Below, in pieces: positions 1 through 64,000 of a DNA stretch of 64,000 nucleotides; within the stretch, counting starts at the first letter, position 1, and every line of letters begins with the position of its first letter. The notes beneath the pieces were generated by a model, which did no database searches, was not told the DNA's origin, and saw only the letters and a program-made list of their open reading frames with translations. The stretch spans positions 63,991 through 127,990 of the forward strand of contig CAVUTF010000033.1 of the NCBI GenBank assembly GCA_963744305.1, written 5' to 3'. This DNA is from an uncultured Gammaproteobacteria bacterium (GTDB lineage: Bacteria > Pseudomonadota > Gammaproteobacteria > Steroidobacterales > Rariloculaceae). A program made the position numbers and the translations under genes.

Positions 1-410
1 TCAACGTCGCGTCGCAATGCGGTTTCACGCCGCAGTACGCGGGGCTCGAGGCGCTATGGCGCAAGTATCGCGGCCGAGGTTTCGCCGTGCTCGGGTTCCC
101 GTGCAATCAGTTCGGGCGGCAGGAGCCCGGCGATGCCGCGGAGATCAAGGAATTCTGTAAGGTCCAGTACGACGTCACGTTTCCGCTGTTCGCGAAGATA
201 GAGGTGAATGGCGGCGGCGCGCACGCGCTGTATCGATGGCTCAAGAGTGCGCAACCCGGCGTGCTCGGCACGGAGGCGATCAAGTGGAACTTCACGAAGT
301 TCCTCGTCGATTCCCGCGGTAACGTCGTCAAGCGCTTTGCGCCGTCGGATACCGCGGAGAAAATCGAGCCGGCGGTCGAGGAGTTGTTGCGCCCCTCGCC
401 GAGCCCGTAG
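1..410 (+). CDS. glutathione peroxidase (5' end cut by window edge)
   Basis: Frame 3 is open from position 3 and reads NVASQCGFTPQYAGLEALWRKYRGRGFAVLGFPCNQFGRQEPG...IKWNFTKFLVD. These are classic GPx/BtuE motifs. Stop at 408-410. Confidence 0.9.
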   Translation, partial: NVASQCGFTPQYAGLEALWRKYRGRGFAVLGFPCNQFGRQEPGDAAEIKEFCKVQYDVTFPLFAKIEVNGGGAHALYRWLKSAQPGVLGTEAIKWNFTKFLVDSRGNVVKRFAPSDTAEKIEPAVEELLRPSPSP

Positions 411-416
411 AGCCGA

Positions 417-429
417 AATTTGAAAGCAA
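417..429 (+). promoter_or_regulatory. candidate Ada box upstream of ada
   Basis: AATttgaaaGCAA matches the AAT-N6-GCAA Ada-binding consensus as I recall it from E. coli ada/alkA/aidB promoters. It lies about 70 nt upstream of the ada ATG, with a possible -10 TAAGGT at 461-466. Confidence 0.3.
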
Positions 430-499
430 GCCGCGGAGTGTAGGCTGCAAGCCGCGCGGCTAAGGTGACTCCATCGTAAAATGCGCTGGAGAGAATCCC

Positions 500-1582
500 A
501 TGAACAGTGTCAGAAAACCGGCCGCTCACTCCGTGGCCACGAGCCAGAACGACCCGCGTTGGGCGGCCGTGATGTCGAGGGACGCGGGTGCAGACGGCAC
601 CTTCTTCTTCTGCGTGAGGACCACCGGCGTGTACTGCCGCCCGTCGTGCCCGGCGCGCACACCGAAACGCGAGAACGTGGAGTTTCATGCGACCCGCGAG
701 GCCGCGGCGCGGGCCGGCTTTCGCCCCTGCAAACGCTGCAAGCCCGATCAGCCGCCGCTCGCACAGCGCCGTGCCGCGACGATCGCGGCCGCGTGCCGGC
801 GCATCGAGGAGACGGAGCGATCGCCGAGTCTCGATTCCCTCGCGCGCGAGGCCGGCATGAGCCCCTACCATTTCCATCGCACTTTCAAGGCGGTGACCGG
901 GCTCACGCCTCGCGCCTACGCCGCGGCCCGACGCGGGGCGCGCGTGCGCGAGACGATGTTGCACGCCGGCTCGGTCACGAGCGCGATCTACGACGCCGGG
1001 TTCAATTCCGGCGGACGGTTCTACGACCGCGCCGACAGCATGCTCGGCATGACCCCGACCGCCTTTCGCGCCGGCGGTGCGAGCATGGACATTCGCTTTG
1101 CGATCGGCGAGTGCTCGCTTGGCTCAATTCTCGTCGCGGCGAGCCCGAAGGGCATTTGCGCTATCACGCTCGGCGACGATCCCGAGACGCTCGCACGCGA
1201 GCTGCAGGATCGTTTTCCGCGCGCCAATCTGATCGGCGGCGACGCCCAGTTCGAGCAGTGGATCGCCACGGTCGTGGGCTTCGTCGAGAATCCGGCAGTC
1301 GGTCTCGATCTGCCGCTCGACGTTCGCGGCACGGCGTTTCAGCAGCGCGTGTGGCAAGCCCTCACGAAAATCCCGCCCGGCTCGACGGTGACCTACACTG
1401 AGGTCGCCGAACATATCGGCGCGCCGACGTCGCAGCGTGCGGTCGCTCGCGCGTGTGCCGCCAATCCGATCGCGCTCGCGATCCCCTGTCATCGCGTCGT
1501 GCGCCACGACGGTGGATTGTCGGGCTACCGCTGGGGCGTCGAACGCAAGCGCGCGCTCATCGAGCGTGAAGCGCGCAGATGA
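500..1582 (+). CDS. ada: bifunctional transcriptional activator / methylated-DNA-[protein]-cysteine S-methyltransferase Ada
   Basis: The N-terminal Zn domain reads FFFCVRTTGVYCRPSCPAR...FRPCKRCKPD. An AraC-type HTH follows (MSPYHFHRTFKAVTG), and the C-terminal MGMT domain carries the IPCHRVV active site. RBS GGAGAG at 488-493. Confidence 0.93.
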   Translation: MNSVRKPAAHSVATSQNDPRWAAVMSRDAGADGTFFFCVRTTGVYCRPSCPARTPKRENVEFHATREAAARAGFRPCKRCKPDQPPLAQRRAATIAAACRRIEETERSPSLDSLAREAGMSPYHFHRTFKAVTGLTPRAYAAARRGARVRETMLHAGSVTSAIYDAGFNSGGRFYDRADSMLGMTPTAFRAGGASMDIRFAIGECSLGSILVAASPKGICAITLGDDPETLARELQDRFPRANLIGGDAQFEQWIATVVGFVENPAVGLDLPLDVRGTAFQQRVWQALTKIPPGSTVTYTEVAEHIGAPTSQRAVARACAANPIALAIPCHRVVRHDGGLSGYRWGVERKRALIEREARR

Positions 1583-2325
1583 GCGCGTTGGCCGCAAACG
1601 TCGCAATCCGTCCCGCGAACGATCTCGCCGCCCGCGTGAGCGCGCTCGACTGGCGCACGCTCACGGCGAGCCTCGAAGCTCGCGGCTACGCGCATGTCCA
1701 AGGGCTCCTCGCCGGCGAGGAATGTCGACAGCTCGCCGAGCTCTACGACGACGAACGGCACTTTCGCAAGCGCGTAGTGATGGCGCGTCATGGTTTCGGC
1801 CGCGGCGAGTACCAATACTTCACGTATCCGCTGCCGCCATCGGTGGCAGAGCTGCGCGCCACGTTCTATCCGCGCCTCGCGCCCGTCGCGAATCGCTGGA
1901 GTGAGCAGCTGCGCGCCGCAACGCGCTACCCCGAAAGGCATGCGGAGTTCCTCGCACGCTGTCACGCGGCCGGGCAGACGCAGCCCACGCCGCTCCTGCT
2001 TCACTATGGCGCCGACGACTACAACTGTCTGCATCAGGATTTGTATGGAGAGCACGTTTTTCCCCTGCAGGCGACGTTGCTCTTGTCGCAGCCTGGCAAA
2101 GATTTCCGCGGCGGCGAATTCGTGCTCACGGAACAGCGCCCGCGGATGCAGTCGCGGGCCCAGGTCGTGCCGCTCGCGCTCGGCGATGCGGTAATCTTCG
2201 CCGTTCGGCATCGTCCCGTGCACGGAGCGCGCGGTTTCTATCGCGTCAGCGTGCGCCACGGAATCAGCCATGTAGCAAGCGGACGCCGTCGCACCTTGGG
2301 CATCATTTTTCATGACGCGGCGTGA
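1579..2325 (+). CDS. 2OG-Fe(II) oxygenase family protein (function unknown) embedded in the ada-alkB operon
   Basis: ATGA start/stop overlap with ada. HxD motif (LHQD), a distal His (RHGISH) and a basic residue before IIFHD fit the 2OG-dioxygenase pattern. Codon position 3 is GC-rich. Confidence 0.7.
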   Translation: MSALAANVAIRPANDLAARVSALDWRTLTASLEARGYAHVQGLLAGEECRQLAELYDDERHFRKRVVMARHGFGRGEYQYFTYPLPPSVAELRATFYPRLAPVANRWSEQLRAATRYPERHAEFLARCHAAGQTQPTPLLLHYGADDYNCLHQDLYGEHVFPLQATLLLSQPGKDFRGGEFVLTEQRPRMQSRAQVVPLALGDAVIFAVRHRPVHGARGFYRVSVRHGISHVASGRRRTLGIIFHDAA

Positions 2326-2340
2326 GCGGAAGACACACCA

Positions 2341-2994
2341 TTGACGCTGAGCCTTTTCGCCGACTCACCTGCTAGCCCGCCGCGTGCGGAGCCGCTTGCG
2401 CCGGGCGCAACCGTGCTGCGCGGCTTCGCGGCGCCGCATTCGGACGCGTTACTGCGCGCGGTTCGCGGCGTCATCGCTCAAGCACCGCTGCGCCGCATGG
2501 TCACGCCGAGCGGTCACACGATGTCGGTGGCGATGACGAATTGCGGCGCGGCAGGCTGGGTGACCGATCGCACGGGCTATCGCTACACGGCCGTCGATCC
2601 GGAAACGGACCGCGCGTGGCCTCCGATGCCTCTCGCCTTTGCGGAGCTCGCCGAAACCGCGGCGGCCGCGGCGGGGTTCCCTGCTTTCGCGCCCGATGCC
2701 TGCTTGATCAATTGCTACGAGCCGGAAGCTCGCCTGTCGCTGCACCAGGACAAGGACGAGAGCGACTTCACGGCACCGATCGTATCCGTTTCTCTCGGAC
2801 TGCCGGCCGTGTTTCTGTTCGGCGGGATGCGCCGGACGGAGCGGCCCCAGCGCGTCCCGCTCGCGCACGGCGACGTCGTGGTCTGGGGCGGGCCGGCGCG
2901 GCTGCGCCACCACGGCGTGCTGCCGCTCGCAGACGGCGAGCATTCGCTGACCGGGCGGCAGCGCATCAACCTCACCTTGCGCAAGGCGTTCTGA
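2341..2994 (+). CDS. alkB: alpha-ketoglutarate-dependent DNA/RNA dioxygenase AlkB
   Basis: TTG start. (M)TLSLFAD...LAPGATVLRGFA parallels the E. coli AlkB N-terminus. INCYEPEARLSLHQDKDE (HxD), VVWGGPARLRHHGV and RINLTLRKA are conserved AlkB blocks. Confidence 0.9.
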   Translation: MTLSLFADSPASPPRAEPLAPGATVLRGFAAPHSDALLRAVRGVIAQAPLRRMVTPSGHTMSVAMTNCGAAGWVTDRTGYRYTAVDPETDRAWPPMPLAFAELAETAAAAAGFPAFAPDACLINCYEPEARLSLHQDKDESDFTAPIVSVSLGLPAVFLFGGMRRTERPQRVPLAHGDVVVWGGPARLRHHGVLPLADGEHSLTGRQRINLTLRKAF

Positions 2995-2996
2995 CT

Positions 2997-3551
2997 ATGG
3001 ATCTTGCGACGCTGCAACTCACGACGGCACGACTGATCCTGCGCCCGCCGCGCGGCGAAGACTTCGAGCCGTGGGCGCAGGTGATAGGCGACGCCGAGAC
3101 CGCGCGCTTCATCGGCGGCCAGCAGCCGCGGAACACCGCGTGGCGCAGCGCGATGGCGGTCGCCGGCGCGTGGTATCTGCAAGGCTTCGCGATGTTCTCG
3201 GTGCTCGAGCGACGATCCGGCCTCTGGATCGGTCGCGTCGGACCGTGGATGCCGGACGGGTGGCCCGGAACCGAGGTCGGCTGGGTGATCGCGCGTGATT
3301 GCTGGGGCAAGGGCTACGCGACCGAGGCCGCGAGCGCGGCCATCGACTGGGCTTTCCAGCACCTCGGTTGGAACGAGGTAATCCACGTGATCGATGACGA
3401 GAACCTCGCCTCGCAGCGCGTCGCGATCAAGCTTGGCTCGCAGAATCGCGGACCGGGCCGCCTACCGCCACCCTACGACGGCCATAGGGTCGACATCTGG
3501 GGCCAGACGAAACAACAGTGGCAGTCTAGAGCGACGCCGGGAAACGCCTGA
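2997..3551 (+). CDS. GNAT family N-acetyltransferase (RimJ/RimL-like)
   Basis: ATG lies 2 nt after the alkB stop. TARLILRPPRGEDFEPW...WGKGYATEAASAAIDWAF is a typical GNAT acetyl-CoA fold pattern. Confidence 0.8.
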   Translation: MDLATLQLTTARLILRPPRGEDFEPWAQVIGDAETARFIGGQQPRNTAWRSAMAVAGAWYLQGFAMFSVLERRSGLWIGRVGPWMPDGWPGTEVGWVIARDCWGKGYATEAASAAIDWAFQHLGWNEVIHVIDDENLASQRVAIKLGSQNRGPGRLPPPYDGHRVDIWGQTKQQWQSRATPGNA

Positions 3552-4545
3552 AAACTTTGCGCACGTTGCCCTCGAAGATCTTGTGGCGATCGGCAGCGGA
3601 TAGCTTCTCGTTGCCGTCGATGTAGCGCTTCGTGTCGTCGAAGTAATGACCGGTTTCCGGGTCGATGCCGCGCACTGCGCCGACCATCTCCGAAGCGAAC
3701 AGGATGTTGTCTATCGGAATGACGTCGAGCAAGAGGTCGATGCCGGGTTGATGATAGACACACGTGTCGAAGTACACGTTGTTCAGCACGGATTCGGCGA
3801 GAGGCGGCCGTTTCAACATGTCGGCGAGCCCGCGGAAGCGGCCCCAGTGATAGGGCACCGCGCCGCCGCCGTGCGGAATGATGAGCTTCAGCTCCGGAAA
3901 ATCCTTGAAGATGTCGGACGTCATCATCTGCATGAACGCGACGGTGTCTGCGGCAAGGTAATACGAGCCCGTGGTCTGAAAATACGGCGTGTTGCACGCC
4001 TCACTCACATGAATCATCGCGGGCACGCCGAGCTCGCACATCTTCTCGTACAGCGGATACCAGTGCCGATCGCTCAAGCTCGGTCCGTTGAAAAAACCGC
4101 CGCTCGTGTCGGGGTTCAGGTTGCACCCCACAAAACCGAGCTCTTCGACACAGCGTGACAGCTCGCGCACGGACGAGGCGATCGGCGCGCCGGGCGACTG
4201 CGGTAGCTGCGCGACACCGACGAAGTTCTTCGGATACAGCTTCGTGAGCCGATAGATCAGATCGTTACAATGCTCGGTCCACGCCTTGCTCGTGGACTCG
4301 TTGCCGATGTGATGACCCATCCAGCTCGCGCGGGGCGAGAAGATCGTGACGTCCGTGCCGCGTTCGCGCTGCAGCTTCAGCTGCGCGTTCTCCACGCTTT
4401 CGCGCAGCTGATCGTCCGTGATGCTCAAGGTTCCTTTCGTCGCTTGATGTTGTGGATTCTTCTTAAGCTCCGCCTTTTGCTTGTCGCGATACTCGCCGAG
4501 CTCTTTAGGGCCGGTGGTGTAATGTCCGTGGCAATCGATGATCAT
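3526..4545 (-). CDS. amidohydrolase-2 family protein, LigJ-like (possible 4-oxalomesaconate hydratase)
   Basis: MIIDCHGH..., RHWYPLYEKMCELGVPAMIH, HGGGAVPYHWGRF, YFDTCVY, LFASE and KIFEGNVRKVF follow the ACMSD/LigJ metal-dependent hydrolase pattern as I remember LigJ. The exact substrate is not provable here. Confidence 0.75.
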   Translation of the reverse strand: MIIDCHGHYTTGPKELGEYRDKQKAELKKNPQHQATKGTLSITDDQLRESVENAQLKLQRERGTDVTIFSPRASWMGHHIGNESTSKAWTEHCNDLIYRLTKLYPKNFVGVAQLPQSPGAPIASSVRELSRCVEELGFVGCNLNPDTSGGFFNGPSLSDRHWYPLYEKMCELGVPAMIHVSEACNTPYFQTTGSYYLAADTVAFMQMMTSDIFKDFPELKLIIPHGGGAVPYHWGRFRGLADMLKRPPLAESVLNNVYFDTCVYHQPGIDLLLDVIPIDNILFASEMVGAVRGIDPETGHYFDDTKRYIDGNEKLSAADRHKIFEGNVRKVFRRFPASL

Positions 4546-4841
4546 CGGTAACTACTCAACCAAGTCTTCGACCACAAGACGGTAGTGTAAACACGCCAAG
4601 CGCGCGCCGTCTCGCCTTCGCGCTTGATAGGCTTCGAGCTCGCGACTAGCTCAAGGAAACCGACGTGCTGGAGGTCAGCTGCAGCCGCGGCGGCGGCGCG
4701 CAGTTCGTGAGCCGCGCTTTTGCACCAAGGCGCCCGTCGGTGTCGATCTTTCCGCGGAAAACGTCGCGCTCGCACGCTCGCGGACACGACATTCGCACCG
4801 CCTGCGCCGCCCCGGCGGCCCAGCCGCCTAGCGACGCAGCG

Positions 4842-5654
4842 CTATGCTCTTCCGCTGAGCCGTTCGAGCACTGCATCCGCCGCGGCGCCCGACGGGACGT
4901 CGATGCCGAAGGTCGACGAAAGCACGTCGCGCAGCTCCGCGCCCGATCGCAAATCCCGCTCCTCCGTGCTGCCGTCGGCGCGTCGCGTCGTGAAGCGATT
5001 GTCGAGCAGCGCGTAACGAACGCCGGCGCCCGGCCGGCCGACCATGAGGCACGCGATGAACGGCGACGTCGGGTGCGTCGAGACGAACCAGTTCAGCACT
5101 TCGATGTCGATTTGCCGCTGCTGCTGCAGGTCGAAGCGGTAGAGCGTCTTGCGAGCATCCCGCAGCTCCGCTTCGACCGCGAACTCGGCTCCGTACTGCA
5201 CGATGCGGAACGTCTCATGCGGCGTCGTTTGCGCCACACCGGGCTCCAAGCGCAGCGGCGCAGTCATCGTGAGTCCGCCGAACCCGACGTCCGCGATATA
5301 GGGACCTTCGCCGAGCTGCACGAACAGCAGCATGTGCGTACGCGCGCGCGTACCGTCGTCGCCGCGATCCCACACCACGCGCGCTACGAGCGTGGCCGCG
5401 TCGAAATTCAGCGCCCGAAGCACGTGAGCGAACAGCAAGTTCTGCTCGAAACAGTACCCGCCCCTGCGCTGCTCGATCAGCTTGCGTTGCAATGTAGGCA
5501 GATCGAGCTCGATGGAACGGCCGAGCAACGAGTCCAGGTTCTCGAACGGAATCGCAAGCGCATGTTGCAAATGCAGCGCGCGCAGCGTGTCGAGCGTCGG
5601 CTCGCGTGATCCGGTGTAGCCGATTCGACGGAAGTAGGCGTCGAGGTCCAACAT
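4842..5654 (-). CDS. arylamine N-acetyltransferase
   Basis: MLDLDAYFRRIGY...LHLQHALAIPFENLD...RGGYCFEQN (catalytic Cys) ...HMLLFV...YIADVGFG is the canonical NAT family. The start is taken at the internal ATG (5652-5654), not the 422-aa ORF. Confidence 0.88.
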   Translation of the reverse strand: MLDLDAYFRRIGYTGSREPTLDTLRALHLQHALAIPFENLDSLLGRSIELDLPTLQRKLIEQRRGGYCFEQNLLFAHVLRALNFDAATLVARVVWDRGDDGTRARTHMLLFVQLGEGPYIADVGFGGLTMTAPLRLEPGVAQTTPHETFRIVQYGAEFAVEAELRDARKTLYRFDLQQQRQIDIEVLNWFVSTHPTSPFIACLMVGRPGAGVRYALLDNRFTTRRADGSTEERDLRSGAELRDVLSSTFGIDVPSGAAADAVLERLSGRA

Positions 5655-5717
5655 AGAGTGTCTGCGAGGATGCCCAACCGACGGGTGCGCCGCAACGGCC
5701 ATGTATAATCGCGGCTC

Positions 5718-6098
5718 ATGAATATCTGCTCGCGCGGGCTCATCTTGCTTGCCGTTCTCGCGATCACATCCACCGCCCTCGCCCACCATTCGGTCGCGCT
5801 TTACGACACCGATCATCTGACGACGCTGAAAGGCGTCGTGACGCGCATCGAATGGACGAGCCCGCACGTTTTCGTTTACTTCACGGCGACCGAGGCGGAC
5901 GGCAAGACCGCCGAGTGGTCGATGGAGCTCGATCCGCCGGTGCTGCTGCGCCGCTACGGTTGGTCGAAGGAAACCGTCGCTGTCGGTGACGAGATCAGCT
6001 GCACCGGTGCACCCGCGAAATCGGGAGCCAAGGCGATGCGCGGTGCAATCGTCGAGCTTCAGGACGGCACGCAGCTGCGCGTGTGGTCGCGCGTCTGA
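5718..6098 (+). CDS. family B secreted protein (uncharacterised; mature N-terminus His-His)
   Basis: The signal peptide ends TSTALA|HHSVALYD. Then RIEWTSPHVFVYF and LLRRYGWSKE follow. It is a paralog of 53019-53441 and of the N-terminal domains of 59435-60619, 7162-8304 and 60766-61809. Confidence 0.7.
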   Translation: MNICSRGLILLAVLAITSTALAHHSVALYDTDHLTTLKGVVTRIEWTSPHVFVYFTATEADGKTAEWSMELDPPVLLRRYGWSKETVAVGDEISCTGAPAKSGAKAMRGAIVELQDGTQLRVWSRV

Positions 6099-6108
6099 CC
6101 CGCGGCGC

Positions 6109-7119
6109 ATGCGTGTTTTTTATCTCGTCCTGCTTCGGAAGTACCTCGTACAAGCCATTGTTATTTCAGCGATGATGATCGGCGTCGGAAACGCTCAGGC
6201 GCCGCCTCCCGCGGGCTTTCCCGGCACCGCGCCGCAAGGGCCGGCCGCAACCATCGTGCGCTTCGAAGCCTCCGCGCGGTCGATCGAGCCGGGGGAGTCG
6301 GTGACGTTGCGTTGGGAAGCGCTGAACACGTATTCGGTCACGATCGAGCCCGAGCTCGGCGCGGTCGCGACGCGCGGCAGCCGCGCGTTGTCGCCGCGCG
6401 CAACCACGACGTACACGCTCACGGTCACCGGCACCGGCGGCACGAAGAGCGCGGCCGTTACCGTCACCGTCGCGGGCACCACAGCCATCGATGCGCCCGC
6501 GAACGTTGCCGCCGAGCTCCCTGTGCCGCGCCTACCGAACGGCCAACCGGATCTTTCCGGTGTGTATCTCGGCGGCCGCGACATTCGCATGGCAAGCACG
6601 ATTGCGCTCAAACCAGGCGCGGAAAGCTTTCGCGTGCCGCAGCGCGACGACGATCTCGGTCAGGGCGCGCAGTGCCTGCCGCCCGGCGTGCCCGGCGCGA
6701 CGATGTCGCCGTTTCCGCTGCAGATCGTGCACAAGAGCGATCTACTCGTGATTCTGTACGAGGCCTACAACATCTTTCGGATCATCCCGATCGGCCGCGA
6801 CCATCCCGAGGATCTCGACCCAACCTGGCTCGGCAACTCGGTTGCGCATTGGGATGGCGACACGCTCGTTGTCGACGTGGTCGGCTTCAATGACAAGACT
6901 TTGATTGCGGGGCATCGCCACACCGAAGATCTGCACGTCGTCGAGCGTTACCGCCGTGCGTCGCACGGCGCGATCGAGTACGAAGCGACCGTCGAGGATC
7001 CGAACGTGTTCGCGACGCCGATCAGATACTCCGGCGAGCTGATCCTGCATCCCGAATGGGAGATCGGCGAGTACATCTGCGCCGAGAACGCCAAGGACTA
7101 CGCCGAGCTCTTCGAATAG
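6109..7119 (+). CDS. family A secreted protein with N-terminal Ig-like domain (uncharacterised)
   Basis: A hydrophobic N-terminus is followed by an Ig-like segment (IVRFEASARSIEPGESVTLRWEAL...TYTLTVTGTGG). Family A motifs follow: QCLPPGVPGATMSPFPLQIV, HWDGDTLVVDVVGFND, VVERY and VEDPNVFATP. Confidence 0.7.
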   Translation: MRVFYLVLLRKYLVQAIVISAMMIGVGNAQAPPPAGFPGTAPQGPAATIVRFEASARSIEPGESVTLRWEALNTYSVTIEPELGAVATRGSRALSPRATTTYTLTVTGTGGTKSAAVTVTVAGTTAIDAPANVAAELPVPRLPNGQPDLSGVYLGGRDIRMASTIALKPGAESFRVPQRDDDLGQGAQCLPPGVPGATMSPFPLQIVHKSDLLVILYEAYNIFRIIPIGRDHPEDLDPTWLGNSVAHWDGDTLVVDVVGFNDKTLIAGHRHTEDLHVVERYRRASHGAIEYEATVEDPNVFATPIRYSGELILHPEWEIGEYICAENAKDYAELFE

Positions 7120-7161
7120 ACGGACCTAGCGGCACGGCCCCCGCGATCGTGTGATCTTCAA

Positions 7162-8304
7162 CTAGCGGACCGCGCAGTTGAACGGCATGACTCGGTCGCC
7201 GGGCACCCATGAGCGCTTCTGCTCGACCGGCTCGGTCAGCGAATCCGGAGCCGTGATCGTCAGCGAGTAGTGAAGGCGGCTGCCGTCCGCGCTCGGCGTG
7301 AAACGCTCGAGCAGTCGCGCGCCGGCGCCGAGCGGCACGCCGCGATTATTGATGTACTGTGCGTCGTTTATGCGACTCGTATCGATGACGAGCGTCGGTC
7401 CTTCCCAGCGGCCCGTCGAATAACCGAGCGCCGTTTCCGGTTCGGCTGCCGCGTTCGCGTCACTGCGCATGTGGATCGTTCGAACGGTGTCGTACTCCTC
7501 GATGCGCAGCAGAATCGTGTCGCCCCGGTCGACGAGCTCGATCGGAAACGGTTGGTTCATGATGTCAGGCATGCCCTTCGGCGTGCACCCGGGCGCCGTC
7601 GACTGCTCGACCGGATTGAATGCCGCAACGGCCGCCTGCGCCGCCGGCGTCAACGGCAGCGGCACTCTCGAAAGAGACTGCGGCGATGCATCCGGATCAT
7701 CGGGCCTGACGGAAGAACCGAAAACAGATGCCCACACGCGAAATATCGTGGCAGCGACCCGCGACGACCCGCGTCTCCCGTACCGGAGCGACCTGCCACG
7801 TAACCGTGCGCTGTATTTGCCCAGCGCGGCTTCGATCGCCACAGCACGAATTCCTGTCCGTCGGCCGACAGCATGTTCGTGCCGTACATCCGCACGCCCG
7901 AGCGCTTCGATGGCCAGCCGGCGACCTTCACGCGGCTGCCCACAGTCGAAAACCTCGAGCGGCATCTGCAAGCGGCGCAGATAGTTGAGACCGGACGTTT
8001 CGATCTCCCACGTGACGAGGCTGCCGTCGGGACCCGCGGATTTCACTTCGATGTGAGCATGTGGGTTCTGCCATACGACATTCAGAAGCTGCCCCTCGAC
8101 TTCGATCGTCTGCGCGCTATCAAACTCCGTGTACGAGTGATGCGCGGCCGCGCTCATAGATGCCGCGAAGCAGATCGAACAAGCGATGGCTACGGTTCGT
8201 CGATGTCGTGTTTGCAAGGAACCTCCAACTAATGCGCGATCCCAGTCGCCAGCGACGCCGGCGGCGGACTGCGGCGGCGCTAATATACTGTAGTCATGAC
8301 GCAA
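7162..8304 (-). pseudogene. family B + family A fusion protein, frame broken twice mid-gene (start uncertain)
   Basis: The N-terminal part reads SAAA|HHSYTEFD...VVWQNPHAHIEV. The C-terminal part reads GCTPKGMPDIMNQPFPIELV...RWEGPTLVIDT...LLERFTP. The linker is only recovered in another frame: ORF 7650-7943 gives VKVAGWPSKRSGVRMYGTNMLSADGQEFVL, which aligns to paralog 60766-61809. Confidence 0.6.
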
Positions 8305-8827
8305 GCCGAATATCCGTTACTGCCCGTCGTGCCGCACAGAGCTGACAACAGCCGAACATGGCGGGCTGCCGCGGCTCGCGTGCCCCGCCTGCGATTTCGT
8401 GCACTGGCGCAACCCGGTGCCGGTCGTCGCTTCGATCGTGGAACGCGCCGGCCGCGTCGTGCTCGTTCGCAGCCACGGCCGCCCGGAAACCTGGTACGGC
8501 CTCGTCGCCGGCTTTCTCGAGTCCGGCGAGACGCCCGAGGCGGCGGCGCTGCGCGAAGTGGCCGAGGAGATCGGCATCGAAGCGCGTCTCGAGCGGTTCA
8601 TCGGCATCTATCCGTTCGAGCGTCTGAATCAAATCATCTTCGCGTACCACGTGCTCGGCGGCGACGGGCCCATTCGCCTCGCCCAAGACGAGCTCGTCGA
8701 CTACAAGGAAGTGCCGATCGAGAAGCTGAAGCCGTGGCCGCAGGGTACCGGGCCGGCGCTGCGCGATTGGCTCGTCGCGCGCGGCTACCGTCCGGAGATC
8801 GCGCCGTTCGGCACGCCGCACGAGTAG
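8296..8827 (+). CDS. NUDIX hydrolase with N-terminal C4 zinc ribbon (apparent frameshift just after the ATG)
   Basis: The Nudix box reads GFLESGETPEAAALREVAEEIGI. Upstream in the same frame is YCPSCRTELTTAEHGGLPRLACPACDFVHW, with no start codon. The only ATG (8296) is in another frame, implying a 1-nt shift near 8300-8318. The secure core is 8399-8827. Confidence 0.75.
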
Positions 8828-8867
8828 CGCGCAGACCGGCAGCGCCAACTCGATCCGGCTCGGGCGC

Positions 8868-9809
8868 TTATCTATTGCGTCCTTTTTCTCGGTGAACGTG
8901 AACTCGCCGAACTGCGAGGCGCCGTCCTCGGTTTGCACGATCGCGTTGTTCGGATTCTCGCTGCAGTGCCAGTAGCCGATGCGCAGATAGCCGTCCGGGA
9001 TTCGGCACCTGCTCGTAGGTCTGCATCACGTACCAAGGCTCCGTCAGCGTCTGCGGATCGTAGACCCAAACGTCGGCGGTGACCGTGTCGGCGTCGATCT
9101 TGCGCCAAGCCTCGACGGTCTCGAGCTGCTCGGAGTACTGCGGATCGTTGCGGTGGAAGATACCGGCCGTGACCTGGCTCGTGTGAATTACGAGCGTGTG
9201 GCCCGACCAAAAACCGATCGAGTCGCCGTAGTAGAGCGGATAAGCGTCGGCAGCCGACGGATGATCGCGGCCGTCGGTATAGATGCGGCGCAAGTTGTTC
9301 GTGGTCTCGGAGAACAACCAGGTCTGTGCGGGCGTCACGATGAACTCGCGCAAGAAAGGGATCGCGAGCCAGCGCGGGTAACCGGGCGGGCTGCAGTCGC
9401 TGATCGGGTCGTATTCGATGTCCTGCGCGGAGAGCTCGCGGCGGCGTTGCAGCTCCGCGAGCGGGCCGGGCTGCAATTTCGCGGTCGTGAGCTCGGTGAA
9501 CTCCTGCTCCGGATCGAAGAACGGCCGGCCGGTGCGCACCCACAAACCGGTCCAATCCGGCATGTCGTCGAGCGACAGCGGCGTTCCGCCGTTCGCGCGC
9601 ATCTTGAGCGCCTGATAGAGCTCCGATGCGCTCGCATGCTGCAGCCCGAGCGCCACCTTCTCCTCGCGCGAGCCCGGCACGAGCTCGGTGCCCGCGCTCG
9701 CGGTAGCGGCAGCCGGCGGGGCGGAGTCGGCACCCTGCTCTTGGGTGCACGCAGCGAGAGCGACGACCGCAAGCGGTGCAACCATTCGAACGGCGCGGCG
9801 GACGTTCAT
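8868..9809 (-). CDS. family A' lipoprotein (uncharacterised), 3' end frameshifted
   Basis: Lipobox VVALAAC. Motifs are DCSPPGYPRWLAIPFL, RRIYTDGRDH and GDSIGFWSGHTLVIHTSQ. The conserved C-terminus (YLRIGYWHCSENPNNAIVQTEDGASQFGEFTFTEK) continues in another frame. A T5 run at 8883-8887 sits at the expected stop region. Confidence 0.6.
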   Translation of the reverse strand: MNVRRAVRMVAPLAVVALAACTQEQGADSAPPAAATASAGTELVPGSREEKVALGLQHASASELYQALKMRANGGTPLSLDDMPDWTGLWVRTGRPFFDPEQEFTELTTAKLQPGPLAELQRRRELSAQDIEYDPISDCSPPGYPRWLAIPFLREFIVTPAQTWLFSETTNNLRRIYTDGRDHPSAADAYPLYYGDSIGFWSGHTLVIHTSQVTAGIFHRNDPQYSEQLETVEAWRKIDADTVTADVWVYDPQTLTEPWYVMQTYEQVPNPGRLSAHRLLALQRESEQRDRANRGRRLAVRRVHVHREKGRNR

Positions 9810-9819
9810 AGGAGCTCCT

Positions 9820-10731
9820 CTATTCATCGTCGTCCTGTGTCGTGAACGTGAAATCGCTGAATTGCGAGGAACCGTCCTCGGTGCGAATCACCTCGTTGTT
9901 CTGGTTCTCGCCGCAGTGCCAGTACCGAATCCGCAGGTTCTCCTCGTCGGAGAGCTTCGTGTAGGTCTGCTTCGCGTACCAGGGCTCGACCAACGCCGGC
10001 GGATCGTACACCCACACGTGCACGGTGATATTGCGGTCGTCCGTCTTCTCCCAGATCTCGACCGTCTCGACTTGTTCCGTGTACTCGGGCTGCGTCCGTT
10101 GGTATTGGCCGCTCGTGAGCTGATTCGTGTGAATGACGAGCCTCTGTCCGTCCCAGAAACCGATCGAATCGCCGTTATAGAGAGGATAGCGATCCGCTTC
10201 GGGCGTATGCCCGCGGCCGTCCGTGTAAATGCGGCGGATGTCGTTCGCCATCTCGTTGATGAGCCACGTCTCCTTCGGCGTCGGGATGAAGTCGCGCAGG
10301 AAAGGCTCGGTGAGCCAGCGCGGATGGCCCGGCGGCGCACAATCGGACAGCGCATCGAACTCGATGTCCCTCGCGATACGGTCGAGCTTGTCGGTCAAGC
10401 GTTTCTGAAACTCCGGCGTGAGCTTCGCGGTCGGCAGCCGATTCGTGCCTTGGTCGGGATCGAAATTGAAGATCACGCCGCCGCGCGTATAGACGCCGCT
10501 CCAATCGGGCATCGTCGCCGGCGCGCGGCCGCCGTTTTCCGCCTGTCCCTCGAATGCTTTATAGAGGTCCCATGCCGTGCGATGCTTCCGGCCGAGCTCG
10601 ATCAGTTGCTCCTTTGCCGCGGGAAGCGCAATCGCGGCGAGCGCAGTCGTCGGCAAGGCGCACACGAGGGCCAACAGGAGCTTCCAATAAGTGCTGCGAT
10701 GCGTGCTGCGATGAAACGTGCCCGTGGTCAT
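9820..10731 (-). CDS. family A' secreted protein (uncharacterised), intact paralog
   Basis: The signal peptide is followed by DCAPPGHPRWLTEPFL, RRIYTDGRGH, GDSIGFWDGQRLVIHTNQ and RIRYWHCGENQNNEVIRTEDGSSQFSDFTFT. RBS GGGGGAG. Its stop lies 10 nt upstream of the next paralog's start. Confidence 0.65.
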   Translation of the reverse strand: MTTGTFHRSTHRSTYWKLLLALVCALPTTALAAIALPAAKEQLIELGRKHRTAWDLYKAFEGQAENGGRAPATMPDWSGVYTRGGVIFNFDPDQGTNRLPTAKLTPEFQKRLTDKLDRIARDIEFDALSDCAPPGHPRWLTEPFLRDFIPTPKETWLINEMANDIRRIYTDGRGHTPEADRYPLYNGDSIGFWDGQRLVIHTNQLTSGQYQRTQPEYTEQVETVEIWEKTDDRNITVHVWVYDPPALVEPWYAKQTYTKLSDEENLRIRYWHCGENQNNEVIRTEDGSSQFSDFTFTTQDDDE

Positions 10732-10783
10732 GGCTCTCCCCCAGTCCGGACCTTGGGACAAGCTAAACCTTAAGGACTCGCGC

Positions 10784-12200
10784 ATGCAACCGGTTCTGCT
10801 CGGCATCGCCGCCTATCTCGTCGTGCAATTTGCGATCGGCATCGCCGTATCCCGCCGGATGGCGACGGAAAACGACTACTTGCTTGCAGGCCGTCGCCTC
10901 GGGCTCGGCCTCGCCGCGTTTTCGATCTATGCCACGTGGTTCGGAGCGGAGACCATCGTCGGCGCGGCCGGCTCCATTTATTCCGACGGCTTGTCGGGCG
11001 GCTCCGCGGACCCTTTCGGCTACGGGCTTTGCCTGATCGTGCTCGGCGCCGTGATCGCGGTTCCCCTGTGGCGGCGCCAGTACACGACGTTCGGCGACCT
11101 GTTTCGCGATCGCTACTCGGCCGGCGTCGAGCGGCTTGCGATCCTGCTGATGATTCCGACCTCGGTGCTCTGGGCCGCTGCGCAAGTCAGGGCGTTCGGT
11201 CAAGTCGTGAGCGCCTCATCCGAGCTCGAAGTATCGATTGCAATCACGGCCGCGGCCGTCTTCGTCGTGATCTATACCGTGGTCGGCGGGCTGCTCGCCG
11301 ACGTGGTGGCCGACTTCGTGCAAGGTATTGCGGTCGATCATCGGCCTCGCGGTGCTGCTGATCGTCGTGAGTGCGGCTAACGGCGGCGTGGCGGGGATCG
11401 GAGCGATGATCGAGCCCGAGCGATTGGCATTGTTCTCGCTCGCGGATCGCAACCTGCTCGAGCTCATCGAAGCGTGGGCCGTGCCGGTGTTCGGTTCGCT
11501 GCTCGCGGTCGAGATGCTGTCGCGAATACAAGGTTGCCGTTCCGCGGAAGTGGCGCGCAATGCGACGTTCCTCGGCGCCGCGCCTGTATCTGGGCGTCGG
11601 TCTGATTCCGGTCGCGCTCGGACTCGCGGGGCCGACGCTCGTGCCGAATCTCGAGGAGCCCGAGCAGGTCGTTCCGCTGCTCGCGCAGCAGTACTTGTCG
11701 ACGTTCGGATACGTGTTGTTCGCGGGCGCGCTGATCTCCGCGATTCTCTCGACCGTCGACAGCTGTCTCCTCGCAGCCGCATCGCTCGCGTCGCACAACA
11801 TGGTCGTCCCTTTGAACCCCAGCTCGACGAAGCGAAGAAAGTGTGGTGTGCGCGAGTCGGGGTCATAGGGTTCGGCGTGCTCGCTTACGTCGATCGCGCT
11901 TTACGCCGGCGGAATCTACGAGCTCGTCGCGACGGCGTCGGCTTTCGGCAGCGCCGGCATCTTCGTCGTCGGGCATATTCGGTCTCTTCATCAATTTCGG
12001 CGGCGCGCGCAGCGCGTACGCGGCGCTCGTCGCCGGCATGGTCGTCTGGGTGGCCGGTGAGTACGTGCTCGAGTGGTCGACGCCGTATGTCATCTCGCTC
12101 GGCAGCGCGCTCGTCGCATATGTCGGCGCAGCGTTGCTCGCGCGGACCGACGCCTTGCCGCCGCCGGTGCCGTGGCACCGCGCCGGCAACTATGAGCTAA
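10784..12200 (+). pseudogene. sodium:solute symporter (SSS) family transporter, at least 4 frame breaks
   Basis: DYLLAGRRLGLGLAAFSIYATWFGAETIVGAAG is a typical SSS N-terminus. The hydrophobic continuation hops between frames: ORFs 10718, 11328, 11560, 11328 again, then 11843. The 3' end is approximate. Confidence 0.65.
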
Positions 12201-12235
12201 TATGCGCCGACGATAAGAAACGGAAGGGGGTTGCC

Positions 12236-14006
12236 ATGTATCGAGCCGCAGGTCTCGCTGCCATCGTCGGCGTGTTGTCGCTCTCCACGGCGCACGCGCA
12301 ACCGCCTGCGCCTCCGGCCGTGCCGCCTGCTACGACGATCACCGACCTCTCCCCCGTGACCGATGCGATGCTCGCGAACCCGGATCCGGCCGATTGGCCG
12401 ATGTGGCGCCGCACGCTCGACAACTGGGGGTATAGCCCGCTCGACAGATCGACCGCCGCAACGTCGGTCAGCTGCGGCTGGTTTGGACGCGGCCGCTGAC
12501 CAGGGCGATCAGGAAGGCACGCCGCTCGTCCACGACGGCATGATGTATTTCCCGAATCCGATCGACATCACGCAGGCCTTCGATGCCGCGACGGGCGACT
12601 TCATTTGGGAGTACCGCCGCAAGCGTGCCGGAGGACGTCGGCGAGTACTTCCCTGCTCCGGGACGAACCGCAATCTCGCGATCTACGACAACCTGATTCT
12701 CGACAACGGCGCGGACGGCTACGCTTACGCGCTCGACGCGCGCACCGGCGAGCTCGTTTGGGAGACGTTCATCCTCGATTACCGCAAGGGCGCGAAGAAC
12801 AGCTCCGGCCCGATCGTCGCGAACGGCAAAGTCATCTCGGGGCGCAGCTGCGAGCCCGAAGGCGGTCCCGAAGCCTGCGTGATCACGGCGTTCGATGCGA
12901 AGACGGGCAAAGAGCTGTGGCGCACGCGCACGATTCCGAAGCCCGGCGAGCCCGGCGACGAAACCTGGGGCAACGTCCCGTACGAGAAGCGCTGGCACGT
13001 CGGCATGTGGATGGTGCCGAGCTACGATCCGGAGCTGAACCGCATCTACGTGGGCACGTCCGTCACGGCGCCGGCGCCCAAGTTCATGCTCGGCGGCAAC
13101 GACGAGCAGTACCTCTACCACAACTCCACGCTCGCGCTCGACGCCGACACCGGCGAGATCGTCTGGTACTTCCAGCACGTCGTCGATCACTGGGATCTCG
13201 ATCATCCGTTCGAGCGGCTGCTCGTCGAAACGGCGCTCGCGCCCGATCCGGAGGCGGTGCAATGGATCAACCCGCGCGTGCGGCCCGGCGAGCAGCGCAA
13301 GGTGATCACCGGCATGCCGGGCAAGACGGGCATCGTCTATACGCTCGATCGCGAGACCGGCGAGTTCCTCTGGGCGCGCGAGACCACGATGCAGAACGTG
13401 ATCTCCGACATCAACGTCGAGTCGGGCGCAGCCACCGTAAACCCCGACAAGCTGTTCACTGCGCGCAGGCCAGGAGAAGCTGATTTGCCCGAGCACGTCC
13501 GGCGGCAAGAACTATCCGGCCGGCACCTACAGCCCGCTGACGCGGCTCATGTACTACCCGCTGCAGAACACCTGCATGATGACGACGTCGGCGGCGGAAA
13601 AGCAGAGCGCCGAAGAGCTCTACGCGATTCGCACCGCGTGCAGATTGCGCCGGGCGCCGAGAACGTCGGCACGATCCAGGCGATCTCCGTCGAGACCGGC
13701 AAAACGGCTGGAAACGCGAGCAACGCGCGGGGCACCTTGTCGCTGATATCGACGGGCGGCGGGCTCATCTTCGGCGGCGACGTGAACGGCAGATTCCGGG
13801 CCTACGACCAGCACACCGGCGAGGTGCTTTGGGAAGTGAATCTCGGCGCCGCGGTGAACGGCTATCCCGCTGACCTTCGCGGTCGACGGCAAGCAGTACG
13901 TCGCCGTCAGCACGGGCGGCTCGGGCCTCGCGTTCGGCTCGCGCGCTTGTCGCCGGAGCTGCGTCCGGGCACCGGCAACCAGCTCTTCGTCTTCGCGTTG
14001 CCGTAG
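12236..14006 (+). pseudogene. PQQ-dependent dehydrogenase (methanol/ethanol-type 8-blade propeller), paralog 1, about 8 frame breaks
   Basis: A signal peptide is followed by DWPMWRRTLDNWGYSPLD, EGTPLVHDGMMYFP, YALDARTGELVWE, SGRSCEPEGGPEACVITAFDAKTGKELW, DHWDLDHPFE and GKQYVAV...LFVFALP. Segments are spread over three frames. It aligns along its full length with paralog 2. Confidence 0.8.
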
Positions 14007-14050
14007 AAGACCGCTAGAGCTAAACCGCGCCCGGCGGCGGACGCGACCAT

Positions 14051-15342
14051 ATGGAAACTCGAGAAAAACAGCATCGGAGCGCGCAGCCGCCTCGGAGGGA
14101 ATCCTCACGACAGTTTGGCTCGATGATCGGGCTAGCGTTCGGTCCAAGCGTGATCGCAGTCCTCACGATCAGCGGGCTACATCCCGCCGATCGAGCAGGA
14201 GTTCGGCTGGTCGCGCGTCCAGGTGTCGCTCGCGTTCTCGATCGTTGCCTATCTGATCGTTATGATGTCGCCGGTGCAGGGATTCCTCGTGGACCGCTTC
14301 GGCCCGCGCCGCGTCGTGCTCACGTCCATCCCGCTGTTGCGGCGAGCCTCGCGGCGCTGTATTTCGCGCCGGCAAACCTTACCGTGTATTACCTGCTTTG
14401 GGCGCTCGTGCCGATCGCCGGTCTGGGCTTATGGCCGCTCGGCTACCTGCAAGCAGTGACTCCGTGGTTCGACCGTAAGCTCGGGCTCGTCGCTCGGCTG
14501 CGCGAACGCCGGAATCGGCCTCGGCAGCACGCTTCTGCCGGTGCTCGTGATCGGCCCGATCATTGCGGCCTATAGCTGGCGCCACGCGCTGCTGACGATC
14601 GCCGCGTTGGTGCTGTTCGTGAGTTGGCCGATCGTGGCCTTTGCGTCCGGGAGCCTCGGGCGGCGACGCCGCGGCGCTCAAGCAGCGCGCCGCCTCGAAA
14701 GCGTTCGGCGTGCCCTTCCAGCAGGCGATGCGCGAGCCGACCTTCGTGATGCTCAACATCGCGTTCTTCATGCTGGGCCTCACGGCAACGAGCTTGGTTA
14801 GCCAACAGGTGCCGCTCTTGCGCGAGGCAGGCTGGACGCCGGCGGAGACGACGCAGCTCCAAACATTGTTCGGCTTCGGTTTGCTGTTTGCGCGCGTCGC
14901 CGTCGGCTTCATCATCGATCACATTTTCGCGCCGCGCGTGATGATGGCCGTGTCGATCGGCGGCGCTATCGCGTGCATCCTCTATGCGGTCTATCCGGAC
15001 GCGGCCTACGTGAGCGCGCTCTTGATCGGGTTCCTGCTCGGCGCCGAATTCGACGTGCTCGCTTTCCTGATCAAGCGCTACTACGGCAACGTCGCGTACG
15101 GTCGGATCTACGGCGTGATCTTCGGCGTGTTCTATTTGGGCTCCGGTCTCGGGATCACTGGCCTCGCGTGGATTCGCCAATCATCCGCCGATCAAAACTA
15201 CGACAACGGGCTCTACGTCGCCGCCGTCATCCTCGTGGGTTCCGCGATATTGATGGCGTTCGCGCCGCAGTATCGCTACAAGCCGGGAGCCGAAACGCCG
15301 GGAACCGCAACCGCATCCGCTCCCGCGCCACAGCACGTTTAG
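14051..15342 (+). pseudogene. MFS transporter, at least 4 frame breaks
   Basis: The TM-rich sequence reads FGWSRVQVSLAFSIVAYLIVMMSPVQGFLVDRFGPRRV (the MFS loop 2-3 motif) and LLFARVAVGFIIDHIFAPR. It is reconstructed from ORFs 14051, 14223, 14541 and 14641. Confidence 0.7.
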
Positions 15343-15362
15343 CAACTTTCGGAGACCTGAAG

Positions 15363-17114
15363 ATGATGCCGATTTCCGGCAAGACCACTGCGCTCGCGGC
15401 AATGCTCGGTGCGCTCGTTTGCGCGACGGCCAACGCGCAGGACCGCACGCTGCGCCCCGTCACCGACGCGATGCTGCGAGAATCCGGATCCCGCCGATTG
15501 GCTGATGTGGCGGCGCACGCAGAATCATTGGGCCTATAGCCCGCTGGAGCAGATCGACCGGCGCAATGTCGCGCAGCTGCGCTTGGTTTGGACTCGGCCT
15601 CTCGCTCAAGGCGTGCAGGAAGGGACGCCGCTCGTTCACGACGGCGTGATGTTTTTCCCGAGCCCGAACGACATCACGCAGGCGCTCGATGCCGCAACCG
15701 GCGATCTGATCTGGGAATACAAGCGGCCGGTGCAAAGCGATAACAGCGACTACATACCGTTTCCGTCGATCAACCGGAATCTCGCGATCTACGGCAACTT
15801 CATTCTCGATAACGGCGCGGACAATTACGCGTACGCGCTCGATGCCCGCACGGGTGCTCTCGCGTGGGAAACGCAGATCCTGGATTACCGGCGCGGCGCG
15901 CAGCACAGCTCGGGCCCGATCGTCGCCGACGGCAAAGTGATTTCCGGGCGCAGTTGCGAGCCCGAAGGCGGACCCGAGGCGTGCGTGATCACGGCGTTCG
16001 ACGCGACCACCGGCAAGGAAGTGTGGCGCACCCGCACGATACCGCGACCGGACGAGCCAGGCGGCGACTCGTGGGGCGACATTCCATACGAGGAACGGCG
16101 GCACGTCGGGGCTATGGATGGTGCCGAGCTACGATCCGGAGCTTCGGCAAATCTACGTCGGCACGTCGGTGACCTCTCCGGCGCCGAAGTTCATGCTCGC
16201 GGGCAACGACAAGGAATACCTCTACCACAACTCGACACTTGCGCTGAATGTCGACACCGGCAAAGTCGTCTGGTACCTGCAGCACAACGTCGATCATTGG
16301 GATCTCGATCATCCGTTCGAGCGGATGCTGATCGATACCGCGACGACACCGGACCCCTCCGCCGTGCAGTGGATCAACCCGCGCGTGCGTCCCGGTGAGA
16401 TTCGCAAGGTCGTCACGGGCATTCCCGGCAAGACGGGGCTGGTCTACACCCTCGATCGCGCGACCGGGCAATTCCTCTGGGCCCGCTCGACGGTCGAGCA
16501 AAACGTGATCGCGTCGGTGAACGTCGAGTCCGGGCGCGGCAACGTGAATCCCGAGAAACTGTTCACGGGCGTCGGCCAATCGATGCTCGTGTGCCCGAGC
16601 TTGGGCGGCGGCAAGAACTATCATTCCGGCGCCTACAGCCCGCTGACCGGCGTCATGTTCTTCCCGCTGCAGAACACATGCATGCAGTCGGAATCCACGG
16701 CCGCGCGGCCGAGCCTCGATGAGCTCTATGCGATCCGCAACAAGGACCAGATCACGCCGGGCACGCAGAACGTCGGCACGATCGAGGCGATCTCGGTCGA
16801 GACGGGGCGGACGGTTTGGAAACGCGAGCAGCGAGCCGGACAAACGTCGTTGATGGCCACCGCAAGCGGACTTTTGTTCGGCGGCGATACGTAACGGCCG
16901 GTTTCGTGCGTTCGACCAACGAACCGGCGAGATTCTCTGGGAAGTGAATTTAGGCTCGCACGTGACGGGATTTCCCGCGACGTTCGCCGTGAACGGGAAA
17001 CAGTACGTTGCGATCAGCACCGGCGGCACGCCGAACACGTTCGGTCTCTCGATGCTGACGCCGGAGCTCAAGGCGGGCACGGCGAACAATCTCTACGTGT
17101 TCGCTCTGCCCTAG
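15363..17114 (+). pseudogene. PQQ-dependent dehydrogenase, paralog 2, about 3 frame breaks
   Basis: It has the same motif set as paralog 1 (WRRTQNHWAYSPLEQIDRRNV, EGTPLVHDGVMFFP, SGRSCEPEGGPEACVITAFDATTGKEVW, DHWDLDHPFE). The premature TAA at 16892-16894 disappears if one T is removed, giving GGDTNGRFRAFDQRTGEILWEVNLG...NLYVFALP. Confidence 0.8.
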
Positions 17115-17168
17115 CGACTCGCGGTCGAATCTCGACACGCACGTTGCTCGACAAAAGTTAAGACATTG

Positions 17169-17241
17169 CTAGACGCATTCGTCTGCGTGCGCCTTGATCC
17201 GCCGCAAGCCTTCGTGCGAATTTTCGCGCGAATGCGTCTAG
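17169..17241 (+). promoter_or_regulatory. 13-bp perfect inverted repeat in the leader of the A-A gene
   Basis: CTAGACGCATTCG (17169-17181) and CGAATGCGTCTAG (17229-17241) are exact reverse complements. The 3' arm ends on the first G of the GGAG Shine-Dalgarno (17241-17244) of the ATG at 17250. Confidence 0.35.
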
Positions 17242-17249
17242 GAGATCCG

Positions 17250-18804
17250 ATGCTCGCCAGATTCTGTTTCGCGATTGCCCTCGCCACGGGCGCGGCATCG
17301 GCCCAAGAGCTGCCGCGCACGGCGGACGGCAAGCCCGACCTGCAGGGCATCTGGCAGGTCCACAACCGGGCCTCGTACGACCTCGAGATCACGTCGCGCG
17401 GCACGTCATGCCCGCGGGCCGAGCGTCGTCGACGGCGACGAGATTCCGTATCAGCCGTGGGCGCGCCGAGCAGCAGCGCGAGAATTTCGCGAACCGCGCG
17501 ACGGCCGATCCGCTCGCGCAGTGCTACCTGCCCGGCGTGCCGCGCATCATGTACATGGAGTATCCGTTTCAGATCTTCCAAACGGCCGAGCACGTCGCGA
17601 TCACGTTCGAGTGGTCGCAGGTATATCCGGCTCATCTACGCGAACGGCACAGCCGACGCTGCACGAAGGCATCGAGTCGTGGATGGGCAACTCGCGCGGC
17701 CGCTGGGAAGGCGACGTGCTCGTCGTCGAGGTGACGGATCACAACGACCGACCTGGTTCGATGCGGCCGGCAACTTCCACAGCGACGAGCTGCGCGTCAC
17801 GGAGCGCTACACGATGCGCGACGCGAACACGATCGACTACGAGGTCACGATCGAGGACCCGAAAGTGTTCACGCGGCCGTGGACGATCCGCATGGCGCTG
17901 CACCGCCAAACGGACTGCCGCGGATCTTCGAGTACCAATGCCAGGCGGAGCTCGAGGAGGCGAACGGCGCGTTCGAGCGCGACGAGCGGACGTGGTATCC
18001 GGCGCCGGCGCCGGCCGACAACGCGCCGTTCGATCGCGCGCGCCGGCGCGAACGCTGCCGCGCACTCGCGACGCCGCGCGACATCCCGCGGCTCGCCGAC
18101 GGCAAGCCCGATCTCAACGGCTGGTATCAGAGTCGATGCCGGCGGCGCGCAACTACGGTCTCGAAGGCAGCCCGCAGATATTTCTGACGCCCGAGAGCCG
18201 CGGCATCGTCGTCGATCCGACCGACGGCAAGCTGCCGTATCAAACGTGGGCGCGCGCCGAGCGCGTCGATCGCGACGCTGCCGCACCGCGGCTACGACGA
18301 TCCGACGGCGCACTGCTTCGTCGCGGGCATCCCGCGCTCGCATTACGTGCCGCGCCCGTGCACATCCTGCAACCGCCGGGCTGCGTCGTCGTGCTGTTCG
18401 AGCGCATGTCGTGGCGGCACATTGCGCTCGACGGCCGCGCCGCATCTGCCGGATCACTGCGCCTTTGGCAGGGCGACTCGATCGGCCGCTGGGAAGGCGA
18501 CACGCTCGTCGTCGAGACGAAGAACTTCAACGGCAAAGCGTGGCTCAACGAGGTCGGCGACGTCTTCAGCCACGCCGCAGACCGTCGTCGAGACGCTTCA
18601 CGCCCGTCGAGCGCGGACACAAGTGATCTATCGCGCGACGGTCAGCGACCCGATCGCCTACACTCGGCCGTGGACGATCGAGGTGCCGATGAACCGGCAA
18701 GCCGACGAGCTGCTCGAGGTCGCGTGCCACGAGGACAACAACGATCTCGAGCACTTGAAGCACGTGCGCGACGAATTCCGCGCGCAGCAAGGCAGGAGAA
18801 TTGA
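17250..18804 (+). pseudogene. tandem double family A protein (A-A), many frame breaks
   Basis: Signal peptide MLARFCFAIALATGAASAQ. The first unit reads DGKPDLQGIWQ...QCYLPGVPRIMYMEYPFQIF...RWEGDVLVVEVTDHND...VTERY...IEDPKVFTRPW. The second unit reads DGKPDLNGWYQ...HCFVAGIPRS...RWEGDTLVVETKNFN...VSDPIAYTRPW. The pieces are spread across all three frames. Confidence 0.6.
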
Positions 18805-18808
18805 CGCC

Positions 18809-19225
18809 ATGACTCGAATAGTCTCGGCATACGCCGCGCGGTCGCCGTCGCTCGCGGCTCTCGCGGGCAACGGCGCCGCGGCGCATCACTCGTTCTCGGC
18901 CGAGTTCGATCCCGAGCAGGCCCGTGAAGCTCACGGGCAAGGTCACCGAGATGCAAGTTGTCGAATCCGCACGCGTGGATCTACATCGACGTGGCAGGCG
19001 ACGGACGGCAAGGTCGTCAACTGGGCGCTCGAGATGAGCGGCGCCAACGGCTTGATCCGCCGCGGCTGGCGCCGCGAGGACCTCCCGGCCGGGCACAGTG
19101 CTGTCAGTCGAAGGCTGGCAGGCGCGCAACGGCAGCGCCGACGGCCAACATCTCGACGGTCACGTTCGAGGACGGCCGCACGTCTGTTCGCCGGCTCGTC
19201 GAATCCCGCTGCCCGGCAGCAATAG
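18809..19225 (+). pseudogene. family B secreted protein, about 3 frame breaks
   Basis: RBS AGGAGA at 18794-18799. The sequence reads ...GAAA|HHSFSAEFD, then in other frames [40 protein letters not shown] and [12 protein letters not shown]. These match 53019-53441 block by block. Confidence 0.6.
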
Positions 19226-19250
19226 GTCGCGCGATCGACGTCAGCGGACG

Positions 19251-20832
19251 TTACGTCTTGCGATGAATCGAGAGGTCGTCCGGATTGATCAGATCCGGGA
19301 CGGTCCAGCCATCGAGGTCGTACTCGGCCATGCACTGCTCGGCGAAGCCCTTGAACTTCGCCGCGTTGCCGCTGCCGATCGCGTTGAACAGGCAGTACCG
19401 ACGAATCTCCTCCGTGCTCCCGCTGTAGTTGATCTCGTAAAGCTCGTGCCGCGCGCCGAACTCCGTGCCGATGCAGTCCCAGAGTAGCTTCATGAGCTTG
19501 ATCCGCTGCTCGGCCGTGTAGCCGTTGGATCCTCTCATGTAGCGGTCGATGTACGGGCGAATCTCCGGATTGGCGAAGTCCCTGGAGTGCGAGTTCAAGT
19601 AGATGAGTCCCGAGGCAACCGTCTGCTCGATCAAGTACTTGATCTTCGTATAGGCGATCGTCGCAAGCACGTGGTACGCGCTGCCGGCATCCGTGTTCGG
19701 TAACAGGTATGGGCCCTTCCACGGCTGGGGATTCCCGCACCATCGCCTCGGTCAGCGCCCAGAACATGTTCCGCCACGCGAGCACCTCGCCCACGTTCGC
19801 CTGCACGCCGCGGTAGTCCTTCGTCCCCGCCGCCTCCACAGCCTTGAGCAGAAGGCCCGCGATGAAATCGAGCTTCACGGCGAGCCGCGTGCAGCCGTGC
19901 ACCACGAACCGAGGGAGGAATCCGGTTCGGGGGAAGAAGTTGTTCGCTTTCTCCACGTCCCCGTAGACGAACACGTTCTCCCAGGGCACGAACACGTTGT
20001 CCATGATGAACACCGCGTCGTTCTCATCGAGACGGCTCGAGAGCGGCTGATCGAACGGGCTCGACATCACTGCCGATGTCATCTCGTAGGACGTGCGGCA
20101 AAGGAATTTGATGCCTTGCGCGTTGGTCGGGAGCATGAAGACCAGAGCGAACTTCTTGTCTTGCAGCGGAATGAGTCCGTGGTGAGCAATGAACGTGAAG
20201 TTCGTGAGCACCGAACCCGTCGCGACCACTTTCGCGCCAGAGACGATGAGCCCGCCGTCCGTCTCCTTCTCCACGTGCACGCAGACGTCCGCGATTTGAT
20301 CTGGCGGCTTGTCCCGGTCCACGGGCGGATGAATGATCGCGTGGTTCACGAACGGCACGCGCTCCTGGCAGAAGGTGTACCAGCGTTTCGCGTTGTCCTG
20401 ATATGGCTCGTAGAACTCCGCATTGCCGCCCAACGTGCCCAAGAACGCTGCCTTGTAGTCGGGAGCCCGGCCCATCCAGCCGTAAGTGATCCTTTGCCAT
20501 TCGGCAATCGCATCGCGCCCGGCAATCGATTCCTCCAGGTTCTTCGGCGCCTTGAAGAATGCGTGCGTCATGCCGTTGCCGTCGGTGTCCGTGGGCAGCA
20601 GCAGCTTCTTTGAACGCTCCTTATCGTGAAGAGCGTCGAACAGCCGCGCTGTCATCCGCGCGGTGTTGCGAAACGCGGGATGCGTAGTCACGTCATCTAC
20701 GCGGTCGCCGTAGATGTACACCTCGCGCCCGTCGCGCAGCGACTCCAGGTACTCGGCGCCGTTTTGCGGACGGTCGCATCGGATGGAACCGGTACTTTCC
20801 GCGGTTACCGCGGTTTTTCGTTTTGCAGCCAT
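19251..20832 (-). CDS. 4-hydroxyphenylacetate 3-monooxygenase (HpaB) family flavin-dependent phenol monooxygenase, oxygenase component; one frameshift near 19730-19745
   Basis: The sequence reads [31 protein letters not shown]...[12 protein letters not shown]...[15 protein letters not shown]. The C-terminus continues in ORF 19251-19670 ([34 protein letters not shown]...). RBS GGAG lies 6 nt before the ATG at 20832. Confidence 0.8.
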
Positions 20833-20841
20833 GCTCAACTC

Positions 20842-21852
20842 CTAGTTTGTCACGCGTGCCGCGCTCGCATCCGCGGGCGCTGAGCTCAAGCTTCGGTAGA
20901 CGGCGTCGACGAATTGCTCGGTGGTCCAAAAACCGTTGTCGGCGCCGTAGCGTCCATCGTAGTCGCGCGTGGGCTTCGCGGCCTGCACCTGCCGCAGGCT
21001 CATGCCCATCTCGATCATCGCGGCGACGCGGTCGCGAATGATCGTGACCATATCACGATACTCGACGACGTCGGCTTCGTCCGCCAATCGCCCGTGGCCC
21101 GGGATCACCATTGTCCCGCCTTCTTGTTTCTCCGCAGGCACGGTGAGCGCAATGATCGCGTTGAGCGCCGCGACGACGCCGTCGATGCCGCCGCCGTCCT
21201 CGGCGCGAATCACGGGGTACAACGTCGTCGAGAACACGTCGCCCGCGCTGATCACGTCGGAACGCCGGAAGAACACGATGCTGTCGCCATCGGTGTGCGC
21301 CGCGGGCAGATGTTGGATCTGCACGGCTTCACCGTTGAAGAATAGATCTTTCTGCGGCACGAAGAACGTGTCGGTCGGCCACGCTTCGAACGGCGGCGGC
21401 GCCTTCTGCCCCGACATCCTCACGAGCACGTTCTCGTGCGCGATGACTGTCGCGCCGATTCCGGCGTCAGCGATTGCGCCGGAGACGTTGCCGCCCGCGA
21501 TCGTGCTGCCGGCGCGCGCGATCTGCTCGTTGCCGCCCACGTGGTCGGAGTGCCAGTGCGTGTTGATCACGTAGCGGATAGGCGCGGAGGAGATCTGCGC
21601 GATCGCGCCCAGCAACGCCTCCGACGCCGTGGCGAGCTTCGTGTCGACGACGAGCACGCCATCCTCGCCGACTTGCACAGTCGTGTTGCCGCCGGCACCG
21701 ACGAGCATGTAGATGTTGTCGCGCACCGGCCAGACTGCGGGCGCGGGCGACGCGAGACGGGCGTCCTGCTGTGCACGAGCCGCCGTGAGGGCGAGCGCCG
21801 AGGCGAGCGCTGCGACGATCACCGCGCGGGCGAACGTCACGACGCGCGGCAT
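20842..21852 (-). CDS. MBL-fold metallo-hydrolase, secreted
   Basis: The signal peptide MPRVVTFARAVIVAALASALALTAARAQ is followed by the metal motif INTHWHSDHVGGN. Later blocks are AAHTDGDSIVFF and VIPGHG. The start is taken at the internal ATG of the 630-aa ORF. Confidence 0.8.
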   Translation of the reverse strand: MPRVVTFARAVIVAALASALALTAARAQQDARLASPAPAVWPVRDNIYMLVGAGGNTTVQVGEDGVLVVDTKLATASEALLGAIAQISSAPIRYVINTHWHSDHVGGNEQIARAGSTIAGGNVSGAIADAGIGATVIAHENVLVRMSGQKAPPPFEAWPTDTFFVPQKDLFFNGEAVQIQHLPAAHTDGDSIVFFRRSDVISAGDVFSTTLYPVIRAEDGGGIDGVVAALNAIIALTVPAEKQEGGTMVIPGHGRLADEADVVEYRDMVTIIRDRVAAMIEMGMSLRQVQAAKPTRDYDGRYGADNGFWTTEQFVDAVYRSLSSAPADASAARVTN

Positions 21853-22604
21853 GGTTGCGGGTTCCAGCGCGCTTCGTCGGGCTCGCGCCTGAAGTGTGAG
21901 CTCGTGACGAAGCGCGTGTTCAAGTATTTCGGATCCTCGACGATCGCCGTGACCATGAGCCACTCGTCGCCGTTGGGCGCGCGGAAGCGATCGAAATACT
22001 CCGTGAGCACGGCGTCCTCGCTGTACGGAACACCGTTGCGGCGCAGCCAGCCCGGCAGGAGATTCGTCGTGATCACCTTGAGATACCCGCCAGGCCGCTG
22101 CTGCCCGCCGCCCGCGCCGGCGAGCCCGGGCCCGCCGGGCGGAGGCAACGGCCGCACCCATTCTGCGGCTGAGTGCCCCTGCAGCGATCGCGCACCGGGA
22201 GCGCCACTGCCGTCGAAGGTAAACCGCCGAGTCTGTCGCCCCGCGTCCGTCTCGATCACGAGCGCGTCGTCCCCATCCCAAGCGATTCGCAAGCGGGTCG
22301 GCATACGCATGAGCGCTGCCGCCCCGTACGCCTCGCACCCGCCATCCTGCGAAGGCTCCCACAGATCCGCGATGCGACGGCCTTCGTCGTTCAGCGGCAC
22401 GCTCGCGTAGTCGCCGTGCGGCGGCGTCACCATGCGCCAGCGCCAATCCTCGTTGACGATCGCGACCCACTGGCCGGTAAAGTCGAGCGCCGCGGACTCG
22501 CGGGGCGTTTGCGGCGGCGCGGAAGATGCGGGCGGCTGTGCATGCACACCGATGGCGCCGGGAAGCAGAACGGCGGCAGCGGCAAGCGCGCGAGGCCAGC
22601 TCAT
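21837..22604 (-). CDS. family A'' secreted protein (uncharacterised)
   Basis: Signal peptide MSWPRALAAAAVLLPGAIGVHAQ. Blocks are IAWDGDDALVIETD and LPGWLRRNGVPYSEDAVLTEYFDRF...IVEDPKYLN. It parallels 22601-23443, and its start overlaps the upstream stop (ATGA). Confidence 0.6.
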   Translation of the reverse strand: MSWPRALAAAAVLLPGAIGVHAQPPASSAPPQTPRESAALDFTGQWVAIVNEDWRWRMVTPPHGDYASVPLNDEGRRIADLWEPSQDGGCEAYGAAALMRMPTRLRIAWDGDDALVIETDAGRQTRRFTFDGSGAPGARSLQGHSAAEWVRPLPPPGGPGLAGAGGGQQRPGGYLKVITTNLLPGWLRRNGVPYSEDAVLTEYFDRFRAPNGDEWLMVTAIVEDPKYLNTRFVTSSHFRREPDEARWNPQPCRAS

Positions 22605-23443
22605 CGCAAGCGCTCCGCGTATTCCGGCAGTGCGGTCTGCGCGCCACCGCGCGCCGCCTCGACCGGCAACCGGTGCTCGGCGGCGAAGTCGTCGATGAAC
22701 GGGTTTTGCCCCGGTAAGTAGTGCGGCACATCACCGGGCGCGCGCAGCACCTCGACGACGGACTCGCACGGATACGGCGTCATCGTTCCGTTCGGCGAGA
22801 ACAGGAACTCGTTCGTTTTCACGAGCGGCTCGGTTAGGTAGACAGGATCCTCTACGATCATCACATGCGTGAGCACGTCTCCGTAGCGGTGGAACCGATC
22901 CGTCATCGTCGCGCGATCGCTGAGCGGCAAGCCGTTGCGGCGCATCCAACCCGCCTTGAGATGAGTCGTCTTCACGACGAGCACGTCGCCTTCCCAGCTG
23001 CCCGTCGAGAATCCCTGCCAGGTGTGCGGCGCATACTCCGGCGGATGCTGCCGGCCGTCCATCCAAATCTCCCGATGCTGCTCCTGCCACGCGATGTGCG
23101 TGTGGATCGTGAGGAGCTGCTGCGTGTCCTCGTCGCGGTCTTCCCAGATACGCAGCACGCCGACGCCTCTGAATCCGTAGGTGGACGGGTGTGGTTTGCA
23201 TTGATGCTCGGGCATCGACAGGAGCGACGCATCCCAGCTCTCGGCGCGCAGGCGCGCAGCGTCGTTGATCGGCAAACCGAGATAGTCGCCGATCGCGGGC
23301 CCCGGAATGCGCTCGTCAACGTCCTCGTGGAATAACGGGTTCCAGTAGCCGACGAGATTGAGCTGCGCCGATACCGGGAGCGCATGGACGCATGCGAGCG
23401 CAGCACTCAGCCACGCAAAGCGTGCGCGATTCCAACCTGGCAT
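22601..23443 (-). CDS. family A'' secreted protein (uncharacterised)
   Basis: A signal peptide (...ACVHALPVSAQ) is followed by HQCKPHPSTYGFRG, SWEGDVLVVKTTHLKAGWMRRNGLPLSDRATMTDRFHRY and IVEDPVYLTEP. RBS GGGGGAG lies upstream of the ATG at 23443. Confidence 0.6.
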   Translation of the reverse strand: MPGWNRARFAWLSAALACVHALPVSAQLNLVGYWNPLFHEDVDERIPGPAIGDYLGLPINDAARLRAESWDASLLSMPEHQCKPHPSTYGFRGVGVLRIWEDRDEDTQQLLTIHTHIAWQEQHREIWMDGRQHPPEYAPHTWQGFSTGSWEGDVLVVKTTHLKAGWMRRNGLPLSDRATMTDRFHRYGDVLTHVMIVEDPVYLTEPLVKTNEFLFSPNGTMTPYPCESVVEVLRAPGDVPHYLPGQNPFIDDFAAEHRLPVEAARGGAQTALPEYAERLR

Positions 23444-23504
23444 GCGATTTGGCTCCCCCTTACACGCCGCAGCGCGTAGTGTTGTCACGCTTCGCCGCAC
23501 TTCA

Positions 23505-23533
23505 CTAATACTTTCTTTGCAACGCATATGCAA
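23505..23533 (-). promoter_or_regulatory. candidate sigma70 promoter overlapping a TTGCA-N7-TGCAA dyad
   Basis: On the minus strand: TTGCAT (23533-23528), a 17-nt spacer, then TATTAG (23510-23505), about 60 nt upstream of the 23443 start. The dyad TTGCAACGCATATGCAA spans 23517-23533. Confidence 0.3.
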
Positions 23534-23561
23534 TCCGGGCATCGCTGTCGAGAATGCGCTG

Positions 23562-24092
23562 CTACCAAAACTCGGGCGGCTCGACTTCCTCGATGCGACT
23601 CATGAAATCGATCTGCGCATAACGACCCGCAAAGTACAAGAGCGGTCGCCGATCTGCGGCCTCCAAGTGCGTGATGCGGCCGATGAACAGCGTGTGATCG
23701 CCGCACTCGGGAGTGGCGATGACCTCGGCCGTTAGGCCCGCCACGGCGCCGTCGAGCAGCGGCGTCCCGGCGCGGTAGACGAACTCGGCTCGAGCCACTT
23801 CGCGCCCACGGCCTGCGAACTGCGTCGACAGGTGCTGCTGCCACTGACTGAGGAATGACACCCCGTAGCGCCGCGTTTCCTGCAACCGCGCATGCATCCG
23901 TGCGCGCACGTTGATCGACACGACGCACAGCATCGGCTCGAGCGAACCGGCCATGAACGCGTTCGCAGTCATGCCGTACACCTCGTTGCCGATGCTAGTG
24001 GTAATCACGGTGACGCCCGTGGGGAAACGGCTCATGACCTGCCGGAATAGGTCCGAAGATGCGTGCGGAACGGCTGTCGTCTGCGTGTTCAT
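23562..24092 (-). CDS. flavin reductase (HpaC/NtaB-like, FMN-binding split barrel)
   Basis: FRQVMSRFPTGVTVITT...GMTANAFMAGSLEPMLCVVSI...GDHTLFIGRI is the flavin reductase-like domain used by two-component HpaB-type monooxygenases. Confidence 0.82.
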   Translation of the reverse strand: MNTQTTAVPHASSDLFRQVMSRFPTGVTVITTSIGNEVYGMTANAFMAGSLEPMLCVVSINVRARMHARLQETRRYGVSFLSQWQQHLSTQFAGRGREVARAEFVYRAGTPLLDGAVAGLTAEVIATPECGDHTLFIGRITHLEAADRRPLLYFAGRYAQIDFMSRIEEVEPPEFW

Positions 24093-24214
24093 CGAGTTGC
24101 TCTTGACGATCGTGGTGTGGCTGTTGTGTCACAAACGTAAGGGCGCCGCCAATACTTTTTCCTATCAGGCTATGCGCGCGGCGCATGACGACGCATTGAC
24201 GGAAGCCCTCGAGA

Positions 24215-25228
24215 TCAGTCTTTGCCGACTCTCCGGAAAAGGCGCTTGACCTCGGAGATCACGTAATCGCGCGCCGGCGACGGATAGTCCATTTGCCGCT
24301 GCGTCAGGTGGATCGGAAAGACAATCTCGTCGTCGAGCGGGAGCGCAAACATCTCGCCTGCTGCTACTTCGCGCTCGACGACGACGAGCGGCAAGATCGT
24401 AACGAGGTCGGACTCGAGGATCAGTTTCCGTATCACCGGCGACAGCGGCTGCACTTCGAACAGCGGCTCCGGGGGCGCAACGCCGTGACGCAAGAAGTAG
24501 TTGTCGTAGGTGATGCGCGGCACCGTGCCGGTAGCGGGCAGTATCCACCGGGCCGCGACGAGATCGCTGACGCTGACATCCGCGCGGCGCGTAAGCGGAT
24601 GGTCGGCGCGAATGACTACGACGGCGGAGAACTGCGTCAGCAGTTGCGTGCTGATGCCGACGACCCGCCCCTCGATCGGCGGCGGTCCGATGAAGAACGC
24701 TAGCTTGCCGGACATCAACCTCGGCGCGAACGATTCGAAGTCGCCGACGCTGATCGTCAGGCGCATGCCTGGCCGGTCGCGCAGCACTTGCTCGATCAGA
24801 GGTGCCGCGATGAGCGTCTCCGTGAGCCAGCTCATCCCGAAATAGATGCGCTCGGTGTGGCTGCGGTCCCGGGAATCGCGCAATTCCTGCTCGGCTAGCA
24901 CCAGGTTCGCGTCGATGATGCGAGCATACTTCAACAACCGAGCGCCGACGGCCGTCAGCTCGGCGCCGCGCGGACCGCGCTCAACGAGCTTGACGCCGAG
25001 CTCCTCTTCGACGGCACGGATGCTGCGCGACAACGCTGGCTGGGTCATCGCGAGAGAATTCGCCGCCGAGCGAATGCTACCCTTATCGGCCACCTCGATG
25101 AGCTGCCGCAAATGCTTCACGTCGAGATGCCGCAGCAGGTTGCGCGCGTCGTCCAAAGTAGCTCCGAAGTCCCTACGGCGAGGAAGTATACTCAGCTGAG
25201 ACGACCGGAAAGAGTCATGAGTCGCCAA
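24215..25228 (-). CDS. LysR family transcriptional regulator (true start probably TTG at 25156)
   Basis: The HTH reads LDVKHLRQLIEVADKGSIRSAANSLAMTQPALSRSIRAVEEELGVKLVERGPRG, followed by a LysR substrate-binding domain. The annotated ATG would overlap the divergent gene, whereas TTG at 25156 gives a normal N-terminus. Confidence 0.85.
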   Translation of the reverse strand: MATHDSFRSSQLSILPRRRDFGATLDDARNLLRHLDVKHLRQLIEVADKGSIRSAANSLAMTQPALSRSIRAVEEELGVKLVERGPRGAELTAVGARLLKYARIIDANLVLAEQELRDSRDRSHTERIYFGMSWLTETLIAAPLIEQVLRDRPGMRLTISVGDFESFAPRLMSGKLAFFIGPPPIEGRVVGISTQLLTQFSAVVVIRADHPLTRRADVSVSDLVAARWILPATGTVPRITYDNYFLRHGVAPPEPLFEVQPLSPVIRKLILESDLVTILPLVVVEREVAAGEMFALPLDDEIVFPIHLTQRQMDYPSPARDYVISEVKRLFRRVGKD

Positions 25229-25744
25229 GGCATCGGCAACGGGGAGTTCACGACCGTCTTCGGCTCGCTCGACCGCTATTCACCGGGCGAGATCGAGGTC
25301 ATCGATGATGACCCGAAAAACTACGCGCGCTCGAACGTGTTCGCCGTCGCCGCGGCTTCCGCGCCATACGAGAAGGTCGTTGTCGGCAAGAGCCTCCAAT
25401 ACGTAATCGAAACGCTGCGCGCGGAAGGCAGCTCGGATTGGTTCGCGGCGCCCCACGACGAGTTCGCGCTGATCATGGACGGCGTCGTGGAAATCGACCT
25501 CGTCAAGCTCGACGCGCCGGAGCGGATCCTCGAGCGGGGCAGCGAGGGTTCGGTCAGGGTCCCAGGCGAGCCATCGGGTACACGCATGGGGCTCCTCGTG
25601 CTCCGGCGCGGACATCAAGCACTGCTTCCGCAGGGCGCCGCGTACCGCTTTCGCGCTCGCCCCGGCGTCGTCGGCGTCATCGTCCTGCAGACTTTGCTCG
25701 GAAAACACTCGGTGCAAAAGTGGTCCAAGATCTGCGCCACCTGA
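25217..25744 (+). CDS. hydroquinone 1,2-dioxygenase small subunit-like protein (PnpC/HqdA/HapC-like)
   Basis: A 175-aa cupin-like protein sits immediately upstream of, and overlaps, the large subunit-like gene. The size and pairing fit the two-subunit hydroquinone dioxygenases. The assignment rests mainly on its partner. Confidence 0.5.
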   Translation: MSRQGIGNGEFTTVFGSLDRYSPGEIEVIDDDPKNYARSNVFAVAAASAPYEKVVVGKSLQYVIETLRAEGSSDWFAAPHDEFALIMDGVVEIDLVKLDAPERILERGSEGSVRVPGEPSGTRMGLLVLRRGHQALLPQGAAYRFRARPGVVGVIVLQTLLGKHSVQKWSKICAT

Positions 25745-26736
25745 CTGCAACGGAAACCTCCGGGGCACGCAACGCGGCCGGTTATCTCACGTTCACGCTC
25801 GGCGGGTTCCTATTCTCTCGTGACGAGTATTTCGTGAACATCGAATGGCCGGCTGGCGGTCGGCGGATTTCCCATACGCTTTCCGCCGATGTGTTCCTGC
25901 GCGCGCTGATGCGCGACGTCGCGTGGGATTTTTTCTACGGTGCCGTCAATTTCGACGACGTGTTCGGCACTCAGAACCATTACGGCGAAGTCGAGCTGTA
26001 CGCGGGCCGGTATGTGCCTGCGTACAAGGAGCGAGGGGACGACTACGCCGAGCGTTTCGACAGCGCCGCCGCGATGCGGGTTTGCCGGGCGATTCTTCAC
26101 GACTGGACCAATTTCGGTTACGACCCGTTCGCTGCACCCAGGGAAACTGGCCTTGCGTGGAGCGGCAGAAAGGCCGGCCACAACACGGCCGCGGTCGGAC
26201 GCACGCACGATCCATGCAAACGGATGCCGGGGCTGCCGGGCGACATACCGCTGCGTTCCGATCACAACGGTTACCCGGTGAACCGGGCTTTCCTCGATGT
26301 TCCTCAAGAGGAGCCGGAGGTGCACGCGGAGCCCGGCTTCGAACGCGAGGTGCATGCGTTCAACTTGTTTGCCTATCTGTCGAGGTCCGACGTCACCTGG
26401 AATCCGTCTGCTGTCTCGGTGTGCGGTGACAGTCAGTTCTGCGCGACTACCGAGGAGCATGGGATGCCGGTAAAGCACGCAAACGATCGCGTCGAGTGGT
26501 TCTTGCAGCTCAGCGATCAGCTCGAGTGGCGCATCGAGGACCGCGAAACGGGATCGCCCCGCGCGAAGATCGTGATGCGCCCCGGCGACGTCGCGGCAAT
26601 GCCGGCCGATATTCGCCACCAGGGATTCGCACGCAAACGAGCGATGCTGATCGTTTGGGAGAACGCCGATCCGAAGCTGCCGTCGCTGTTTGCGAGCGGC
26701 GCGCTCCCGCCGTCGCCTGCAGGCGAGCTTCGTTAG
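25741..26736 (+). CDS. hydroquinone 1,2-dioxygenase large subunit-like protein (PnpD/HqdB/HapD-like); start codon unclear
   Basis: The C-terminal cupin carries H-A-N-D-R-V-E (H-x-N-x3-E) and a further His exactly 41 residues after the Glu (ADIRH). This reproduces the His/Asn/Glu/His ligand spacing I recall for PnpD. No ATG/GTG/TTG exists between the upstream stop and conserved sequence, so CTG at 25741 is provisional. Confidence 0.6.
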   Translation: MTATETSGARNAAGYLTFTLGGFLFSRDEYFVNIEWPAGGRRISHTLSADVFLRALMRDVAWDFFYGAVNFDDVFGTQNHYGEVELYAGRYVPAYKERGDDYAERFDSAAAMRVCRAILHDWTNFGYDPFAAPRETGLAWSGRKAGHNTAAVGRTHDPCKRMPGLPGDIPLRSDHNGYPVNRAFLDVPQEEPEVHAEPGFEREVHAFNLFAYLSRSDVTWNPSAVSVCGDSQFCATTEEHGMPVKHANDRVEWFLQLSDQLEWRIEDRETGSPRAKIVMRPGDVAAMPADIRHQGFARKRAMLIVWENADPKLPSLFASGALPPSPAGELR

Positions 26737-27629
26737 ACGCCTTTCAAGACTTGCGCGATCGCCGTCGTCGTTTGCGCGGGTGCCATGATGTGAGCGCCGG
26801 CGACGCCCGGAATCTCGCGTAGTCCCGCGATCAGCTCGGCGCAGATTCTGCGGCCCTCAGTCGCGGCGTCGCTCGCCCCGTCCAAGCGTGCGATCACCGC
26901 GTCGGGCACATGCACGCCGAATAGATTCTCGTTCATCCAGCGCGCCGATTTGCCCGAGCGGATCGGGCCCACGCCGATGATCACTCCGAGCTTCTCCGTA
27001 ATGCCCTCATTGCGCAGGCGCTCCATGTACGCCCGCGCAATTCCCAAGTCGAAACAGAACTGAGTTTGGATGAAGCCGGCGCCGGCGTCGGCTTTGCTCA
27101 GCAGGGGTCCGGGCTTCCAGCTCGCATCCGGCACGCGCGGGACGTCTGCGCCGCCGATGAAGAACTTCGGTGCCGGCTCTATCTTGCGCGCCGACGGCAA
27201 CGTGCCGTTGCGCGTCATGTCGCGCGCGAGAATCATGAGCTCCGGCGTGCCGAGATCGAAGACGGGCTTTGCATCGGGTTGATCGCCGCCCTTCGGGTCG
27301 TCGCCTTTCAAGATCAGCAGGTTCTGCACCCCGTGCGCTGCCGCGCCGAGCAGGTCGCCCGCGAGCGCGATCCGATTCCGGTCGCGGCAAGTTACCTGCA
27401 AGATCGGCTCGAAACCCTTCGCGGCGAGCAGCGCGGCCGCCGCGAAGCTGCTCATCGTCGTTCTGCCAGACGCCGCGTCCGTCACGTTGATCGCATCGAC
27501 GCCGTCGCGCAGCTCGGCGGCCTCCGCGAGCAGCTTCTCGCTGCTCGCAGACAGCGGCGGAACGATCTCCGCGGTGATCACGAAACGGCGGCTGCGGATT
27601 TTGTTTTCGAGATTCGACATGCGGCGCAC
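26733..27629 (-). CDS. methylenetetrahydrofolate reductase family protein (MetF-like)
   Basis: FVITAEIVPP...DAINVTDAASGRTTMSS...LQVTCRDRNRIALAGDLLGAAAHGVQNLLILKGDDP...IQTQFCFD fits the MTHFR TIM-barrel pattern. Confidence 0.82.
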   Translation of the reverse strand: MRRMSNLENKIRSRRFVITAEIVPPLSASSEKLLAEAAELRDGVDAINVTDAASGRTTMSSFAAAALLAAKGFEPILQVTCRDRNRIALAGDLLGAAAHGVQNLLILKGDDPKGGDQPDAKPVFDLGTPELMILARDMTRNGTLPSARKIEPAPKFFIGGADVPRVPDASWKPGPLLSKADAGAGFIQTQFCFDLGIARAYMERLRNEGITEKLGVIIGVGPIRSGKSARWMNENLFGVHVPDAVIARLDGASDAATEGRRICAELIAGLREIPGVAGAHIMAPAQTTTAIAQVLKGV

Positions 27630-27660
27630 TTCCGGTCGCGGGCTTCCTTGCGACTATGCA

Positions 27661-28839
27661 TCAAAGCCGCACGCCGGCATAGTTCTCGACGAATGCCGCT
27701 TGCGCTCCCGTCGAAGTCGCAAGATGGTCGAGCTCCGCGAGCTGCATTCTACGGTCGAACGAAGTTTGCTTGGGAAACTTGTGCAGCACTCCCGTGAGCC
27801 ATGCCGAGAACCGCTCTGCGCGCCACACGTTTCGCAAGCGCTGCGGGGAATAGTTCTTCAGCGGACCCTCGTCGCCGTTCCGATAGAACGCCGTCAAAGC
27901 TTCGGCCAAGCAGTAAACATCGCGAATGGCGAGATTCAGACCTTTCGCGCCGGTCGGCGGAACGATGTGGGCGGCGTCGCCCGCAAGAAATAGGCGCTCG
28001 TAATGCATCGGCTCGGCGACGAAGCTGCGCAACGGCGCAACTAATTTTTCGATGGAGGGGGCGATTTGCACCCGCCTCGCGAGATCCTCGGGAAGCCGGG
28101 CGCGCAGCTCATCCCAGAAACGCGCGTCGCCCCACTCGGCGAGGTCCTCGTCCGGCGCGCATTGCACATAGCACCGGGTGCGCGTCTTCGATCGCATGCT
28201 GCAGAGCGCGAAGCCGCGCTCGTCGCTCGAGTAAACGAGCTCGTCGGACACCGGCGGCGTGTCGGCCAGTACGCCGAGCCAGCCGAACGGATAGACCCGT
28301 TCGTGATTCTTGAGCACGCTCGTGGGAATTGCTTGGCGACTCACCCCGTGGAAGCCGTCGCAACCCGCGATGAAGTCGCACTCGATGCGGCACGGCCGTT
28401 CAGCGTGCTGCAGAGTGAGCTCGGCCGTGCGGCCACTGAGCCGTTCAATCGTCACGTCCTCGGCTCCGTAGAGCAATTCGCCGCCGAGCGCATCGCGCGC
28501 ATCCGCGAGATCCCGAGTCAGCTCCGTCTGACCGTAAACCGTCATGCTCGCGCCGTGCGGACGAAAATCGATCTTGTAGCGCTCACCCGCCGCGCAGATT
28601 TCGACACACTCGTGCACGAGCCCGTCGCGGTCCATGCGTGTGCCGACTCCCGCGCGCCTTAGGACCTCCGCGGTGGCCTGCTCGAGCACGCCCGCCCGAA
28701 CTCGTTCGAGCACGTACGAGCGGCTTCGCCGCTCCACAACTACGCTGGCGATGCCCTGCAGGTGCAGCAAATGCGACAGCAGCAGGCCGGATGGGCCCGC
28801 CCCGATGATGCCGACTTGAGTCTTCGTGGCGACGGCCAT
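27661..28839 (-). CDS. pobA: 4-hydroxybenzoate 3-monooxygenase
   Basis: Collinear with Pseudomonas PHBH from memory: TQVGIIGAGPSGLLL, RAGVLEQ, TVYGQTELTRDL, IAGCDGFHGVSR, RVYPFGWLG(V/L)LADTPPVS, APLRSFVAEPM and LFLAGDAAHIVPPTGAKGLNLA. Confidence 0.95.
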   Translation of the reverse strand: MAVATKTQVGIIGAGPSGLLLSHLLHLQGIASVVVERRSRSYVLERVRAGVLEQATAEVLRRAGVGTRMDRDGLVHECVEICAAGERYKIDFRPHGASMTVYGQTELTRDLADARDALGGELLYGAEDVTIERLSGRTAELTLQHAERPCRIECDFIAGCDGFHGVSRQAIPTSVLKNHERVYPFGWLGVLADTPPVSDELVYSSDERGFALCSMRSKTRTRCYVQCAPDEDLAEWGDARFWDELRARLPEDLARRVQIAPSIEKLVAPLRSFVAEPMHYERLFLAGDAAHIVPPTGAKGLNLAIRDVYCLAEALTAFYRNGDEGPLKNYSPQRLRNVWRAERFSAWLTGVLHKFPKQTSFDRRMQLAELDHLATSTGAQAAFVENYAGVRL

Positions 28840-28845
28840 CGGTTG

Positions 28846-30900
28846 CTACGGCAGCGCGTAGGCCACGAGTGCTTGTGCATCGTCGGCGTAGGGGCCGTCG
28901 ATCGCAGTAGCGCCGGCCGCGACGATCGCGACGTATTGCTTGCCGTCGGCCGCCCGGTACGTGATTGGCACGGCATGGGCGCTCATCGCAAGCTCCGCCG
29001 TCCACAGCTCTTCGCCCGTCCGGGAGTCGAACGCGCGGAACCGTTTGTCGTTGGTCGCGCCGATGAAGAGGAGCCCTCCGGCGGTCGTGATCGGGCCGCC
29101 CAAGTTCAATCGGCCCGTGCGTTGCTTGTCCGCGGGCAACTGCTCGGTGATTCCGAGGGGGACCTGCCATGCGACGTCTCCCGTCGCCGCATTGACGGCC
29201 GTGAGTCGGCCCCATGGCGGCTTCTGACACGGCCACGCGAGCTCGCCTCCCGAAAGCTCGTTGCCGCCCGAGTCGGCGGAAGCGTCGTTCCCCCAGAAGC
29301 GCGCGAGCGGACCGCCTACAGCGCTACTGCGCCGAAACTCCGGTGTCCGCGAGCGGGCCACTTCGTCCGCGGCGTTCGTGGGGGCCTGCTCGATCCACCC
29401 GATGCTGCCATCGTCCGTGGTATTCACGAACACGTAGCCCAAGCGCGGATCCGACGCCGTCCCTCCCCAATTCGCGCCGCCGATCGAGCCTGGGAACACG
29501 AGCGTCGTGCGTGCGCGCGCATCGGGCGCGCGATAGCGATAGGGCGTGAACGGACCGCGGTTGTCCAATCCGCCGCTGCGGTCGCGCAGCTGGCGACAGA
29601 ACTGCGCATGCTCCGCGGTCGTGTCCTCCGCGCTAACGATGTCTTCGGCTTTGTAGGCCACGCGCGCGAGCGGCGGCGGCTTGACCGGAATTGGTTGCGT
29701 CGGCGCCGTTTGCTCGCCCGGGACGTCGCTTTTCGGCATCGGCAGCTCCTCGATGCCGAACAGCGGCGCACCGGTTACGCGATTCAATAGATACAGATAT
29801 CCCGCCTTGCCGGGCTGCGCGAGTATCGGCACGGTTTCGCCGGCCGCGATGACGTCGAGCAATCCTGGCGGCGCCGGCAGATCGTAGTCCCAGATATCGT
29901 GATGCACCGTCTGGTAGTGCCATTTGCGCCGGCCGCTGCGAACGTCGAGAGCGACGATCGAATTGGCGAAGAGATTGTCGCCGGGACGATCGCCGCCGTA
30001 GAAGTCATCGGGCCCCGCGCTCTCGAACGCCGCATAGAGGATGCCCCGATCGACGTCGATGGTGAACGAGAACGGCCAATGCAGCAGATTCGGTTGATCG
30101 CGCCACGCATCGCTCTGCCACGTCTCATGGCCAACCTCGCCCGGTTGCGGAACGGAATTGAATACCCATACCTCGGTGCCGGTGCGCGCGTTGAAGGCCC
30201 GTACGCTGCCGGGCGCGCTGTTCGAGCCGACGATCAGCAAGTCTTCGAAACGCGTCGGCCCGGAATTGAAAACGACGGGCATCTCGATCTCACCATCGCG
30301 GCCGAACTCGAGAACTCTGACGCCGGTGGCAGCGTCGAGTGCGATCAAGCGGCGCCCCGAGGTGAAAAACAGGCGCGCTGGTGCGTCCGCGTGCCCCGGC
30401 CAGTACGCCACCGATCGTCGCGACGGCACACCGCGATCGAGCGTGTAGCGCCAAAGCTCCTGTCCGGTGTGCGCGTGCAGCGCGACGACGCGGTCGGCTG
30501 CGGCGACATACAGCACTCCGTCGATCGCAAGGGGTGTGAACTCCGACCCGCCGGACCAGCTGCCCGTGGTCTCGTTGCGGCCGAGCGGATACGACCAGAC
30601 CTGTTTCAGATCGGCGACGTTCTCCGTATGAATTGCTCGCAGCGGCGAGTACCGAGTCCCCGCGAGATCGTGGTTGTAGGTCGGCCAATCAGCCGCGGAC
30701 GTCGCTTCGGCCGTCGGCGCCGGGAAACTTGGGGTCGCTACAGTCGTCGGCGCGTTCGCCTGAGGATCGCAGCCCGCCAGAACCACCGCGAGCATGAGCG
30801 CCGCTCGGTAGCCGCTGCGCCTTGCCTGACGACTTTCGCCACGCGGTTGCGGACAGCGTTTGCTTATGACAAGCATTGAAATCTTGAGCCGCGCGCGCAA
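28846..30900 (-). CDS. PQQ-dependent dehydrogenase, glucose/quinate/shikimate-like propeller, lipoprotein (no TM anchor domain)
   Basis: Lipobox VVLAGC. Motifs are DWPTYNHDLAGTRYSPL, EFTPLAIDGVLYV, ALDAATG, GDNLFANSIVALDVRSGRRKWHYQTVHHDIWDYD and GKQYVAIVAAG. The reading frame is intact and the exact start is uncertain. Confidence 0.82.
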   Translation of the reverse strand: MRARLKISMLVISKRCPQPRGESRQARRSGYRAALMLAVVLAGCDPQANAPTTVATPSFPAPTAEATSAADWPTYNHDLAGTRYSPLRAIHTENVADLKQVWSYPLGRNETTGSWSGGSEFTPLAIDGVLYVAAADRVVALHAHTGQELWRYTLDRGVPSRRSVAYWPGHADAPARLFFTSGRRLIALDAATGVRVLEFGRDGEIEMPVVFNSGPTRFEDLLIVGSNSAPGSVRAFNARTGTEVWVFNSVPQPGEVGHETWQSDAWRDQPNLLHWPFSFTIDVDRGILYAAFESAGPDDFYGGDRPGDNLFANSIVALDVRSGRRKWHYQTVHHDIWDYDLPAPPGLLDVIAAGETVPILAQPGKAGYLYLLNRVTGAPLFGIEELPMPKSDVPGEQTAPTQPIPVKPPPLARVAYKAEDIVSAEDTTAEHAQFCRQLRDRSGGLDNRGPFTPYRYRAPDARARTTLVFPGSIGGANWGGTASDPRLGYVFVNTTDDGSIGWIEQAPTNAADEVARSRTPEFRRSSAVGGPLARFWGNDASADSGGNELSGGELAWPCQKPPWGRLTAVNAATGDVAWQVPLGITEQLPADKQRTGRLNLGGPITTAGGLLFIGATNDKRFRAFDSRTGEELWTAELAMSAHAVPITYRAADGKQYVAIVAAGATAIDGPYADDAQALVAYALP

Positions 30901-30974
30901 AGGCCGAAGTTTAGGGCAGCCTCGAGCGGGGTGCTAGAATCCGGCACCGATCTTGCCACCACCGGGAGACGACA

Positions 30975-31673
30975 ATGCAGCAAGCACAGACCGTTCCGAG
31001 CTACACACCGGTTGCCGCTCTCGGCACCGATGCGCGCTCGACGTTCATTTGGCGCACCTACGGCCATGTGGCGCTCGCGATTCTAGGCTTCGGAGCGATC
31101 GAAACTTATCTCTTCGACAGCGGTCTCGCGCAGCCATTGGCCACCGCAATGCTCGGCTTCAATTGGCTGCTGATCCTGGGCGCATTCATGGTCATCGGTT
31201 GGCTTGCCACGCATGTCGCGCATCGCGTCGACTCGAAGCCGCTGCAGTATCTTGCGCTTGCCGGATTCGTGATCGCCCAGGCGATCATCTTCGTGCCGCT
31301 GCTGGCACTTGCGATGTCCATGCAGCCCGGCATGATCGAAAGCGCAGCCGGCGTTACGCTCCTCGGCGCGGGCGGTCTCACCGTCGTCGCGTTCGTGACG
31401 CGCAAGGATTTTTCGTTCTTGCGGGGCGTGCTCGTGTGGGGCGGTATCCTCGCCCTGATCGCGATCGTCGCGAGCGTACTGTTTGGATTCGAGATGGGCA
31501 CGTGGTTCTCGGTCGCCATGGTCGGCTTTGCCGGCGCGGCCGTCCTGTACGACACCTCGAACGTGCTGCATCACTATTCGGAAGATCGCTACGTCGCCGC
31601 GGCCTTGGAGCTGTTTGCCTCCATCGCGTTGATGTTCTGGTATGTCCTGCGCTTGTTCATGTCGCGCGACTGA
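30975..31673 (+). CDS. Bax inhibitor-1/YccA family membrane protein
   Basis: There are 7 hydrophobic segments. FIWRTYGHVAL...FVTRKDFSFL...AAVLYDTSNVLH...AALELFASIALMFWYVLRLF is typical of BI-1/YccA. RBS GGGAGA. Confidence 0.88.
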   Translation: MQQAQTVPSYTPVAALGTDARSTFIWRTYGHVALAILGFGAIETYLFDSGLAQPLATAMLGFNWLLILGAFMVIGWLATHVAHRVDSKPLQYLALAGFVIAQAIIFVPLLALAMSMQPGMIESAAGVTLLGAGGLTVVAFVTRKDFSFLRGVLVWGGILALIAIVASVLFGFEMGTWFSVAMVGFAGAAVLYDTSNVLHHYSEDRYVAAALELFASIALMFWYVLRLFMSRD

Positions 31674-31696
31674 CGATTGGCTCGTTCCGCTTTCCG

Positions 31697-31730
31697 CACG
31701 GCGTGCCACACGGCACGCCGTGCGCGTTTT
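31697..31730 (+). terminator. rho-independent terminator after the BI-1 gene
   Basis: An 11-bp perfect stem CACGGCGTGCC / GGCACGCCGTG with loop ACAC, followed by CGCGTTTT. Confidence 0.7.
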
Positions 31731-31734
31731 GGAT

Positions 31735-31783
31735 GACCGCCATGGATGGCGGGCATGCCGCAACTCCGGGAGCAAATTGCGGC
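31735..31783. repeat. REP-like intergenic repeat, copy 1
   Basis: GACCGCCATGGATGGCGGGCATGCCGCAACTCCGGGAGCAAATTGCGGC matches 33776-33824 at 42 of 49 positions. It contains two short dyads. Confidence 0.6.
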
Positions 31784-31788
31784 TGCCT

Positions 31789-33007
31789 TCATTCGAGGCC
31801 CATGCAGTTCGCGTAGTACGTCACGGTGGCCGGCCAGTCGCTGAACACTGCGCGCGCGCCCACCTGCTTGGCCAGAACGTCGAGCACGGTGTAGACGTCG
31901 CCGTCGTTGTCGATCGCTGCAGCCACCGATCGGTAGTAATACGTCGGCGGCGGCCCCTTCGCGCGCACTAGCGACCCCGAACGCTCGAGCGTCCACGCAA
32001 TGATGTCGAGGCCGGCGGCGCGGGCGGCGAGCGCGTAATCCGAAGCCACGATCCTGCCGGCGCTGTCTAGCTCGAGCAGCGCCCAGATCGGCGGCGCAAT
32101 GATGCGGACACCGCGGCGCGCGAGCTCGGGCATTTGGCGCACAGCGTCGTCGACTCCGCCGTCGCGGTCCACGCGATCATCGAGATAGAGTGCCTGCTGA
32201 CCGTAAGCCGGCTCTTTCGCGAGCCAGTAGAGGATGTCGTCGAGATTGAACGACTGCGCGAACACGTCTCGCGGATGTACCCGGGCCCGCTTGTATTCCT
32301 CGATCAACTGCTGCGCGTAGTGCTCCTGCGTGAACTCGCCGCCGTATGGCATCGCCACCTGCGCGGCTTTGAGCTCGGGTGCGAATTTGACGCCGAGCCG
32401 CCGGAAAAGCTCGATGCTTTGCGCGTGCGAAAGCAGCGTGCCGAGCGATACTCGATCGGCCTGTGCCGCGGAGCCGGCGCTCATGTATTGCGCGACGGTG
32501 GTCGCGGTTGCGTCGAAAGCATCCCTCTTGCCGTGCAGCGTGAGGAACTCGGCAAGCGTGAGGTCACTCGTGCAGCACTGCGCGGCGGCCGGAGTGCCGC
32601 TCGCGGGATTCGCCGGTGTGAACGGCAGCGTGCATTTCGCCGCAAGCTCGGGCACAGCGAGGATGTCGGTTGTCGTGTGCAGGTCGCACTGCGAATGTCG
32701 GCAGACGAGCTGTCGGTCGCTCGTGAAGGTCACATCGCACTCGAGAACGCCTGCTCCCATTCGCGCAGCCGCTTCGTAGGACTCGCGCGTGTGCTCGGGG
32801 TATTTGAGCGGTGCACCGCGGTGGCCGATCGAGAAAGACGTGGCCTCGGGCGCGGCGGCCGGCGCATTGCTGAAGCGCATGCTTCAACGGCCCCTCGTCC
32901 ATGTCCTCGACGAGCATGAGCGGTCGCGAGCCAAGCTCCACGACCTCGTTCGCCGGAACGGCGCTTGCGAGCAGCATGCACGTCGCAAACAGGCTGAAGC
33001 GCGTCAC
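31789..33007 (-). CDS. glycerophosphodiester phosphodiesterase family protein, secreted; one frameshift near 32870
   Basis: [38 protein letters not shown] fits the GDPD catalytic pattern (HR...E.D). The signal peptide and first ~50 aa ([19 protein letters not shown]...) lie in ORF 32564-33007, a different frame. Confidence 0.78.
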
Positions 33008-33198
33008 CGGACTGGACTCCTATCGGCCCTCGTCGTGAGCCACGAGCGAGAGACTATGAGCGGATCATTGCAGTTCGTCGACGCCGCGCCCGTTCAGGCT
33101 CCAGTCAGCCCTTGGCCCGCATACTTTGCACGAGGTGGCGGCCGCCAGGCGTCCACCGATACAATGCCGTCATCCCCTCGACGAAACGGACAAAACCA

Positions 33199-33777
33199 AT
33201 GAACAGGATCAAGTACGCGAAACCCCTAGCCGCCGCCGTGGGCATGGCCCTTTGCGTGAGCGCGTTTGGCGCCGACTGGAACGTCGTCCCCGAGACGAGC
33301 TCCGTGGGGTTCATCGGCGCCCAGCAGGGCACACGCTTCAACGGCCGCTTCCAAACGTTCACCGCGCAGATCGCCTTCGATCCGGGCAACCCAACCGCCG
33401 GCAGCATCGTCGGCACGGTGAAGGTGGAGTCGGTGAACACACGCGATCACGATCGCGACGCGGCGCTCCTCGACAAGGACTGGTTCAACGCGAAGGAGTT
33501 TCCGGAAGCGCGGTTCGAGTCGCAGACCATCACGCGCGCTGACGACGGCTCGTTTCAGGCCGCGGGCCAGCTGACCTTGAAGGGCCAATCCAAGCCGGCG
33601 ACGATGAAGTTCACGTTCAGCCCGTCGGAAACCTCAGCGGGCCAGCCCGGTGCCGCACAATTTGCGGGATCGATGGTCGTGAACCGGTTCGACTTCAACG
33701 TGGGCGAAGGCTGGAACGACACGAGCTGGGTGGGACAGGACGTCACGGTCGAGGTTAAGCTAGATTTGAAGCGGTGA
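33199..33777 (+). CDS. YceI family periplasmic protein
   Basis: A signal peptide is followed by WNVVPETSSVGFIGAQQGTRFNGRFQTF...SVNTRDHDRDAALLDKDWFNAKEFPEARFES...LTLKG, the YceI-like lipid/polyisoprenoid-binding domain. Confidence 0.85.
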   Translation: MNRIKYAKPLAAAVGMALCVSAFGADWNVVPETSSVGFIGAQQGTRFNGRFQTFTAQIAFDPGNPTAGSIVGTVKVESVNTRDHDRDAALLDKDWFNAKEFPEARFESQTITRADDGSFQAAGQLTLKGQSKPATMKFTFSPSETSAGQPGAAQFAGSMVVNRFDFNVGEGWNDTSWVGQDVTVEVKLDLKR

Positions 33778-33824
33778 CGGCCATGGACGGCCGGCATGCC
33801 GCAATTGCAGGAGCGAATTGCGGC
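33776..33824. repeat. REP-like intergenic repeat, copy 2
   Basis: GACGGCCATGGACGGCCGGCATGCCGCAATTGCAGGAGCGAATTGCGGC overlaps the YceI stop codon. The second dyad is GCCGCAATT-N9-AATTGCGGC. Confidence 0.6.
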
Positions 33825-33860
33825 GAGATCTACTTCTAGTCGCAACTTCTTAACGCACAA

Positions 33861-33896
33861 AGAAAAAGGGCGGTCCAGGTGACCGCCCTTTGTTTT
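33861..33896. terminator. bidirectional rho-independent terminator between convergent genes
   Basis: AGAAAAA-GGGCGGTC-caggt-GACCGCCC-TTTGTTTT. A GC stem is flanked by an A-run and a T-run, between the YceI (+) and ankyrin (-) 3' ends. Confidence 0.75.
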
Positions 33897-33912
33897 GCCT
33901 CTTTCGCGTTCG

Positions 33913-35380
33913 TCAATTCGCCATCGCGATCGTAATACCCTGCTTCGCCATGAGCTCGCGCAGCAGTTTTTCCGTCTCGGGCATCGGCCGCGGCGGCTGA
34001 CCTTCATTGGCCGCAATGCCTTGCGCCCACGTGATCACGGAGCGGCCCTTGGCGTCCTTCACGTCGAGCTTCGCGCCATGGTCGACGAGGTACTGCACTA
34101 CGTTGTTCGTGCCTTTGAAGACCGCGCCGATCAACGGTGTGATGCCTTCTGTCGTTGCAGCATTCACATCCATCTTGAGCTCCTCGACCAGCAGATCGAG
34201 GGCCGCGAAGATCTCTTCATCGGAGCGGATATGCCCCTGGCCTAACGGCCAGCCGGCGCCCGCGAGCAACAGCAGCGCCGTCTCGTTTTTCTCGGTGACG
34301 ACCGTCGGATCGGCGCCGCGCTCGAGCAGCAGGCGCATGACCTCGATGTCGCCGTTCCAGGCCGCGCGCAGGAACGGCGTCCCCCCCTTCAAATCGGTCC
34401 AACGCATGTCGAACGAGCCCCGGTGACCGACCTTGCCGGCGATCTTCACGCTGAGGTCCGCGCCGGAATCTACGAGCTGCTCGATCATCGCGAGGTGCCG
34501 CTCTTGCGGAAGCACTGGAGCCGGCCCTTGAGACCATTGCACGTTGCGCAGATCGATCACTGTGTACAAGGGACTTCTTCCGTTGCTGTCCGCGATGCTG
34601 GGATTCGCGCCGTGTTCGAGCAACAGCGATGCAACGTCGTAGTGACCGTTGACGACCGCGATCAGGAGCGGGCTCGTATTGTCGGCGCCCGTTTGATTGA
34701 CGTCCGCCCCTCCATCGATGAGCGCACGCGCGGCGTCGAGCTTCCCTTCGCGCGATGCAAACAACAGCGCGGTCATGCCTCCCGCGGGGCGGCGCTCGGG
34801 CTTGGCCGAGGCGGCCGAGCTGAAGGACAGGTCGGCGCCGCGCTCGATCAGCAACTTGATGACCTCCGTGTGGCCCTCGGCGGCGGCCCACATGACGGCC
34901 GATTGCCCGCGGAACTGGCGCGCATTGACGTCCGCGCCCCGATCGAGCAATACGGCGACGGCGGCCGCATTGCCGGTGTACGCCGTCAGCATCAACACGG
35001 TTTCGCCCTCGGTGGTCAGCACCGCGTTCGGGTCCTCACCCGCATTCAACAGCGTGGCGATCAGCTCCGCATTGCCGTTGATGGCCGCGAGGTAAATCGG
35101 CCGAGCGCCGGTGCGATTCGCCGTGCGAAAGTCCGCGCCGGCGGCGAGTAGCAACTTCGTCATCTCGAGGTCGTTGCGATGCACCGCCCAGTGCAAGGCT
35201 GTCATACCGTCAGGGCTGGGTGGCGTTGACGTCGACGGTCTCGCGCAGCAGCAGCCGGACCGTCTTGAGATCGCCGTTCATCGCGGCATCGACAATGGCG
35301 GGATCGGCATGGGCGGAAAGGGTACCGGCCAGCGACAAAACTATTGCAGTGCAGCAATGGATCAGGGTTCGTAAGTGCAT
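33913..35380 (-). CDS. secreted ankyrin-repeat protein; one frameshift near 35205-35215
   Basis: There are more than 10 ANK repeats (TALHWAVHRNDLEMTKLLLAAGAD, GARPIYLAAINGNAELIATLLNAGEDPN, and so on). The signal peptide MHLRTLIHCCTAIVLSLAGTLSAHA and the first repeat lie in ORF 35210-35491, another frame. RBS GGGGGAGG. Confidence 0.8.
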
Positions 35381-35581
35381 GAGTGCATTGCCTCCCCCGG
35401 CCGGAAAATGGAGAATCAGATCTGGACATGGTCTTATCACAAGTGGCGCCGGAGTGACAATACGCGACACCTTGAGAATTCTCCCGAACACGCTAGCAAT
35501 ATGGTGTTATAAGCTCGTGAACGGTATCGAGTTTATCGACGGCGAAATCTCGTGGTGGTTTGTTTGCAACGGGGAGCGCGC

Positions 35582-37984
35582 GTGAGTAGACGCTGCATCG
35601 TAGCTTGTCTCGCCATGACCGGAGGCGCGACCGCATTCGCCCAATCGGCAGAACCGACCGTCTCGCTCGAAAGCCTTACATCTCAGCAGCGCTTCCTGCA
35701 ACAAAACTGCATCGAATGCCATAACAGCACCGATCAATCGGCTGCCGCACTGTTCGCCGGTTTGTTCTTCGACAAGGTCGACGTGATGCACGTCGAGCAC
35801 GACCCGGAGACTTGGGAAAAGGTCGTCCACAAGCTCAGCACGGGCATGATGCCGCCCGCGGCAAAACCGCGGCCCGCCGCGCAGGAGCAGGCGCGCTTTC
35901 TGACTTATCTAGAAACTGAGCTCGGCGAGTTCGCCGCACGCAACCCGAATCCGGGCCGCCCCGCGCTGCATCGCGTGAACCGCACCGAATACGCGAACTC
36001 GATTCGCGATTTGCTTGATCTCGACATCGATGCCACGGCGTTGCTGCCCGCCGATGACTCGAGCTTCGGCTTCGACAACATCGCAGGATCCTTGGGCGTC
36101 TCACCGGTGCTATTGGAACGCTACGTCGCGGCGGCCGGCAAAATCAGCAGGCTCGCGATCGGCGATACCGGGATGGCGGATCGCCAAGAAAAGTACGTGC
36201 TTCCGGGTGACCTCACACAGAACGAGCACATCGAGGGGCTACCGTTCGGCACGCGCGGCGGCGCTCTGATCGAGCATCACTTCCCGGTCGATGCCGAGTA
36301 CGTGATCAGCGCGGATCTCGTCGAGCGCGGCGGACGGATGTTCGGCTCGAACAACAACAAATCCGAGCAGCTCGAGGTGACGCTCGACGGCAAGCAAATC
36401 GCTCTGCAGAGCCTCGCCGAGTACGAGGTCGAAGACGGCGTCCAAGTACGTATGTTCGTGACGGCCGGGCCGCACACGATCGGCGCGGCGTTCCTGAAGA
36501 AAAACCACGCGCCAGTCGAGGACATCAATCAACCGTTCGAGTTCAGCTTGTTCGAGCCTGCGATCGATCCAGACCCCGATTGGACTTTCGTACCGCATCT
36601 TGGGAGCGTCGCGATCACCGGCCCGTTCAACACTGTCGGCATCAGCGACACGCCGAGTCGCGCGAAGATCTTCGTTTGCCGTCCGGCGGATGCTAGCGAA
36701 GAGGAGGCGTGCGCCCGGCAGATCATCTCGACGCTCGCCACGCGCGCGTATCGGCAGCCGGTCGGCACCGAGCAGGTGTCGACGCTGATGGAGTTCTATG
36801 CGCAGGGCCGCAAAAACGGCGATTTCGAATCGGGCGTCGAGCTCGCATTGAGACGCATTCTTTCGAGCCCCGAGTTCGTATTCCGCTTCGAGCGGGAGAC
36901 CGAGCGCGCCGCGCCCGGTGAGCCGTACCGCATCAACGATCTCGAGCTCGCGTCGCGGCTGTCGTTTTTCATCTGGAGCAGCATTCCGGACGACGAGCTG
37001 CTCGACGTGGCTGCGCAGAACAAGCTCCACGAGCCGAGCGTGCTCCGCAGGCAAGTGCGCCGCATGCTCGCCGATCCGCGCTCTGATCAGCTGATCGAGA
37101 ACTTCGCCGGACAATGGCTGTACCTGCGCAACCTCGAGGTGAAGGGTGGCGCGGTAGAAGAATTCCCGGATTTCGACGACAACCTGCGCCAGGCTTTTCG
37201 AACGGAAACCGAGCTGCTGTTCGCGAGCATCGTTCGCGAGGATCGCAACGTCGTCGATCTCTTGACGGCCGACTATACGTTCGTCAACGAACGCCTCGCC
37301 AAGCATTACGATATCCCCGGCGTCTACGGCAGCCACTTCCGCAAGGTGACGCTCGAGAACGACGCGCGCCGCGGTCTGCTCGGTCAGGGCAGCATTCTGA
37401 TGGTCACTTCGTATCCGAATCGCACGTCGCCGGTCCAGCGCGGTGTGTGGGTGCTCGAGAACGTCGTCGGCGCGGCGGTGCCGATTCCTCCGCCGAATGT
37501 GCCTGACCTCGAGGAAACGGCGAAACACGAAAGTAATCCGAAAACCTTACGCGCCCAGATGGTGCTTCATACGGAGAAACCGTTCTGCGCGGGCTGCCAC
37601 AAGATCATGGATCCCGTCGGCTTCGCGCTGGAGAACTTCGACGCCGTCGGCAAGTGGCGCACCGAGGAGCACGGCGAACCGATCATCGCGACCGGGAAGC
37701 TCGTCGACGGCACGGAGATCGACGGCGCGAGCGATCTGCGCACGGCGCTGCTCAGATATTCGGACCGGTTCGTGCAGACCGTCACGGAAAAGCTGATGAC
37801 GTATGCGCTCGGCCGCGGCCTCGAGTACTACGATATGCCGGCCGTGCGACAGATCGCGCGAGCGGGCGCGAAGGATGAGTACAAGTTTTCGTCGATCGTG
37901 ATCGGCATTGTCGAGAGTCCGCAATTTCAAATGCGGGCGCGCGAAAGCGCGCCTGAGGCCACCGAGATCGTAGCCGGCCGATAG
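35582..37984 (+). CDS. DUF1592/DUF1588/DUF1587/DUF1585/DUF1595-type protein with N-terminal cytochrome c-like CxxCH
   Basis: GTG start after GGGGAG. The signal peptide is followed by FLQQNCIECHN, RVNRTEYANSIRDLL, GFDNIAG, FFIWSSIPDDELL, NFAGQWLYLRNL, LTADYTFVNERLAKHY, SPVQRGVWVLE and CAGCHKIMDPVGFALENFD. These are hallmarks of this family, which is always paired with DUF1552. Confidence 0.8.
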   Translation: MSRRCIVACLAMTGGATAFAQSAEPTVSLESLTSQQRFLQQNCIECHNSTDQSAAALFAGLFFDKVDVMHVEHDPETWEKVVHKLSTGMMPPAAKPRPAAQEQARFLTYLETELGEFAARNPNPGRPALHRVNRTEYANSIRDLLDLDIDATALLPADDSSFGFDNIAGSLGVSPVLLERYVAAAGKISRLAIGDTGMADRQEKYVLPGDLTQNEHIEGLPFGTRGGALIEHHFPVDAEYVISADLVERGGRMFGSNNNKSEQLEVTLDGKQIALQSLAEYEVEDGVQVRMFVTAGPHTIGAAFLKKNHAPVEDINQPFEFSLFEPAIDPDPDWTFVPHLGSVAITGPFNTVGISDTPSRAKIFVCRPADASEEEACARQIISTLATRAYRQPVGTEQVSTLMEFYAQGRKNGDFESGVELALRRILSSPEFVFRFERETERAAPGEPYRINDLELASRLSFFIWSSIPDDELLDVAAQNKLHEPSVLRRQVRRMLADPRSDQLIENFAGQWLYLRNLEVKGGAVEEFPDFDDNLRQAFRTETELLFASIVREDRNVVDLLTADYTFVNERLAKHYDIPGVYGSHFRKVTLENDARRGLLGQGSILMVTSYPNRTSPVQRGVWVLENVVGAAVPIPPPNVPDLEETAKHESNPKTLRAQMVLHTEKPFCAGCHKIMDPVGFALENFDAVGKWRTEEHGEPIIATGKLVDGTEIDGASDLRTALLRYSDRFVQTVTEKLMTYALGRGLEYYDMPAVRQIARAGAKDEYKFSSIVIGIVESPQFQMRARESAPEATEIVAGR

Positions 37985-38020
37985 CGGCGGCAGATGACCC
38001 AATTTGAGGGAGAGGAACCG

Positions 38021-39340
38021 ATGTTCATTACAAAGCGACACATTCCCCGCCGAACGTTCTTGCGAGGCATGGGCGCGACCGTGGCGCTGCCGCTCCTGGA
38101 CGCAATGGTGCCGGCGATGGCCGCCGCTCCATCGGGTGTCAGCCGCTATAGCTTCCTGCACGTGCCGCATGGCGCGAGCCCCGGCTACTGGACGCCGACC
38201 GCGGCCGGAAAGCAATGGGAGCTGTCGCCGATCCTGAGCCCGCTCACGCAGTTCAAGGATCAGATCACCATTATCAGCAACACCGATCACGCGATGGCCG
38301 GCTCGCTCTCTCCCGACGAGAGCGCAGGCGACCACTCGCGAACGGCTGCCGTGTATTTGACCGCCGCCCATCCGAAGCGCACCGAGGGCCAGGACATCTA
38401 CGCCGGCATTTCGATCGATCAGGTGCTTGCGAGCAAGATCGGGCAAGAGAATCCCCTACCCTCGCTCGAAATGTGCATCGAGGACGTCGGCTCGCTCGGC
38501 GTCTGCGGCGTCGGCTACAGCTGCGCCTACACGAACTCGATCTCATGGTCGTCACCGACGACGCCGTTGCCGATGGAACGCAATCCTCAGGTGGTCTTCG
38601 AACGGCTGTTCGGGGATGGCAGCACCCCCGAGGAGCGCGCGGCGCGCAAGCGCGAGGATCGCAGCATTCTGGATTCCGTGCTCGCCGACGTTGGGCGACT
38701 GAAGCACGGCCTCGGCCCAAGCGACCTAGCCCGCTTCGACCAGTATCTCGAGGACATCCGCGAGATCGAGCGGCGCATCGCGATTGCGGAGCACACGGCG
38801 GCGGTGGAGGCGGAGCGGCCGGAGACCGCCGAGATGCCGTTCGATCAGCACGTCAAGCTGATGCTCGACCTGCAGGTGCTCGCGTTCAAAGCGGACATCA
38901 CTCGCGTCGCGACGATGATGTTCTCGCGCGACCTATCCGCGAAGGTGTATCCGGAGAGCGGCGTGCCGGACGCCTACCATGCGCTGTCGCACCACCAGGA
39001 CGATGCGACTCGCATGGCGCGTTACGCGAAGATCAACGCCTACCACGTCGCCGTCGTCGGGTATTTCCTCGACAAGCTGCGTGCCGTGCAGGAAGGCGAC
39101 GCAACGCTGCTCGACAACTCTGTCGTGATGTACGGCAGCCCGATGGGCAACTCGAACGCGCACGACCACATTGCGCTGCCGGTGCTCATTGCGGGCGGCG
39201 GCGCGGGCCGATACGAGGGCAACCGGCACATCGTCACGGCGCCGCATACGCCGCTTGCGAATTTCTTCATGACGTTAGCCGAGAAGGAAGGCATTCATCT
39301 GCCGAGCTTCGGCGACAGCACGGAGTTGATGGAGGTCTGA
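38021..39340 (+). CDS. DUF1552 domain protein (Tat signal)
   Basis: MFITKRHIPRRTFLRGMGATVALPLLDAM is a twin-arginine signal typical of DUF1552. RBS GAGGGAGAGG. It is the canonical partner of the upstream DUF1592 gene. Confidence 0.78.
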   Translation: MFITKRHIPRRTFLRGMGATVALPLLDAMVPAMAAAPSGVSRYSFLHVPHGASPGYWTPTAAGKQWELSPILSPLTQFKDQITIISNTDHAMAGSLSPDESAGDHSRTAAVYLTAAHPKRTEGQDIYAGISIDQVLASKIGQENPLPSLEMCIEDVGSLGVCGVGYSCAYTNSISWSSPTTPLPMERNPQVVFERLFGDGSTPEERAARKREDRSILDSVLADVGRLKHGLGPSDLARFDQYLEDIREIERRIAIAEHTAAVEAERPETAEMPFDQHVKLMLDLQVLAFKADITRVATMMFSRDLSAKVYPESGVPDAYHALSHHQDDATRMARYAKINAYHVAVVGYFLDKLRAVQEGDATLLDNSVVMYGSPMGNSNAHDHIALPVLIAGGGAGRYEGNRHIVTAPHTPLANFFMTLAEKEGIHLPSFGDSTELMEV

Positions 39341-39371
39341 GGCCGCTCCACTCGCGAATCCGCTCGAACAA

Positions 39372-39401
39372 CGGCACCCCTCGCGGGTGCCGTTTCTTTT
39401 T
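39372..39401 (+). terminator. rho-independent terminator after the DUF1552 gene (overlaps the glyA stop)
   Basis: CGGCACCC-ctcgc-GGGTGCCG followed by TTTCTTTTT. Confidence 0.7.
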
Positions 39402-40653
39402 AGAGGCGGATTCCCGGGGCCGGAAACTCTCTGCAAAAAACCGCAATCTCCGCGCGGATCTTCTGCAGCGCGCCAGCGTCGTCGGCAACGCCTAAAGCGC
39501 GATCGATCCATTCGGCGATTCGCACCATCTCGGCCTCTTTCATCCCCCGCGATGTGACTGAAGGAGTACCGATGCGCAAACCGCTCGGGTCGAACGGCTT
39601 GCGCGGATCGAACGGGATCGTGTTGTAGTTGCATTCGATGCCCGCTTCGTGCAAGGCCTTAGCGGCGGGTTTGCCGGTAATCCCGCGCGGCGTGACGTCG
39701 ATCAGTATTAGATGATTGTCCGTGCCGCCGGAGATCAACCGCAGGCCGCGGTCGTTCAGAGCCGTAGCGAGCGCCTTCGCGTTCGCCACGATTTGATGAG
39801 AGTAGCGACGGAAGTCTGCTGTCGCAGCCTCCTTCAGGGCGACGGCGATCGCGGCCGTGGTGTGGTTGTGCGGGCCACCCTGCAGTCCGGGAAACACCGC
39901 GCGGTCCAGCTCCTTGCTGTGCGTTCCGTCCGACAGGATCATGCCGCCGCGCGGTCCGCGCAACGTCTTGTGAGTGGTGGTCGTGATGATCTTCGCGTGC
40001 GGAAACGGATGCGGATGTGCGCCGGCGACGACCAAGCCTGCGATATGGGCGATGTCCGCGACCAGCGTCGCGCCGACGGCGGCGGCAATCTGCGCAAAGC
40101 CCGCAAAGTCCCACGTCCTCGGGTACGCGGTGCCGCCGCAAAAGATCACCTTCGGACGCGATTCGCGCGCGAGGGTCTCGACGCGATCGAGGTCCACGCG
40201 ATGAGTCTCGGGATCGACGTCGTACTGCACGGCGTTGTAGTGGATGCCCGAGAAATTCACGTTCCAGCCGTGGGTCAGGTGACCGCCAAACGGCAAGCCC
40301 AATCCCATCACGGTTTCTCCCGGCTTCACGAGCGCGAGATAAACGGCCTGATTCGCCGGCGAGCCCGAGTACGGTTGCACGTTCGCATGCCGCGCACCGA
40401 AGAGAGCTTTCGCGCGATCGATCGCGAGCTGCTCCACCTGATCGATGTAGTCCTGGCCCTCGTAGTAGCGGCGACCCGGATAACCTTCGGAATACTTGTT
40501 GTTCAATATCGAGCCCGTCGCGTCCATCACGGCTTGAGAGGCGTAGTTCTCCGACGGAATGAGCCGGACGAACTCATCTTGGCGACGAGTCTCTAGAGCG
40601 ATGAGCTCGTAGATCTCGGGATCAGTAGCGCGCAGCGCGGACATTTCAGGCAT
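39400..40653 (-). CDS. glyA: serine hydroxymethyltransferase
   Basis: LIPSENYASQAVMDATGSILNNKYSEGYPGRRYYEG, QPYSGSPANQAVY and TTTTHKTLRGPRGG (the PLP lysine motif) are all present. Confidence 0.95.
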   Translation of the reverse strand: MPEMSALRATDPEIYELIALETRRQDEFVRLIPSENYASQAVMDATGSILNNKYSEGYPGRRYYEGQDYIDQVEQLAIDRAKALFGARHANVQPYSGSPANQAVYLALVKPGETVMGLGLPFGGHLTHGWNVNFSGIHYNAVQYDVDPETHRVDLDRVETLARESRPKVIFCGGTAYPRTWDFAGFAQIAAAVGATLVADIAHIAGLVVAGAHPHPFPHAKIITTTTHKTLRGPRGGMILSDGTHSKELDRAVFPGLQGGPHNHTTAAIAVALKEAATADFRRYSHQIVANAKALATALNDRGLRLISGGTDNHLILIDVTPRGITGKPAAKALHEAGIECNYNTIPFDPRKPFDPSGLRIGTPSVTSRGMKEAEMVRIAEWIDRALGVADDAGALQKIRAEIAVFCREFPAPGIRL

Positions 40654-40853
40654 TCGTGCTTCCTCGAGCGTGGCAGGCGACGGGTCAGGGTGGTCGCGGG
40701 GGGCGATAGTCTACAGGAACGCAACCGGGTTCCGCGTGTTGCGGCCTTGCACTTTCGCCCGACGGTATCCGCCCGCCGAGCCGATCCGCCTTCATCAAAG
40801 TTTCACAGTATTCACGCAAGGTTACGGCACTCTCCGAAGGTGCATCAGAGCGA

Positions 40854-41573
40854 ATGCCGGCGTCGACCGATCTGACCATCATCGTTCCGACCCGCAACGA
40901 AGCGTCCAACATCGGCGCTTTTCTCGCGTCGATTCCAGCGGACCTGCCGCTGATCATCGTGGACAAGAGCAGCGACGAAACGCGCGCCATCGTGCGGCGC
41001 GCGAGATCCAAGAATACGACGGTGCTCGACTGTGAAGGCTCTCTCACCGAGGCGCGGCAACTCGGCGGGCTCCGCGCGGCGACGCGCTGGTTGCTGTTCA
41101 CGGATGCCGACATCGTGTTCGCGGACGACTATTTCCCGCGATTGCGCGAATTGCTAGCAGCGTCGGAGGGCACGCGGCTTCTCTACGGACCCAAGCTCTC
41201 GCGCGACGCGTATCGGCTGTACTACGTGAGCTTTGCTGCGGGCCAATGGCTGTCGCAGCTGCTTCGGATGCCGGCCGCGAGCGGCTCGAATATGCTCGTC
41301 GCGGCGGAAGCCTTCGCGGCCGTTGGCGGATTCGACACGCGGCTCCCTTGCAACGAAGACTCGGAGCTCGCGTGGCGCATCGCGCGCAACGGCTATCGCT
41401 GCGGCTTCGAGCGCACGCTCGTCGTGTACGCCACGGACCATCGCCGGCTGCGGCGCGGGCGGCTGCTCAAGGCAGTCCACACGCTCCTGCGGTGCTCGCT
41501 GCTGTACTTCAATCTGGTTCCGCAGCGTTGGCGAAGCCACGATTGGGGCTACTGGTCGGAGACGCAGTCGTAG
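40854..41573 (+). CDS. glycosyltransferase family 2 protein
   Basis: LTIIVPTRNEASNI...LLFTDADIVF...ASGSNMLV...NEDSELAWR fits the GT2 (GT-A) DxD pattern. Confidence 0.8.
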   Translation: MPASTDLTIIVPTRNEASNIGAFLASIPADLPLIIVDKSSDETRAIVRRARSKNTTVLDCEGSLTEARQLGGLRAATRWLLFTDADIVFADDYFPRLRELLAASEGTRLLYGPKLSRDAYRLYYVSFAAGQWLSQLLRMPAASGSNMLVAAEAFAAVGGFDTRLPCNEDSELAWRIARNGYRCGFERTLVVYATDHRRLRRGRLLKAVHTLLRCSLLYFNLVPQRWRSHDWGYWSETQS

Positions 41574-41600
41574 CTTTCGCGCCGTAGCGCCCCATTCGCG

Positions 41601-42890
41601 ATGCGCGGGCTGACTCCATGGCGCCTGATAAACTGCGTGCCGATGCCAGCGTTTGCCTCGTTCCCGTGGTCGCGCATCGTGCGCCTCTTGGTCCTCATGG
41701 CCTCGCCGGCCGCCACGCTGCTTGCGGCCGTGCCCCCCGTCCCGGTGCCGCCGGAGAACCCGCTGACCGAGGAAAAACGCGTGCTCGGCAAGATACTGTT
41801 TTGGGACGAGCAGCTGTCGAGCGACGACACCATCGCCTGCGGAACGTGTCACCGACCCGCTTTCGGCGGCGCCGATCCCCGCTCCGGTCGTCACACGGGC
41901 GTGGACAAGGGCACGATCGACGACGTGCACGGCTCGCCAGGGATCGTGAGCCTGGATCGCGCCGGCCACCCGACGTCGCACGCGATCTTCGCCGATCAAC
42001 CGCAAGTCACTCCGCGCCTAGCGCCGTCGAACTTCGGGGCCCTGTGGGCCGAGCAGCTTTCCTGGGACGGCCGCGCCGGCACCCGCTTCCTGGACCCGTT
42101 GAGCGGAGCCACGCTGATCGCGCGCGGCGGCGCGCTCGAGAATCAGGCACTTTCCGCATTGATCAACGACACGGAGATGGCGCAACTCGGGCGCTTGTGG
42201 CCCGAGGTGATCGCGAAGCTCGAGCGCAGCCCGCCGCTAGCGCTCGCTAGCGATCTGCCCGTCGACGTCGCAGAAGCGCTCGCTGCGCGCCCGCGCTATC
42301 CGGACCTGTTCGCGGCCGCATTCGGCGATCCGGCGATAACGCCGGGACGCCTCGCTTTCGCGCTCGCAACCTACCAGCGCACGCTCGTGAGCGATCAGAC
42401 GCCGTGGGACCGCTATGAAGCCGGCGACGCGAAAGCGCTCGACGAGCGCGCTCTGTACGGCTGGCGCAAGCTGCAGGCCTTTCATTGCACGAGCTGCCAC
42501 ACGCCGCCGCTCTTTACGAACAACGATTTTGCGCATATCGGTCTGCGCCGCGCCGATTTCGATCGGGGCCGCGAGCTCGTGACCGGCGACCCCGAGGACG
42601 CGGGCGAGATGAAAGTGCCGACGCTACGCAATGTCGGCCTCCGTGTCCGGTTCATGCACACCGGCGAGTTCACGAACCTCGGTGCAGCGATCGGCTTTTA
42701 CGTCACGGCGCCCGCGATGCCGGAGCGCGACGCAATCCCGGGCGCGGGCCTCTACACATTCAATATGAGTGGAATCGACGAAAGTGACATTCGGGAATTT
42801 CTGCAAACGGCGCTGACCGATCCGCGCGTGCGCGATGAAACATTCCCGTTCGATCGTCCGAGGTTGCGCAGCGAGGCCATTACGAGATGA
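41601..42890 (+). CDS. di-haem cytochrome c peroxidase / MauG family protein
   Basis: There are two CxxCH motifs (CGTCH, CTSCH). Also present are LGKILFWDEQLS, KVPTLRNV and MHTGEF. An N-terminal signal is present, and the start may be 41643. Confidence 0.85.
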   Translation: MRGLTPWRLINCVPMPAFASFPWSRIVRLLVLMASPAATLLAAVPPVPVPPENPLTEEKRVLGKILFWDEQLSSDDTIACGTCHRPAFGGADPRSGRHTGVDKGTIDDVHGSPGIVSLDRAGHPTSHAIFADQPQVTPRLAPSNFGALWAEQLSWDGRAGTRFLDPLSGATLIARGGALENQALSALINDTEMAQLGRLWPEVIAKLERSPPLALASDLPVDVAEALAARPRYPDLFAAAFGDPAITPGRLAFALATYQRTLVSDQTPWDRYEAGDAKALDERALYGWRKLQAFHCTSCHTPPLFTNNDFAHIGLRRADFDRGRELVTGDPEDAGEMKVPTLRNVGLRVRFMHTGEFTNLGAAIGFYVTAPAMPERDAIPGAGLYTFNMSGIDESDIREFLQTALTDPRVRDETFPFDRPRLRSEAITR

Positions 42891-42977
42891 TCACGAGTGC
42901 GCATCCGAGCGCCCCGGGTTGTGCTGCGCAGCAATTTCGTTATGATGAGCGCTTCCCCAGCAGAACAACGACCAGCG

Positions 42978-43151
42978 ATGAGCGAAGAGCAAGAAGGCGA
43001 ACAGCCCATTCCCTCCCCGCCACCGAGCGAGGAACCCGAAGCGGAAACGCTCACCGATTGGTTCGATCGCATGGACCGCGAGGCGTTTCGCCGCGCACTC
43101 GCGCAGCGCGACCTGCGCATCGTATCGACTACGATTCGCGTTCAGCGCTGA
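42978..43151 (+). CDS. small acidic hypothetical protein
   Basis: A 57-aa ORF (MSEEQEGEQPIPSPPPSEEPEAETLTDWFDRMDREAFRR...) with GC-rich third positions. No recognisable family. Confidence 0.25.
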   Translation: MSEEQEGEQPIPSPPPSEEPEAETLTDWFDRMDREAFRRALAQRDLRIVSTTIRVQR

Positions 43152-44335
43152 AGCACGTTTCCATATAGCCGCAGCAAGCGGCGCGCCATCTCCACCGACG
43201 ACCACTGCGTCTCGACGTAGCGGCGCGCATCGCGCGCGAGCGACGTCTGCAGCTCGGGTGAGCGCAACACCCGCACGACCGCTGCGGCAAAGGCGCCGAC
43301 TTCCTCCTCGACGATGATGGCCCCCTGCGCATGCTCGAGGACCTCCTTCGTGCCCAGAACCGCCGTCGATACGACCGGAACACCGAGCGCGAGCGCCTCG
43401 AGGAGCACCAGGCCCTGAGTCTCGGTGCGAGAGGCGAACACGAACACGTTCGCGGCGCGATAGCAATCGAGCAGGGCGCCGCGTCTATCGAGATAGCCCA
43501 CGAACAGCACGTGATCCACGAGCCCCGCGGCGCGCACCGAGCGCTCGAGGCGTCGCAGCGCGGGGCCCTCCCCCGCGATCACGAGTAGGACATCGGGAAC
43601 CGTCTCGCGTACTTGGGCGAGCACGCGCAACACGAAGTCGATGTTCTTCTCGTGGGCAACGCGGCCCACGAGCAGCATCATCGGCCGGCCGGGATCGATC
43701 GAGAACTTCGAGCGAAACAGTGGACCATCGCCCGCCGTGAACTCGTCGAGGTTCAACCCGGTGGGTATGACTTCGACGGGCGCGGCCACGCCGTAGCCGC
43801 GCAAGACCGACGCGAGCTGCGCCGAGGGCGCAATCACGGCATCGACCGCGTCGCATTGCCGGCGCGAGACGGCGCGCGCGAAGGATTGCAGTGCCCAGCG
43901 CGGGAGCACTGGCAGGTAGTGGTGCAGGTATTCCTCGAAGAAGGTGTGGTAGGTCTCGACAACCGGCAGCGCGAGCTCACGCGCGGCGCGCAAACCGGTG
44001 CGATGCGCGACGAACGGCGTCTGCACGTGCACGAGCTCGACCTGCCCGCGCAGCTTGCGGCAGGCCGCGAGCGCCGCACCGCCGACCATCATGCGATCTT
44101 CGGGGTCGAAGACGAGGTAGCGCGACGGCTGACGCAGCACGCGTTCATCGTCGTGCCATTCTTCCGGATAGCTCGGCGCAATGAGCCAGGTGTCGCAACC
44201 CAATGCGGCGAGGTCTCTGCGAAACGTTTGAATTGACGTCGAGACGCCGTTGACGCGCGGGAAATAGACATCGGATATCCACAGAGCGCGCAACAGCTTT
44301 CCTCGCCGAAACGACGGTGCGCATCCTCGCAGCAA
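43142..44335 (-). CDS. glycosyltransferase family 4 (GT-B) protein
   Basis: The N-terminus FPRVNGVSTSIQTF and the C-terminal block LLVGRVAHEKN...FVFASRTETQGLVLLEALALGVPVV are typical GT4. The start is uncertain. Confidence 0.8.
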   Translation of the reverse strand: MLRGCAPSFRRGKLLRALWISDVYFPRVNGVSTSIQTFRRDLAALGCDTWLIAPSYPEEWHDDERVLRQPSRYLVFDPEDRMMVGGAALAACRKLRGQVELVHVQTPFVAHRTGLRAARELALPVVETYHTFFEEYLHHYLPVLPRWALQSFARAVSRRQCDAVDAVIAPSAQLASVLRGYGVAAPVEVIPTGLNLDEFTAGDGPLFRSKFSIDPGRPMMLLVGRVAHEKNIDFVLRVLAQVRETVPDVLLVIAGEGPALRRLERSVRAAGLVDHVLFVGYLDRRGALLDCYRAANVFVFASRTETQGLVLLEALALGVPVVSTAVLGTKEVLEHAQGAIIVEEEVGAFAAAVVRVLRSPELQTSLARDARRYVETQWSSVEMARRLLRLYGNVLQR

Positions 44336-44472
44336 GATGTTAAGGCCATGTGACAGCGAGTTTACGGGCTCAAGAAATACCTGCTACTGCAATATGTTGG
44401 CCAAAGAACTGCAAACAAACTTTAAAGAGCGCCCGCTAAGCTCTGTAAGCATTCGAAGAGGAGAATCGGAGA

Positions 44473-45261
44473 ATGAGCGGCGTCGCGACGTTTCGAGCGG
44501 TCTTCTTGTCGGATGTCCACCTCGGCTCCCGGGCATCCCGCGTCGGGCTGCTGCTGGACTTTCTGCGCGAGCTCAACTGCGAGCACCTGTATCTCGTCGG
44601 CGACGTCATCGATCTAGAGAGTCTGCGGCGCAGCTTCTTTTGGCCGACGAATCACACGGACGTCCTCAAGTTGTTGTTGAAAAAGAGCCGCGATGGGATG
44701 CGAATCACCTATATCCCGGGCAACCACGACAGCGACTTCCGGGCGCTCGTCGGCGTACGGTTCGGCAATATCGAGATCGCGAGGCAGTGCGTGCACACGA
44801 CGCGCGCGGGAAAACGCCTGTTGGTATTGCACGGCGATGAGTTCGACGCCGTCATCAAGTGCGCGCCGCTTGCAGTCTTGATCGGGGCGGCCGCCTATCG
44901 CAGCTTGCTGGCCTTGAACCGGCTCGTGCACTGGTTCCACGAGCTCCTCGGCCGGCCTTATTGGTCGCTCGCGCAGCACGTCAAAGGTCGCCTCGGCAAC
45001 GCGAGGCGCTACATTACGGAGTTTCAGCGCGCCTCACTGCTGGCGGCGAAGGAAGCGCACGTCGACGGCGTCGTGTGCGGCCACATTCACCGCGCCGATC
45101 TGGCCGTCTGCGACGGTTTGCTCTACTGCAACGACGGCGACTGGGTCGAAAGTTGCACCGCGTTGGCCGAAGACCAACGCGGCGCGCTATCGTTGATCAC
45201 CTGGCGCGAAAGGTTGCCGGCCGTCAACACGCTCGAGATCCCCGTGCGCGACGCGGCCTAA
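44473..45261 (+). CDS. UDP-2,3-diacylglucosamine diphosphatase-like metallophosphoesterase (LpxH family)
   Basis: Calcineurin-like motifs are VFLSDVHLG, YLVGDVID, IPGNHD, VLHGDEFD and CGHIHR. RBS GAGGAG. Confidence 0.75.
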   Translation: MSGVATFRAVFLSDVHLGSRASRVGLLLDFLRELNCEHLYLVGDVIDLESLRRSFFWPTNHTDVLKLLLKKSRDGMRITYIPGNHDSDFRALVGVRFGNIEIARQCVHTTRAGKRLLVLHGDEFDAVIKCAPLAVLIGAAAYRSLLALNRLVHWFHELLGRPYWSLAQHVKGRLGNARRYITEFQRASLLAAKEAHVDGVVCGHIHRADLAVCDGLLYCNDGDWVESCTALAEDQRGALSLITWRERLPAVNTLEIPVRDAA

Positions 45262-45326
45262 CGGCGTCGACGGCCCAGCAAATCCTGATACCATCCGCGC
45301 TTCCGTCGCTTCGAAAGCGGTTTCGC

Positions 45327-45713
45327 ATGGCCCGTGCTGGAAACACCGGTATTCGCCGGATCGTCAACGCGACCTTCTTCTCTCTCGCCGGCCTGCGAAC
45401 CGCGTGGAAAAACGAAGCAGCGTTTCGGCAAGAATGCTTACTGTGCATCGTGCTCGTGCCGTCCGCTTTCTGGCTCGGCCAAAACGCCGTGGAGCGCTCG
45501 CTTCTGATCGGAGCGTGTTTGCTCGTCTTGATCGTCGAGCTCCTCAACACCGCCGTGGAGTTCGTCGTCGATCGCGTCGGCATGGATCATCATCTGTTGT
45601 CGGGCCAAGCGAAAGACTTGGGCTCCGCGGCCGTGTTCGTGAGCCTGCTGCTGACGGCGATCGTCTGGGGATTCGTCGCTTGGGAGCGATTCGCTCCGGC
45701 AGTAGGCGGTTAG
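45327..45713 (+). CDS. dgkA: diacylglycerol kinase
   Basis: A 128-aa, 3-TM protein. FFSLAGLRTAWKNEAAFRQE...IVELLNTAVEFVVDRV...AKDLGSAAV matches prokaryotic DgkA. Confidence 0.85.
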   Translation: MARAGNTGIRRIVNATFFSLAGLRTAWKNEAAFRQECLLCIVLVPSAFWLGQNAVERSLLIGACLLVLIVELLNTAVEFVVDRVGMDHHLLSGQAKDLGSAAVFVSLLLTAIVWGFVAWERFAPAVGG

Positions 45714-46297
45714 AGCCACTGCTGCCCGAGCGCGAGACTCGCCATTCCTAGCACACCGCCGAGCACCGCACCGGCGGCCACGTCGGTCGGATAGTGCAGG
45801 CCCAAGACAACTCGCGAGAGCGCTATCAGGAACGCCGCGCTTGCGGACAACGCGGTCCACTCGGGGAAATAACTGGCGATCAGCAACGTGAAGGAGATCG
45901 CGTGCAGTGTGTGCCCCGATGGGAAGCTATAGCGGTCGAGGGGCGCCGAAACGCAGCGGATCGCGGAGTGGGTAATGTAGGGGCGCTCGCGCACGGCGCG
46001 CGTCTTGATGAGCTTGTACACGAGGATCCCCACCGCGCCGGTGACGGTCATGTGTGCCGCCGCCCGCCAGCCGTCGGCGCCGTACAACCAGGGCAGACTC
46101 GCGATCAGCGCGTACCAGAGCCAGCCGTCGCCGAGCCAGCTCACGGCACGGAAGAGTTGCCTTACGGTCGCCGAGCTGCTCGACCGATTCAGGTACCGGC
46201 AGAAACGCAGCTCAACGCGGTCAAACCGCTCGAATGCCAACGTCATCCGTCGCGCCATGGCGCATCCTCCATGCGTCCCTGACGCGAGCAGCATCAA
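45710..46297 (-). CDS. PAP2 superfamily phosphatase
   Basis: KxxxxxxRP (KTRAVRERP), PSGH (SFPSGHT) and SRxxxxxHxxxD (SRVVLGLHYPTD) motifs are present. Its 3' end overlaps dgkA convergently by 4 nt. The start may be 46258. Confidence 0.82.
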   Translation of the reverse strand: MMLLASGTHGGCAMARRMTLAFERFDRVELRFCRYLNRSSSSATVRQLFRAVSWLGDGWLWYALIASLPWLYGADGWRAAAHMTVTGAVGILVYKLIKTRAVRERPYITHSAIRCVSAPLDRYSFPSGHTLHAISFTLLIASYFPEWTALSASAAFLIALSRVVLGLHYPTDVAAGAVLGGVLGMASLALGQQWL

Positions 46298-46434
46298 CCG
46301 CCAAGTTGTCGTCTAAATGGCGTTTTCGTGAATTTTTTCTTTCAATTACGATAAGTTAAATCAGTTTTTGTAACAACAATATAAAGAACGGGTGTTAACA
46401 ATGCGTCGGCTAGCCGAAAACGGGTGGCTCGACA

Positions 46435-47451
46435 ATGAAAGTTGCACTCGTCACCGATGCGTGGCGTCCGCAGATCAACGGCGTCGTCACGACACTGACA
46501 CGTACCGTGGAATCGCTCGCTGCGGCGGGTCATACGGTGAGGGTCCTGTCGCCGGACGAGCATCGGACGGTGCCCTGCCCGACTTATCCCGAGATTCGGC
46601 TCGCGATCCTGCCGCGGCGGCGGCTTGCGCGCCGCCTTGCGGAATTCGCGCCCGACGCGATTCACATTGCGACGGAAGGGCCGCTCGGGATGGCCGCGAG
46701 CGGCTGGTGCAAGGCTCACGACCTCGCCTTCACGACCTCCTACCACACGCAATTTCCACAATACGTGCGCAAGCGCGCGCCGATCCCGGAAAGCTGGTCG
46801 TATGCCCTTCTGCGCCGCCATCACGGGCGCGCGCGGCGCACGCTCGTTGCAACGGAGCACCTGCGCCGCGAGCTCATCGCTCACGGCTTCGCGAACGTCG
46901 TCCTTTGGTCGCGAGGCGTGGATACCGGCGTGTTCAAGCCCTGCGGCCGCGAGCATCTGCCGGGACCTCGCCCGATCTGGCTCTATGCGGGCCGCGTCGC
47001 AGTCGAGAAGAACCTCGACGCTTTTCTGGCGCTGGACTTACCCGGCAGCAAGGTCGTCGTCGGCGACGGACCGGATCGCGCCGCGCTCGAGGAGCGCTAT
47101 CGCGAGGCGCGCTTCGTCGGCTACAAATTCGGTGCGGATCTCGCCCGGCACCTCTCGTCAGCCGACGTGTTCGTGTTCCCGAGCCGCACGGACACGTTCG
47201 GTCTCGTGATGCTCGAAGCGATCGCGTGCGGTACGCCGGTCGCCGCTTATCCGGTCACGGGGCCGATCGACGTGATCGCCGCCGGCCTGAGCGGAGTCCT
47301 CGACGAGGACCTCCGCCAGGCGGCGCTTCGAGCGCTAAAGCTCGATCGCGCGAGCTGCGCGCTTACGGCGCTCGAGCGCACGTGGCCGCGAGCCACCCAG
47401 CAGTTCCTGTCGCACCTCGTATGCGCGCGAACCGGCGAACGCCTCCTCTAG
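46435..47451 (+). CDS. glycosyltransferase family 4 (GT-B) protein
   Basis: MKVALVTDAWRPQINGVVTT...LYAGRVAVEKN...FVFPSRTDTFGLVMLEAIACGTPV is typical GT4. It sits downstream of an unusually AT-rich divergent promoter region (46310-46400). Confidence 0.82.
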   Translation: MKVALVTDAWRPQINGVVTTLTRTVESLAAAGHTVRVLSPDEHRTVPCPTYPEIRLAILPRRRLARRLAEFAPDAIHIATEGPLGMAASGWCKAHDLAFTTSYHTQFPQYVRKRAPIPESWSYALLRRHHGRARRTLVATEHLRRELIAHGFANVVLWSRGVDTGVFKPCGREHLPGPRPIWLYAGRVAVEKNLDAFLALDLPGSKVVVGDGPDRAALEERYREARFVGYKFGADLARHLSSADVFVFPSRTDTFGLVMLEAIACGTPVAAYPVTGPIDVIAAGLSGVLDEDLRQAALRALKLDRASCALTALERTWPRATQQFLSHLVCARTGERLL

Positions 47452-47523
47452 CGCGCTCTATCCAGCGACGCTGCAATTCGGCGATGATAGCGGCTCGTTG
47501 CAGGCGGCCGAGCCCCGGAGAGC

Positions 47524-48975
47524 ATGATGATCTTCGAGTCCGTCGTCACGATGACGATCTTCGATGTTCTCGTCATCGCGATGGCGCTGCTAATGTTCAA
47601 GTACGCCTCCCCCGACGGTTTCTTCCAACGGTGGTCGCGCGGCCGCGTGATCATCGCACTGGGCGTGCTCACCCTTAGTCTGTTTTACGCCGCCGATCTG
47701 CTCGTCATGCACGTTGGTCCCGTGCTTGTCGGCGAGATGCGCGCGATGCAGATCATGAGCACCATGCACCTCGAGGTGCTGTGGCTCGTGACGCTGCTGT
47801 CCGTAACCCTCATCGTCATCGGCATGCAATCGACCAATCGCGCGCGAGCGAGAGACGAGCAGCGTCTGAGCTTGATGACCGAGGCGCTGCCGTTGGCCGT
47901 CGCCTACATCGACGTCGAGGAGCGCTACCGGTTCGCGAATTCCCGCTACGCGAAGCTCCACGGCAAGACCGTCCGCGACATTGTCGGCGCCAAAGTGGAG
48001 GACATCCTGCGGCCGAACGTGCTGGAAGCGTTCCGCGAGCACAAACGGAGTGCGTTGCGCGCCGAAAACCCGGCGTACGAGCACCATACCAGGCTCGAGC
48101 TGGGCGGTGAGATCCGCGATCTGCACATCGATTTGGTGCCGGACGTCAGCCGGAAAGCAGGCGTCTCGGGCCTTTTTCTGCTCGTGCGCGACGTTACCGC
48201 CACTGCGCAGCTCGAACGCGAGGTCGTGCGCGCCGCCGAAGCGGAGCGTCTCAGCGTTGCGCGCGATTTGCACGACGGCCTCGGTCAATCGCTGACCGGA
48301 ATCTCTCTCGCTCTGGTGGCGCTCGCGCGCAAGCTCGAGCAGGAAGACTCCAAGGAGGTGCTGTTCGTCATGAATCTCGTCGGCATGACGCAAAACACCA
48401 TCGAGCAGACCCGGCAATTCACTCAGTTGCTCGCGCCGACGATGCACGGCGGATTGTTCGGGGCTCTGCGTGCGCTCGCGCTCGAAGTGAGCGCGCTTTA
48501 CGACGTCGATTGCTACACAGTGTGCCCGCGCGACGAGCTCCCGATCAGCCCGTCGGTCGCGTTGCACTTGTACCGAATTGCTCAAGAAAGCGTGAGCAAC
48601 GCTACGCGCCATGGCAGAGCCGGAACCATCCGCATCGACTGCCAAACCAACGAGCACACGCTGGTGCTCGAGATTAACGACGACGGTCGCGGCATCCCTG
48701 CGTCGCAGGAACGCCGCGACGGCATCGGTCTCAACAGCATGCACTACCGCGCGCGCATGATCGGCGGCTCGCTGCGCGTCGCACCCGGCAGAGATGGGGG
48801 GACGGAGGTCGCGTGCCATGTGCCGCTCGTGTCTCTCGGCCCTGCTGACGCCGTCCTACGGTCAGTAGAACCCGTCGATACTGCAGAGGTCGACGCTCGC
48901 GCCTTTCGTACCGCGTTCGAGGCGACCAACGCCGGTGCAGCGGGTGCCGCGCAACGCTCTCAAACGGTGCGATAG
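47524..48975 (+). CDS. sensor histidine kinase (TM + PAS + HisKA_3 + HATPase_c); no adjacent response regulator
   Basis: The H-box reads ERLSVARDLHDGLGQSLTG. The N-box/G-box region reads NATRHGRA...INDDGRGI...GIGLNSMHYRARMIGG. A PAS-like segment is YIDVEERYRFANSRYAKLHG. Confidence 0.85.
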   Translation: MMIFESVVTMTIFDVLVIAMALLMFKYASPDGFFQRWSRGRVIIALGVLTLSLFYAADLLVMHVGPVLVGEMRAMQIMSTMHLEVLWLVTLLSVTLIVIGMQSTNRARARDEQRLSLMTEALPLAVAYIDVEERYRFANSRYAKLHGKTVRDIVGAKVEDILRPNVLEAFREHKRSALRAENPAYEHHTRLELGGEIRDLHIDLVPDVSRKAGVSGLFLLVRDVTATAQLEREVVRAAEAERLSVARDLHDGLGQSLTGISLALVALARKLEQEDSKEVLFVMNLVGMTQNTIEQTRQFTQLLAPTMHGGLFGALRALALEVSALYDVDCYTVCPRDELPISPSVALHLYRIAQESVSNATRHGRAGTIRIDCQTNEHTLVLEINDDGRGIPASQERRDGIGLNSMHYRARMIGGSLRVAPGRDGGTEVACHVPLVSLGPADAVLRSVEPVDTAEVDARAFRTAFEATNAGAAGAAQRSQTVR

Positions 48976-49183
48976 ACCCCAAGGTCGCGGCCTCAACCGC
49001 AGGAACGGCCGACGTTTTCGGTTTGGCACGCTGCTTGCTTGATGGTCCTCGGGCAGGGTCGGCCGCCATCCTTACAAAATCGCGCCCCCCTTCGATTTCG
49101 CCGGAGTGCGGCCGCTTCTGCCCACTAACTCTCCTCCTACTTCAGCGGCTGGCCGCGCAGATCCTCGGCACGCTCGATTGGCG

Positions 49184-49834
49184 TCACCAAGACCGCCGCT
49201 GGAAAACGACCGTGAGGTTGTTCGCCGGCATCTCGACCGTCTCTTGCAGAGCGAAACCCGAGCCGCTCGCGAGCCGCTCCACGTCATCGAGGTCGCGGAT
49301 TCCCCACTCGGGATTGCGCGAGCGCAGGCTCGCGTCGAACGCTTCGTTGCTCGGCGCGGTATGCCCACCGCGCCGATAGGGCCCATAGAGGACGAGCGGC
49401 GCGCCGGCCTGCAGCAAACGCCCTGCTTCGGCGAACAACGCCAGCGCGGCCGCCCACGGGGCGATGTGGATCATATTGATGCAGACGATCGCGTCGGCGC
49501 GCGCAAGCGGCCACGGCTTTTCCAGCACGTCGAGCGCCAGCGGTGGCCGCACATTGGCTAGAGCCGCATCGGCGATACGCGCCTCGATCGCCGCTCGCAA
49601 GCGCGCGTCGGGGTCCGATGGTTGCCAGCTCAATTTCGGCAAGGACTGCGCAAAGTGCACGACGTGCTGGCCCGTGCCGCTCGCGACCTCGAGCACGGTG
49701 CCCGTCGCGGGCAATACGCGCTGCAGCACCTCGAGAATCGGCTGCTTGTTGCGCTCGGCCGCCGGGCTTGCGAGCGCATCGCCAAAGAGCGTCTCGCCGT
49801 AGCGCTCGCTCGCTCCTCGATCGGAATCTTGCAT
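49184..49834 (-). CDS. class I SAM-dependent methyltransferase (DUF938-like)
   Basis: SPAAERNKQPILEVL...VLEVASGTGQHVVHFA...WQPSD...INMIHIAPW fits the pattern. The start is taken at the internal ATG (MQDSDRG). Confidence 0.7.
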   Translation of the reverse strand: MQDSDRGASERYGETLFGDALASPAAERNKQPILEVLQRVLPATGTVLEVASGTGQHVVHFAQSLPKLSWQPSDPDARLRAAIEARIADAALANVRPPLALDVLEKPWPLARADAIVCINMIHIAPWAAALALFAEAGRLLQAGAPLVLYGPYRRGGHTAPSNEAFDASLRSRNPEWGIRDLDDVERLASGSGFALQETVEMPANNLTVVFQRRSW

Positions 49835-49864
49835 ACGATTGCTTCGTTCAGGGGAGAATCCGCA

Positions 49865-50050
49865 ATGAATACAGCAAGACGATCCATCCTCCAAGCGGTG
49901 CTTGCCGTCCGCGGTGCGTTCCTCGCGTGCTGTATGACCTTCGTCGCTGCGGCAGCCTTGGCACTGGCCGTCGCATACGCTACCGTTGCGACTCGGTCTT
50001 TTCAGAACGGCCCGGGGCGAACTCCCATTCGCGCGCTACGCTACGGATAG
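49865..50050 (+). CDS. small hypothetical membrane protein
   Basis: A 61-aa ORF with one long hydrophobic stretch (ILQAVLAVRGAFLACCMTFVAAAALALAVAYATVA). GGGGAGA lies 7 nt upstream of the ATG. Confidence 0.35.
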   Translation: MNTARRSILQAVLAVRGAFLACCMTFVAAAALALAVAYATVATRSFQNGPGRTPIRALRYG

Positions 50051-50086
50051 CTGAAGCCTCCGGTGTCGTCCCATCTCGGAGGCAGA

Positions 50087-50524
50087 ATGAAGGCGAGTGA
50101 CTTCTCGGTCGCGTTGAGAATCCGACACCCGAGCATCGATCCGGCGGAAATCAGCCGTCAGATCGGCTTCGATCCGCAACACTCATGGAAGGCAGGAGAG
50201 CCGCGCCGGCCGGTCGCCGGAGAGGTCACCGCAGGCGCCTATCGCGAAACCTATTGGGTAGGACTACTGCCGATCCGCGAGTTGCCGCTGCCGGCTAACA
50301 TTCAGCCGCAAACGACGATCTTCTTCACGCTATTGCGGATGCGCCGCGCCGAGGCCTTTTGGCGGCGCATTGCCGACGAAGGCGGCACGATCGAATGCCT
50401 CGTCGAAGTGCACGGCGGGGAGGATTTTCGCATCGACCTCTCGCAGGCGCTGCTCGCCCTGCTCGTGCAGCTCCGAATCACGCTGTCCGTCGAAACCCAC
50501 ACCGTGATGCGCGCGGCAGCCTAG
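50087..50524 (+). CDS. hypothetical protein, DUF4279-like
   Basis: RBS GGAGG. DFSVALRIRHPSIDPAEISRQIGFDP...W...ECLVEVHGGEDFRIDLSQALLALL resembles the DUF4279 layout as I recall it. Not verifiable here. Confidence 0.45.
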   Translation: MKASDFSVALRIRHPSIDPAEISRQIGFDPQHSWKAGEPRRPVAGEVTAGAYRETYWVGLLPIRELPLPANIQPQTTIFFTLLRMRRAEAFWRRIADEGGTIECLVEVHGGEDFRIDLSQALLALLVQLRITLSVETHTVMRAAA

Positions 50525-50652
50525 GCGCTCAAGGCTGCGTCGACTGCTCGTTCGCCGCGGCTTCCGCCGCGCGCGCCCCGCTCAGAATATTGCGCATCGC
50601 GAGCTTGCCTTCGTGGCAAGCGTAGTCGTAGTCCGCTGCGTGTAATCGACCG

Positions 50653-51132
50653 TCAGATGAAGCCGATTGCGCGGCCCATGAACGCCACGCCGAACCACAG
50701 CGACACCGACACGACTGCAACCACCTTCGCGAGGCCCGATTGCGACCGCCCCGCGTCGCCCAATGCGATCGGCTGGCGCACGGCGAACGTGAAGATGATC
50801 GCCGCGAGCAGAAAAGACATCTTCCACCAGTACGCCACGTTGTAGTAGTACTTCGACGCCGCTAGCGACGCGAACAGCAAAAAGCCCGTCGCGAGAATCA
50901 GGATGAGACTGCCGATGAGCCAAGGCCGCGCCGCAAGCGCGACGTCCGCGACGGGCTGGCGGCGGAAGCCAACTCCAAGCGTCCGCAAATCGACGACGAG
51001 CACCGCGCCGCCGATCACGGCGAGCGCAACCAGATGCACCGACTCGATCAGCGCAAAGGCGTAGAGCGAATTGTTGATTGCAACGGCGAATCCCGTCGCT
51101 TCGATCCACTCGAATGCCGACAATAGCGACAT
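50653..51132 (-). CDS. integral membrane protein, paralog of 51146-51682 (uncharacterised)
   Basis: There are 4-5 hydrophobic helices. It shares FEWIEATGFA / ITWVEATRFS, ES(V)H..., and a C-terminal W...GRxIGF/AY with its neighbour. Confidence 0.6.
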   Translation of the reverse strand: MSLLSAFEWIEATGFAVAINNSLYAFALIESVHLVALAVIGGAVLVVDLRTLGVGFRRQPVADVALAARPWLIGSLILILATGFLLFASLAASKYYYNVAYWWKMSFLLAAIIFTFAVRQPIALGDAGRSQSGLAKVVAVVSVSLWFGVAFMGRAIGFI

Positions 51133-51145
51133 GGCAGCTCCTAGA

Positions 51146-51682
51146 CTAGACGATCGGCTCGAACCAGTTGTACGCGATCAGACGACCGCAGAACACGATT
51201 AAGATCCACAGAGTAACGGACACGACTCCGATGATGTGGGCGCTGCCAGGCAACGGCTTCGTGTCCCAATTGACTAGGCGCTTGCCGATGCCATAGTGAA
51301 ACGCAAGCGCGTTTAGGCCGGCCAGCACCAACGCAACGAGCTTGATCCGAAAGAAAATGTTGCCCCAGAACCGCACGGGCTCCGAGACGAACAACAGCAC
51401 CCCGCTGATCGTCATCACGATGAAGCCGACGAGAATGATCGGCGCGAGCCGATCCCACGTCTCGGACACCGAAGCGCTGCGTACACCGATGTTGAACAAA
51501 CGCAACTCCCAGAACAGCAGCAGCCCTAGGAAGATACACAGGCCGATCACGTGCACGCCGTCGACGATCGCCCACATGTAGACGGACTCGCGAAGGTCGG
51601 TGCTGAAACGCGTGGCTTCTACCCACGTGATGAAACTCAACCAAGACGACACTGATCGATTCCTCTTCAGAAGGGCGGTCAA
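51146..51682 (-). CDS. integral membrane protein, paralog of 50653-51132 (uncharacterised)
   Basis: 4-5 hydrophobic helices. It is in tandem with its paralog, separated by a 13-nt gap. Confidence 0.6.
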   Translation of the reverse strand: MTALLKRNRSVSSWLSFITWVEATRFSTDLRESVYMWAIVDGVHVIGLCIFLGLLLFWELRLFNIGVRSASVSETWDRLAPIILVGFIVMTISGVLLFVSEPVRFWGNIFFRIKLVALVLAGLNALAFHYGIGKRLVNWDTKPLPGSAHIIGVVSVTLWILIVFCGRLIAYNWFEPIV

Positions 51683-51876
51683 GGCCGCGGACTTCGGGAG
51701 ACCGCGGGATGAGCTGTATTTTAGGATGCGCCTTATTAAACAGTCCGCGCGCCGCGGTCAAGTCAACACTTCTAAAGGAAGGCGTCGCGCGCAGCGTCCT
51801 TCTGTTTGACAGGCGCCGCGTGTTCAAATAGAAGGGCAGCACCAGCTTGGGGGCAACCTAGAATGCGAAAAATGGC

Positions 51877-52149
51877 GTGGCGCTTGGCGGCGCCCGTGGC
51901 GCCTGGGAGGGCGCACGGCCGGCGGCCGAATTCTCCCCGCCCTGCGTTCAGGGTGGTCCTCCGGGAGGCCCGGGCGCGCCGAACGCGCCGCCGACGGCCG
52001 AGGACTTCGACAATCTGCCGGCCACCCTGGCGTGGACGGGCGCTGATCGCCGGCTCGGCGACACGGACGCGGCCGAAACGGGCGCGGCCAAGCTCACGTT
52101 CTTCGACTCAGCGTATAAACAACAAATGCAGGGCGGGACTCATCCATGA
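51877..52149 (+). CDS. possible small ORF translationally coupled to the family A gene (weak)
   Basis: The stop TGA overlaps the ATG of 52146 (ATGA), and third positions are GC-rich. There is no family match, and an ATG at 51872 in another frame gives a signal-like MAWRLAAPVA, so the N-terminus may be frameshifted. Confidence 0.2.
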   Translation: MALGGARGAWEGARPAAEFSPPCVQGGPPGGPGAPNAPPTAEDFDNLPATLAWTGADRRLGDTDAAETGAAKLTFFDSAYKQQMQGGTHP

Positions 52150-52991
52150 AACCGATGCGAGATCAGTTTTCCGGCCAGATGAAGGTCGTTGTGGGCACCG
52201 CGATCGCGGCCGGCCTTGCCGTGATCGCGCTCGTCGCGATAAAGATGCCGACGAGCGAAGCGCAATCGGCGACTCAACCCGCTCGAATCGGCGGCCATCC
52301 GAACTTGAACGGCGTCTGGCAGGCGATCAACACGGCTTACTGGAATCTCGAGGATCACTCGGCCGAAGGGTTGTCCAACTTCTGGCAACTGGGTGCGATC
52401 GCCGCGATCCCCGCCGGGCAGAGCGTGATCGAGGGCGGCACGATTCCGTACCTGCCGGCCGCGCTCGCAAAGCGCGACGAAAACCGCGCCGGCTGGCCCA
52501 AGAGCGATCCCGAGGCCAAGTGCTACATGCCCGGGATTCCGCGCGCGACCTACATGCCGTTTCCGTTCCGCATCGTTCAAGGCGACCGCGACATCTTGTT
52601 CGTCTACGAGTTTGCGAGCGCGAACCGCATTGTTCATATGTCAAATCACCAGGAGCCGCCCGTAGACAGCTGGATGGGCTGGTCGAACGGGCGCTGGGAA
52701 GGTGACACACTGGTCATCGAGGTCACCGGCAACAACGACCAAACTTGGTTCGATCGCGCGGGCAACCATCATTCGGTAGCGCTCAAAGTAACCGAGCGCT
52801 ACACGCTGATGGGCGACAATCACCTGCAATACGAGGCGACCATCGAGGATCCGGACACCTTCTCGCGGCCCTGGAAAATCTCGATGCCGCTCTACAAGCG
52901 CCTGGAGCCGAACGTGCAGCTGCTCGAGTTCAAATGCGTGGAGTTCTCCGAAGAGCTACTCTATGGCGACTTGACCAAGAAATCCGAATAA
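52146..52991 (+). CDS. family A secreted/anchored protein (uncharacterised), intact
   Basis: An N-terminal hydrophobic anchor is followed by HPNLNGVWQ, KCYMPGIPRATYMPFPFRIVQ, RWEGDTLVIEVTGNND, VTERY and IEDPDTFSRPW. Confidence 0.7.
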   Translation: MKPMRDQFSGQMKVVVGTAIAAGLAVIALVAIKMPTSEAQSATQPARIGGHPNLNGVWQAINTAYWNLEDHSAEGLSNFWQLGAIAAIPAGQSVIEGGTIPYLPAALAKRDENRAGWPKSDPEAKCYMPGIPRATYMPFPFRIVQGDRDILFVYEFASANRIVHMSNHQEPPVDSWMGWSNGRWEGDTLVIEVTGNNDQTWFDRAGNHHSVALKVTERYTLMGDNHLQYEATIEDPDTFSRPWKISMPLYKRLEPNVQLLEFKCVEFSEELLYGDLTKKSE

Positions 52992-53018
52992 ACTATTCGC
53001 GACAGGATTGGAGAGATT

Positions 53019-53441
53019 GTGATGCGTACCAAACAGTTGAGCGTTGTCGCCGGTGCCCTGCTGCTGTGCGTTCCCACGTTGCCCGTGCTTGCACATCACG
53101 CGTTCGCGGCAGAGTTCGACGCGAATCGTCCGGTCAAGCTCGAAGGCGTCGTCACGAAGATGGAGTGGATCAACCCGCACTCGTGGATTCATATCGACGT
53201 GAAGGGCGATGACGGCTCGGTGCAAAAGTGGATGATCGAAGGTGGCGCTCCGAACGCTCTGCTGCGCCGCGGCTGGAATCGCGACTCGCTGAAAGCCGGC
53301 ACTCAGATCTCGGTACAGGGCTTTCAGGCAAAAGACGGATCGATGCGCGCGAACGGCCGCGACATCACGTTCGCTGATGGCAGCAAGCTCTTCGTCGGCT
53401 CCTCCGGCACCGGCGCACCGGACGAGCGCCCGGGGCAATAA
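53019..53441 (+). CDS. family B secreted protein (uncharacterised), intact
   Basis: The signal peptide reads ...PTLPVLA|HHAFAAEFD. KMEWINPHSWIHIDV and ALLRRGWNRDSLKAGTQISVQG follow. RBS GGAGAG. It starts 27 nt after the family A gene. The ATG at 53022 is an alternative start. Confidence 0.72.
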   Translation: MMRTKQLSVVAGALLLCVPTLPVLAHHAFAAEFDANRPVKLEGVVTKMEWINPHSWIHIDVKGDDGSVQKWMIEGGAPNALLRRGWNRDSLKAGTQISVQGFQAKDGSMRANGRDITFADGSKLFVGSSGTGAPDERPGQ

Positions 53442-53459
53442 CGGGCACCCAAATCGAAT

Positions 53460-53486
53460 CGGGGTCAGGCACCGTGCCTGACCCCG
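53460..53486. terminator. 13-bp GC-rich hairpin between convergent genes (probable terminator)
   Basis: CGGGGTCAGGCAC-c-GTGCCTGACCCCG is a near-perfect palindrome between the 3' ends of 53019-53441 (+) and 53494-54750 (-). The flanking T/A runs are weak. Confidence 0.5.
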
Positions 53487-53493
53487 ATCTTGT

Positions 53494-54750
53494 CTAAGGG
53501 GCTGGCTCGATGCGCAGCAGCGCGCCGTCGTCCTCGTCGGTGATCACGTACAGCAGCCCGTCGGGGCCTTGGCGCACGTCGCGAATGCGTTGGTGCAGAT
53601 CCGATAGCAGGCGCTCGCGGCGCAGGTCCTCGAGCATGTCGCTGAGCACGACGCGCTCGAGACCGCCGGTGCGCGGAATCTCGCCGATGCGCGCACTGCC
53701 GACGAACAGATTACCCTTCCACGCGGGGAAGCGATCGCCCGTGTAGACCGCGAGTCCGGTCGGCGCGATCGACGGCAGCCAGAGAATCTGCGGCTGCTCG
53801 ATGCCCTCGCCCACGGGACTCACCGTGTAACGCGGTCCGTTGTAATTGCGTCCGAAGCTGTACTTCGGCCAACCGTAGTTGCGCCCCGGCAGTATCAGAT
53901 TGACCTCGTCGCCGCCGTTCGGCCCGTGCTCGGCCGCGAGCACGGCGCCCGACGGGTGCACGGTCAAGCCGAGCTGGTCGCGATGGCCGATCGAGAACAC
54001 TTGCGGCTTCGCGGCCGCATGGCTCGCGAACGGGTTGTCGTCCGGAGCCGAGCCGTCGTCGCGCAAGCGCAAGACCTTGCCGTAAACGCTGGCCGGATCC
54101 TGCGCGGCTTCGCCGAACGGCGCGCCGGTCGTGACGTACATTATTCGATCCGGACCGAACGCAAGCCGCGAGCCGCTCCCTCCGTTCGCAATATCTGCGA
54201 CGTAGAGATCCTTCACGTCCGTGAGCGCCTTGCCGTCGAACACGCCGCGCGCGACCGCGAGCGCGGTCTGGCGTTGCGCGGGCGGCAGCGCCGCCTGGTC
54301 ACCCGGCCCGGGCTTGTTGTACGTGAAATAGACGAAGCGGTTCTGCGCGAATTGCGGATGCACGACCACGTCGAAAAGGCCGACATTGCGCACAGGTCCG
54401 GGCGCGGGTGCGCCGCTGATCGGCTCCGGATCGAGTGCCGGCACAGCGTCGTTCGCGGCGTTATGGACCAGGCGTAGGCGCGCTCCGCGCTCGCTGATCA
54501 GCGCATCGCCGTTCGGCAAGAACGCCAGAGAGAACGGATGCGGCAAACCGCGCGCGACGATGCTCACGCGGATTCCGTGCTGCTCGGCGGTATCGAATAC
54601 GTATGGCTCGTTCCGCAGCACGACCGGCGCCACGCCCAAGTCGGGCTGCTGCTGCGCAAACACAGCGGCGCCGGTCGCCGCCAACACGACTGCGGCGCAA
54701 GCGGCCGCTTTCACTGCGCGCACGCTGCGCGCGCGATTCCAATATGACAT
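53494..54750 (-). CDS. PQQ-dependent sugar dehydrogenase (soluble glucose/sorbosone dehydrogenase-type 6-blade propeller), intact
   Basis: A signal peptide is followed by GLPHPFSLAFLPNGDALISER, FVYFTY, GKVLRLRDDGSAPDDNPF, IGHRDQLGL, EHGPNGGDEVN, GRNYGWP and GPDGLLYVITD. Confidence 0.85.
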   Translation of the reverse strand: MSYWNRARSVRAVKAAACAAVVLAATGAAVFAQQQPDLGVAPVVLRNEPYVFDTAEQHGIRVSIVARGLPHPFSLAFLPNGDALISERGARLRLVHNAANDAVPALDPEPISGAPAPGPVRNVGLFDVVVHPQFAQNRFVYFTYNKPGPGDQAALPPAQRQTALAVARGVFDGKALTDVKDLYVADIANGGSGSRLAFGPDRIMYVTTGAPFGEAAQDPASVYGKVLRLRDDGSAPDDNPFASHAAAKPQVFSIGHRDQLGLTVHPSGAVLAAEHGPNGGDEVNLILPGRNYGWPKYSFGRNYNGPRYTVSPVGEGIEQPQILWLPSIAPTGLAVYTGDRFPAWKGNLFVGSARIGEIPRTGGLERVVLSDMLEDLRRERLLSDLHQRIRDVRQGPDGLLYVITDEDDGALLRIEPAP

Positions 54751-54768
54751 GTGATATTTACCTCTTCG

Positions 54769-55716
54769 TTATTCCCAGCCGGTCTGCGACAGATGGTCCG
54801 CACGGAACCCCATCGCCTCGATCTCGTGGAGCTTACCGCCGCTCACCTTATAGATATGTGCCGCCGGTAGGTCGAAGGCATCGAAAGGCAGGTCGAGCTT
54901 CGGAAGCTCGGGAACGCCCTTGATCACGACGAACTTCTGCGCCATCGAATGCCGGAAATGCGACAGGCCGAACACGAGACCCGTCTCCACGTCCGCGATC
55001 TCCACCCGGCGATTGTCGATCGTGTCGATGTACGCCATCGAGCCCGTGTCGAGCTGCGCGGCGCAGCCCATGGCGCCCATCGTGCCGAGACCGGGCGTCG
55101 CGGGTGGCGGATTGCCAGTGGTCTGCATGCCGTTCTCGCGGCGCACGCAGTCGTCGGCGAACGGCGCGAGGCGGCCGTTGTTGTCGTCGAGCGCGTCATA
55201 GTAAGACGCGCCTATCTTGAGCATCTCCTCGCGCGTGTTGCGTTGCGCTGCCGGCACCGCCGCCGCGAACGCGGCCCTCGGCGTTTGCAGATTCGGCAGG
55301 TTGCGTTCCCCTAAGCCGCGCGCGATCAAATGCTCGGCTTCGGTGATCTTGCCGTCCTGCACCTTCAGGCGAAGCGCGAGCTCGACCGGCTTGCCGGCCT
55401 CCTGCAGCACACCGAGGAAGCCGACCTGCTGGGAGACCGGGTCCGGCACGTAGATTTTGAACGTCGTGGGAACAGCCGACGCCGTCTTCCAAAGACCTTC
55501 GCCGACTTTCGTCGCCGTCACGTTCTCGACGAGCTTTGCGTTCGCCGCAATCGGTACGCGGGCGGGATCGTGCGCGACGAGCGCGGCGAGATAGGAATCC
55601 ACGAGCCCGCTCAGGCACGCTCGGTCGCAGCTCGCCGTGCGTTGCTGCGCCCACGACGCTGCCGCGGCGCCCACGAGCACCACCGCACTCGCGCGCCACG
55701 AGGTCGTTACTCTCAT
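54769..55716 (-). CDS. secreted hypothetical protein
   Basis: A signal peptide (..AAASWAQQ) is followed by a Cys-containing mature protein (CDRACLSGLVDSYLAALVAHDP...). There is a 4-nt overlap with the upstream VOC gene. I cannot name a family with confidence. Confidence 0.55.
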   Translation of the reverse strand: MRVTTSWRASAVVLVGAAAASWAQQRTASCDRACLSGLVDSYLAALVAHDPARVPIAANAKLVENVTATKVGEGLWKTASAVPTTFKIYVPDPVSQQVGFLGVLQEAGKPVELALRLKVQDGKITEAEHLIARGLGERNLPNLQTPRAAFAAAVPAAQRNTREEMLKIGASYYDALDDNNGRLAPFADDCVRRENGMQTTGNPPPATPGLGTMGAMGCAAQLDTGSMAYIDTIDNRRVEIADVETGLVFGLSHFRHSMAQKFVVIKGVPELPKLDLPFDAFDLPAAHIYKVSGGKLHEIEAMGFRADHLSQTGWE

Positions 55717-56621
55717 TGTTGCGAGCCCTCTCGCGCCCGCCTGCTTGCCCCTGTCTCTGCGAAGTAGTTGGTGATCCCGTCCGGATCGTCGAGCCAGATC
55801 GTGCGCAGCGAGCCCGCGGAACCCGACAACGGATTGTCGATCGTCACGCCCTCGGACTCGGCGAGCGCGGCGACGACATCGACGTTCGACACGACGTATT
55901 GAATTCCGCCGCTGCCGGTATCCGCCGGCAGCGCCCCGAAGCTGCGCAGGTTGATCGTGGTGGTACCGTGCCGGAACGGATATTTCGTCGTCCCGAACAA
56001 CGCGTCGGGCGCCGGCGGCAGCTCTTCCAGGCCGACGAAGTCGCGATAGAACGCGCGGCTGCGCGCAAGGTCAGAAACGGTCACACCGACCTCGATCTGC
56101 GCAAGGACGTCGGCCGAGGCGCCAGGTACGACGACGAGCTCGACGGGCTGGCCATCGGGATCGTTCACGAGCGCGACCTTGCGCTTCGAGTCGGCCACGG
56201 AACGAAACGCCGGCTCGGAAAGCCCGTGCGCGCGGAAACGCTCGGAGAGCGCCGCTTCGTCGGCGAAGAACAAGGTGACCAAACGCACGCCCGTTGCGTC
56301 GCGGACGCCGCCCGGTTGGTAAGTGCGATCGGCGACGCGCCCCGTGAGCTTGAGCTCGGACCCTCCGGCCTGAAAGCGCGCGACGCCGCCGGTGCCGTCG
56401 GGCCGCACGTTCAGCGTTTGGAGCTGCTTCAAGCCGAGCACGTCGCCGTAGAACTCGAACATCTTCTCGCGATCGACAGTGTGGCGCCGGAACACGTTCA
56501 TGGACGGCTGCCAGAGCGTGGCCCCGACCGGCGACGCCGAATCGCCGGACGCCGTGATCGCGGCAACCAGCAATGCAGCTGCCAAGAAGATTCGATGAAA
56601 TCGATGCTTGATGTTCGACAT
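55713..56621 (-). CDS. VOC (glyoxalase/bleomycin-resistance/extradiol dioxygenase) family protein, secreted, two VOC modules
   Basis: A signal peptide (FLAAALLVAAITASG) is followed by two beta-alpha-beta-beta-beta modules: FYGDVLGLKQL...DPDGQPVELV and FYRDFVGLEEL...DDPDGITNYF. Confidence 0.75.
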   Translation of the reverse strand: MSNIKHRFHRIFLAAALLVAAITASGDSASPVGATLWQPSMNVFRRHTVDREKMFEFYGDVLGLKQLQTLNVRPDGTGGVARFQAGGSELKLTGRVADRTYQPGGVRDATGVRLVTLFFADEAALSERFRAHGLSEPAFRSVADSKRKVALVNDPDGQPVELVVVPGASADVLAQIEVGVTVSDLARSRAFYRDFVGLEELPPAPDALFGTTKYPFRHGTTTINLRSFGALPADTGSGGIQYVVSNVDVVAALAESEGVTIDNPLSGSAGSLRTIWLDDPDGITNYFAETGASRRAREGSQQ

Positions 56622-56653
56622 TTCCGCCCCCTGCACCTATCAGCAATAACGTC

Positions 56654-57621
56654 TCATTGAGCCACGCTCGCGAGCGCAGCTTGCGCGCACTCGTTTGCAA
56701 CCGTGAGATACCGACGCACGGAGTCCGCGCCGACGACATACGGGTGCGCGTCTCCGGACTTGCGCGCCGCGAGCTTCGGCAGCTTGACCTTCGTGCCATC
56801 GTAGTCGGTGTGATTCGACAGCAGCACGTCCGCGCCGGCCGCCGCCGCAATGTCGCGCATGCGCGCGGCAGACGCGGCATAGGCCTTGAAGCGCTCGGGC
56901 TCGGGGCCGAAGTTGAACAATGTGCCGCCCCACAGCGCGCCTACGTGCGCGCGCCCGCCGTCGCGCAACGGGATCAGCGTCGACACGGTGCCGTTCGTGT
57001 GCCCCGGCGTGAGGTACATCGTGAGCGTCGTGTCGCCGAGCGTGAGCTTCTGGCCGTCGGTGATTTCCATGTCGCGGCGCGGCTTCCAGGGCGGATTGTC
57101 GCGCTCGAGCATGTCCCAGTCCGCAGCACTCATCAGGAGCCGTGCGCCGAAGCGTTCCTGCAGAAGCTTCGCACCGCCGGCGTGGTCGAGATGGCCGTGG
57201 CTGATCAGGACGTACTCGATGTCGGCCGGATCCATGCCGAGCTTGCGCAAGCCATCGACGACCTCGTCCTCGACCGAATAGTCGAAGAGCGGATCGATGA
57301 CGATGATGCCTGCGCTCGTGCGGACCGCCCAGGCCGTGAACTCCGTCATGCCGACGAAATAGAAGTTGTCGAACACTTTCGCGGGCTCCGCGTGCCACGA
57401 CTCGCGCGGCGGCGTCGGCGGAGGCGGCCGACGCGGATCGGCGGCCGCCACGGCGGCGGCCGCAGCCGGGCCGGGGCAGAGCCGGTCGACCATCGCGGCG
57501 TGCTCGCCCGCCGGCGGCGCGAGCGGCCGCGATGTGCCGTTCGACGGCCGGGTTCGGCGATTGAGCGAAGACGGCGCCAGCGAGACGTCACCGCGACGAA
57601 GCCGAAGACGAACGCTTTCAT
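56654..57621 (-). CDS. MBL-fold metallo-hydrolase (subclass B3-like), secreted; N-terminal frameshift near 57580
   Basis: FYFVGMTEFTAWAV, ISHGHLDHAGG, TPGHTNG and SNHTD are present. The signal-peptide start MKAFVFGFVAVTS lies in another frame (ORF 57346-57621). RBS GGGGGAG. Confidence 0.8.
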
Positions 57622-57649
57622 CTATGCAACTCCCCCGCGCCAACCCGCC

Positions 57650-59386
57650 TCATGGCAGTGCGAACACGAAGATTTCCGCAGCGCCGGCATCCGATGGCAA
57701 CTCGGGCGTGACGCGCCGCGTTGCCATCGCGACGAGCGAGGCGCCCGTCGTGACCGCGACGTATTGCTTGCCGTCGACTGCGAACGTGACGGGGAAACCG
57801 CTGACCGGCGTCGCCCAAATTCGTCTCCCAAAGCACGGCGCCGGTCGTGTCATCGAATGCCTTGAAATTGCCCGCCGCGTCGCCGCCGAACACGAGGCCG
57901 CCGCCCGTGGCCGCGAGCGACATCATTCCGCTGCGCTGCTCGTGCTTCCACCGCGTGGCGCCGGTTTCGGCGGAGACAGCCCACACGCTGCCGACCTTGT
58001 CCGTGCCGGGCGCGATGAGGGGCTCGCTCTGGAATCCGTAGACGAGCTTCGGGTCGCGCTCGCCGGTTTGCACCGTGGCTTTCATGCACATGTTCTGCAT
58101 CGGCATGTACATCGCGTTGGTGCGCGGGCTGTACGCGCCCGCCGGCCAGTTCTTACCGCCGTTGGTGCCGGGACACACCGTGAGCTCGTGACCCGCGTGT
58201 GTGAACAGCAGGTTCGGGATTCACGGTGACCTTGCCAGTCGCGCCGTCGATGCTGCTCACGACATTCTGCGTCACGGTTGGCCGTGCCCAGAGAAACTCG
58301 CCGGTCTCCCGATCGAGCGTGTAGACGATCCCGGTCTTGCCGGGAACGCCCGTGATCACCTTGCGGCGCTCGCCGCGGCGCACGCGCGGGTTGATCCACG
58401 CAACCTCGTCGGCGTCGGGTGCGACCGCAGTGTCGACGAGCAGCCGCTCGAACGGGTGATCGAGGTCCCAATGATCGTTGAGATGCTGGTAGTACCAGAC
58501 GATGCGGCCCGTGTCGGCGTCGAGCGCGAGCGTCGAGTTGTGATAAAGGTGCTGCTTGTCGTTGCCGCCCAGGATGAACTTCGGGGCCGGGATCGTTACC
58601 GACGTGCCGATGTAGATGCGATCGAGCCCGGGATCGTAGCTCGGCACCATCCATGTGCCGACATGCCAGCGCTGCTCCATCGGCACGTTGCCCCAGCTCT
58701 CATCGCCGGGCTCGCCCGGCCGCGGAATCGTACGCGTGCGCCAGAGCTCCTTGCCGGTGGCCGCATCATGCGCCGTGATCACGCACGACTCGTGAGTGGC
58801 GGCCGGCTGACACTGGCGCCCCGTGATCACCTTGCCGTTTGCGACGATTGGTCCCGAGCTCGCGCGCGCGGGCAGCGTCGCCTCGAGCACGGGCGTCTCC
58901 CACACGAGCTTGCCGGTGCGCGCATCGAGCGCGTACATCTGGTTGTCCGAGCTCGCATCGATCAGGGTCGTTCCCCAGATCGCGATATTGCGGTTCGTGC
59001 CTCCCTGGACGCCCTCCGGAAGCGTGCGCTTGTACTCCCACAGGAGCTCGCCTGACTTCGCGTCGAACGCCTGGATGTAGTCGCCGCGGTTCGGCACGTA
59101 CATCACGCCGTCGTAGACGAGCGGCGTGGACTCCTGGATGCCCTCGCCCATCGCATGCGTCCACACGCGCGTGAGACCGCCCGACGTTGCGCTTGTTGAT
59201 TTGATCGAGCGGACTGTAGCCCCAACCGTCGAGCGTGCGCCGCCACATCAGCCAATTCGCTGGATCGGGCTTCTGCAGCATCGCATCCGTGACCGGGACG
59301 AAAGAACGCTCGTCATCTGCGCTCGCAGGCATCGCAGCCGCCAACACCAACGCTGCCGGCAGTACTCGTAACAGATCAGAGCTCAT
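57650..59386 (-). pseudogene. PQQ-dependent dehydrogenase, paralog 3, about 3-4 frame breaks
   Basis: A signal peptide is followed by NWLMWRRTLDGWGYSPLDQINKRNV, ESTPLVYDGVMYVP, YALDARTGKLVWE, TGRQCQPAATHESCVITAHDAATGKELW, DHWDLDHPFE, CPGTNGGKNW and GKQYVAVTTG...IFVFALP. These are distributed over ORFs 58766-59386, 58153-59166, 57618-58178 and 57650-57853. Confidence 0.8.
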
Positions 59387-59434
59387 TTATTCCCCCAAGG
59401 ACGGTGTCAGGCACCGTTTTGTTGCTTTCGGTGA

Positions 59435-60619
59435 TCAGTCCCAGAACTTCCACCACGGCTTCGCCGGAGGCGCCGGCACGTCCGGCGCGTCGGCCGTCGC
59501 TGACGCTTCTTGGCCGGCGCGCGAGTAGTCGACGAACGTGAGCTCGGTGCACTTGTCCGGCGCGTATGGCAAGTCGGCCACGCCGATCGTGTCGGAGCCC
59601 GTGTACTGTCCGACGATGTTCACGGGATCCTCCGCGGTGTAGCTGCGCGTGATCTGCATCGTCTCCGGGTTCAGGGAGAACCGCTCGACGACGCGCAGTT
59701 GAGCGCTGTTCATGATCGGCGGCGACAAGACACCGGGCGCGAACCCGACCGTGTCGACGATCAACACGTCGTTTTCCCAGCGGCCGATCGAGTGCCCCGC
59801 GCGGCTCGGCGCGACGTTGGCCGGGTGCTCCGTCATGTCCATGTGGATCGTCCGCGTGAAACCGAGCTGGCCGTACTGCAACGTGATCGTGTCGCCGCCC
59901 TGCGTGATTCGGTTCACCGGGCCGTCGAAGGTCCAGTCGAACAGGATGCTCGTGGTCTCGCAGCGCATCCGGGGGTTCTCGGTGGTGTACGTGTCGAACG
60001 CGTCGGCTGCCGCCTTGCCGGCCTCCGTGTACTGCACATCGCGCGTGCGGTACTGGCGCGCGTTTGCTTCGGTCTCTTCGCCCGGTCGAAAACTCTCGGC
60101 TTCGCTGAGCGGCACGAGCGCGCCGCCGCGCCCGCGCGGATCCGTCATGACGAGCTGCTCGGGCGCCCAGTCGCCCGAAATGTTCGGCTCGCCGCTCGGC
60201 AGGCGCGCCGGCCGCGCTATCGGCTGCACCGGCGCCGGAGCTTTCGCGAGCTGGCCGTAGCGATCGGCGCTCGTGCCGTCGGCGAACACGATCGTGGAGA
60301 GATAGCACGAATTCGGGTCATCGCGATCGGGCGCGCCCGTGATCGTGACCTCCTCGCCGTTCTTGAACAGCTCGGGCGACCAGCCCGAGCGGCGCAGCAC
60401 GGTGGCCGCTCGCATCTCGCAGCGCCAGTTCGCCGTCTGCCCGTCTTCTTTGGTGACGGTGAGATACAGCCAGGAATGCGGATTCACGAAGTCGACGCCG
60501 GTGACCGTGCCTTTGATCGCGACTTCGCCGTTGCGGTCGAAGTTGCCGAAGCCGTGATGCGCCAATGCCGCGCTAGCGAGCAATGCAACCGCCGCAGAAA
60601 CGCTGACAGCTCGAATCAT
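59435..60619 (-). CDS. family B + family A fusion protein (uncharacterised), intact
   Basis: The signal peptide reads ...LASAALA|HHGFGNFD. Then GVDFVNPHSWLYLTV and VLRRSGWSPE (B domain) are followed by a linker and EPNISGDWAPE, RWENDVLIVDTVGFA, VVERF and AEDPVNIVG (A domain). RBS AAGGGAG. Confidence 0.72.
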   Translation of the reverse strand: MIRAVSVSAAVALLASAALAHHGFGNFDRNGEVAIKGTVTGVDFVNPHSWLYLTVTKEDGQTANWRCEMRAATVLRRSGWSPELFKNGEEVTITGAPDRDDPNSCYLSTIVFADGTSADRYGQLAKAPAPVQPIARPARLPSGEPNISGDWAPEQLVMTDPRGRGGALVPLSEAESFRPGEETEANARQYRTRDVQYTEAGKAAADAFDTYTTENPRMRCETTSILFDWTFDGPVNRITQGGDTITLQYGQLGFTRTIHMDMTEHPANVAPSRAGHSIGRWENDVLIVDTVGFAPGVLSPPIMNSAQLRVVERFSLNPETMQITRSYTAEDPVNIVGQYTGSDTIGVADLPYAPDKCTELTFVDYSRAGQEASATADAPDVPAPPAKPWWKFWD

Positions 60620-60765
60620 CGCCCGCTCCCTTGGCAGATTGGCCGCGTTCCATAGTAACAAACAACCCGCGGGCCAACCTGCGCTTTCGCCGCTCGAGCG
60701 GAGGCGTGTTGGGCACCTGATATCATGCGGCGCCATGGCGATGTGTCGCGGTCCGGAGGGCAGGA

Positions 60766-61809
60766 AGTGGTGAGAGAGAGCATTTGCTTGGGCGTTCTGT
60801 TGGCGCCGGTGGCAGAGCTTTTGCCATCACAGCGTCGCGTCCTGGTTCGATTCGAGCCAGGTGACGGAGCTTGAAGGCGAGCTCACCGAGCTCAAGTGGC
60901 AGAACCCGCACATCGTGTTCACTCTGAAGGTCACGGGCGAGGATGGACGCGAAACGCTCTGGGATATGGAGTCGCTGTCATTGAGCGGCGTGACCCGGAC
61001 GGGTCTTACACCCGACCTGCTCGTCGTCGGCCAAACCTTGAAGGTGGCCGGCAATCCGTCGCGACGAAACCTCAACAACGTGTTCGTGCGCAACATTCTG
61101 CTGCCGAGCGGCCAAGAGATCGTGCTCGGCCAGCAAGCGCGCTGGACGGCCGACTCGTCGCTGCGCGGCAGTGAAGTCCTACGAGAGCGCGACGGCGACA
61201 CATCGGCGCCCGCGCAAGGCATCTTCCGCGTCTGGAGCACGGGCTCCGGCACGTCGATGATCTTTCCGGAGAACATCACACCGAACTTCGACTTCAGCGT
61301 CTATCCCCTGACGCCCGCTGCAAAAAAAGTCCTCGACGAGTTCGATACATTTGAGGACGATCCGACGCGCAACTGCGCCCCGAAAGGCATGCCGTTGCTC
61401 ATGGAGCAGCCGTACCCGATGCAATTCGCGCGCGAGGGGGACGACATCGTGCTGCGGCTCGAGGAATACGACTCCCGCCGTGTGATTCACATGGACGCTG
61501 AGTCCGCGTCGGCGGCCGCTCGAGCGCCCGCTTCGCTCCTGGGCTACTCCGTCGGACGCTGGGAGGGCCGAGCGCTCGTCGTGACGACGACGCGCGTCAA
61601 TTTCGGCCACTTCGACAGCGTCGGAATCCCGTTGAGCGAGGCCGCCGAGATTCGTCGAGCGGTTCACGCCGAGCGAGGACGGCGCCCGCCTCGACTACGC
61701 GCTGACCGTGACCGATGCCGCCACATTCACGCGTCCCGTCGAGACGTCCAAGCACTGGATCTGGCTGCCCGGGATACGGTCGGCCGCTACGCCTGCTCTC
61801 GCGCAATAG
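60766..61809 (+). pseudogene. family B + family A fusion protein, about 3-4 frame breaks
   Basis: GTG follows GGAGG. The signal-like (V)RESICLGVLLAPVAEL then shifts at a T4 run (60819-60822) to HHSVASWFD...ELKWQNPHIVFTLKV. NCAPKGMPLLMEQPYPMQFA and RWEGRALVVTTTRVN follow. The C-terminus VERFTPSEDGARLDYALTVTD is in another frame. Confidence 0.6.
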
Positions 61810-61822
61810 CCGCGCCGCCGCG

Positions 61823-62538
61823 TCAGGCGGCGAGCATGCCGCTCAGCTTCGCGAGCATGTCGGCCTCGGCGGGGCGACCGGTGATCTGGCACGGACGCGA
61901 GCGCAGCAAGTCGTCCGCCACGGCCGCGCACCGGGACTCTCCGCGAGCACGCGGTTGAGGGTCGGTGTTTCCTCGAGCTTCAAAGCGTCGCCGAACACTT
62001 GTTGCGCGATGCTGAGCTCCTCCCAAAGAAAACAATCCGCGAGCATCACCGGCCGTTCACTCGTGCTCGCGTGCCAGCCCACTCATCGAGCGTGCGCTCG
62101 AGCGAGACCAAGTGAAGACGCAACCTCTCTAGGGTGCGCTTGAGCATCGCGGCGACTTCCACTCCGGGTACGCGACGTCCGCCCAGATCACCATGCCGAT
62201 CGGAACCATCACATCGATATAAGACTCGACGCGAGCATCTCGTGCCGAACGCTGTCTTCGTCGGACAGCCGCGCTCGGTCGCCGAGCTGTTCGTGCAGAA
62301 ACGCTTGAATGACGAGCATTTCGGCGATCAGCCGCTCGTTCCAGCGTAGCACCGGCAGCTTGTGAAACGGTCCGCAGACCTGCGGTCGGGACTATTGCGA
62401 GTCGCTCACTGAAGGTGCCCGAGAGCGGCACCCGGTGATCCTCGAAGGCGACGTCGCCGACAGCAGGTAATAGCGCAGATACTGCGCACGGCCGCGCGCG
62501 TCGAAATACGTCAATCGGATTCGGGGCTTGGGCGGCAT
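61823..62538 (-). pseudogene. glutathione S-transferase family protein, several frame breaks
   Basis: The N-terminus MPPKPRIRLTYFDARGRAQYLRYYLL(SADVAFED) is the GST thioredoxin-like pattern. The helical C-terminal domain fragments (VMLADCFLWEELSIAQQVFGD..., ...MLAKLSGMLAA) lie in ORFs 62392, 62129, 61843 and 61823, in different frames. Confidence 0.5.
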
Positions 62539-62643
62539 GCGGCGCAGTATATCGAGAATGCTTATGACGGTGTGCTCGCCTGTTGCAGTCGCACGGCGAT
62601 TCCTGTCAGATAAACGGCGTCGCAACCCCTAAGGGAATCCGGT

Positions 62644-63830
62644 ATGTCCCATTCGACCGTCCGCGCTTCGGCGCTCGGTATCGCAGCGTGCGGCGTCGTG
62701 CTGGCTAGCGCGCCGGCGCAACTCGCCGCCCAAGAGGTTTACAACTCCCAGCTCCACCCGTTCAAGGTCGTCACGGTCGCGGAAGGATCCGGAATCCGTG
62801 GAGCATGGCCTGGCTGCCGAACGGCGACATGCTCGTGACCGAGCGACCGGGGCGCCTGCGGATCGTGCGCGGGCAGGCTACTGCCACCCGTGGCCGGGGT
62901 GCCCGCGGTTCGCGCGCGGCCAAGGCGGACTGCAGGACGTCGTGGTGCATCCGAATTTCGCGACGAACAAGCTCGTCTATCTCAGCTTCGCAAAGCCGAA
63001 CGCCGACGGCTCGCAAGGCACGACCGCGGTCGTGCGCGGCGAAGCTCGAGAACGATCGCTGGAACGACGTCAAGGAGATCTTCGAGGCCCAGGCGTACAG
63101 CGCCGCGCCGGGCCACTACGGTGCACGCATGGTGTTCGACGGCAAAGGGCATCTGTTCCTGTCGTCCGGCGACAAGATGCGGAATGATGCCGCCGCAGGG
63201 CGATCGGTGCGGTGCACGAAGCTCGAAGGCCACCCGTCCAACGATGACCACAGGGCTCGATCCTGCGCTTGAACGAGGACGGTAGCGTCCGAAAGGACAA
63301 CCCGTTCGCCGGCCGGGCCGACGCTATGCCGGAGCTCTGGACGATCGGAATCGCAATCCTCAAGGATTCGCCTAAACCCGGAGACCGGCGACCTGTGGGA
63401 AACGGAGCATGGCCCGCAAGGCGGCGACGAGCTGAACTTGATCCGTCGGGGCGTGAACTATGGCTGGCCGGTCATCGCCTACGGCGTGAATTACCGCTCG
63501 GCACCGAGATCGGCCCGCGAGCGCCAGGGCATGGAGCAGCCGGCGGCGTTCTGGGTACCGTCGATCGCGCCCTCGGGTCTCATGTTCTATACCGGCGACA
63601 AGTTCCCGGAATGGAAGGGCAACGTGTTCGCCGGCGGCCTGTCGGCCGGCTATCAGCAGCTCTCGCGGCTCACGCTCGAGGGCACGCGCGTGACGAACCG
63701 CGAGCCGCTCCTACAAGGCAAGATGCGCATCCGCGACGTGCGCCAAGGTCCGGACGGCTACATCTACATCGCGACCGACAACACCCTCGGCAACCCAACG
63801 CCGATCGTGCGCCTCGAGCCTGCCGGCTGA
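62644..63830 (+). pseudogene. PQQ-dependent sugar dehydrogenase, second copy, about 5 frame breaks
   Basis: A signal peptide is followed by MAWLPNGDMLVTERPGRLRIV, GGLQDVVVHPNFATNKLVYLSF, GHYGARMVFDGKGHLFLSSGD, GVNYGWPVIAYGVNY and RDVRQGPDGYIYIATDN...IVRLEP. These are spread over ORFs 62644, 62805, 62798 and 63438. Confidence 0.78.
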
Positions 63831-64000
63831 ACGGCTACGAACCTCGAGCAAGGCTCGGGCAACGCGAGAAGCCTTCCTCGTGCGCGCGTGACGCCGCACG
63901 TGAGGCACTGATAGCCTTCTGCCTGACCAAAGTAAAAATATCGTCTGAATATGCCTGGCGAGCTCTTGTTCGGGCGTCCCGCTGCGCACAATCCGACGCG

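Follow-up and report, generated by a model that had tools for sequence, protein, structure and literature searches.

What do two families of secreted proteins do when one stretch of bacterial DNA carries them over and over again, and do they act together? The first-pass annotation of the 64,000-nucleotide stretch considered here (the window) had described such families, A and B, on at least 12 genes.

Two secreted families and their copies

HMM and Pfam searches find every locus listed for the two families present and homologous as described, and raise the count to 13 genes (Table 1), with 11 Family A domains across 10 genes and exactly 6 copies of Family B as counted with a local DUF6152 HMM. 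A Family A HMM built from 82 representatives of the family matched no window ORF beyond the listed Family A loci; App1 is a member by its identity with App2, and its ortholog matches the HMM (3e-6). Family B is Pfam DUF6152 (PF19649), a named family without known function, whose profile detects B1, B3 and the N-termini of A5B and A2B, while the local HMM adds the two remaining copies, in A6B and B2. The description of both families as functionally unassigned stands, since the Pfam label of B is only a DUF and searches of Pfam, NCBIfam and the PDB with as many as 31 diverse members of Family A gave no match. Specifically, A4 has no match in these three databases and 8000+ homologs, App2 has more than 5000 homologs with a Pfam domain in none of the 120 matches listed, and the family as a whole amounts to 10,451 clusters at 50% identity. 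Neither DUF6152 nor DUF6644, the family of a membrane protein pair encoded beside A4-B3, is mentioned in the searchable literature. Identity among the in-window domains is 20-42% for A and 22-46% for B. A signal peptide or lipobox can be seen by eye in every member, in agreement with the earlier description, the lipobox being that of Ap1; the Cys motif C-x-P-x-G-M-P fits some members of Family A, but most are better written C-x-x-P-G-[IVM]-P.

Table 1 Genes of the A/B cassettes and associated genes in the window (slash, predicted end of signal peptide; A HMM, Family A HMM; local or B HMM, local DUF6152 HMM; Pfam for DUF6152, PF19649)
Feature	Coordinates	Strand	Description and evidence
B1	5718..6098	+	Stand-alone DUF6152; signal peptide end ALA/HH; 10 nt upstream of A1; Pfam 7e-27, local HMM 1e-38
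A1	6109..7119	+	Signal peptide; weak Ig/PKD-like N-terminal domain (K319L-like_PKD 0.004); Family A domain ~6454-7110; A HMM 2e-46
A2B	7162..8304	-	DUF6152-A fusion; AAA/HH; Pfam 2e-15, A HMM 2e-22
Ap1	8868..9809	-	A' subtype; lipobox LAAC; A HMM 2e-23; 51% identity with Ap2
Ap2	9820..10731	-	A' subtype; 10 nt upstream of Ap1; A HMM 3e-16
A3	17250..18804	+	Tandem A-A protein; ~10 frame changes in assembly; frame plot, three-frame reading, A HMM in pieces
B2	18809..19225	+	DUF6152; AAA/HH; 4 nt past A3; frameshifted in assembly; local HMM in pieces
MBL-fold protein	20842..21834	-	Secreted; conserved third gene of A'' cassette; Pfam Lactamase_B 1e-15
App1	21837..22604	-	A'' subtype; stop codon 2 nt from MBL start; 31% identity with App2
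App2	22601..23443	-	A'' subtype; 4-nt overlap with App1; A HMM 1e-14
DUF6644, first of pair	50653..51132	-	Membrane protein; divergent from A4-B3; Pfam PF20349 6e-28
DUF6644-like, second of pair	51146..51682	-	Membrane protein, diverged; Pfam 2e-5, below cut-off; aligns with 'GRMIAYNW' subfamily
A4	52146..52991	+	Cleanest Family A member, type 1 of cassette; A HMM 5e-132
B3	53019..53441	+	Stand-alone DUF6152; VLA/HH; 27 nt past A4; Pfam 2e-35
A5B	59435..60619	-	Intact DUF6152-A fusion; ALA/HH; used for AF2 model; Pfam 1e-25, A HMM 2.5e-15
A6B	60766..61809	+	DUF6152-A fusion; GFC/HH; one frameshift near 61650; A HMM 2e-16, B HMM 2e-29

Frameshifts, which had gone unrecorded, are present in A3, B2, A6B and the middle of A2B, the last being thrown out of frame by indels that compensate each other, with the C-terminal part of its B domain recovered in another frame by the local HMM. 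Such damage in several copies would suit a collection of unrelated or locally duplicated hypotheticals, or of pseudogene debris, that cluster incidentally. In a 97%-identical genome, however, the orthologs of A3 (514 aa, two A domains at 5e-107 and 5e-62) and B2 (136 aa, PF19649) are intact (locus L085), and the A6B copy is shifted at other positions (three-frame reading; comparison with locus L002). Orthologs are thus intact or shifted elsewhere, so the frameshifts in the window are assembly indels, and pseudogenes are ruled out as their source. With orthologs that are 60-97% identical across many metagenomes, and with adjacency and fusion of A and B conserved across several phyla, incidental clustering is hardly credible.

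A conserved partnership

The association between A and B is far stronger than the first-pass annotation had claimed. DUF6152 is present at 66 of 80 A-centred genome loci, of 90 DUF6152 domains, 77 form a fusion with A or lie within 300 nt of it on the same strand, and a directly adjacent A gene accompanies DUF6152 at 44 of the 46 evaluable DUF6152-centred metagenome loci. In fusions, the B domain is always N-terminal (11/11, 8 of them elsewhere and 3 in the window), and the reverse order was found in none. The commonest cassette order is A-A-DUF6152, the spacing of A and B genes in the window is 4-27 nt, and at one locus (L059) an array of up to 9 pairs, 18 domains, lies within 20 kb. A homolog of Ap2 with 70% identity lies directly upstream of a DUF6152 gene (locus L086), and Ap1 is the closest in-window relative of sphingomonad plasmid A genes that adjoin DUF6152. 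Adjacent or fused genes of the two families occur in many phyla of soil bacteria, with carriers in Gammaproteobacteria, Alphaproteobacteria, Acidobacteriota and Gemmatimonadota, cultured sphingomonads among them. For the six in-window A-B pairs, a mirror-tree test gave no significant correlation (r = 0.31, p = 0.15). The proposal of a conserved periplasmic module, rather than random hypotheticals, is borne out by adjacency and fusion in other genomes and metagenomes; the two families do not map to domains of known role, and their adjacency is kept outside the window. Family A and DUF6152 would be subunits of one such Sec-exported module, encoded as A-(A)-B operons or B-A fusions.

A candidate metal site and its barrel partner

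A His-His pair, absent from the first-pass annotation, occupies the position of the mature N-terminus in 86 of 86 DUF6152 sequences, nearly always directly after an AxA-type signal-peptidase motif (cleavage predicted by eye). Across 28 diverse mature sequences, H1, H2, G18, P28 and H29 are invariant and D9, N27 and W46 near-invariant, the three histidines being the sole invariant polar residues. The presence of His-His after export suggests a metal site. In an AF2 model of A5B (pLDDT 81.7, pTM 0.78), the N-terminal B domain has a predicted five-strand OB-like topology, with SSB and LysRS OB folds as the best, weak Foldseek matches. DUF6152 would be a small OB-like beta-barrel in which signal-peptide cleavage bares the His-His terminus, and this pair would form a mononuclear metal site with the NPH-turn His, likewise invariant, a site of which conserved Asp/Glu and Trp residues on the canonical OB binding face are probable further parts. 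The putative site resembles a histidine brace, with Cu(II) as the likeliest metal, although no histidine-brace protein is known to have an OB fold, and other known classes of N-terminal-His Cu(II) proteins have beta-sandwich folds. CusF is a periplasmic OB-fold copper/silver chaperone, which DUF6152 resembles in its small size, its place in the periplasm, its predicted OB-like barrel and the position of candidate ligands (His, Trp) on the predicted beta1-beta3 face; unlike CusF, DUF6152 has no conserved Met pair, its candidate ligands being the N-terminal His-His plus His, it lacks CusABC neighbours, and no sequence or Pfam relationship between the two was detected. A free amino terminus is a defining feature of histidine braces (PMC10952591), and the obligatorily N-terminal place of B in fusions fits such a requirement.

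For Family A, the same model shows a predicted calycin-like barrel of 10 consecutive strands, whose resemblance to solved structures is weak: the best PDB fold matches are CRABP/FABP and CRBP barrels at E ~6e-3. In the Foldseek search of the whole model, no PDB match reaches E <= 1e-3, and the target-normalised TM is 0.45-0.66. Like the calycins (lipocalins, FABP/CRABP, YceI, ZinT), of which YceI and ZinT are bacterial periplasmic proteins binding isoprenoids or metals, Family A is periplasmic, has a predicted antiparallel core, and combines a disulfide pair with a G-x-W motif that is invariant and lies close to the N-terminus; unlike them, it gives no Pfam lipocalin or YceI match in any of the 31 members and has an extra helical/strand N-terminal region of ~100 residues. 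The alignment further holds invariant Arg, Glu and Tyr and many conserved Trp, and no invariant His or Met, so that Family A contributes nothing obvious to a metal site.

The reading we favour, with a probability of about 40%, is a periplasmic metalloprotein module in which a conserved DUF6152 metal centre is combined with diversified A barrels, the A'' subtype being paired with an MBL protein, in a setting of oxidative catabolism. The disulfide-stapled, ~10-strand A barrel, diversified into many paralogs, would give the conserved centre its ligand or partner specificity. For this module, the data show the pairing of A with B, the pattern of conservation and the statistics of the neighbouring genes, from which we infer that it binds a metal and which one, that A binds a ligand, and whatever part the module has in catalysis or redox chemistry.

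The barrels could also be carriers of something other than metal, either a hydrophobic or aromatic substrate or a cofactor (PQQ, quinone), and shuttle it among the outer membrane, the inner membrane and enzymes of the periplasm (PQQ dehydrogenases, MBL hydrolases), with DUF6152 as a structural or docking subunit whose histidines make protein or ligand contacts. The FABP/CRABP matches, the conserved Arg, Glu, Tyr, Trp and Cys residues, and a paralog diversification like that of substrate-binding families point in this direction, as do the catabolic genes around the cassettes (HpaB, flavin reductase, hydroquinone dioxygenase, PQQ, MBL, Amidohydro_2) and nearby TetR, MarR and LysR regulators, which sense small molecules. 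However, the fold assignment is weak, and a carrier leaves unexplained both the three histidines that are the sole invariant polar residues of DUF6152, of which two begin the processed protein, and the constant place of B in fusions, which makes this role doubtful.

Genomic neighbourhood

Both families had been described as always near periplasmic redox or hydrolase genes. This holds in the window, where four PQQ beta-propeller and two GSDH genes, two MBL genes, one VOC/glyoxalase and one HpaB gene were retrieved, but elsewhere PQQ genes occur at only about a quarter of 80 loci. At these loci from other genomes, PQQ dehydrogenases are ~4-5x enriched within 1 kb (4.6 per 100 kb vs ~1 beyond 6 kb), MBL genes are weakly enriched, and HpaB, VOC and GSDH neighbours are found at 1/80 loci each. 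Of all neighbours, the DUF6644 pair, which the first-pass annotation had missed, keeps closest to the cassette: its frequency is 8.1 per 100 kb at distances up to 1 kb from A/B genes vs <=0.8 farther away, and it adjoins the cassette in the window and at 16 of 80 other loci, the share of loci with DUF6644 or PQQ genes being only ~20-27% each. DUF6644 members cross-match DUF2214, UPF0093 and, below threshold, CopD, and each subunit has one invariant His, common to the 'GRMIAYNW' subfamily. The favoured metalloprotein module would probably work in periplasmic oxidative catabolism, with frequent coupling to PQQ quinohemoproteins as well as to DUF6644 membrane proteins, which are CopD/HemJ-like and would form a heterodimer.

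These neighbours also raise the thought of an electron-transfer adaptor, in which A/B would relay electrons between PQQ quinohemoproteins and the quinone pool via two DUF6644 subunits that form a heterodimer and bind haem b, each having a single invariant His in the manner of SdhC/SdhD or HemJ. The last of these is itself a haem-b protein, and UPF0093 is its family; PQQ-cytochrome c genes often lie directly beside the cassette, and the DUF6644 search gave a faint Sdh_cyt match. That match is not significant (E = 0.098), however, A and B have no haem-binding motif, a His-only site without Cys or Met is atypical for an electron-transfer copper centre, and at most cassettes neither PQQ nor DUF6644 genes are found as neighbours, all of which renders the adaptor improbable.

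The CopC/YcnI (DUF1775)-CopD systems offer copper trafficking or acquisition as a further explanation, whereby DUF6152 would capture Cu(II) by its N-terminal His, without catalysis, and pass it either to the CopD-like DUF6644 pair, which would import it, or to apo-enzymes in the periplasm, while the A barrels would act as adaptors or bind metallophores. The residues used by YcnI are an N-terminal His, a Glu and a Trp, and DUF6152 is likewise small and all-beta, with an invariant N-terminal His after predicted cleavage and further conserved His, acidic and Trp residues. CopC and YcnI domains typically adjoin CopD genes (PMC12362106), and the tightly localised DUF6644 genes are CopD-superfamily-like. 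Yet YcnI is cupredoxin-like (PMC12362106), whereas DUF6152 has a predicted OB-like fold and no sequence homology; the membrane partner is a pair of ~160-aa proteins, adjacent at only ~20% of loci; the near-obligate Family A barrel has no counterpart in CopCD systems; and metal homeostasis does not usually involve multi-copy arrays as diverged as these (13 genes in the window, 18 domains in L059). The surroundings showed neither genes for copper homeostasis nor regulators of the copper type; the regulators encoded there are of TetR, MarR, LysR and AraC types. A TonB-dependent receptor lies directly past the cassette at some loci, but such receptors show no enrichment with distance from it across the 80 loci. 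Copper trafficking is, on balance, unlikely.

A fungal PQQ quinohemoprotein, the pyranose dehydrogenase of the AA12+AA8 type, drives a histidine-brace LPMO (PMC5960967), a pairing that recalls the secreted N-terminal-His DUF6152 encoded beside PQQ-cytochrome dehydrogenases and GSDH-type PQQ enzymes. Unlike LPMOs, DUF6152 has no homology to any LPMO family, an OB-like predicted fold and no polysaccharide-active genes nearby; its association with PQQ genes is statistical rather than obligatory, and catalysis would be purely hypothetical.

The link to MBL genes is specific to the A'' subtype, in whose A''-A''-MBL cassette the MBL gene adjoins A'' in 6/6 contexts examined; here, the secreted MBL-fold metalloprotein may take the place of DUF6152 beside the same A-A pair.

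Gene content and reading frames

The gene map of the window (63-66% G+C), built from a codon-position GC model, Pfam matches and synteny with 97%-identical ENA contigs, contains all the Family A and Family B loci that the first-pass annotation had listed. Specifically, it holds 11 domains of Family A, which comprises secreted proteins with a predicted barrel, in 10 genes and six domains of Family B, together 13 genes where at least 12 in 64 kb had been claimed, and these represent about one fifth of the window's genes. The quinoprotein, MBL, VOC and HpaB genes that had been named as their neighbours are likewise real, with four PQQ dehydrogenases, two GSDH genes, two MBL-fold proteins, one VOC protein and one HpaB.

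Features of the window and their coordinates
Feature	Position	Strand	Remarks
DNA-alkylation repair cluster	500-2994		left end of window; by eye: Ada-like methyltransferase/AraC regulator, 2OG-oxygenase-like, AlkB-like
Amidohydro_2 gene	3526-4545		beside the alkylation-repair cluster
Arylamine N-acetyltransferase	4842-5717		beside the alkylation-repair cluster
B1	5718-6098		DUF6152; Pfam match
A1	6109-7119		Family A
A2B	7162-8304		B-A fusion; Pfam match to DUF6152 at N-terminus
Ap1	8868-9809		A' subtype
Ap2	9820-10731		A' subtype
Dense indel cluster	10700-19800		further sites at 7650-8040, 57600-59400 and ~61650
PQQ beta-propeller dehydrogenases	~12200-14006; 15409-16894; 28846-30900; 57618-59386
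A3	17250-18804		Family A
B2	18809-19225		DUF6152; local HMM
Aromatic-catabolism cluster	19251-28839		around the A'' genes
HpaB	19251-20838
Secreted MBL-fold proteins	20842-21834; 56654-57643
App1	21837-22604		A'' subtype
App2	22601-23443		A'' subtype
Ankyrin/DUF1592/DUF1552 trio	33913-39340
DUF6644 pair	50653-51132; 51146-51682		divergent from A4-B3
Small ORF	51862-52149		overlaps A4 start codon
A4	52146-52991		Family A
B3	53019-53441		DUF6152; Pfam match
Run of apparently secreted enzymes	53494-59386	-	between two A/B loci
GSDH genes	53494-54750; 63438-63830
Glyoxalase/VOC protein	55713-56636
A5B	59435-60619		B-A fusion; Pfam match to DUF6152 at N-terminus
A6B	60766-61809	+	B-A fusion; DUF6152 N-terminus by local HMM

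Family B corresponds to DUF6152 (PF19649). The four intact window copies score 121.5, 93.8, 89.8 and 57.3 bits, all above the curated gathering threshold of 27 bits, a local DUF6152 HMM finds exactly six copies by adding B2 and the N-terminus of A6B, and the intact orthologs of the frameshifted copies carry PF19649. A Family A HMM based on 82 representatives recovers every core and A' locus as well as App2, with no other match in the window; App1 joins the family via App2 (31% identity), and one of its orthologs matches the HMM weakly (3e-6). The small ORF in the divergent region between the DUF6644 membrane-protein pair and A4 was considered as a module member and rejected, since it is apparently what remains of the C-terminus of a carboxylesterase, with a 117-aa ortholog in another genome that shows a faint COesterase match. 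A promoter and terminator scan around A4-B3 gave nothing above shuffled expectation.

Several of these genes change frame within the window, with about ten switches in A3 and others in B2, in the middle of A2B and once in A6B, near 61650, and unrelated genes at 10.7-19.8 kb (an SSF symporter, two PQQ genes and HpaB) are also shifted. On comparison of the contigs, the frameshifts trace to indel errors in the consensus of a noisy long-read metagenome assembly, because a 97%-identical contig has orthologs that are either intact (a tandem A-A gene of 514 aa, a DUF6152 gene of 136 aa, a PQQ gene and an MFS gene) or, for A6B, shifted at other positions. This rules out reading the shifted copies as pseudogenes, and the frameshifted module genes should be regarded as functional.

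Partnership of Family A and DUF6152

The neighbourhood statistics are drawn from loci picked by similarity to A4 and B3, which sample other subfamilies only anecdotally. In the 80 A-centred genome loci, DUF6152 lies within 10 kb in 66. Of the 90 DUF6152 domains that these loci contain, 8 are fused to A and 69 sit within 300 nt of a same-strand A gene, downstream of it in 58 of the 69 pairs, and the arrangement seen most often is A(type 1)-A(type 2)-DUF6152. The reverse test, on 80 DUF6152-centred metagenome contigs, found a same-strand A gene directly adjacent to 44 of the 46 DUF6152 genes with sufficient flanking sequence at either end. Counted over the 160 loci together, architecture A occurs 310 times, B 172 times, A-A 17 times and B-A 8 times, with no case of the order A-B, and the window contributes three further B-A fusions. 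The window's stand-alone copies are similarly close to their neighbours, with gaps of 10 nt (B1-A1), 4 nt (A3-B2) and 27 nt (A4-B3). Additionally, A' is the in-window subtype closest to the sphingomonad A genes that adjoin DUF6152, and an Ap2-like gene precedes DUF6152 at a locus in another genome (L086). With the six A/B pairs of the window, a mirror-tree comparison did not reach significance (r = 0.31, Mantel p = 0.15). We consider A and DUF6152 to be, with high confidence, partners; that they cluster by coincidence or as pseudogenes is scarcely credible, being contradicted by the partnership and by the intact orthologs.

The partners are also widespread. A search with A4 against a 5.8-billion-protein set saturated, so that its count of more than 8000 homologs is a lower bound, and all 120 among the matches listed are 'hypothetical' or unnamed, none with a Pfam domain; an exhaustive phmmer search of 50%-identity representatives gave 10,451 clusters at E <= 1e-3, and the B-A fusion and the A'' subtype are of similar abundance. 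Among species-representative genomes, Family A occurs in Gammaproteobacteria, Alphaproteobacteria, Acidobacteriota (Bryobacterales, Vicinamibacterales, Terriglobia) and Gemmatimonadota, and almost all of these carriers are MAGs. The cultured carriers are sphingomonad and Cupriavidus replicons, including those of Novosphingobium humi, Novosphingobium sp. PP1Y, Croceibacterium atlanticum 26DY36 and Cupriavidus campinensis. The expansion of the module is not unique to the genome of the window, because extreme local expansions are found elsewhere: Proteobacteria bacterium UBA1148 packs about nine domains of A and as many of DUF6152 into 20 kb, and one further locus (L039) has 12 module domains.

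A predicted metal site and a predicted barrel partner

The first-pass annotation had been unable to assign either family a role, and profile and sequence searches bear this out, with Family A lacking any Pfam, NCBIfam or PDB family and Family B being only a DUF. The Family A region of the window members finds no Pfam or NCBIfam family at E <= 1, 31 diverse members find no Pfam family at E <= 0.1, and phmmer and profile searches of the PDB give no credible match. For the window members with an A region, the only above-threshold Pfam/NCBIfam matches are to DUF6152 in two fusions, the rest being weak and sub-threshold, and neither A nor B matches the accessory proteins of PQQ dehydrogenases (cytochrome c partners, MxaJ/XoxJ-type). 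Profiles of A, DUF6152 and DUF6644 return from the PDB sequences either spurious matches (phage GA coat protein, SUMO) or none. The literature searched makes no mention of DUF6152 or DUF6644, and Family A is absent from it.

A pair of histidines occupies the predicted mature N-terminal position in 86 of 86 DUF6152 sequences from several phyla, nearly always right after an AxA-type signal-peptidase motif, and all six window copies share this start. We infer from these sequences that cleavage falls just before His-His, exposing His as residue 1. Across 28 diverse mature sequences only H1, H2, G18, P28 and H29 are invariant, with D9, N27 and W46 near-invariant, and three histidines, two of them made by processing, would represent a classic metal-site signature. 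A free alpha-amine is the defining feature of histidine braces (PMC10952591), and the invariably N-terminal place of B in the fusions fits the need for one. Metal binding by DUF6152 is thereby predicted as probable.

The intact fusion A5B, modelled from a 131-sequence alignment (pLDDT 81.7, pTM 0.78), shows a DUF6152 part whose five main strands and single short helix follow the order of an OB fold, and an A part in which a mixed N-terminal region is followed by ten consecutive strands; single-sequence AF2 of B3 gave no usable model (pLDDT 47). Foldseek against the PDB returned nothing at E <= 1e-3, and the best matches (E ~3-9e-3, target TM 0.45-0.66) are OB folds for the N-domain (SSB, PriB, the LysRS anticodon-binding domain) and CRABP/CRBP barrels for the C-domain. 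Because these matches are weak, the labels OB-like and calycin-like are provisional. In the model's secondary structure, H29, part of an NPH motif, lies in the beta1-beta2 turn and W46 lies with a frequent Glu on beta3, positions that would correspond to the canonical OB binding face.

The likeness of DUF6152 to histidine-brace proteins (LPMO, CopC, PmoF1, X325, YcnI) consists of the predicted His at residue 1 after signal-peptide removal, and this processed terminus is the sole histidine-brace feature found. The T-shaped site of those proteins takes its second ligand from a His tau-N, or from Glu and Trp in YcnI; in DUF6152 the candidates are the invariant H2 and H29 and the near-invariant D9 and W46. 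The modelled fold differs, in that known histidine braces are Ig-like, FnIII-like or cupredoxin-like beta-sandwiches, whereas the DUF6152 N-domain best matches OB folds.

In the 31 diverse Family A members, the invariant residues are the G of G-x-W, two Cys, G130, P132, G206, I143, R161, E217 and Y229, the Trp of G-x-W is near-invariant, and no His or Met is invariant. The Cys pair most likely ties the N-terminal part to the C-terminal one through a disulfide. Weak fold matches make Family A a candidate calycin (lipocalin/FABP), and its prediction as a ligand-binding barrel is slightly better than an even bet. A module that acts instead as a non-metal carrier of hydrophobic substrates or cofactors is, next to the invariant histidines of DUF6152, rather unlikely.

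Neighbouring genes and proposed role

All ORFs of the 80 genome loci were clustered without prior assumption, and the density of each cluster was then followed with distance from the A/B genes. The association with quinoprotein and hydrolase genes that had been proposed from the window stands for PQQ dehydrogenases, which are enriched about 4-5-fold near A/B, is weak for MBL genes, and does not extend to HpaB, VOC or GSDH genes, each present in 1 of the 80 loci. TonB-dependent receptors recur (14 of 80 loci), but they show no enrichment with distance and were rejected as partners. A lanthanide reading of the window's PQQ enzymes from their W-D-[YL]-D motif was also dropped, as the motif is not diagnostic and is also found in glucose-dehydrogenase-type enzymes.

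Density of neighbour clusters around A/B genes (per 100 kb)
Cluster	Within 1 kb	Farther	Remarks
DUF6644 membrane-protein pair	8.1	0.8 or less	most tightly localised neighbour
PQQ dehydrogenases	4.6	~1 beyond 6 kb	many with a CxxCH cytochrome domain
MBL	2.3	0-1.9	small numbers
TonB-dependent receptors	1.2	0.5-2.3	flat

The DUF6644 pair adjoins the cassette in 16 of the 80 loci, and its divergent layout relative to A/B recurs on a plasmid of Novosphingobium humi KACC 19094, where the cassette reads DUF6644x2 | hyp-A-DUF6152-TetR. By eye, its two subfamilies have about four hydrophobic segments each, and they have in common one invariant His, further invariant positions with Lys and Arg, and the conserved motif DLRLLG. 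Among 12 members, 5 cross-match DUF2214 (3e-5), 4 UPF0093/HemJ and 1 CopD (8e-4), families of one Pfam clan; the relation to CopD is sub-threshold, and DUF6644 is not a Pfam CopD member. This neighbour and the N-terminal His of DUF6152 would suit copper trafficking of the CopC/YcnI-CopD kind. However, the recurrent neighbour clusters include no copper genes, the regulators near the cassettes are LysR, TetR, MarR and AraC with none that is copper-responsive, and the multi-copy diverged arrays and the obligate A partner likewise argue against trafficking, which we regard as unlikely. That the module is an electron-transfer adaptor to a haem-b membrane anchor is quite improbable.

We favour, at a probability of about 40%, a model in which the module is a periplasmic metalloprotein system of oxidative catabolism. 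DUF6152 would form a mononuclear site from its processed His-His terminus and H29, with Cu(II) as the most probable metal by analogy with CopC, YcnI and LPMOs, and the diversified A barrels would supply ligand or partner specificity, often beside PQQ quinohemoproteins and CopD/HemJ-like membrane proteins. A redox or catalytic role for the module is putative and rather doubtful. Its most novel form is an OB-fold histidine-brace copper oxygenase or peroxygenase, in which DUF6152 is the centre, the A barrels bind substrate and electrons arrive from PQQ quinohemoproteins or from the quinone pool via DUF6644; this is improbable, and its substrates would be small hydrophobic, aromatic or humic soil compounds, not polysaccharides. 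It would represent a bacterial counterpart of the fungal couple of PQQ dehydrogenase and LPMO (PMC5960967).

We rate the module as outside every described kind of system, because membership of each characterised family tested fails or gives no clear result, and its chemistry may prove a variant of N-terminal-histidine copper handling. The combination of Family A, DUF6152 and DUF6644 recurs in dominant uncultured soil phyla (Acidobacteriota, Gemmatimonadota, soil Gammaproteobacteria). If the DUF6152 site holds copper, the histidine braces, of which few are known, would gain a new structural class, and one tied to PQQ-dependent periplasmic oxidation. Should the module only move metals or carry ligands, this would still put a name to several thousand 'hypothetical proteins' encoded in clusters for the catabolism of aromatics and alcohols.

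The A'' cassette and further observations

App2 and App1 accompany a secreted MBL-fold gene in all six contexts examined (the window, L168, L169, L087, L170 and L018), of which L170 belongs to Vicinamibacterales. HpaB and a flavin reductase are also present in L169, and in L087, where the order is App2-MBL-App1, they are divergent. A-A-DUF6152 and A''-A''-MBL are built in parallel, which suggests that two A barrels work together with a third subunit, a histidine-rich metalloprotein. A 601-aa ORF of L087 (1782-3587) joins an App2-like domain to an MBL domain without a second signal peptide and could be either a genuine fusion or a product of the assembly, this being a long-read assembly similar to that of L085; the 586-aa App1-MBL 'fusion' of L085 was rejected as an artefact, since a signal peptide is retained in front of its MBL part.

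The aromatic-catabolism cluster around the window's A'' cassette resembles a hydroquinone or p-nitrophenol-type pathway, with an HpaB-family monooxygenase, a flavin reductase, a LysR regulator, a PnpD_N hydroquinone 1,2-dioxygenase large subunit, an MTHFR-like gene and an FAD_binding_3 monooxygenase; a 210-aa upstream ORF, with no Pfam match, may be the dioxygenase small subunit. The run of apparently secreted enzymes between two A/B loci comprises, in this order, GSDH, DUF8021, a glyoxalase/VOC protein of two domains, MBL and a PQQ dehydrogenase. Its synteny is conserved in the 97%-identical contigs, where alone DUF8021 is annotated.

The window's trio consists of an ankyrin-repeat protein, a DUF1592/DUF1588/DUF1585 'planctomycete cytochrome c' protein and a DUF1552 (HXXSHH) protein, and such a trio or pair lies near A/B cassettes in about 7 of the 80 loci, in other phyla (L004, L006, L038, L046, L029, L057). 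Finally, one neighbour cluster (c11) contains a protein of about 486 aa that has a CxxCH cytochrome c motif at its N-terminus, and the HH...H...HxH...M motifs behind it recall, by eye, PHM/DBH-type copper monooxygenases; its one Pfam match is a weak cytochrome hit (0.0087), and it adjoins DUF6152 in several of 7 loci (L009 2608-4065, L017, L037, L042, L026, L029, L056).

Follow-up and report, generated by a model that had tools for sequence, protein, structure and literature searches.

The gene at 53022..53441 on the forward (+) strand of the 64-kb stretch of DNA analysed here (the window) raises a question that is easily put: what might a pair of histidines be doing at the very start of an exported protein? 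The product belongs to DUF6152 (PF19649), a family that is already in Pfam, with a function and a His-His feature that are unpublished in the literature searched. There we found no mention of DUF6152, PF19649 or DUF6644, a membrane protein family encoded close by, and no paper on DUF6152 and its partner (here called family A), for which no solved structure exists either. A preliminary description of the window had put the DUF6152 proteins (family B below) forward as candidate histidine-brace, and perhaps copper, proteins maturing to an N-terminal His-His.

The B2 gene and its product

The gene in question, copy B2 of family B, encodes a 139 amino acid precursor (the coordinates include the stop codon). 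It matches the DUF6152 profile at positions 6-94 of 98 with 121.5 bits (cutoff 27; E 1.7e-35). Pfam gives PF19649 only, no NCBIfam model matched, and sequence and profile searches of the PDB with B2, family A and the B-A fusion described below returned no match. The GC3 of the open reading frame (0.75) is of the coding type, and the product is 100% identical to a database protein of 139 amino acids (P0001). The ATG at 53022 is likely to be the start, in preference to an alternative GTG at 53019, given the GGAGAG ribosome-binding site upstream and the length of P0001.

A rule-based analysis of the n-, h- and c-regions predicts a Sec signal peptide at 53022..53093 (+ strand; MRTKQLSVVAGALLLCVPTLPVLA), cut after V-L-A. 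His-His, invariant in family representatives, would then form residues 1-2 of the mature protein (53094..53099, + strand). The mature B2 chain spans 53094-53438. The third invariant histidine, H29 of that chain, belongs to W-I-N-P-H (53166..53180, + strand), which the AlphaFold2 model places in the turn of the beta1-beta2 hairpin (strands 8-26 and 29-37). A conserved glutamate at the end of strand beta3 (53238..53240, + strand; E73 before and E49 after removal of the signal peptide) is a candidate for an additional metal ligand. Beyond the gene, a perfect hairpin with an 11-bp stem and a 3-nt loop can be read from the sequence at 53461..53485, in the 52-bp gap between B2 and a convergent dehydrogenase gene. 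It looks terminator-like, yet has no T run, and a consensus scan did not flag it.

Six DUF6152 copies in the window

Six family B copies in the window were recovered by tblastn, by HMM searches and by a motif scan of all six frames. B1 (5718-6098, + strand) stands alone and reads TALA/HHSVALYD (the slash marks the predicted cut), then WTSPH; a frameshifted family A gene follows at about 6439-7098. B2 reads PVLA/HHAFAAEFD, then WINPH. B4 (59438-60619, - strand) is an intact B-A fusion of 394 amino acids that scores 89.8 bits against DUF6152 in Pfam and reads AALA/HHGFGNFD, then FVNPH, and B5 (7165-8202, - strand) is a B-A fusion with an internal frameshift (SAAA/HHSYTEFD, then WQNPH). B3 (18809-19225, + strand), downstream of tandem family A genes at 17271-18748, contains several frameshifts; it begins GAAA/HHSFSAEFD, and of the [WF]-x-[NS]-P-H motif SNPH alone is recovered, in another frame and with no aromatic residue.

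The sixth copy, B6 (60774-61958, + strand), is a B-A fusion reading HHSVASWFD and then WQNPH. It has no in-frame start codon within the window and its signal peptide is out of frame. Its counterpart in a 99%-identical contig, L001, has an intact signal peptide, with VVRASVWLGMLLLAPVAGFC before HHSVASWFD (..LLLAPVAGFC/HHS); the two contigs differ by indels in this region. Since the indels of this gene are not the same in the window and in L001, we prefer assembly indels as the source of the frameshifted copies and consider that they are less likely to be pseudogenes. Many frameshifts, resembling assembly indels, occur in the 5-25 kb part of the window. A reading of the ...GFC/HH copy as a lipoprotein was also considered and rejected, Phe at -1 being unfit for a lipobox.

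Five copies combine a hydrophobic signal peptide with small residues at -3/-1 and HH next, and the sequence rules for a signal peptide cut before HH are satisfied in all window copies. The preliminary description had an A-x-A site in every copy. The position of the cut stands, but the motif does not hold for B2, which has V-L-A. Similarly, its picture of a small periplasmic protein fits stand-alone copies such as B1 and B2 but not B5, B4 and B6, three of the six, which are the N-terminal domains of ~350-394 amino acid fusions with family A.

Conservation of the His-His start

Is the His-His start peculiar to these copies or does it characterise the family? A profile built from the window copies matched the representatives of 16,663 clusters (50% identity) with a threshold of E<=1e-3, and of 9,952 with E<=1e-10; in Acidobacteriota and Proteobacteria that are abundant in soil, a genome carries many DUF6152 copies. 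Residues were counted in the best 150 of the 16,663 representatives, a best-scoring set biased to consensus-like members. Among these, Ala occupies position -1 in 136/148, His1 is found in 147/148, His2 in 148/148 and Asp at +9 in 138/148. The N-P-H motif is just as constant (Asn 148/150, Pro 150/150, His 149/150), the glutamate at the end of strand 3 is present in 145/150, and the alignment of the same 150 has no conserved Cys or Met column. As top profile matches lean to the consensus, we also scored 23 bystander paralogues in the fetched loci, chosen by no HH-containing pattern: 23/23 have HH and the NPH histidine and 20/23 the glutamate. Both the invariance of the HH start and that of a second histidine in [WF]-x-[NS]-P-H, about 28 residues after His1 in the window copies, had been anticipated in the preliminary description and are borne out across homologues.

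The predicted cleavage site is equally constant. In 121/130 representatives the n-region is positive, the core is hydrophobic and the (-3,-1) rule is obeyed for a cut immediately before HH. HH most often lies 23 residues from Met1, and the residue at -3 is one of A, V, L, T, I, S and G. Among 35 orthologues of 75-93% identity the signal-peptide columns are 64% identical and the mature columns 85%; invariance starts at A-H-H, with HH and the columns that follow invariant. By way of comparison, His is residue 1 in about 2.6% of the secreted proteins of the SignalP 6.0 training set (PMC12537917). Judged by sequence, the mature DUF6152 protein very probably starts His-His, and these counts confirm the His-His start, with the predicted cut before it, as a property of the whole family that goes beyond chance.

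The near-absolute invariance of the three histidines and the glutamate argues for a mononuclear transition-metal site. We take this to be the best single explanation of the family and somewhat likelier true than false.

Fold and the position of the N-terminus

AlphaFold2 models of the mature B4 fusion (59438-60559; pLDDT 80.6, pTM 0.76) and of mature B2 (pLDDT 80.6) both contain a barrel of five strands, with a helix lying between the third and the fourth, and a core pLDDT above 90. In these models DUF6152 is a generic OB fold. Foldseek against the PDB returned generic OB folds at E about 1e-3 (SSB, PriB and the LysRS anticodon domain), and CusF, SilF, TIMP and histidine-brace proteins were absent from the top 50 matches. 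NPH falls in the beta1-beta2 turn and the conserved glutamate closes beta3. Residues 1-3 of the B2 model have a pLDDT <50 and the first ten residues average 63-67, so the models give no sign of a pre-organised N-terminal metal site. Filtered mean-field DCA (Neff 132) recovered the strand pairings of the OB fold; couplings of the N-terminal arm were weak (S3-V74, E7-K42, F4-G88 and A6-W25) and are given no weight here, and the method is uninformative for invariant residues.

A fold whose usual role is ligand binding, with an N-terminal arm that the models do not fix, invites an explanation that needs no intrinsic metal. HH, the Asp, the NPH histidine and the Glu might make up a site for ligand binding or acid-base chemistry on the face that OB folds usually use for binding, or the N-terminus might plug the active site of a partner protein; family A, an obligatory partner, could be the target of the arm. 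Conceivable ligands for such a site include an anionic organic ligand, a cofactor or haem, and the plug is modelled on the alpha-amine of the OB-fold N-domain of TIMP. What speaks for a metal instead is the signature of chelation itself: three invariant histidines, with HH at the extreme N-terminus in 147/148 and never behind another domain. The Cys1 and disulfides of TIMP are also absent. Comparable proteins have been studied, in that four conserved N-terminal-His secreted families were examined and 4/4 bound Cu2+ or Ni2+, an N-terminal His alone being able to chelate metal (PMC12537917). We therefore think a site without intrinsic metal unlikely.

The placement of the domain in larger proteins bears on both explanations. 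Fusions of DUF6152 with family A have DUF6152 at the N-terminus in 158/158 proteins or open reading frames, of which ~27 came from an order-neutral search with a B-only profile and most others from a B-A fusion query; the only seeming A-B protein, in the window, is read-through across a frameshift. When the two are separate genes, A precedes B in 85 cases and follows it in 29. Fusing the commoner A-then-B order would bury His-His, and such a product was never seen among the 158 fusions.

Ten tandem DUF6152-DUF6152 proteins provide a second view of the same constraint, the internal second domain keeping the full histidine triad in 0/10. Four of the ten internal domains retain HH, with Arg or Asn in place of the NPH histidine; the other six are without one or both HH histidines, and most of these lack the NPH histidine as well. 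The exclusive B-A order of the fusions and the degenerate internal domains together fit a site that needs a free N-terminus. The domains that keep HH beside Arg or Asn suggest, on the other hand, that HH and the NPH histidine may not share one site, and those with Arg would suit anion binding under the explanation without a metal. That all three histidines serve a single metal is a suggestion whose chances we put a little short of evenly balanced.

Family A, the partner of DUF6152

Immediately upstream of B2 is a gene for an exported family A protein of 281 amino acids (52146..52991, + strand), which stops 30 bp before B2 and has no match in Pfam, NCBIfam or the PDB. Relatives of family A flank or are fused with every B copy in the window. 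To see how general this arrangement is, we turned to a scan of 185,579 species genomes, which yielded 584 relatives of the B2 subfamily; 80 loci, biased to B2-like members, were kept. Most are from metagenome-assembled genomes, of Acidobacteriota (Vicinamibacterales, Bryobacterales) and Gamma- or Alphaproteobacteria. An iterated HMM of family A shows A beside B on one strand, or fused with it, in 76/80 loci and for 98/109 B open reading frames. The order is often A-A-B, with A in one to three copies, and B-A fusions number in the thousands.

Two cultured hosts, both annotated by PGAP, carry the same module with an A/HH start. In Croceibacterium atlanticum two DUF6152 genes are followed by A and then by a TonB-dependent receptor, whilst on plasmid NZ_CP117419 of Novosphingobium humi KACC 19094 (genes PQ457_RS21820-21840) two DUF6644 genes are divergent from a hypothetical gene, A and DUF6152.

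In the model of the B4 fusion the A domain is an FABP/CRABP-like beta-barrel, the nearest PDB entries being cellular retinoic-acid-binding proteins at E about 1e-2. Conserved features of family A are a Cys pair, the motif G-x-S-x-G-x-W-x-G-x-T-L-V-V, and Q, R, E-R, Y and D-P; no His cluster occurs among its conserved positions. The preliminary description had set family B in the context of PQQ dehydrogenases. This context does recur, with a PQQ dehydrogenase within 10 kb in 21/80 loci, but it is not universal: the obligate, invariant partner of DUF6152 is family A and not a PQQ enzyme.

Gene neighbourhood and possible roles

What would such a metal be for? Two features of the neighbourhood suggest answers of their own. 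The first is a pair of genes for four-helix membrane proteins of family DUF6644 (Pfam PF20349; 50653-51132 and 51146-51682, both - strand), divergent from A-B in the window. DUF6152 might use its His-His to capture periplasmic metal and pass it to these membrane proteins, a scheme that can be likened to the CopC/CopD, YcnI/YcnJ and 'anglerase'/HupE-UreJ systems. The pair is also divergent from A-B in L001 and on the Novosphingobium plasmid and, where present (13/80 loci), lies within 3 kb of B; in helix 2 of DUF6644 one His is invariant and a Glu is conserved. Sub-threshold Pfam matches link DUF6644 to DUF2214 (E 0.0015), UPF0093 and DUF4149, which we take to be CopD-like families. There is also precedent for N-terminal-His domains feeding permeases (PMC12537917). 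Against this, 67/80 loci are without DUF6644, and an hhalign comparison of DUF6644 with E. coli YebZ (CopD) gave a probability of 0.3%, which is not significant. Copper, zinc and nickel homeostasis genes, metal regulators, P-type ATPases and multicopper oxidases are not recurrent near B in the loci examined. Such numbers of copies (six in the 64 kb of the window, as many as seven within 20 kb at locus L056) are unlike a chaperone and argue against a simple form of the metal-binding chaperone suggested in the preliminary description, and delivery to DUF6644 would leave the obligatory family A barrel without a role. We regard metal trafficking as distinctly unlikely.

The second feature is the company of PQQ enzymes, with three PQQ dehydrogenase and two GSDH genes among the six B copies of the window. 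B2 is convergent with a gene for a soluble glucose/sorbosone dehydrogenase (GSDH) of a PQQ-dependent family (53494..54750, - strand; PF07995, E 2.2e-96). The B4-A fusion heads a same-strand run that continues with a PQQ-dependent dehydrogenase directly downstream (about 57650-59247, with 58153..59247 as the largest in-frame piece, - strand; PF01011), a metallo-beta-lactamase fold protein, a glyoxalase fold protein, DUF8021 and GSDH. Metal-loaded B or B-A could act as a redox partner of the PQQ dehydrogenases (which lack haem) and GSDH encoded next to it, much as amicyanin and azurin receive electrons from other quinoproteins. The order of B4-type fusion, PQQ dehydrogenase and GSDH is found in the window, L001, L086 and L088, and a cytochrome-c'-like CxxCH protein is encoded in 10/80 loci. 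No PQQ enzyme is nearby in 59/80 loci, however, fusion loci L087 and L089-L091 have no adjacent PQQ dehydrogenase, and DUF6152 offers no conserved Cys or Met ligand. Type-2 copper sites built from His and amine ligands have a high reorganisation energy and are poor electron carriers, which also counts against a redox partner. Taking both sides together, we find this role markedly improbable.

A lanthanide or calcium chaperone for the PQQ enzymes was rejected as well, the conserved residues being mainly His and not a carboxylate cluster. Further recurrent neighbours are NHL propellers, carboxylesterases, transporters and MarR/TetR/LysR regulators. Neighbours that can be called catabolic comprise PQQ dehydrogenases, GSDH, esterases, an amidohydrolase, transporters and MarR/TetR/LysR regulators.

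A proposed N-terminal metal site

The analysis shows that the protein belongs to DUF6152, that its signal peptide has HH at the predicted cut, that the key residues are invariant, that the fold is OB and that family A is the partner. Returning to a transition-metal site as the preferred explanation, we infer that a metal is bound, which residues hold it, which metal it is and what it does for the cell, along the following lines. DUF6152 would be an OB-fold module exported by Sec, with His-His left at its start once signal peptidase I has acted. One transition-metal ion would be chelated by a short flexible arm of the form HH-x-[FVY]-x(2-4)-[FY]-D that bears His1, His2 and the free alpha-amine, and the histidine of the NPH turn and the glutamate at the end of beta3 would probably join in. 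A His at position 2 adds a known amine/amide/imidazole mode of Cu(II) binding. On chemical grounds Cu(II) would be the likeliest metal, Ni(II) or Zn(II) being possible; copper specifically is a tentative assignment that we would sooner doubt than accept.

A periplasmic system of two parts would result, with DUF6152 as the invariant head that carries the metal. Family A, a variable FABP/lipocalin-like barrel, would be the second part and probably supply the specificity for a ligand or substrate. The abundant paralogues, the obligatory variable barrel and the catabolic neighbours lead us to favour a substrate-related role: the system may take part in oxidation or in the handling of substrates in the periplasm, and not in metal homeostasis.

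A bolder version, which we rate as improbable as the redox partner, would make DUF6152 and A a two-module periplasmic metalloenzyme, with a His-brace-like copper head and an interchangeable barrel presenting small organic substrates. Its paralogues would have diversified in soil Acidobacteriota and Proteobacteria and, beside PQQ dehydrogenases, would take part in the oxidative breakdown of organic matter. The chemistry would be LPMO-like and oxidative, on a different scaffold and with non-polysaccharide substrates.

If His-His does bind a transition metal, an OB-fold class would join the short list of N-terminal-His metalloproteins, and two large uncharacterised families would gain a function together. 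In that event DUF6152-A may also prove to be a missing accessory of periplasmic PQQ-dependent oxidation, and Novosphingobium humi and Croceibacterium atlanticum are cultured hosts of the module.

Comparison with known systems

The histidine brace is a T-shaped N3 site made of the N-terminal amine, the imidazole of the same residue and the side chain of a second His (PMC10952591). Proteins that have it (LPMOs AA9-AA17, CopC, YcnI, PmoB CuB and X325/Bim1) share with DUF6152 an exposed His as residue 1 (predicted by sequence rules in DUF6152) and a further invariant His elsewhere in the chain, and the chelate of amine and imidazole is chemically available in DUF6152 too. Their fold is an Ig-like or cupredoxin-like beta-sandwich, whereas that of DUF6152 is predicted to be an OB fold, and they show no sequence kinship with it in Pfam or the PDB. 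DUF6152 differs further in an invariant second His at position 2; this residue and the NPH histidine, invariant as well, are both candidates for the second His of such a site. The preliminary description had likened its layout to the LPMO and CopC/YcnI copper proteins; the OB fold and the lack of homology place DUF6152 outside the LPMO, CopC and YcnI families.

CusF and SilF, periplasmic chaperones for Cu(I)/Ag(I), are small OB-fold metal binders, and metal binding is possible in DUF6152 likewise. The Cu(I) site of CusF is His-Met-Met(-Trp) and lies inside the barrel. DUF6152 has no conserved Met and no match to the CusF family of Pfam at E up to 10, and the RND efflux context of CusF/SilF is not conserved at its loci. 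The N-terminal domain of TIMP is a secreted OB fold with a functional mature N-terminus, as proposed for DUF6152. TIMP inhibits metalloproteases, has Cys1 and conserved disulfides, and chelates the zinc of its partner through the amine of residue 1. DUF6152 has neither Cys1 nor such disulfides, and no protease neighbour was seen.

A parallel in logic is provided by the signal-strapping families (the Ni-binding DUF4198, DUF6702 and Ang-1/Ang-2; PMC12537917), in which a conserved His comes straight after the signal peptide. Like DUF6152 these are bacterial and periplasmic, and in both cases the metal to be expected is Cu2+ or Ni2+. The study makes no mention of DUF6152, which matched only PF19649 and not DUF4198, DUF6702 or Ang-1/Ang-2. 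Those families are beta-sandwiches, in contrast to the OB fold predicted here, and the N-terminal His is conserved in 99% of the DUF6152 representatives, the figure for DUF4198 being 79% (PMC12537917). DUF6152 is set apart from them by its HH dyad, its obligatory calycin-like partner or fusion and its strong expansion of paralogues. Our best reading makes DUF6152 a secreted metalloprotein module with an N-terminal His, of a new class built on the OB fold; this is a testable lead rather than a demonstrated histidine brace.

Family A, the partner of DUF6152

The gene partnering B2, the stand-alone DUF6152 copy at 53022-53441 (+), lies at 52146-52991 (+) and belongs to family A, for which searches of Pfam, NCBIfam and PDB returned no match. 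Further stretches of family A sequence are found in the window at 6439-7098, 7228-7587, 9000-9458, 17271-18748, 22826-23077 and 61212-61640. This is a large family of predicted exported proteins, sharing a conserved cysteine pair and a GxSxGxWxGxTLVV motif, and its modelled fold is a FABP/lipocalin-like barrel. In 76 of 80 loci, a sample biased to B2-like members, DUF6152 is found with family A either adjacent or fused. Family A merits a family definition of its own.

Fusions of DUF6152 with a following family A domain (B-A) account for three of the six DUF6152 copies in the window (350-394 aa), located at 59438-60619 (-), 60774-61958 (+) and 7165-8202 (-; copy B5). The first two are divergent, lying head to head around 60620-60770. 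The fusion at 59438-60619 belongs to a tightly spaced same-strand gene run (53494-60619, -) with the order B-A fusion, PQQ dehydrogenase, metallo-beta-lactamase fold, glyoxalase fold, DUF8021 and glucose/sorbosone dehydrogenase (GSDH), and the core of fusion, PQQ dehydrogenase and GSDH is seen again in two further fusion loci (L086 and L088).

Sequence conservation and variant domains

Mature B2-type proteins (alignment A3; loci L003-L082) are 75-93% identical across MAGs of Gammaproteobacteria, Alphaproteobacteria and Acidobacteriota. Such identity is unusually high for phyla so far apart and points to horizontal transfer, to strong constraint or to a combination of the two. Four tandem DUF6152-DUF6152 proteins among the family representatives (P0242, P0250, P0252 and P0254) retain HHSY..YD in their internal second domain, where arginine or asparagine takes the place of the N-P-H histidine; this is apparently a recurrent degenerate or alternative site.

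Frameshifts and neighbouring genes

Between ~5000 and ~25000, frameshifts break many genes, including family A, the DUF6152 copies B3 (18809-19225, +) and B5, an HpaB-like monooxygenase and PQQ dehydrogenase fragments (for example at 6099-7119, 7165-8316, 15989-16894, 17166-19266 and 18943-20838). The same gene carries different indels in the window and in a 99%-identical contig (L001); long-read assembly errors are more likely here than pseudogenes. The HpaB-type 4-hydroxyphenylacetate 3-hydroxylase gene (19251-20838, -) is convergent with B3, 26 bp away; taken with an amidohydrolase_2 gene (3526-4551), it lends this part of the window an aromatic-catabolism flavour.

The gap between the convergent B2 and GSDH genes contains an inverted repeat (53461-53485) whose 11-bp arms pair perfectly around a 3-nt loop; it is probably a bidirectional terminator despite having no T run. 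Divergent from the A-B pair are two tandem genes for DUF6644 membrane proteins (50653-51682, -). Wherever DUF6644 occurs among the 80 loci its genes are paired, with two copies in 12 loci and four in one. The proteins have an invariant histidine and a conserved glutamate in helix 2, together with DLRxxG and GR motifs, and resemble DUF2214, UPF0093 and DUF4149 weakly, at sub-threshold level only.

Follow-up and report, generated by a model that had tools for sequence, protein, structure and literature searches.

Split and fused arrangements of DUF6152 proteins and a predicted calycin-like barrel family in soil bacteria

Two families of bacterial proteins, here called A and B, occur both as neighbouring genes and as single B-linker-A polypeptides, a pairing that is seen in thousands of soil bacteria. 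B corresponds to the Pfam family DUF6152 (PF19649), a family of unknown function that includes fused and split B copies alike, while the A part lies outside this entry. The preliminary description of the DNA analysed here, a stretch of 64,000 nucleotides from an uncultured Gammaproteobacteria bacterium that we call the window, had proposed from fusion and adjacency that the two are partners. Domain homology, fusions and conserved adjacency all support this proposal, and a functional partnership is in our view very probable; we infer, in addition, that A and B are in physical contact. The interpretation that we favour, with a probability of about 0.55, is that A and B make up one periplasmic unit in which a metal site on B would act together with a ligand-holding A barrel. 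Precedents exist for the two folds and for the split-or-fused logic; the A/B pairing itself and the N-terminal His-His of B appear to be undescribed so far, and in the library searched, literature queries on DUF6152, on a histidine brace on an OB-fold, or on PQQ together with lipocalin-like proteins found no papers covering A/B.

Fused and separate copies in the window

Using tblastn and a profile scan, 6 B copies and at least 10 A copies were located in the window. The one intact fusion gene, which we call type I, encodes 394 amino acids and is read from position 60619 down to 59435. Its parts follow one another on the minus strand as a signal peptide (60560-60619; MIRAVSVSAAVALLASAALA, then HH), a B domain (60245-60559; DUF6152, modelled as an OB-fold), a linker rich in Pro and Ala, about 20 residues long (60185-60244), an A domain (59438-60184; modelled as an FABP-like barrel) and the stop codon (59435-59437). 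This order of signal peptide, B, linker and A had been proposed beforehand and is borne out by the ORF, its translation and the Pfam match (residues 11-100 against DUF6152, E 1.3e-25, 89.8 bits); the correction to be made is that the gene lies on the minus strand. More than 5000 homologues of the type I protein were retrieved in a database search, where they are annotated as 'DUF6152 family protein'. Most of the 120 best are close to 390 amino acids in length; they are 62-97% identical to the query and derive mainly from soil metagenomes and from metagenome-assembled genomes of Gammaproteobacteria, and an alignment of 54 members contains 97 invariant columns and a conserved linker. For queries of the assembly index, the protein P0001, 97% identical to the type I fusion of the window, stood in for it.

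Two further B-A fusions, predicted as frameshifted copies of the same architecture, were both found and constitute a second subfamily, type II. The first (60766-61809, plus strand) is broken by 1-nt indels such as an extra base at 61652 and was recognised by three-frame reading; its orthologue, which aligns with it in two frames, is intact in the ENA contig L001 (8818-9861, minus strand, 347 amino acids), where it matches DUF6152 at 56.6 bits (gathering threshold, 27 bits). The second is a paralogue (7162-8304, minus strand) with two compensating frameshifts inside B, positions 7842-7940 being in another frame, and shares 37% identity with the type II protein of L001 along 328 amino acids. Positions 49450-63840 of the window align with L001 at 93.5% identity, and 112 indels, most of them of 1 nt, are scattered through the coding DNA of this alignment. 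The type II fusion and a PQQ-dependent dehydrogenase of 559 amino acids are intact in L001 and broken in the window, and the reverse holds for the split pair A2/B2 described below. Since genes broken in one assembly are whole in the other, the frameshifts of the window are most likely assembly indels. Pseudogenisation was considered as their origin and rejected on the same grounds. The type I and type II fusions are genuine genes that recur across independent genomes.

The preliminary description had also listed three pairs of separate genes, and their coordinates hold. In the first, a stand-alone B gene (B1, 5718-6098, plus strand), whose signal peptide ends in ALA before HH (DUF6152, E 7e-27, 93.8 bits), is followed after 10 nt by a stand-alone A gene (A1, 6109-7119, plus strand) that has a signal peptide of its own and an additional N-terminal Ig/PKD-like stretch (weak PKD match, E 0.004). 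In the second, the order is reversed: a stand-alone A gene encoding 281 amino acids (A2, 52146-52991, plus strand) precedes a stand-alone B gene by 27 nt (B2, 53019-53441, plus strand; DUF6152, E 1.7e-35, 121.5 bits). The third, directly 3' of a PQQ dehydrogenase gene, turned out to be a multiply frameshifted tandem of two A domains (17250-18804, plus strand) followed by a frameshifted B copy (18809-19225, plus strand). The gap of 4 nt that had been assigned to it is not firm, because the stop that defines it belongs to another frame and the correct frame has none: in the ORF 18347-19225 the last A domain reads into B with no stop in between, whereas at every homologous locus a stop codon intervenes and B starts with a signal peptide of its own. 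Other A-family genes of the window, all on the minus strand, have no adjoining B: a tandem of two (8868-9827, with the lipobox LAAC, and 9820-10806), a further member (22601-23542; E 3e-62 against the A profile) and a distant A-like gene (21837-22604; E 1.8e-5 against the same profile). A can thus work alone, since A genes are found without B here (8868-10806 and 22601-23542) and in 7 of the 80 loci of the survey described below.

It had been asked in advance whether the N-terminal parts of the fusions might be unrelated to the stand-alone B proteins, and the alignment of domain boundaries answers this: the N-terminal part is homologous to B and the C-terminal part to stand-alone A. The B copies of the type I fusion, B1 and B2 match DUF6152 at E 1e-25 to 1e-35, above the gathering score, and an alignment of two split and three fused B domains from the window has 11 columns without variation, which in B2 numbering are H26, H27, D34, G43, P53, H54, D65, G66, W71, E74 and R83. 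On the A side, the type I part aligns with the A2 family over 128 columns (hhalign probability 96.2%, E 2.2e-9), and eight residues are invariant in fused and split A domains alike (C126, R161, G178, S180, W184, L189, D235 and P236). At the fusion junction, the C-terminus of B runs through the linker into PARLPSGEPNISGDW; the A2 counterpart of this segment, PARIGGHPNLNGVW, is a mature N-terminus, so the signal peptide of A has been replaced in the fusion. Type I B is 34-37% identical to the split copies B1 and B2 and 26-28% identical to type II B. On a neighbour-joining tree of the B domain, Fitch parsimony counts 12 changes between the fused and split states, the fused tips being scattered; as the tree is built on a domain of about 120 amino acids, carries no support values and may mis-score truncated metagenomic proteins as split, it offers a hint of repeated fusion or fission in the B family.

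Linkage and gene order across genomes

The families are large. A search with A2 returned at least 8000 matches at E<=1e-3, and the 120 matches listed are 76-97% identical and contain no Pfam domain. The B-domain profile retrieved 16,699 cluster representatives at 50% identity. A survey of fused versus split arrangements had been suggested, and among the top 150 of these representatives it yields 113 proteins with B alone, 26 B-A fusions (about 17%) and 11 B-B tandems; fusions in the order A-B are absent from these 150.

Genomic context was surveyed in both directions. Seeding on A, the best 80 genome loci, which represent A2-like subfamilies, belong to Gammaproteobacteria (Steroidobacteraceae among them), Acidobacteriota (Bryobacterales, Terriglobia, Vicinamibacterales), Alphaproteobacteria and other taxa. 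B is present in 73 of these 80 loci, and A stands without B in 7. The loci contain 83 B genes, of which 64 lie directly after A and 9 directly before it, with 4 fused as B-A; gammaproteobacterial loci are mainly of the form A-B, acidobacterial ones mainly A-A-B or A-A-A-B. A-B is the arrangement in locus L059 of the cultured bacterium Peristeroidobacter agariperforans KA5-B. Seeding on the N-terminal motif of B, with a seed of 44 closely related B sequences that biases the survey to B2-like proteins, a same-strand A adjoins B in 64 of the best 80 metagenome loci (A>B in 56, B>A in 7, both in 1). Fourteen loci end too near B to be judged, and only two have no adjacent A despite room on both sides, one of them being a B-B tandem inside an A cluster. 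As the two surveys cover A2/B2-like subfamilies, they establish a strong linkage for those lineages and not a full census.

Within this scope, the conserved adjacency put forward for the window is found in several phyla, whichever of the two families the search starts from. The pattern is that of a Rosetta-stone pair in the sense of Marcotte and Enright: both parts of the fusion are homologous to separate proteins; the fusion recurs in independent genomes (more than 5000 homologues, 26 of 150 representatives and four more in the surveyed loci); and the split parts are linked across genomes (73 of 80 A-seeded and 64 of 66 assessable B-seeded loci). One asymmetry stands out: about 85% of the split pairs are ordered A>B, whereas every fusion seen is B-A.

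Predicted folds and a candidate metal site

For the type I fusion, AF2 yields a model (pLDDT 74.8, pTM 0.58) with two well-modelled beta cores and an N-terminal His region whose pLDDT is below 50. Only chance-level matches were obtained in a search for sequence relatives in the PDB with alignment profiles of the fusion, of B and of A.

The A domain models as a 10-strand FABP-like barrel. In the AF2 model of A2 (pLDDT 68, pTM 0.68), one N-terminal strand and a helical insert precede nine strands, and the best Foldseek matches in the PDB are all CRBP, FABP or CRABP proteins (CRBP1, FABP1, CRABP2), with probabilities of 0.99-1.0, target TM scores of 0.5-0.58 and weak E-values of about 1e-3. A GxW motif lies in the first strand, where G56 and W58 each reach at least 90% conservation among A paralogues of both kinds, fused and split; this motif is a signature of calycins, and is reportedly treated as such by Flower et al. 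As modelled, A would resemble the FABP/CRBP proteins and the calycins (lipocalins, avidins) in the first strand, the helical insert and the order of the nine following strands, and it has GxW. It differs from them in giving no sequence match to the Pfam lipocalin or FABP families even at E 10, in some 80 residues inserted after the first strand (A) and before the second (B), in being roughly twice the size of an FABP, and in being a periplasmic protein or lipoprotein with a conserved Cys pair. More generally, seven A-family sequences have no Pfam match at E<=10, A has no NCBIfam match, and no PDB sequence relative of A was found at E<=10. The proteins carry signal peptides or lipoboxes (LAAC in 8868-9827, with similar motifs in several A2 homologues), and the two cysteines, an invariant one near the N-terminus and one near the C-terminus that is conserved above 90%, may form a disulfide in the periplasm. 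Judging from the modelled barrel, A may bind a hydrophobic ligand, a suggestion that we make tentatively.

For B, the model points to a small OB-fold domain: Foldseek matches in the PDB are OB-folds (the anticodon-binding domain of LysRS, SSB, RPA, CST and OBody) with weak E-values of 2e-3 to 2e-2 over about 100 columns. Conservation is concentrated in a few positions. Among 150 B representatives, HH is 98-99% conserved at a median position of 23, an NPH motif 99-100%, an Asp 92% and a Glu 97%; Met is absent from the columns conserved at 70% or above. The residue preceding HH is Ala in 90% of these representatives, in an A-x-A context that agrees with the -3/-1 rule, and mature B would therefore start with His-His after cleavage by signal peptidase. 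Cleavage exactly before HH is less sure in every subfamily, because the type II fusion of L001 has Cys, not Ala, at this position. In the 8 B-B tandems inspected, the internal copy never keeps NPH and has HH in half of the cases. Together with the restriction of fusions to the order B-A, this suggests that the free N-terminus of B matters; an A-B fusion would bury the N-terminus of B, and the B-A-only order is to be expected if this N-terminus has to be released by signal peptidase.

On the strength of this conservation pattern, we put at even odds the proposition that B carries a metal site using its mature N-terminus. Analogues can be sought among the histidine-brace copper proteins, such as LPMOs, CopC, YcnI and PmoD (review, PMC10952591). 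These proteins are secreted, have His as mature residue 1 and a distal conserved His, and B shows a like pattern by prediction; dependence on a free N-terminus of this type would also explain why the fusions are exclusively B-A. B differs from them in its OB-fold, which is neither Ig-like, cupredoxin-like nor of the DUF1775 type, in the absence of any sequence relationship, in a second adjacent His, and in its conserved Asp and Glu. That the site is specifically a copper histidine brace, in which the N-terminal NH2, N-delta and a distal N-epsilon coordinate Cu in T-shaped geometry, is an analogy we regard as doubtful. Zn, Ni or Fe would also be compatible with a His at position 2 and with the conserved acidic residues. 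A lanthanide role, raised by the PQQ dehydrogenase neighbours, was set aside in view of the His-rich site, such sites being poor lanthanide ligands.

A second comparison is offered by CusF and SilF, periplasmic OB-fold chaperones for Cu(I)/Ag(I) (PMC10656224). Like them, B is a small periplasmic OB-fold protein by prediction, with candidate metal ligands on the barrel; however, the His/Met/Met/Trp ligand set of CusF is not conserved in B, CusF is absent among the top 50 Foldseek matches of B, and the partners of CusF are CusB and CusA where B has the calycin-like A. Split and fused versions of metal-handling partners are known elsewhere: the calycin-fold metal binder ZinT and ZnuA are united in AdcA, as CopC and CopD are in YcnJ. 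These are unrelated families that share with A/B the split-or-fused logic; in A/B, the His-rich element is carried by the OB-fold partner and not by the calycin, and the unit contains no transporter.

Possible roles of the A/B unit

The mechanism that we propose treats A and B as two halves of one unit, made either from neighbouring genes or as one B-linker-A chain. Signal peptidase would cut after the conserved Ala and expose His-His as the mature N-terminus of B; His-His, the NPH histidine and the Asp/Glu residues would then form a histidine-brace-like metal site that needs this free N-terminus. The A barrel, stapled by its disulfide and in some homologues anchored to lipid, would hold a small hydrophobic ligand, and B would dock on A so that the metal site could act on, or exchange with, the contents of the barrel. 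The many paralogous pairs would divide the substrates of periplasmic catabolism among them, frequently next to PQQ dehydrogenases. Our inferences within this scheme are that B binds a metal, and of what kind, that A binds a ligand, and that catalysis takes place; the scheme is consistent with all the data and weakly constrained by them, its individual steps ranging from doubtful to evenly balanced.

Gene neighbourhood suggests another role, in which A/B units would be accessory factors of periplasmic quinoproteins (PQQ alcohol-type and GSDH-type dehydrogenases), acting as electron acceptor, as loader of metal or PQQ, or as shuttle for hydrophobic alcohols, with A-B association secondary to a three-way complex. 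A frameshifted PQQ-dependent dehydrogenase gene (57618-59386, minus strand) lies immediately 3' of the type I fusion; its orthologue in L001, the 559-amino-acid protein mentioned above, matches TIGR03075 at E 3e-101, below the curated cut-off of that family. The same succession, often continued by a GSDH-type dehydrogenase, is found in L001, L162 and L164 (64-97% protein identity), so that four of five loci, L163 being the exception, have a PQQ dehydrogenase directly after the type I fusion. The A-A-B cluster of the window is likewise directly preceded by a second PQQ dehydrogenase (ending at 17114), and with 14 occurrences in 81 loci this enzyme is the commonest neighbour other than A or B. 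Yet in 67 of the 81 A-B loci a PQQ dehydrogenase is absent from the surrounding 6 kb or so, the further recurrent neighbours being DUF6644 membrane proteins (11), SDRs (11), acyl-CoA dehydrogenases (8) and SnoaL-like proteins (7), and B lacks the conserved Cys or Met expected of an electron-transfer copper site; we consider a quinoprotein accessory role rather unlikely. Further genes of the window encode a 4-hydroxybenzoate 3-monooxygenase, a flavin reductase, a B3 MBL-fold protein and another PQQ-family enzyme, and these catabolic genes and the PQQ dehydrogenases indicate a setting of aromatic and alcohol catabolism. The pair might instead traffic or buffer metal in the periplasm, in the manner of CusF/SilF, CopC or ZinT and with no role towards organic substrates. 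The conserved His-His, NPH, Asp and Glu of B, its modelled periplasmic OB-fold, a fold also seen in CusF/SilF (PMC10656224), and the ZinT precedent of a calycin split from its partner or fused to it in AdcA would fit such a function. Against it stand the very large families and the high copy number (at least 10 A and 6 B in 64 kb), unusual for metallochaperones, and the lack of conservation of CusF-type Met/Met/Trp ligands; moreover, neither copper-handling genes nor metal transporters, regulators or cuproenzymes recur in the 81 neighbourhoods. This makes metal trafficking as the sole function quite unlikely.

The remaining alternatives concern the partnership itself. A and B could be co-expressed in the same pathway without touching, the fusion tethering two independent activities or B serving as a helper of folding or export; the linker, Pro/Ala-rich over some 20 residues, and the occurrence of A without B agree with this. 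Such a relation is nevertheless hard to reconcile with an adjacency that persists across phyla in both search directions and with the recurrence of fusion subfamilies (type I B being nearer to split B, although the tree evidence is weak), and independent activities leave the strict B-A order unexplained, which renders it very improbable. Lastly, the fused ORFs might be products of error-prone assembly, given the many 1-nt indels in the window and in L001, which also make the A/B boundary in 18347-19225 ambiguous. The chance of this is practically nil: the type I fusion has its thousands of homologues in many independent assemblies, with a conserved linker, the signal peptide of A is absent at the junction, and type II is intact in L001, so that an assembly artefact is effectively refuted for both types.

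If A and B form one periplasmic unit, two anonymous families, DUF6152 and an A family without a family model, become a single testable object, and we predict that A and B form a heterodimer, that a metal site depends on the free N-terminal His of B, and that the barrel contains a ligand. A bolder extension, which we hold to be distinctly improbable, is that DUF6152 is a hitherto unrecognised OB-fold metalloprotein family of the histidine-brace type. Docked on the calycin barrel or fused to it, with the barrel presenting a hydrophobic substrate, it would constitute a mono-metal (copper) oxygenase or peroxygenase of the periplasm that belongs to no known class. If true, this class would be massively expanded in Steroidobacteraceae-like Gammaproteobacteria and Acidobacteriota of soils, and its products would feed the neighbouring PQQ dehydrogenases. 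As a minimum outcome, A deserves a Pfam family of its own, and the annotations of the two families should be linked; beyond this, the A/B unit may represent an important and little-studied periplasmic chemistry in abundant soil bacteria.

Frameshifts and the quality of the assembly

Many genes of the window are frameshifted, including PQQ-family dehydrogenases, several copies of A (the family modelled as a FABP/calycin-like barrel) and B (DUF6152), and an HpaB-like monooxygenase (18943-20838). We aligned positions 49450-63840 with the related contig L001: at 93.5% identity the two assemblies differ by 112 indels, mostly of a single base, which are spread through coding DNA and are not restricted to homopolymers. 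The two assemblies are moreover complementary, a gene broken in one being intact in the other. The frameshifts most likely reflect errors of long-read assembly rather than gene decay.

Variation within the A and B families

Two A-family genes of a distinct subfamily, sharing 51% identity and a 'DC.PPG.PRW' motif, lie in tandem at 8868-9827 (-) and 9820-10806 (-), and one of them carries a lipobox. No B gene occurs near this tandem in the window, hence A can exist without B. Another A-family gene, at 22601-23542 (-), has its stop overlapped over 4 nt by the start of a gene for a secreted 255-aa protein (21837-22604, -). The latter had no Pfam match, but a scan with the A profile gave a weak match (E = 1.8e-5) to the profile's C-terminal half; this protein may represent one more, strongly diverged, A-like partner. 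The N-terminal part (6109-6450, +) of A1 (6109-7119, +) has an additional domain of about 100 aa, which follows the signal peptide and precedes the A barrel; its only Pfam hit is PKD/Ig-like, weak and under the cut-off (E = 0.004).

The B family also includes B-B tandem proteins. In the eight inspected among database proteins (P0241, P0242, P0256, P0258, P0259, P0296, P0338 and P0339), the second copy always lacks the NPH motif, and in half of them it lacks His-His as well. In the type II B-A fusion of L001 (8818-9861, -), the N-terminus reads 'AGFC|HH', with Cys instead of Ala before His-His; this subfamily would have either a differing cleavage site or differing processing.

Genes of the neighbourhood

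Four paralogous PQQ-family dehydrogenases are encoded within the 64 kb, at 12363-14006 (+), about 15300-17114 (+), 28846-30900 (-) and 57618-59386 (-). Three of the four contain 'DHWDLDHP', a W-D-x-D motif reminiscent of the additional Asp found in XoxF/PedH-type enzymes, which depend on lanthanides. The scores of these dehydrogenases against the methanol/ethanol family stay under its curated cut-off. Other genes encode a 4-hydroxybenzoate 3-monooxygenase (27661-28839, -; 563 bits, over the cut-off), a methylenetetrahydrofolate-reductase-like protein (26733-27629, -), a StyB/HpaC-type flavin reductase (23562-24092, -) and an unusual bacterial ankyrin-repeat protein of 430 aa (33913-35205, -). 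The neighbourhood is one of aromatic catabolism.

Recurrent neighbours of A and B

A DUF1592/DUF1588/DUF1585-type gene (35552-37984, +), whose product has a weak, under-cut-off match to cytochrome c (Cytochrome_CBB3), is paired with a DUF1552 (HXXSHH) gene (37994-39340, +). The same pair is seen in 5-6 of the loci seeded on A, and near the type I B-A fusion in the related loci L162 and L164. Beside A2 (52146-52991, +) and B2 (53019-53441, +), two DUF6644 membrane proteins with four transmembrane segments are encoded in tandem (50653-51132, -, and 51146-51682, -), divergently from the A2-B2 pair. DUF6644 genes turn up again in L001 and at 11 of the 81 loci seeded on A; this family is a possible membrane partner for the A2/B2 subfamily.
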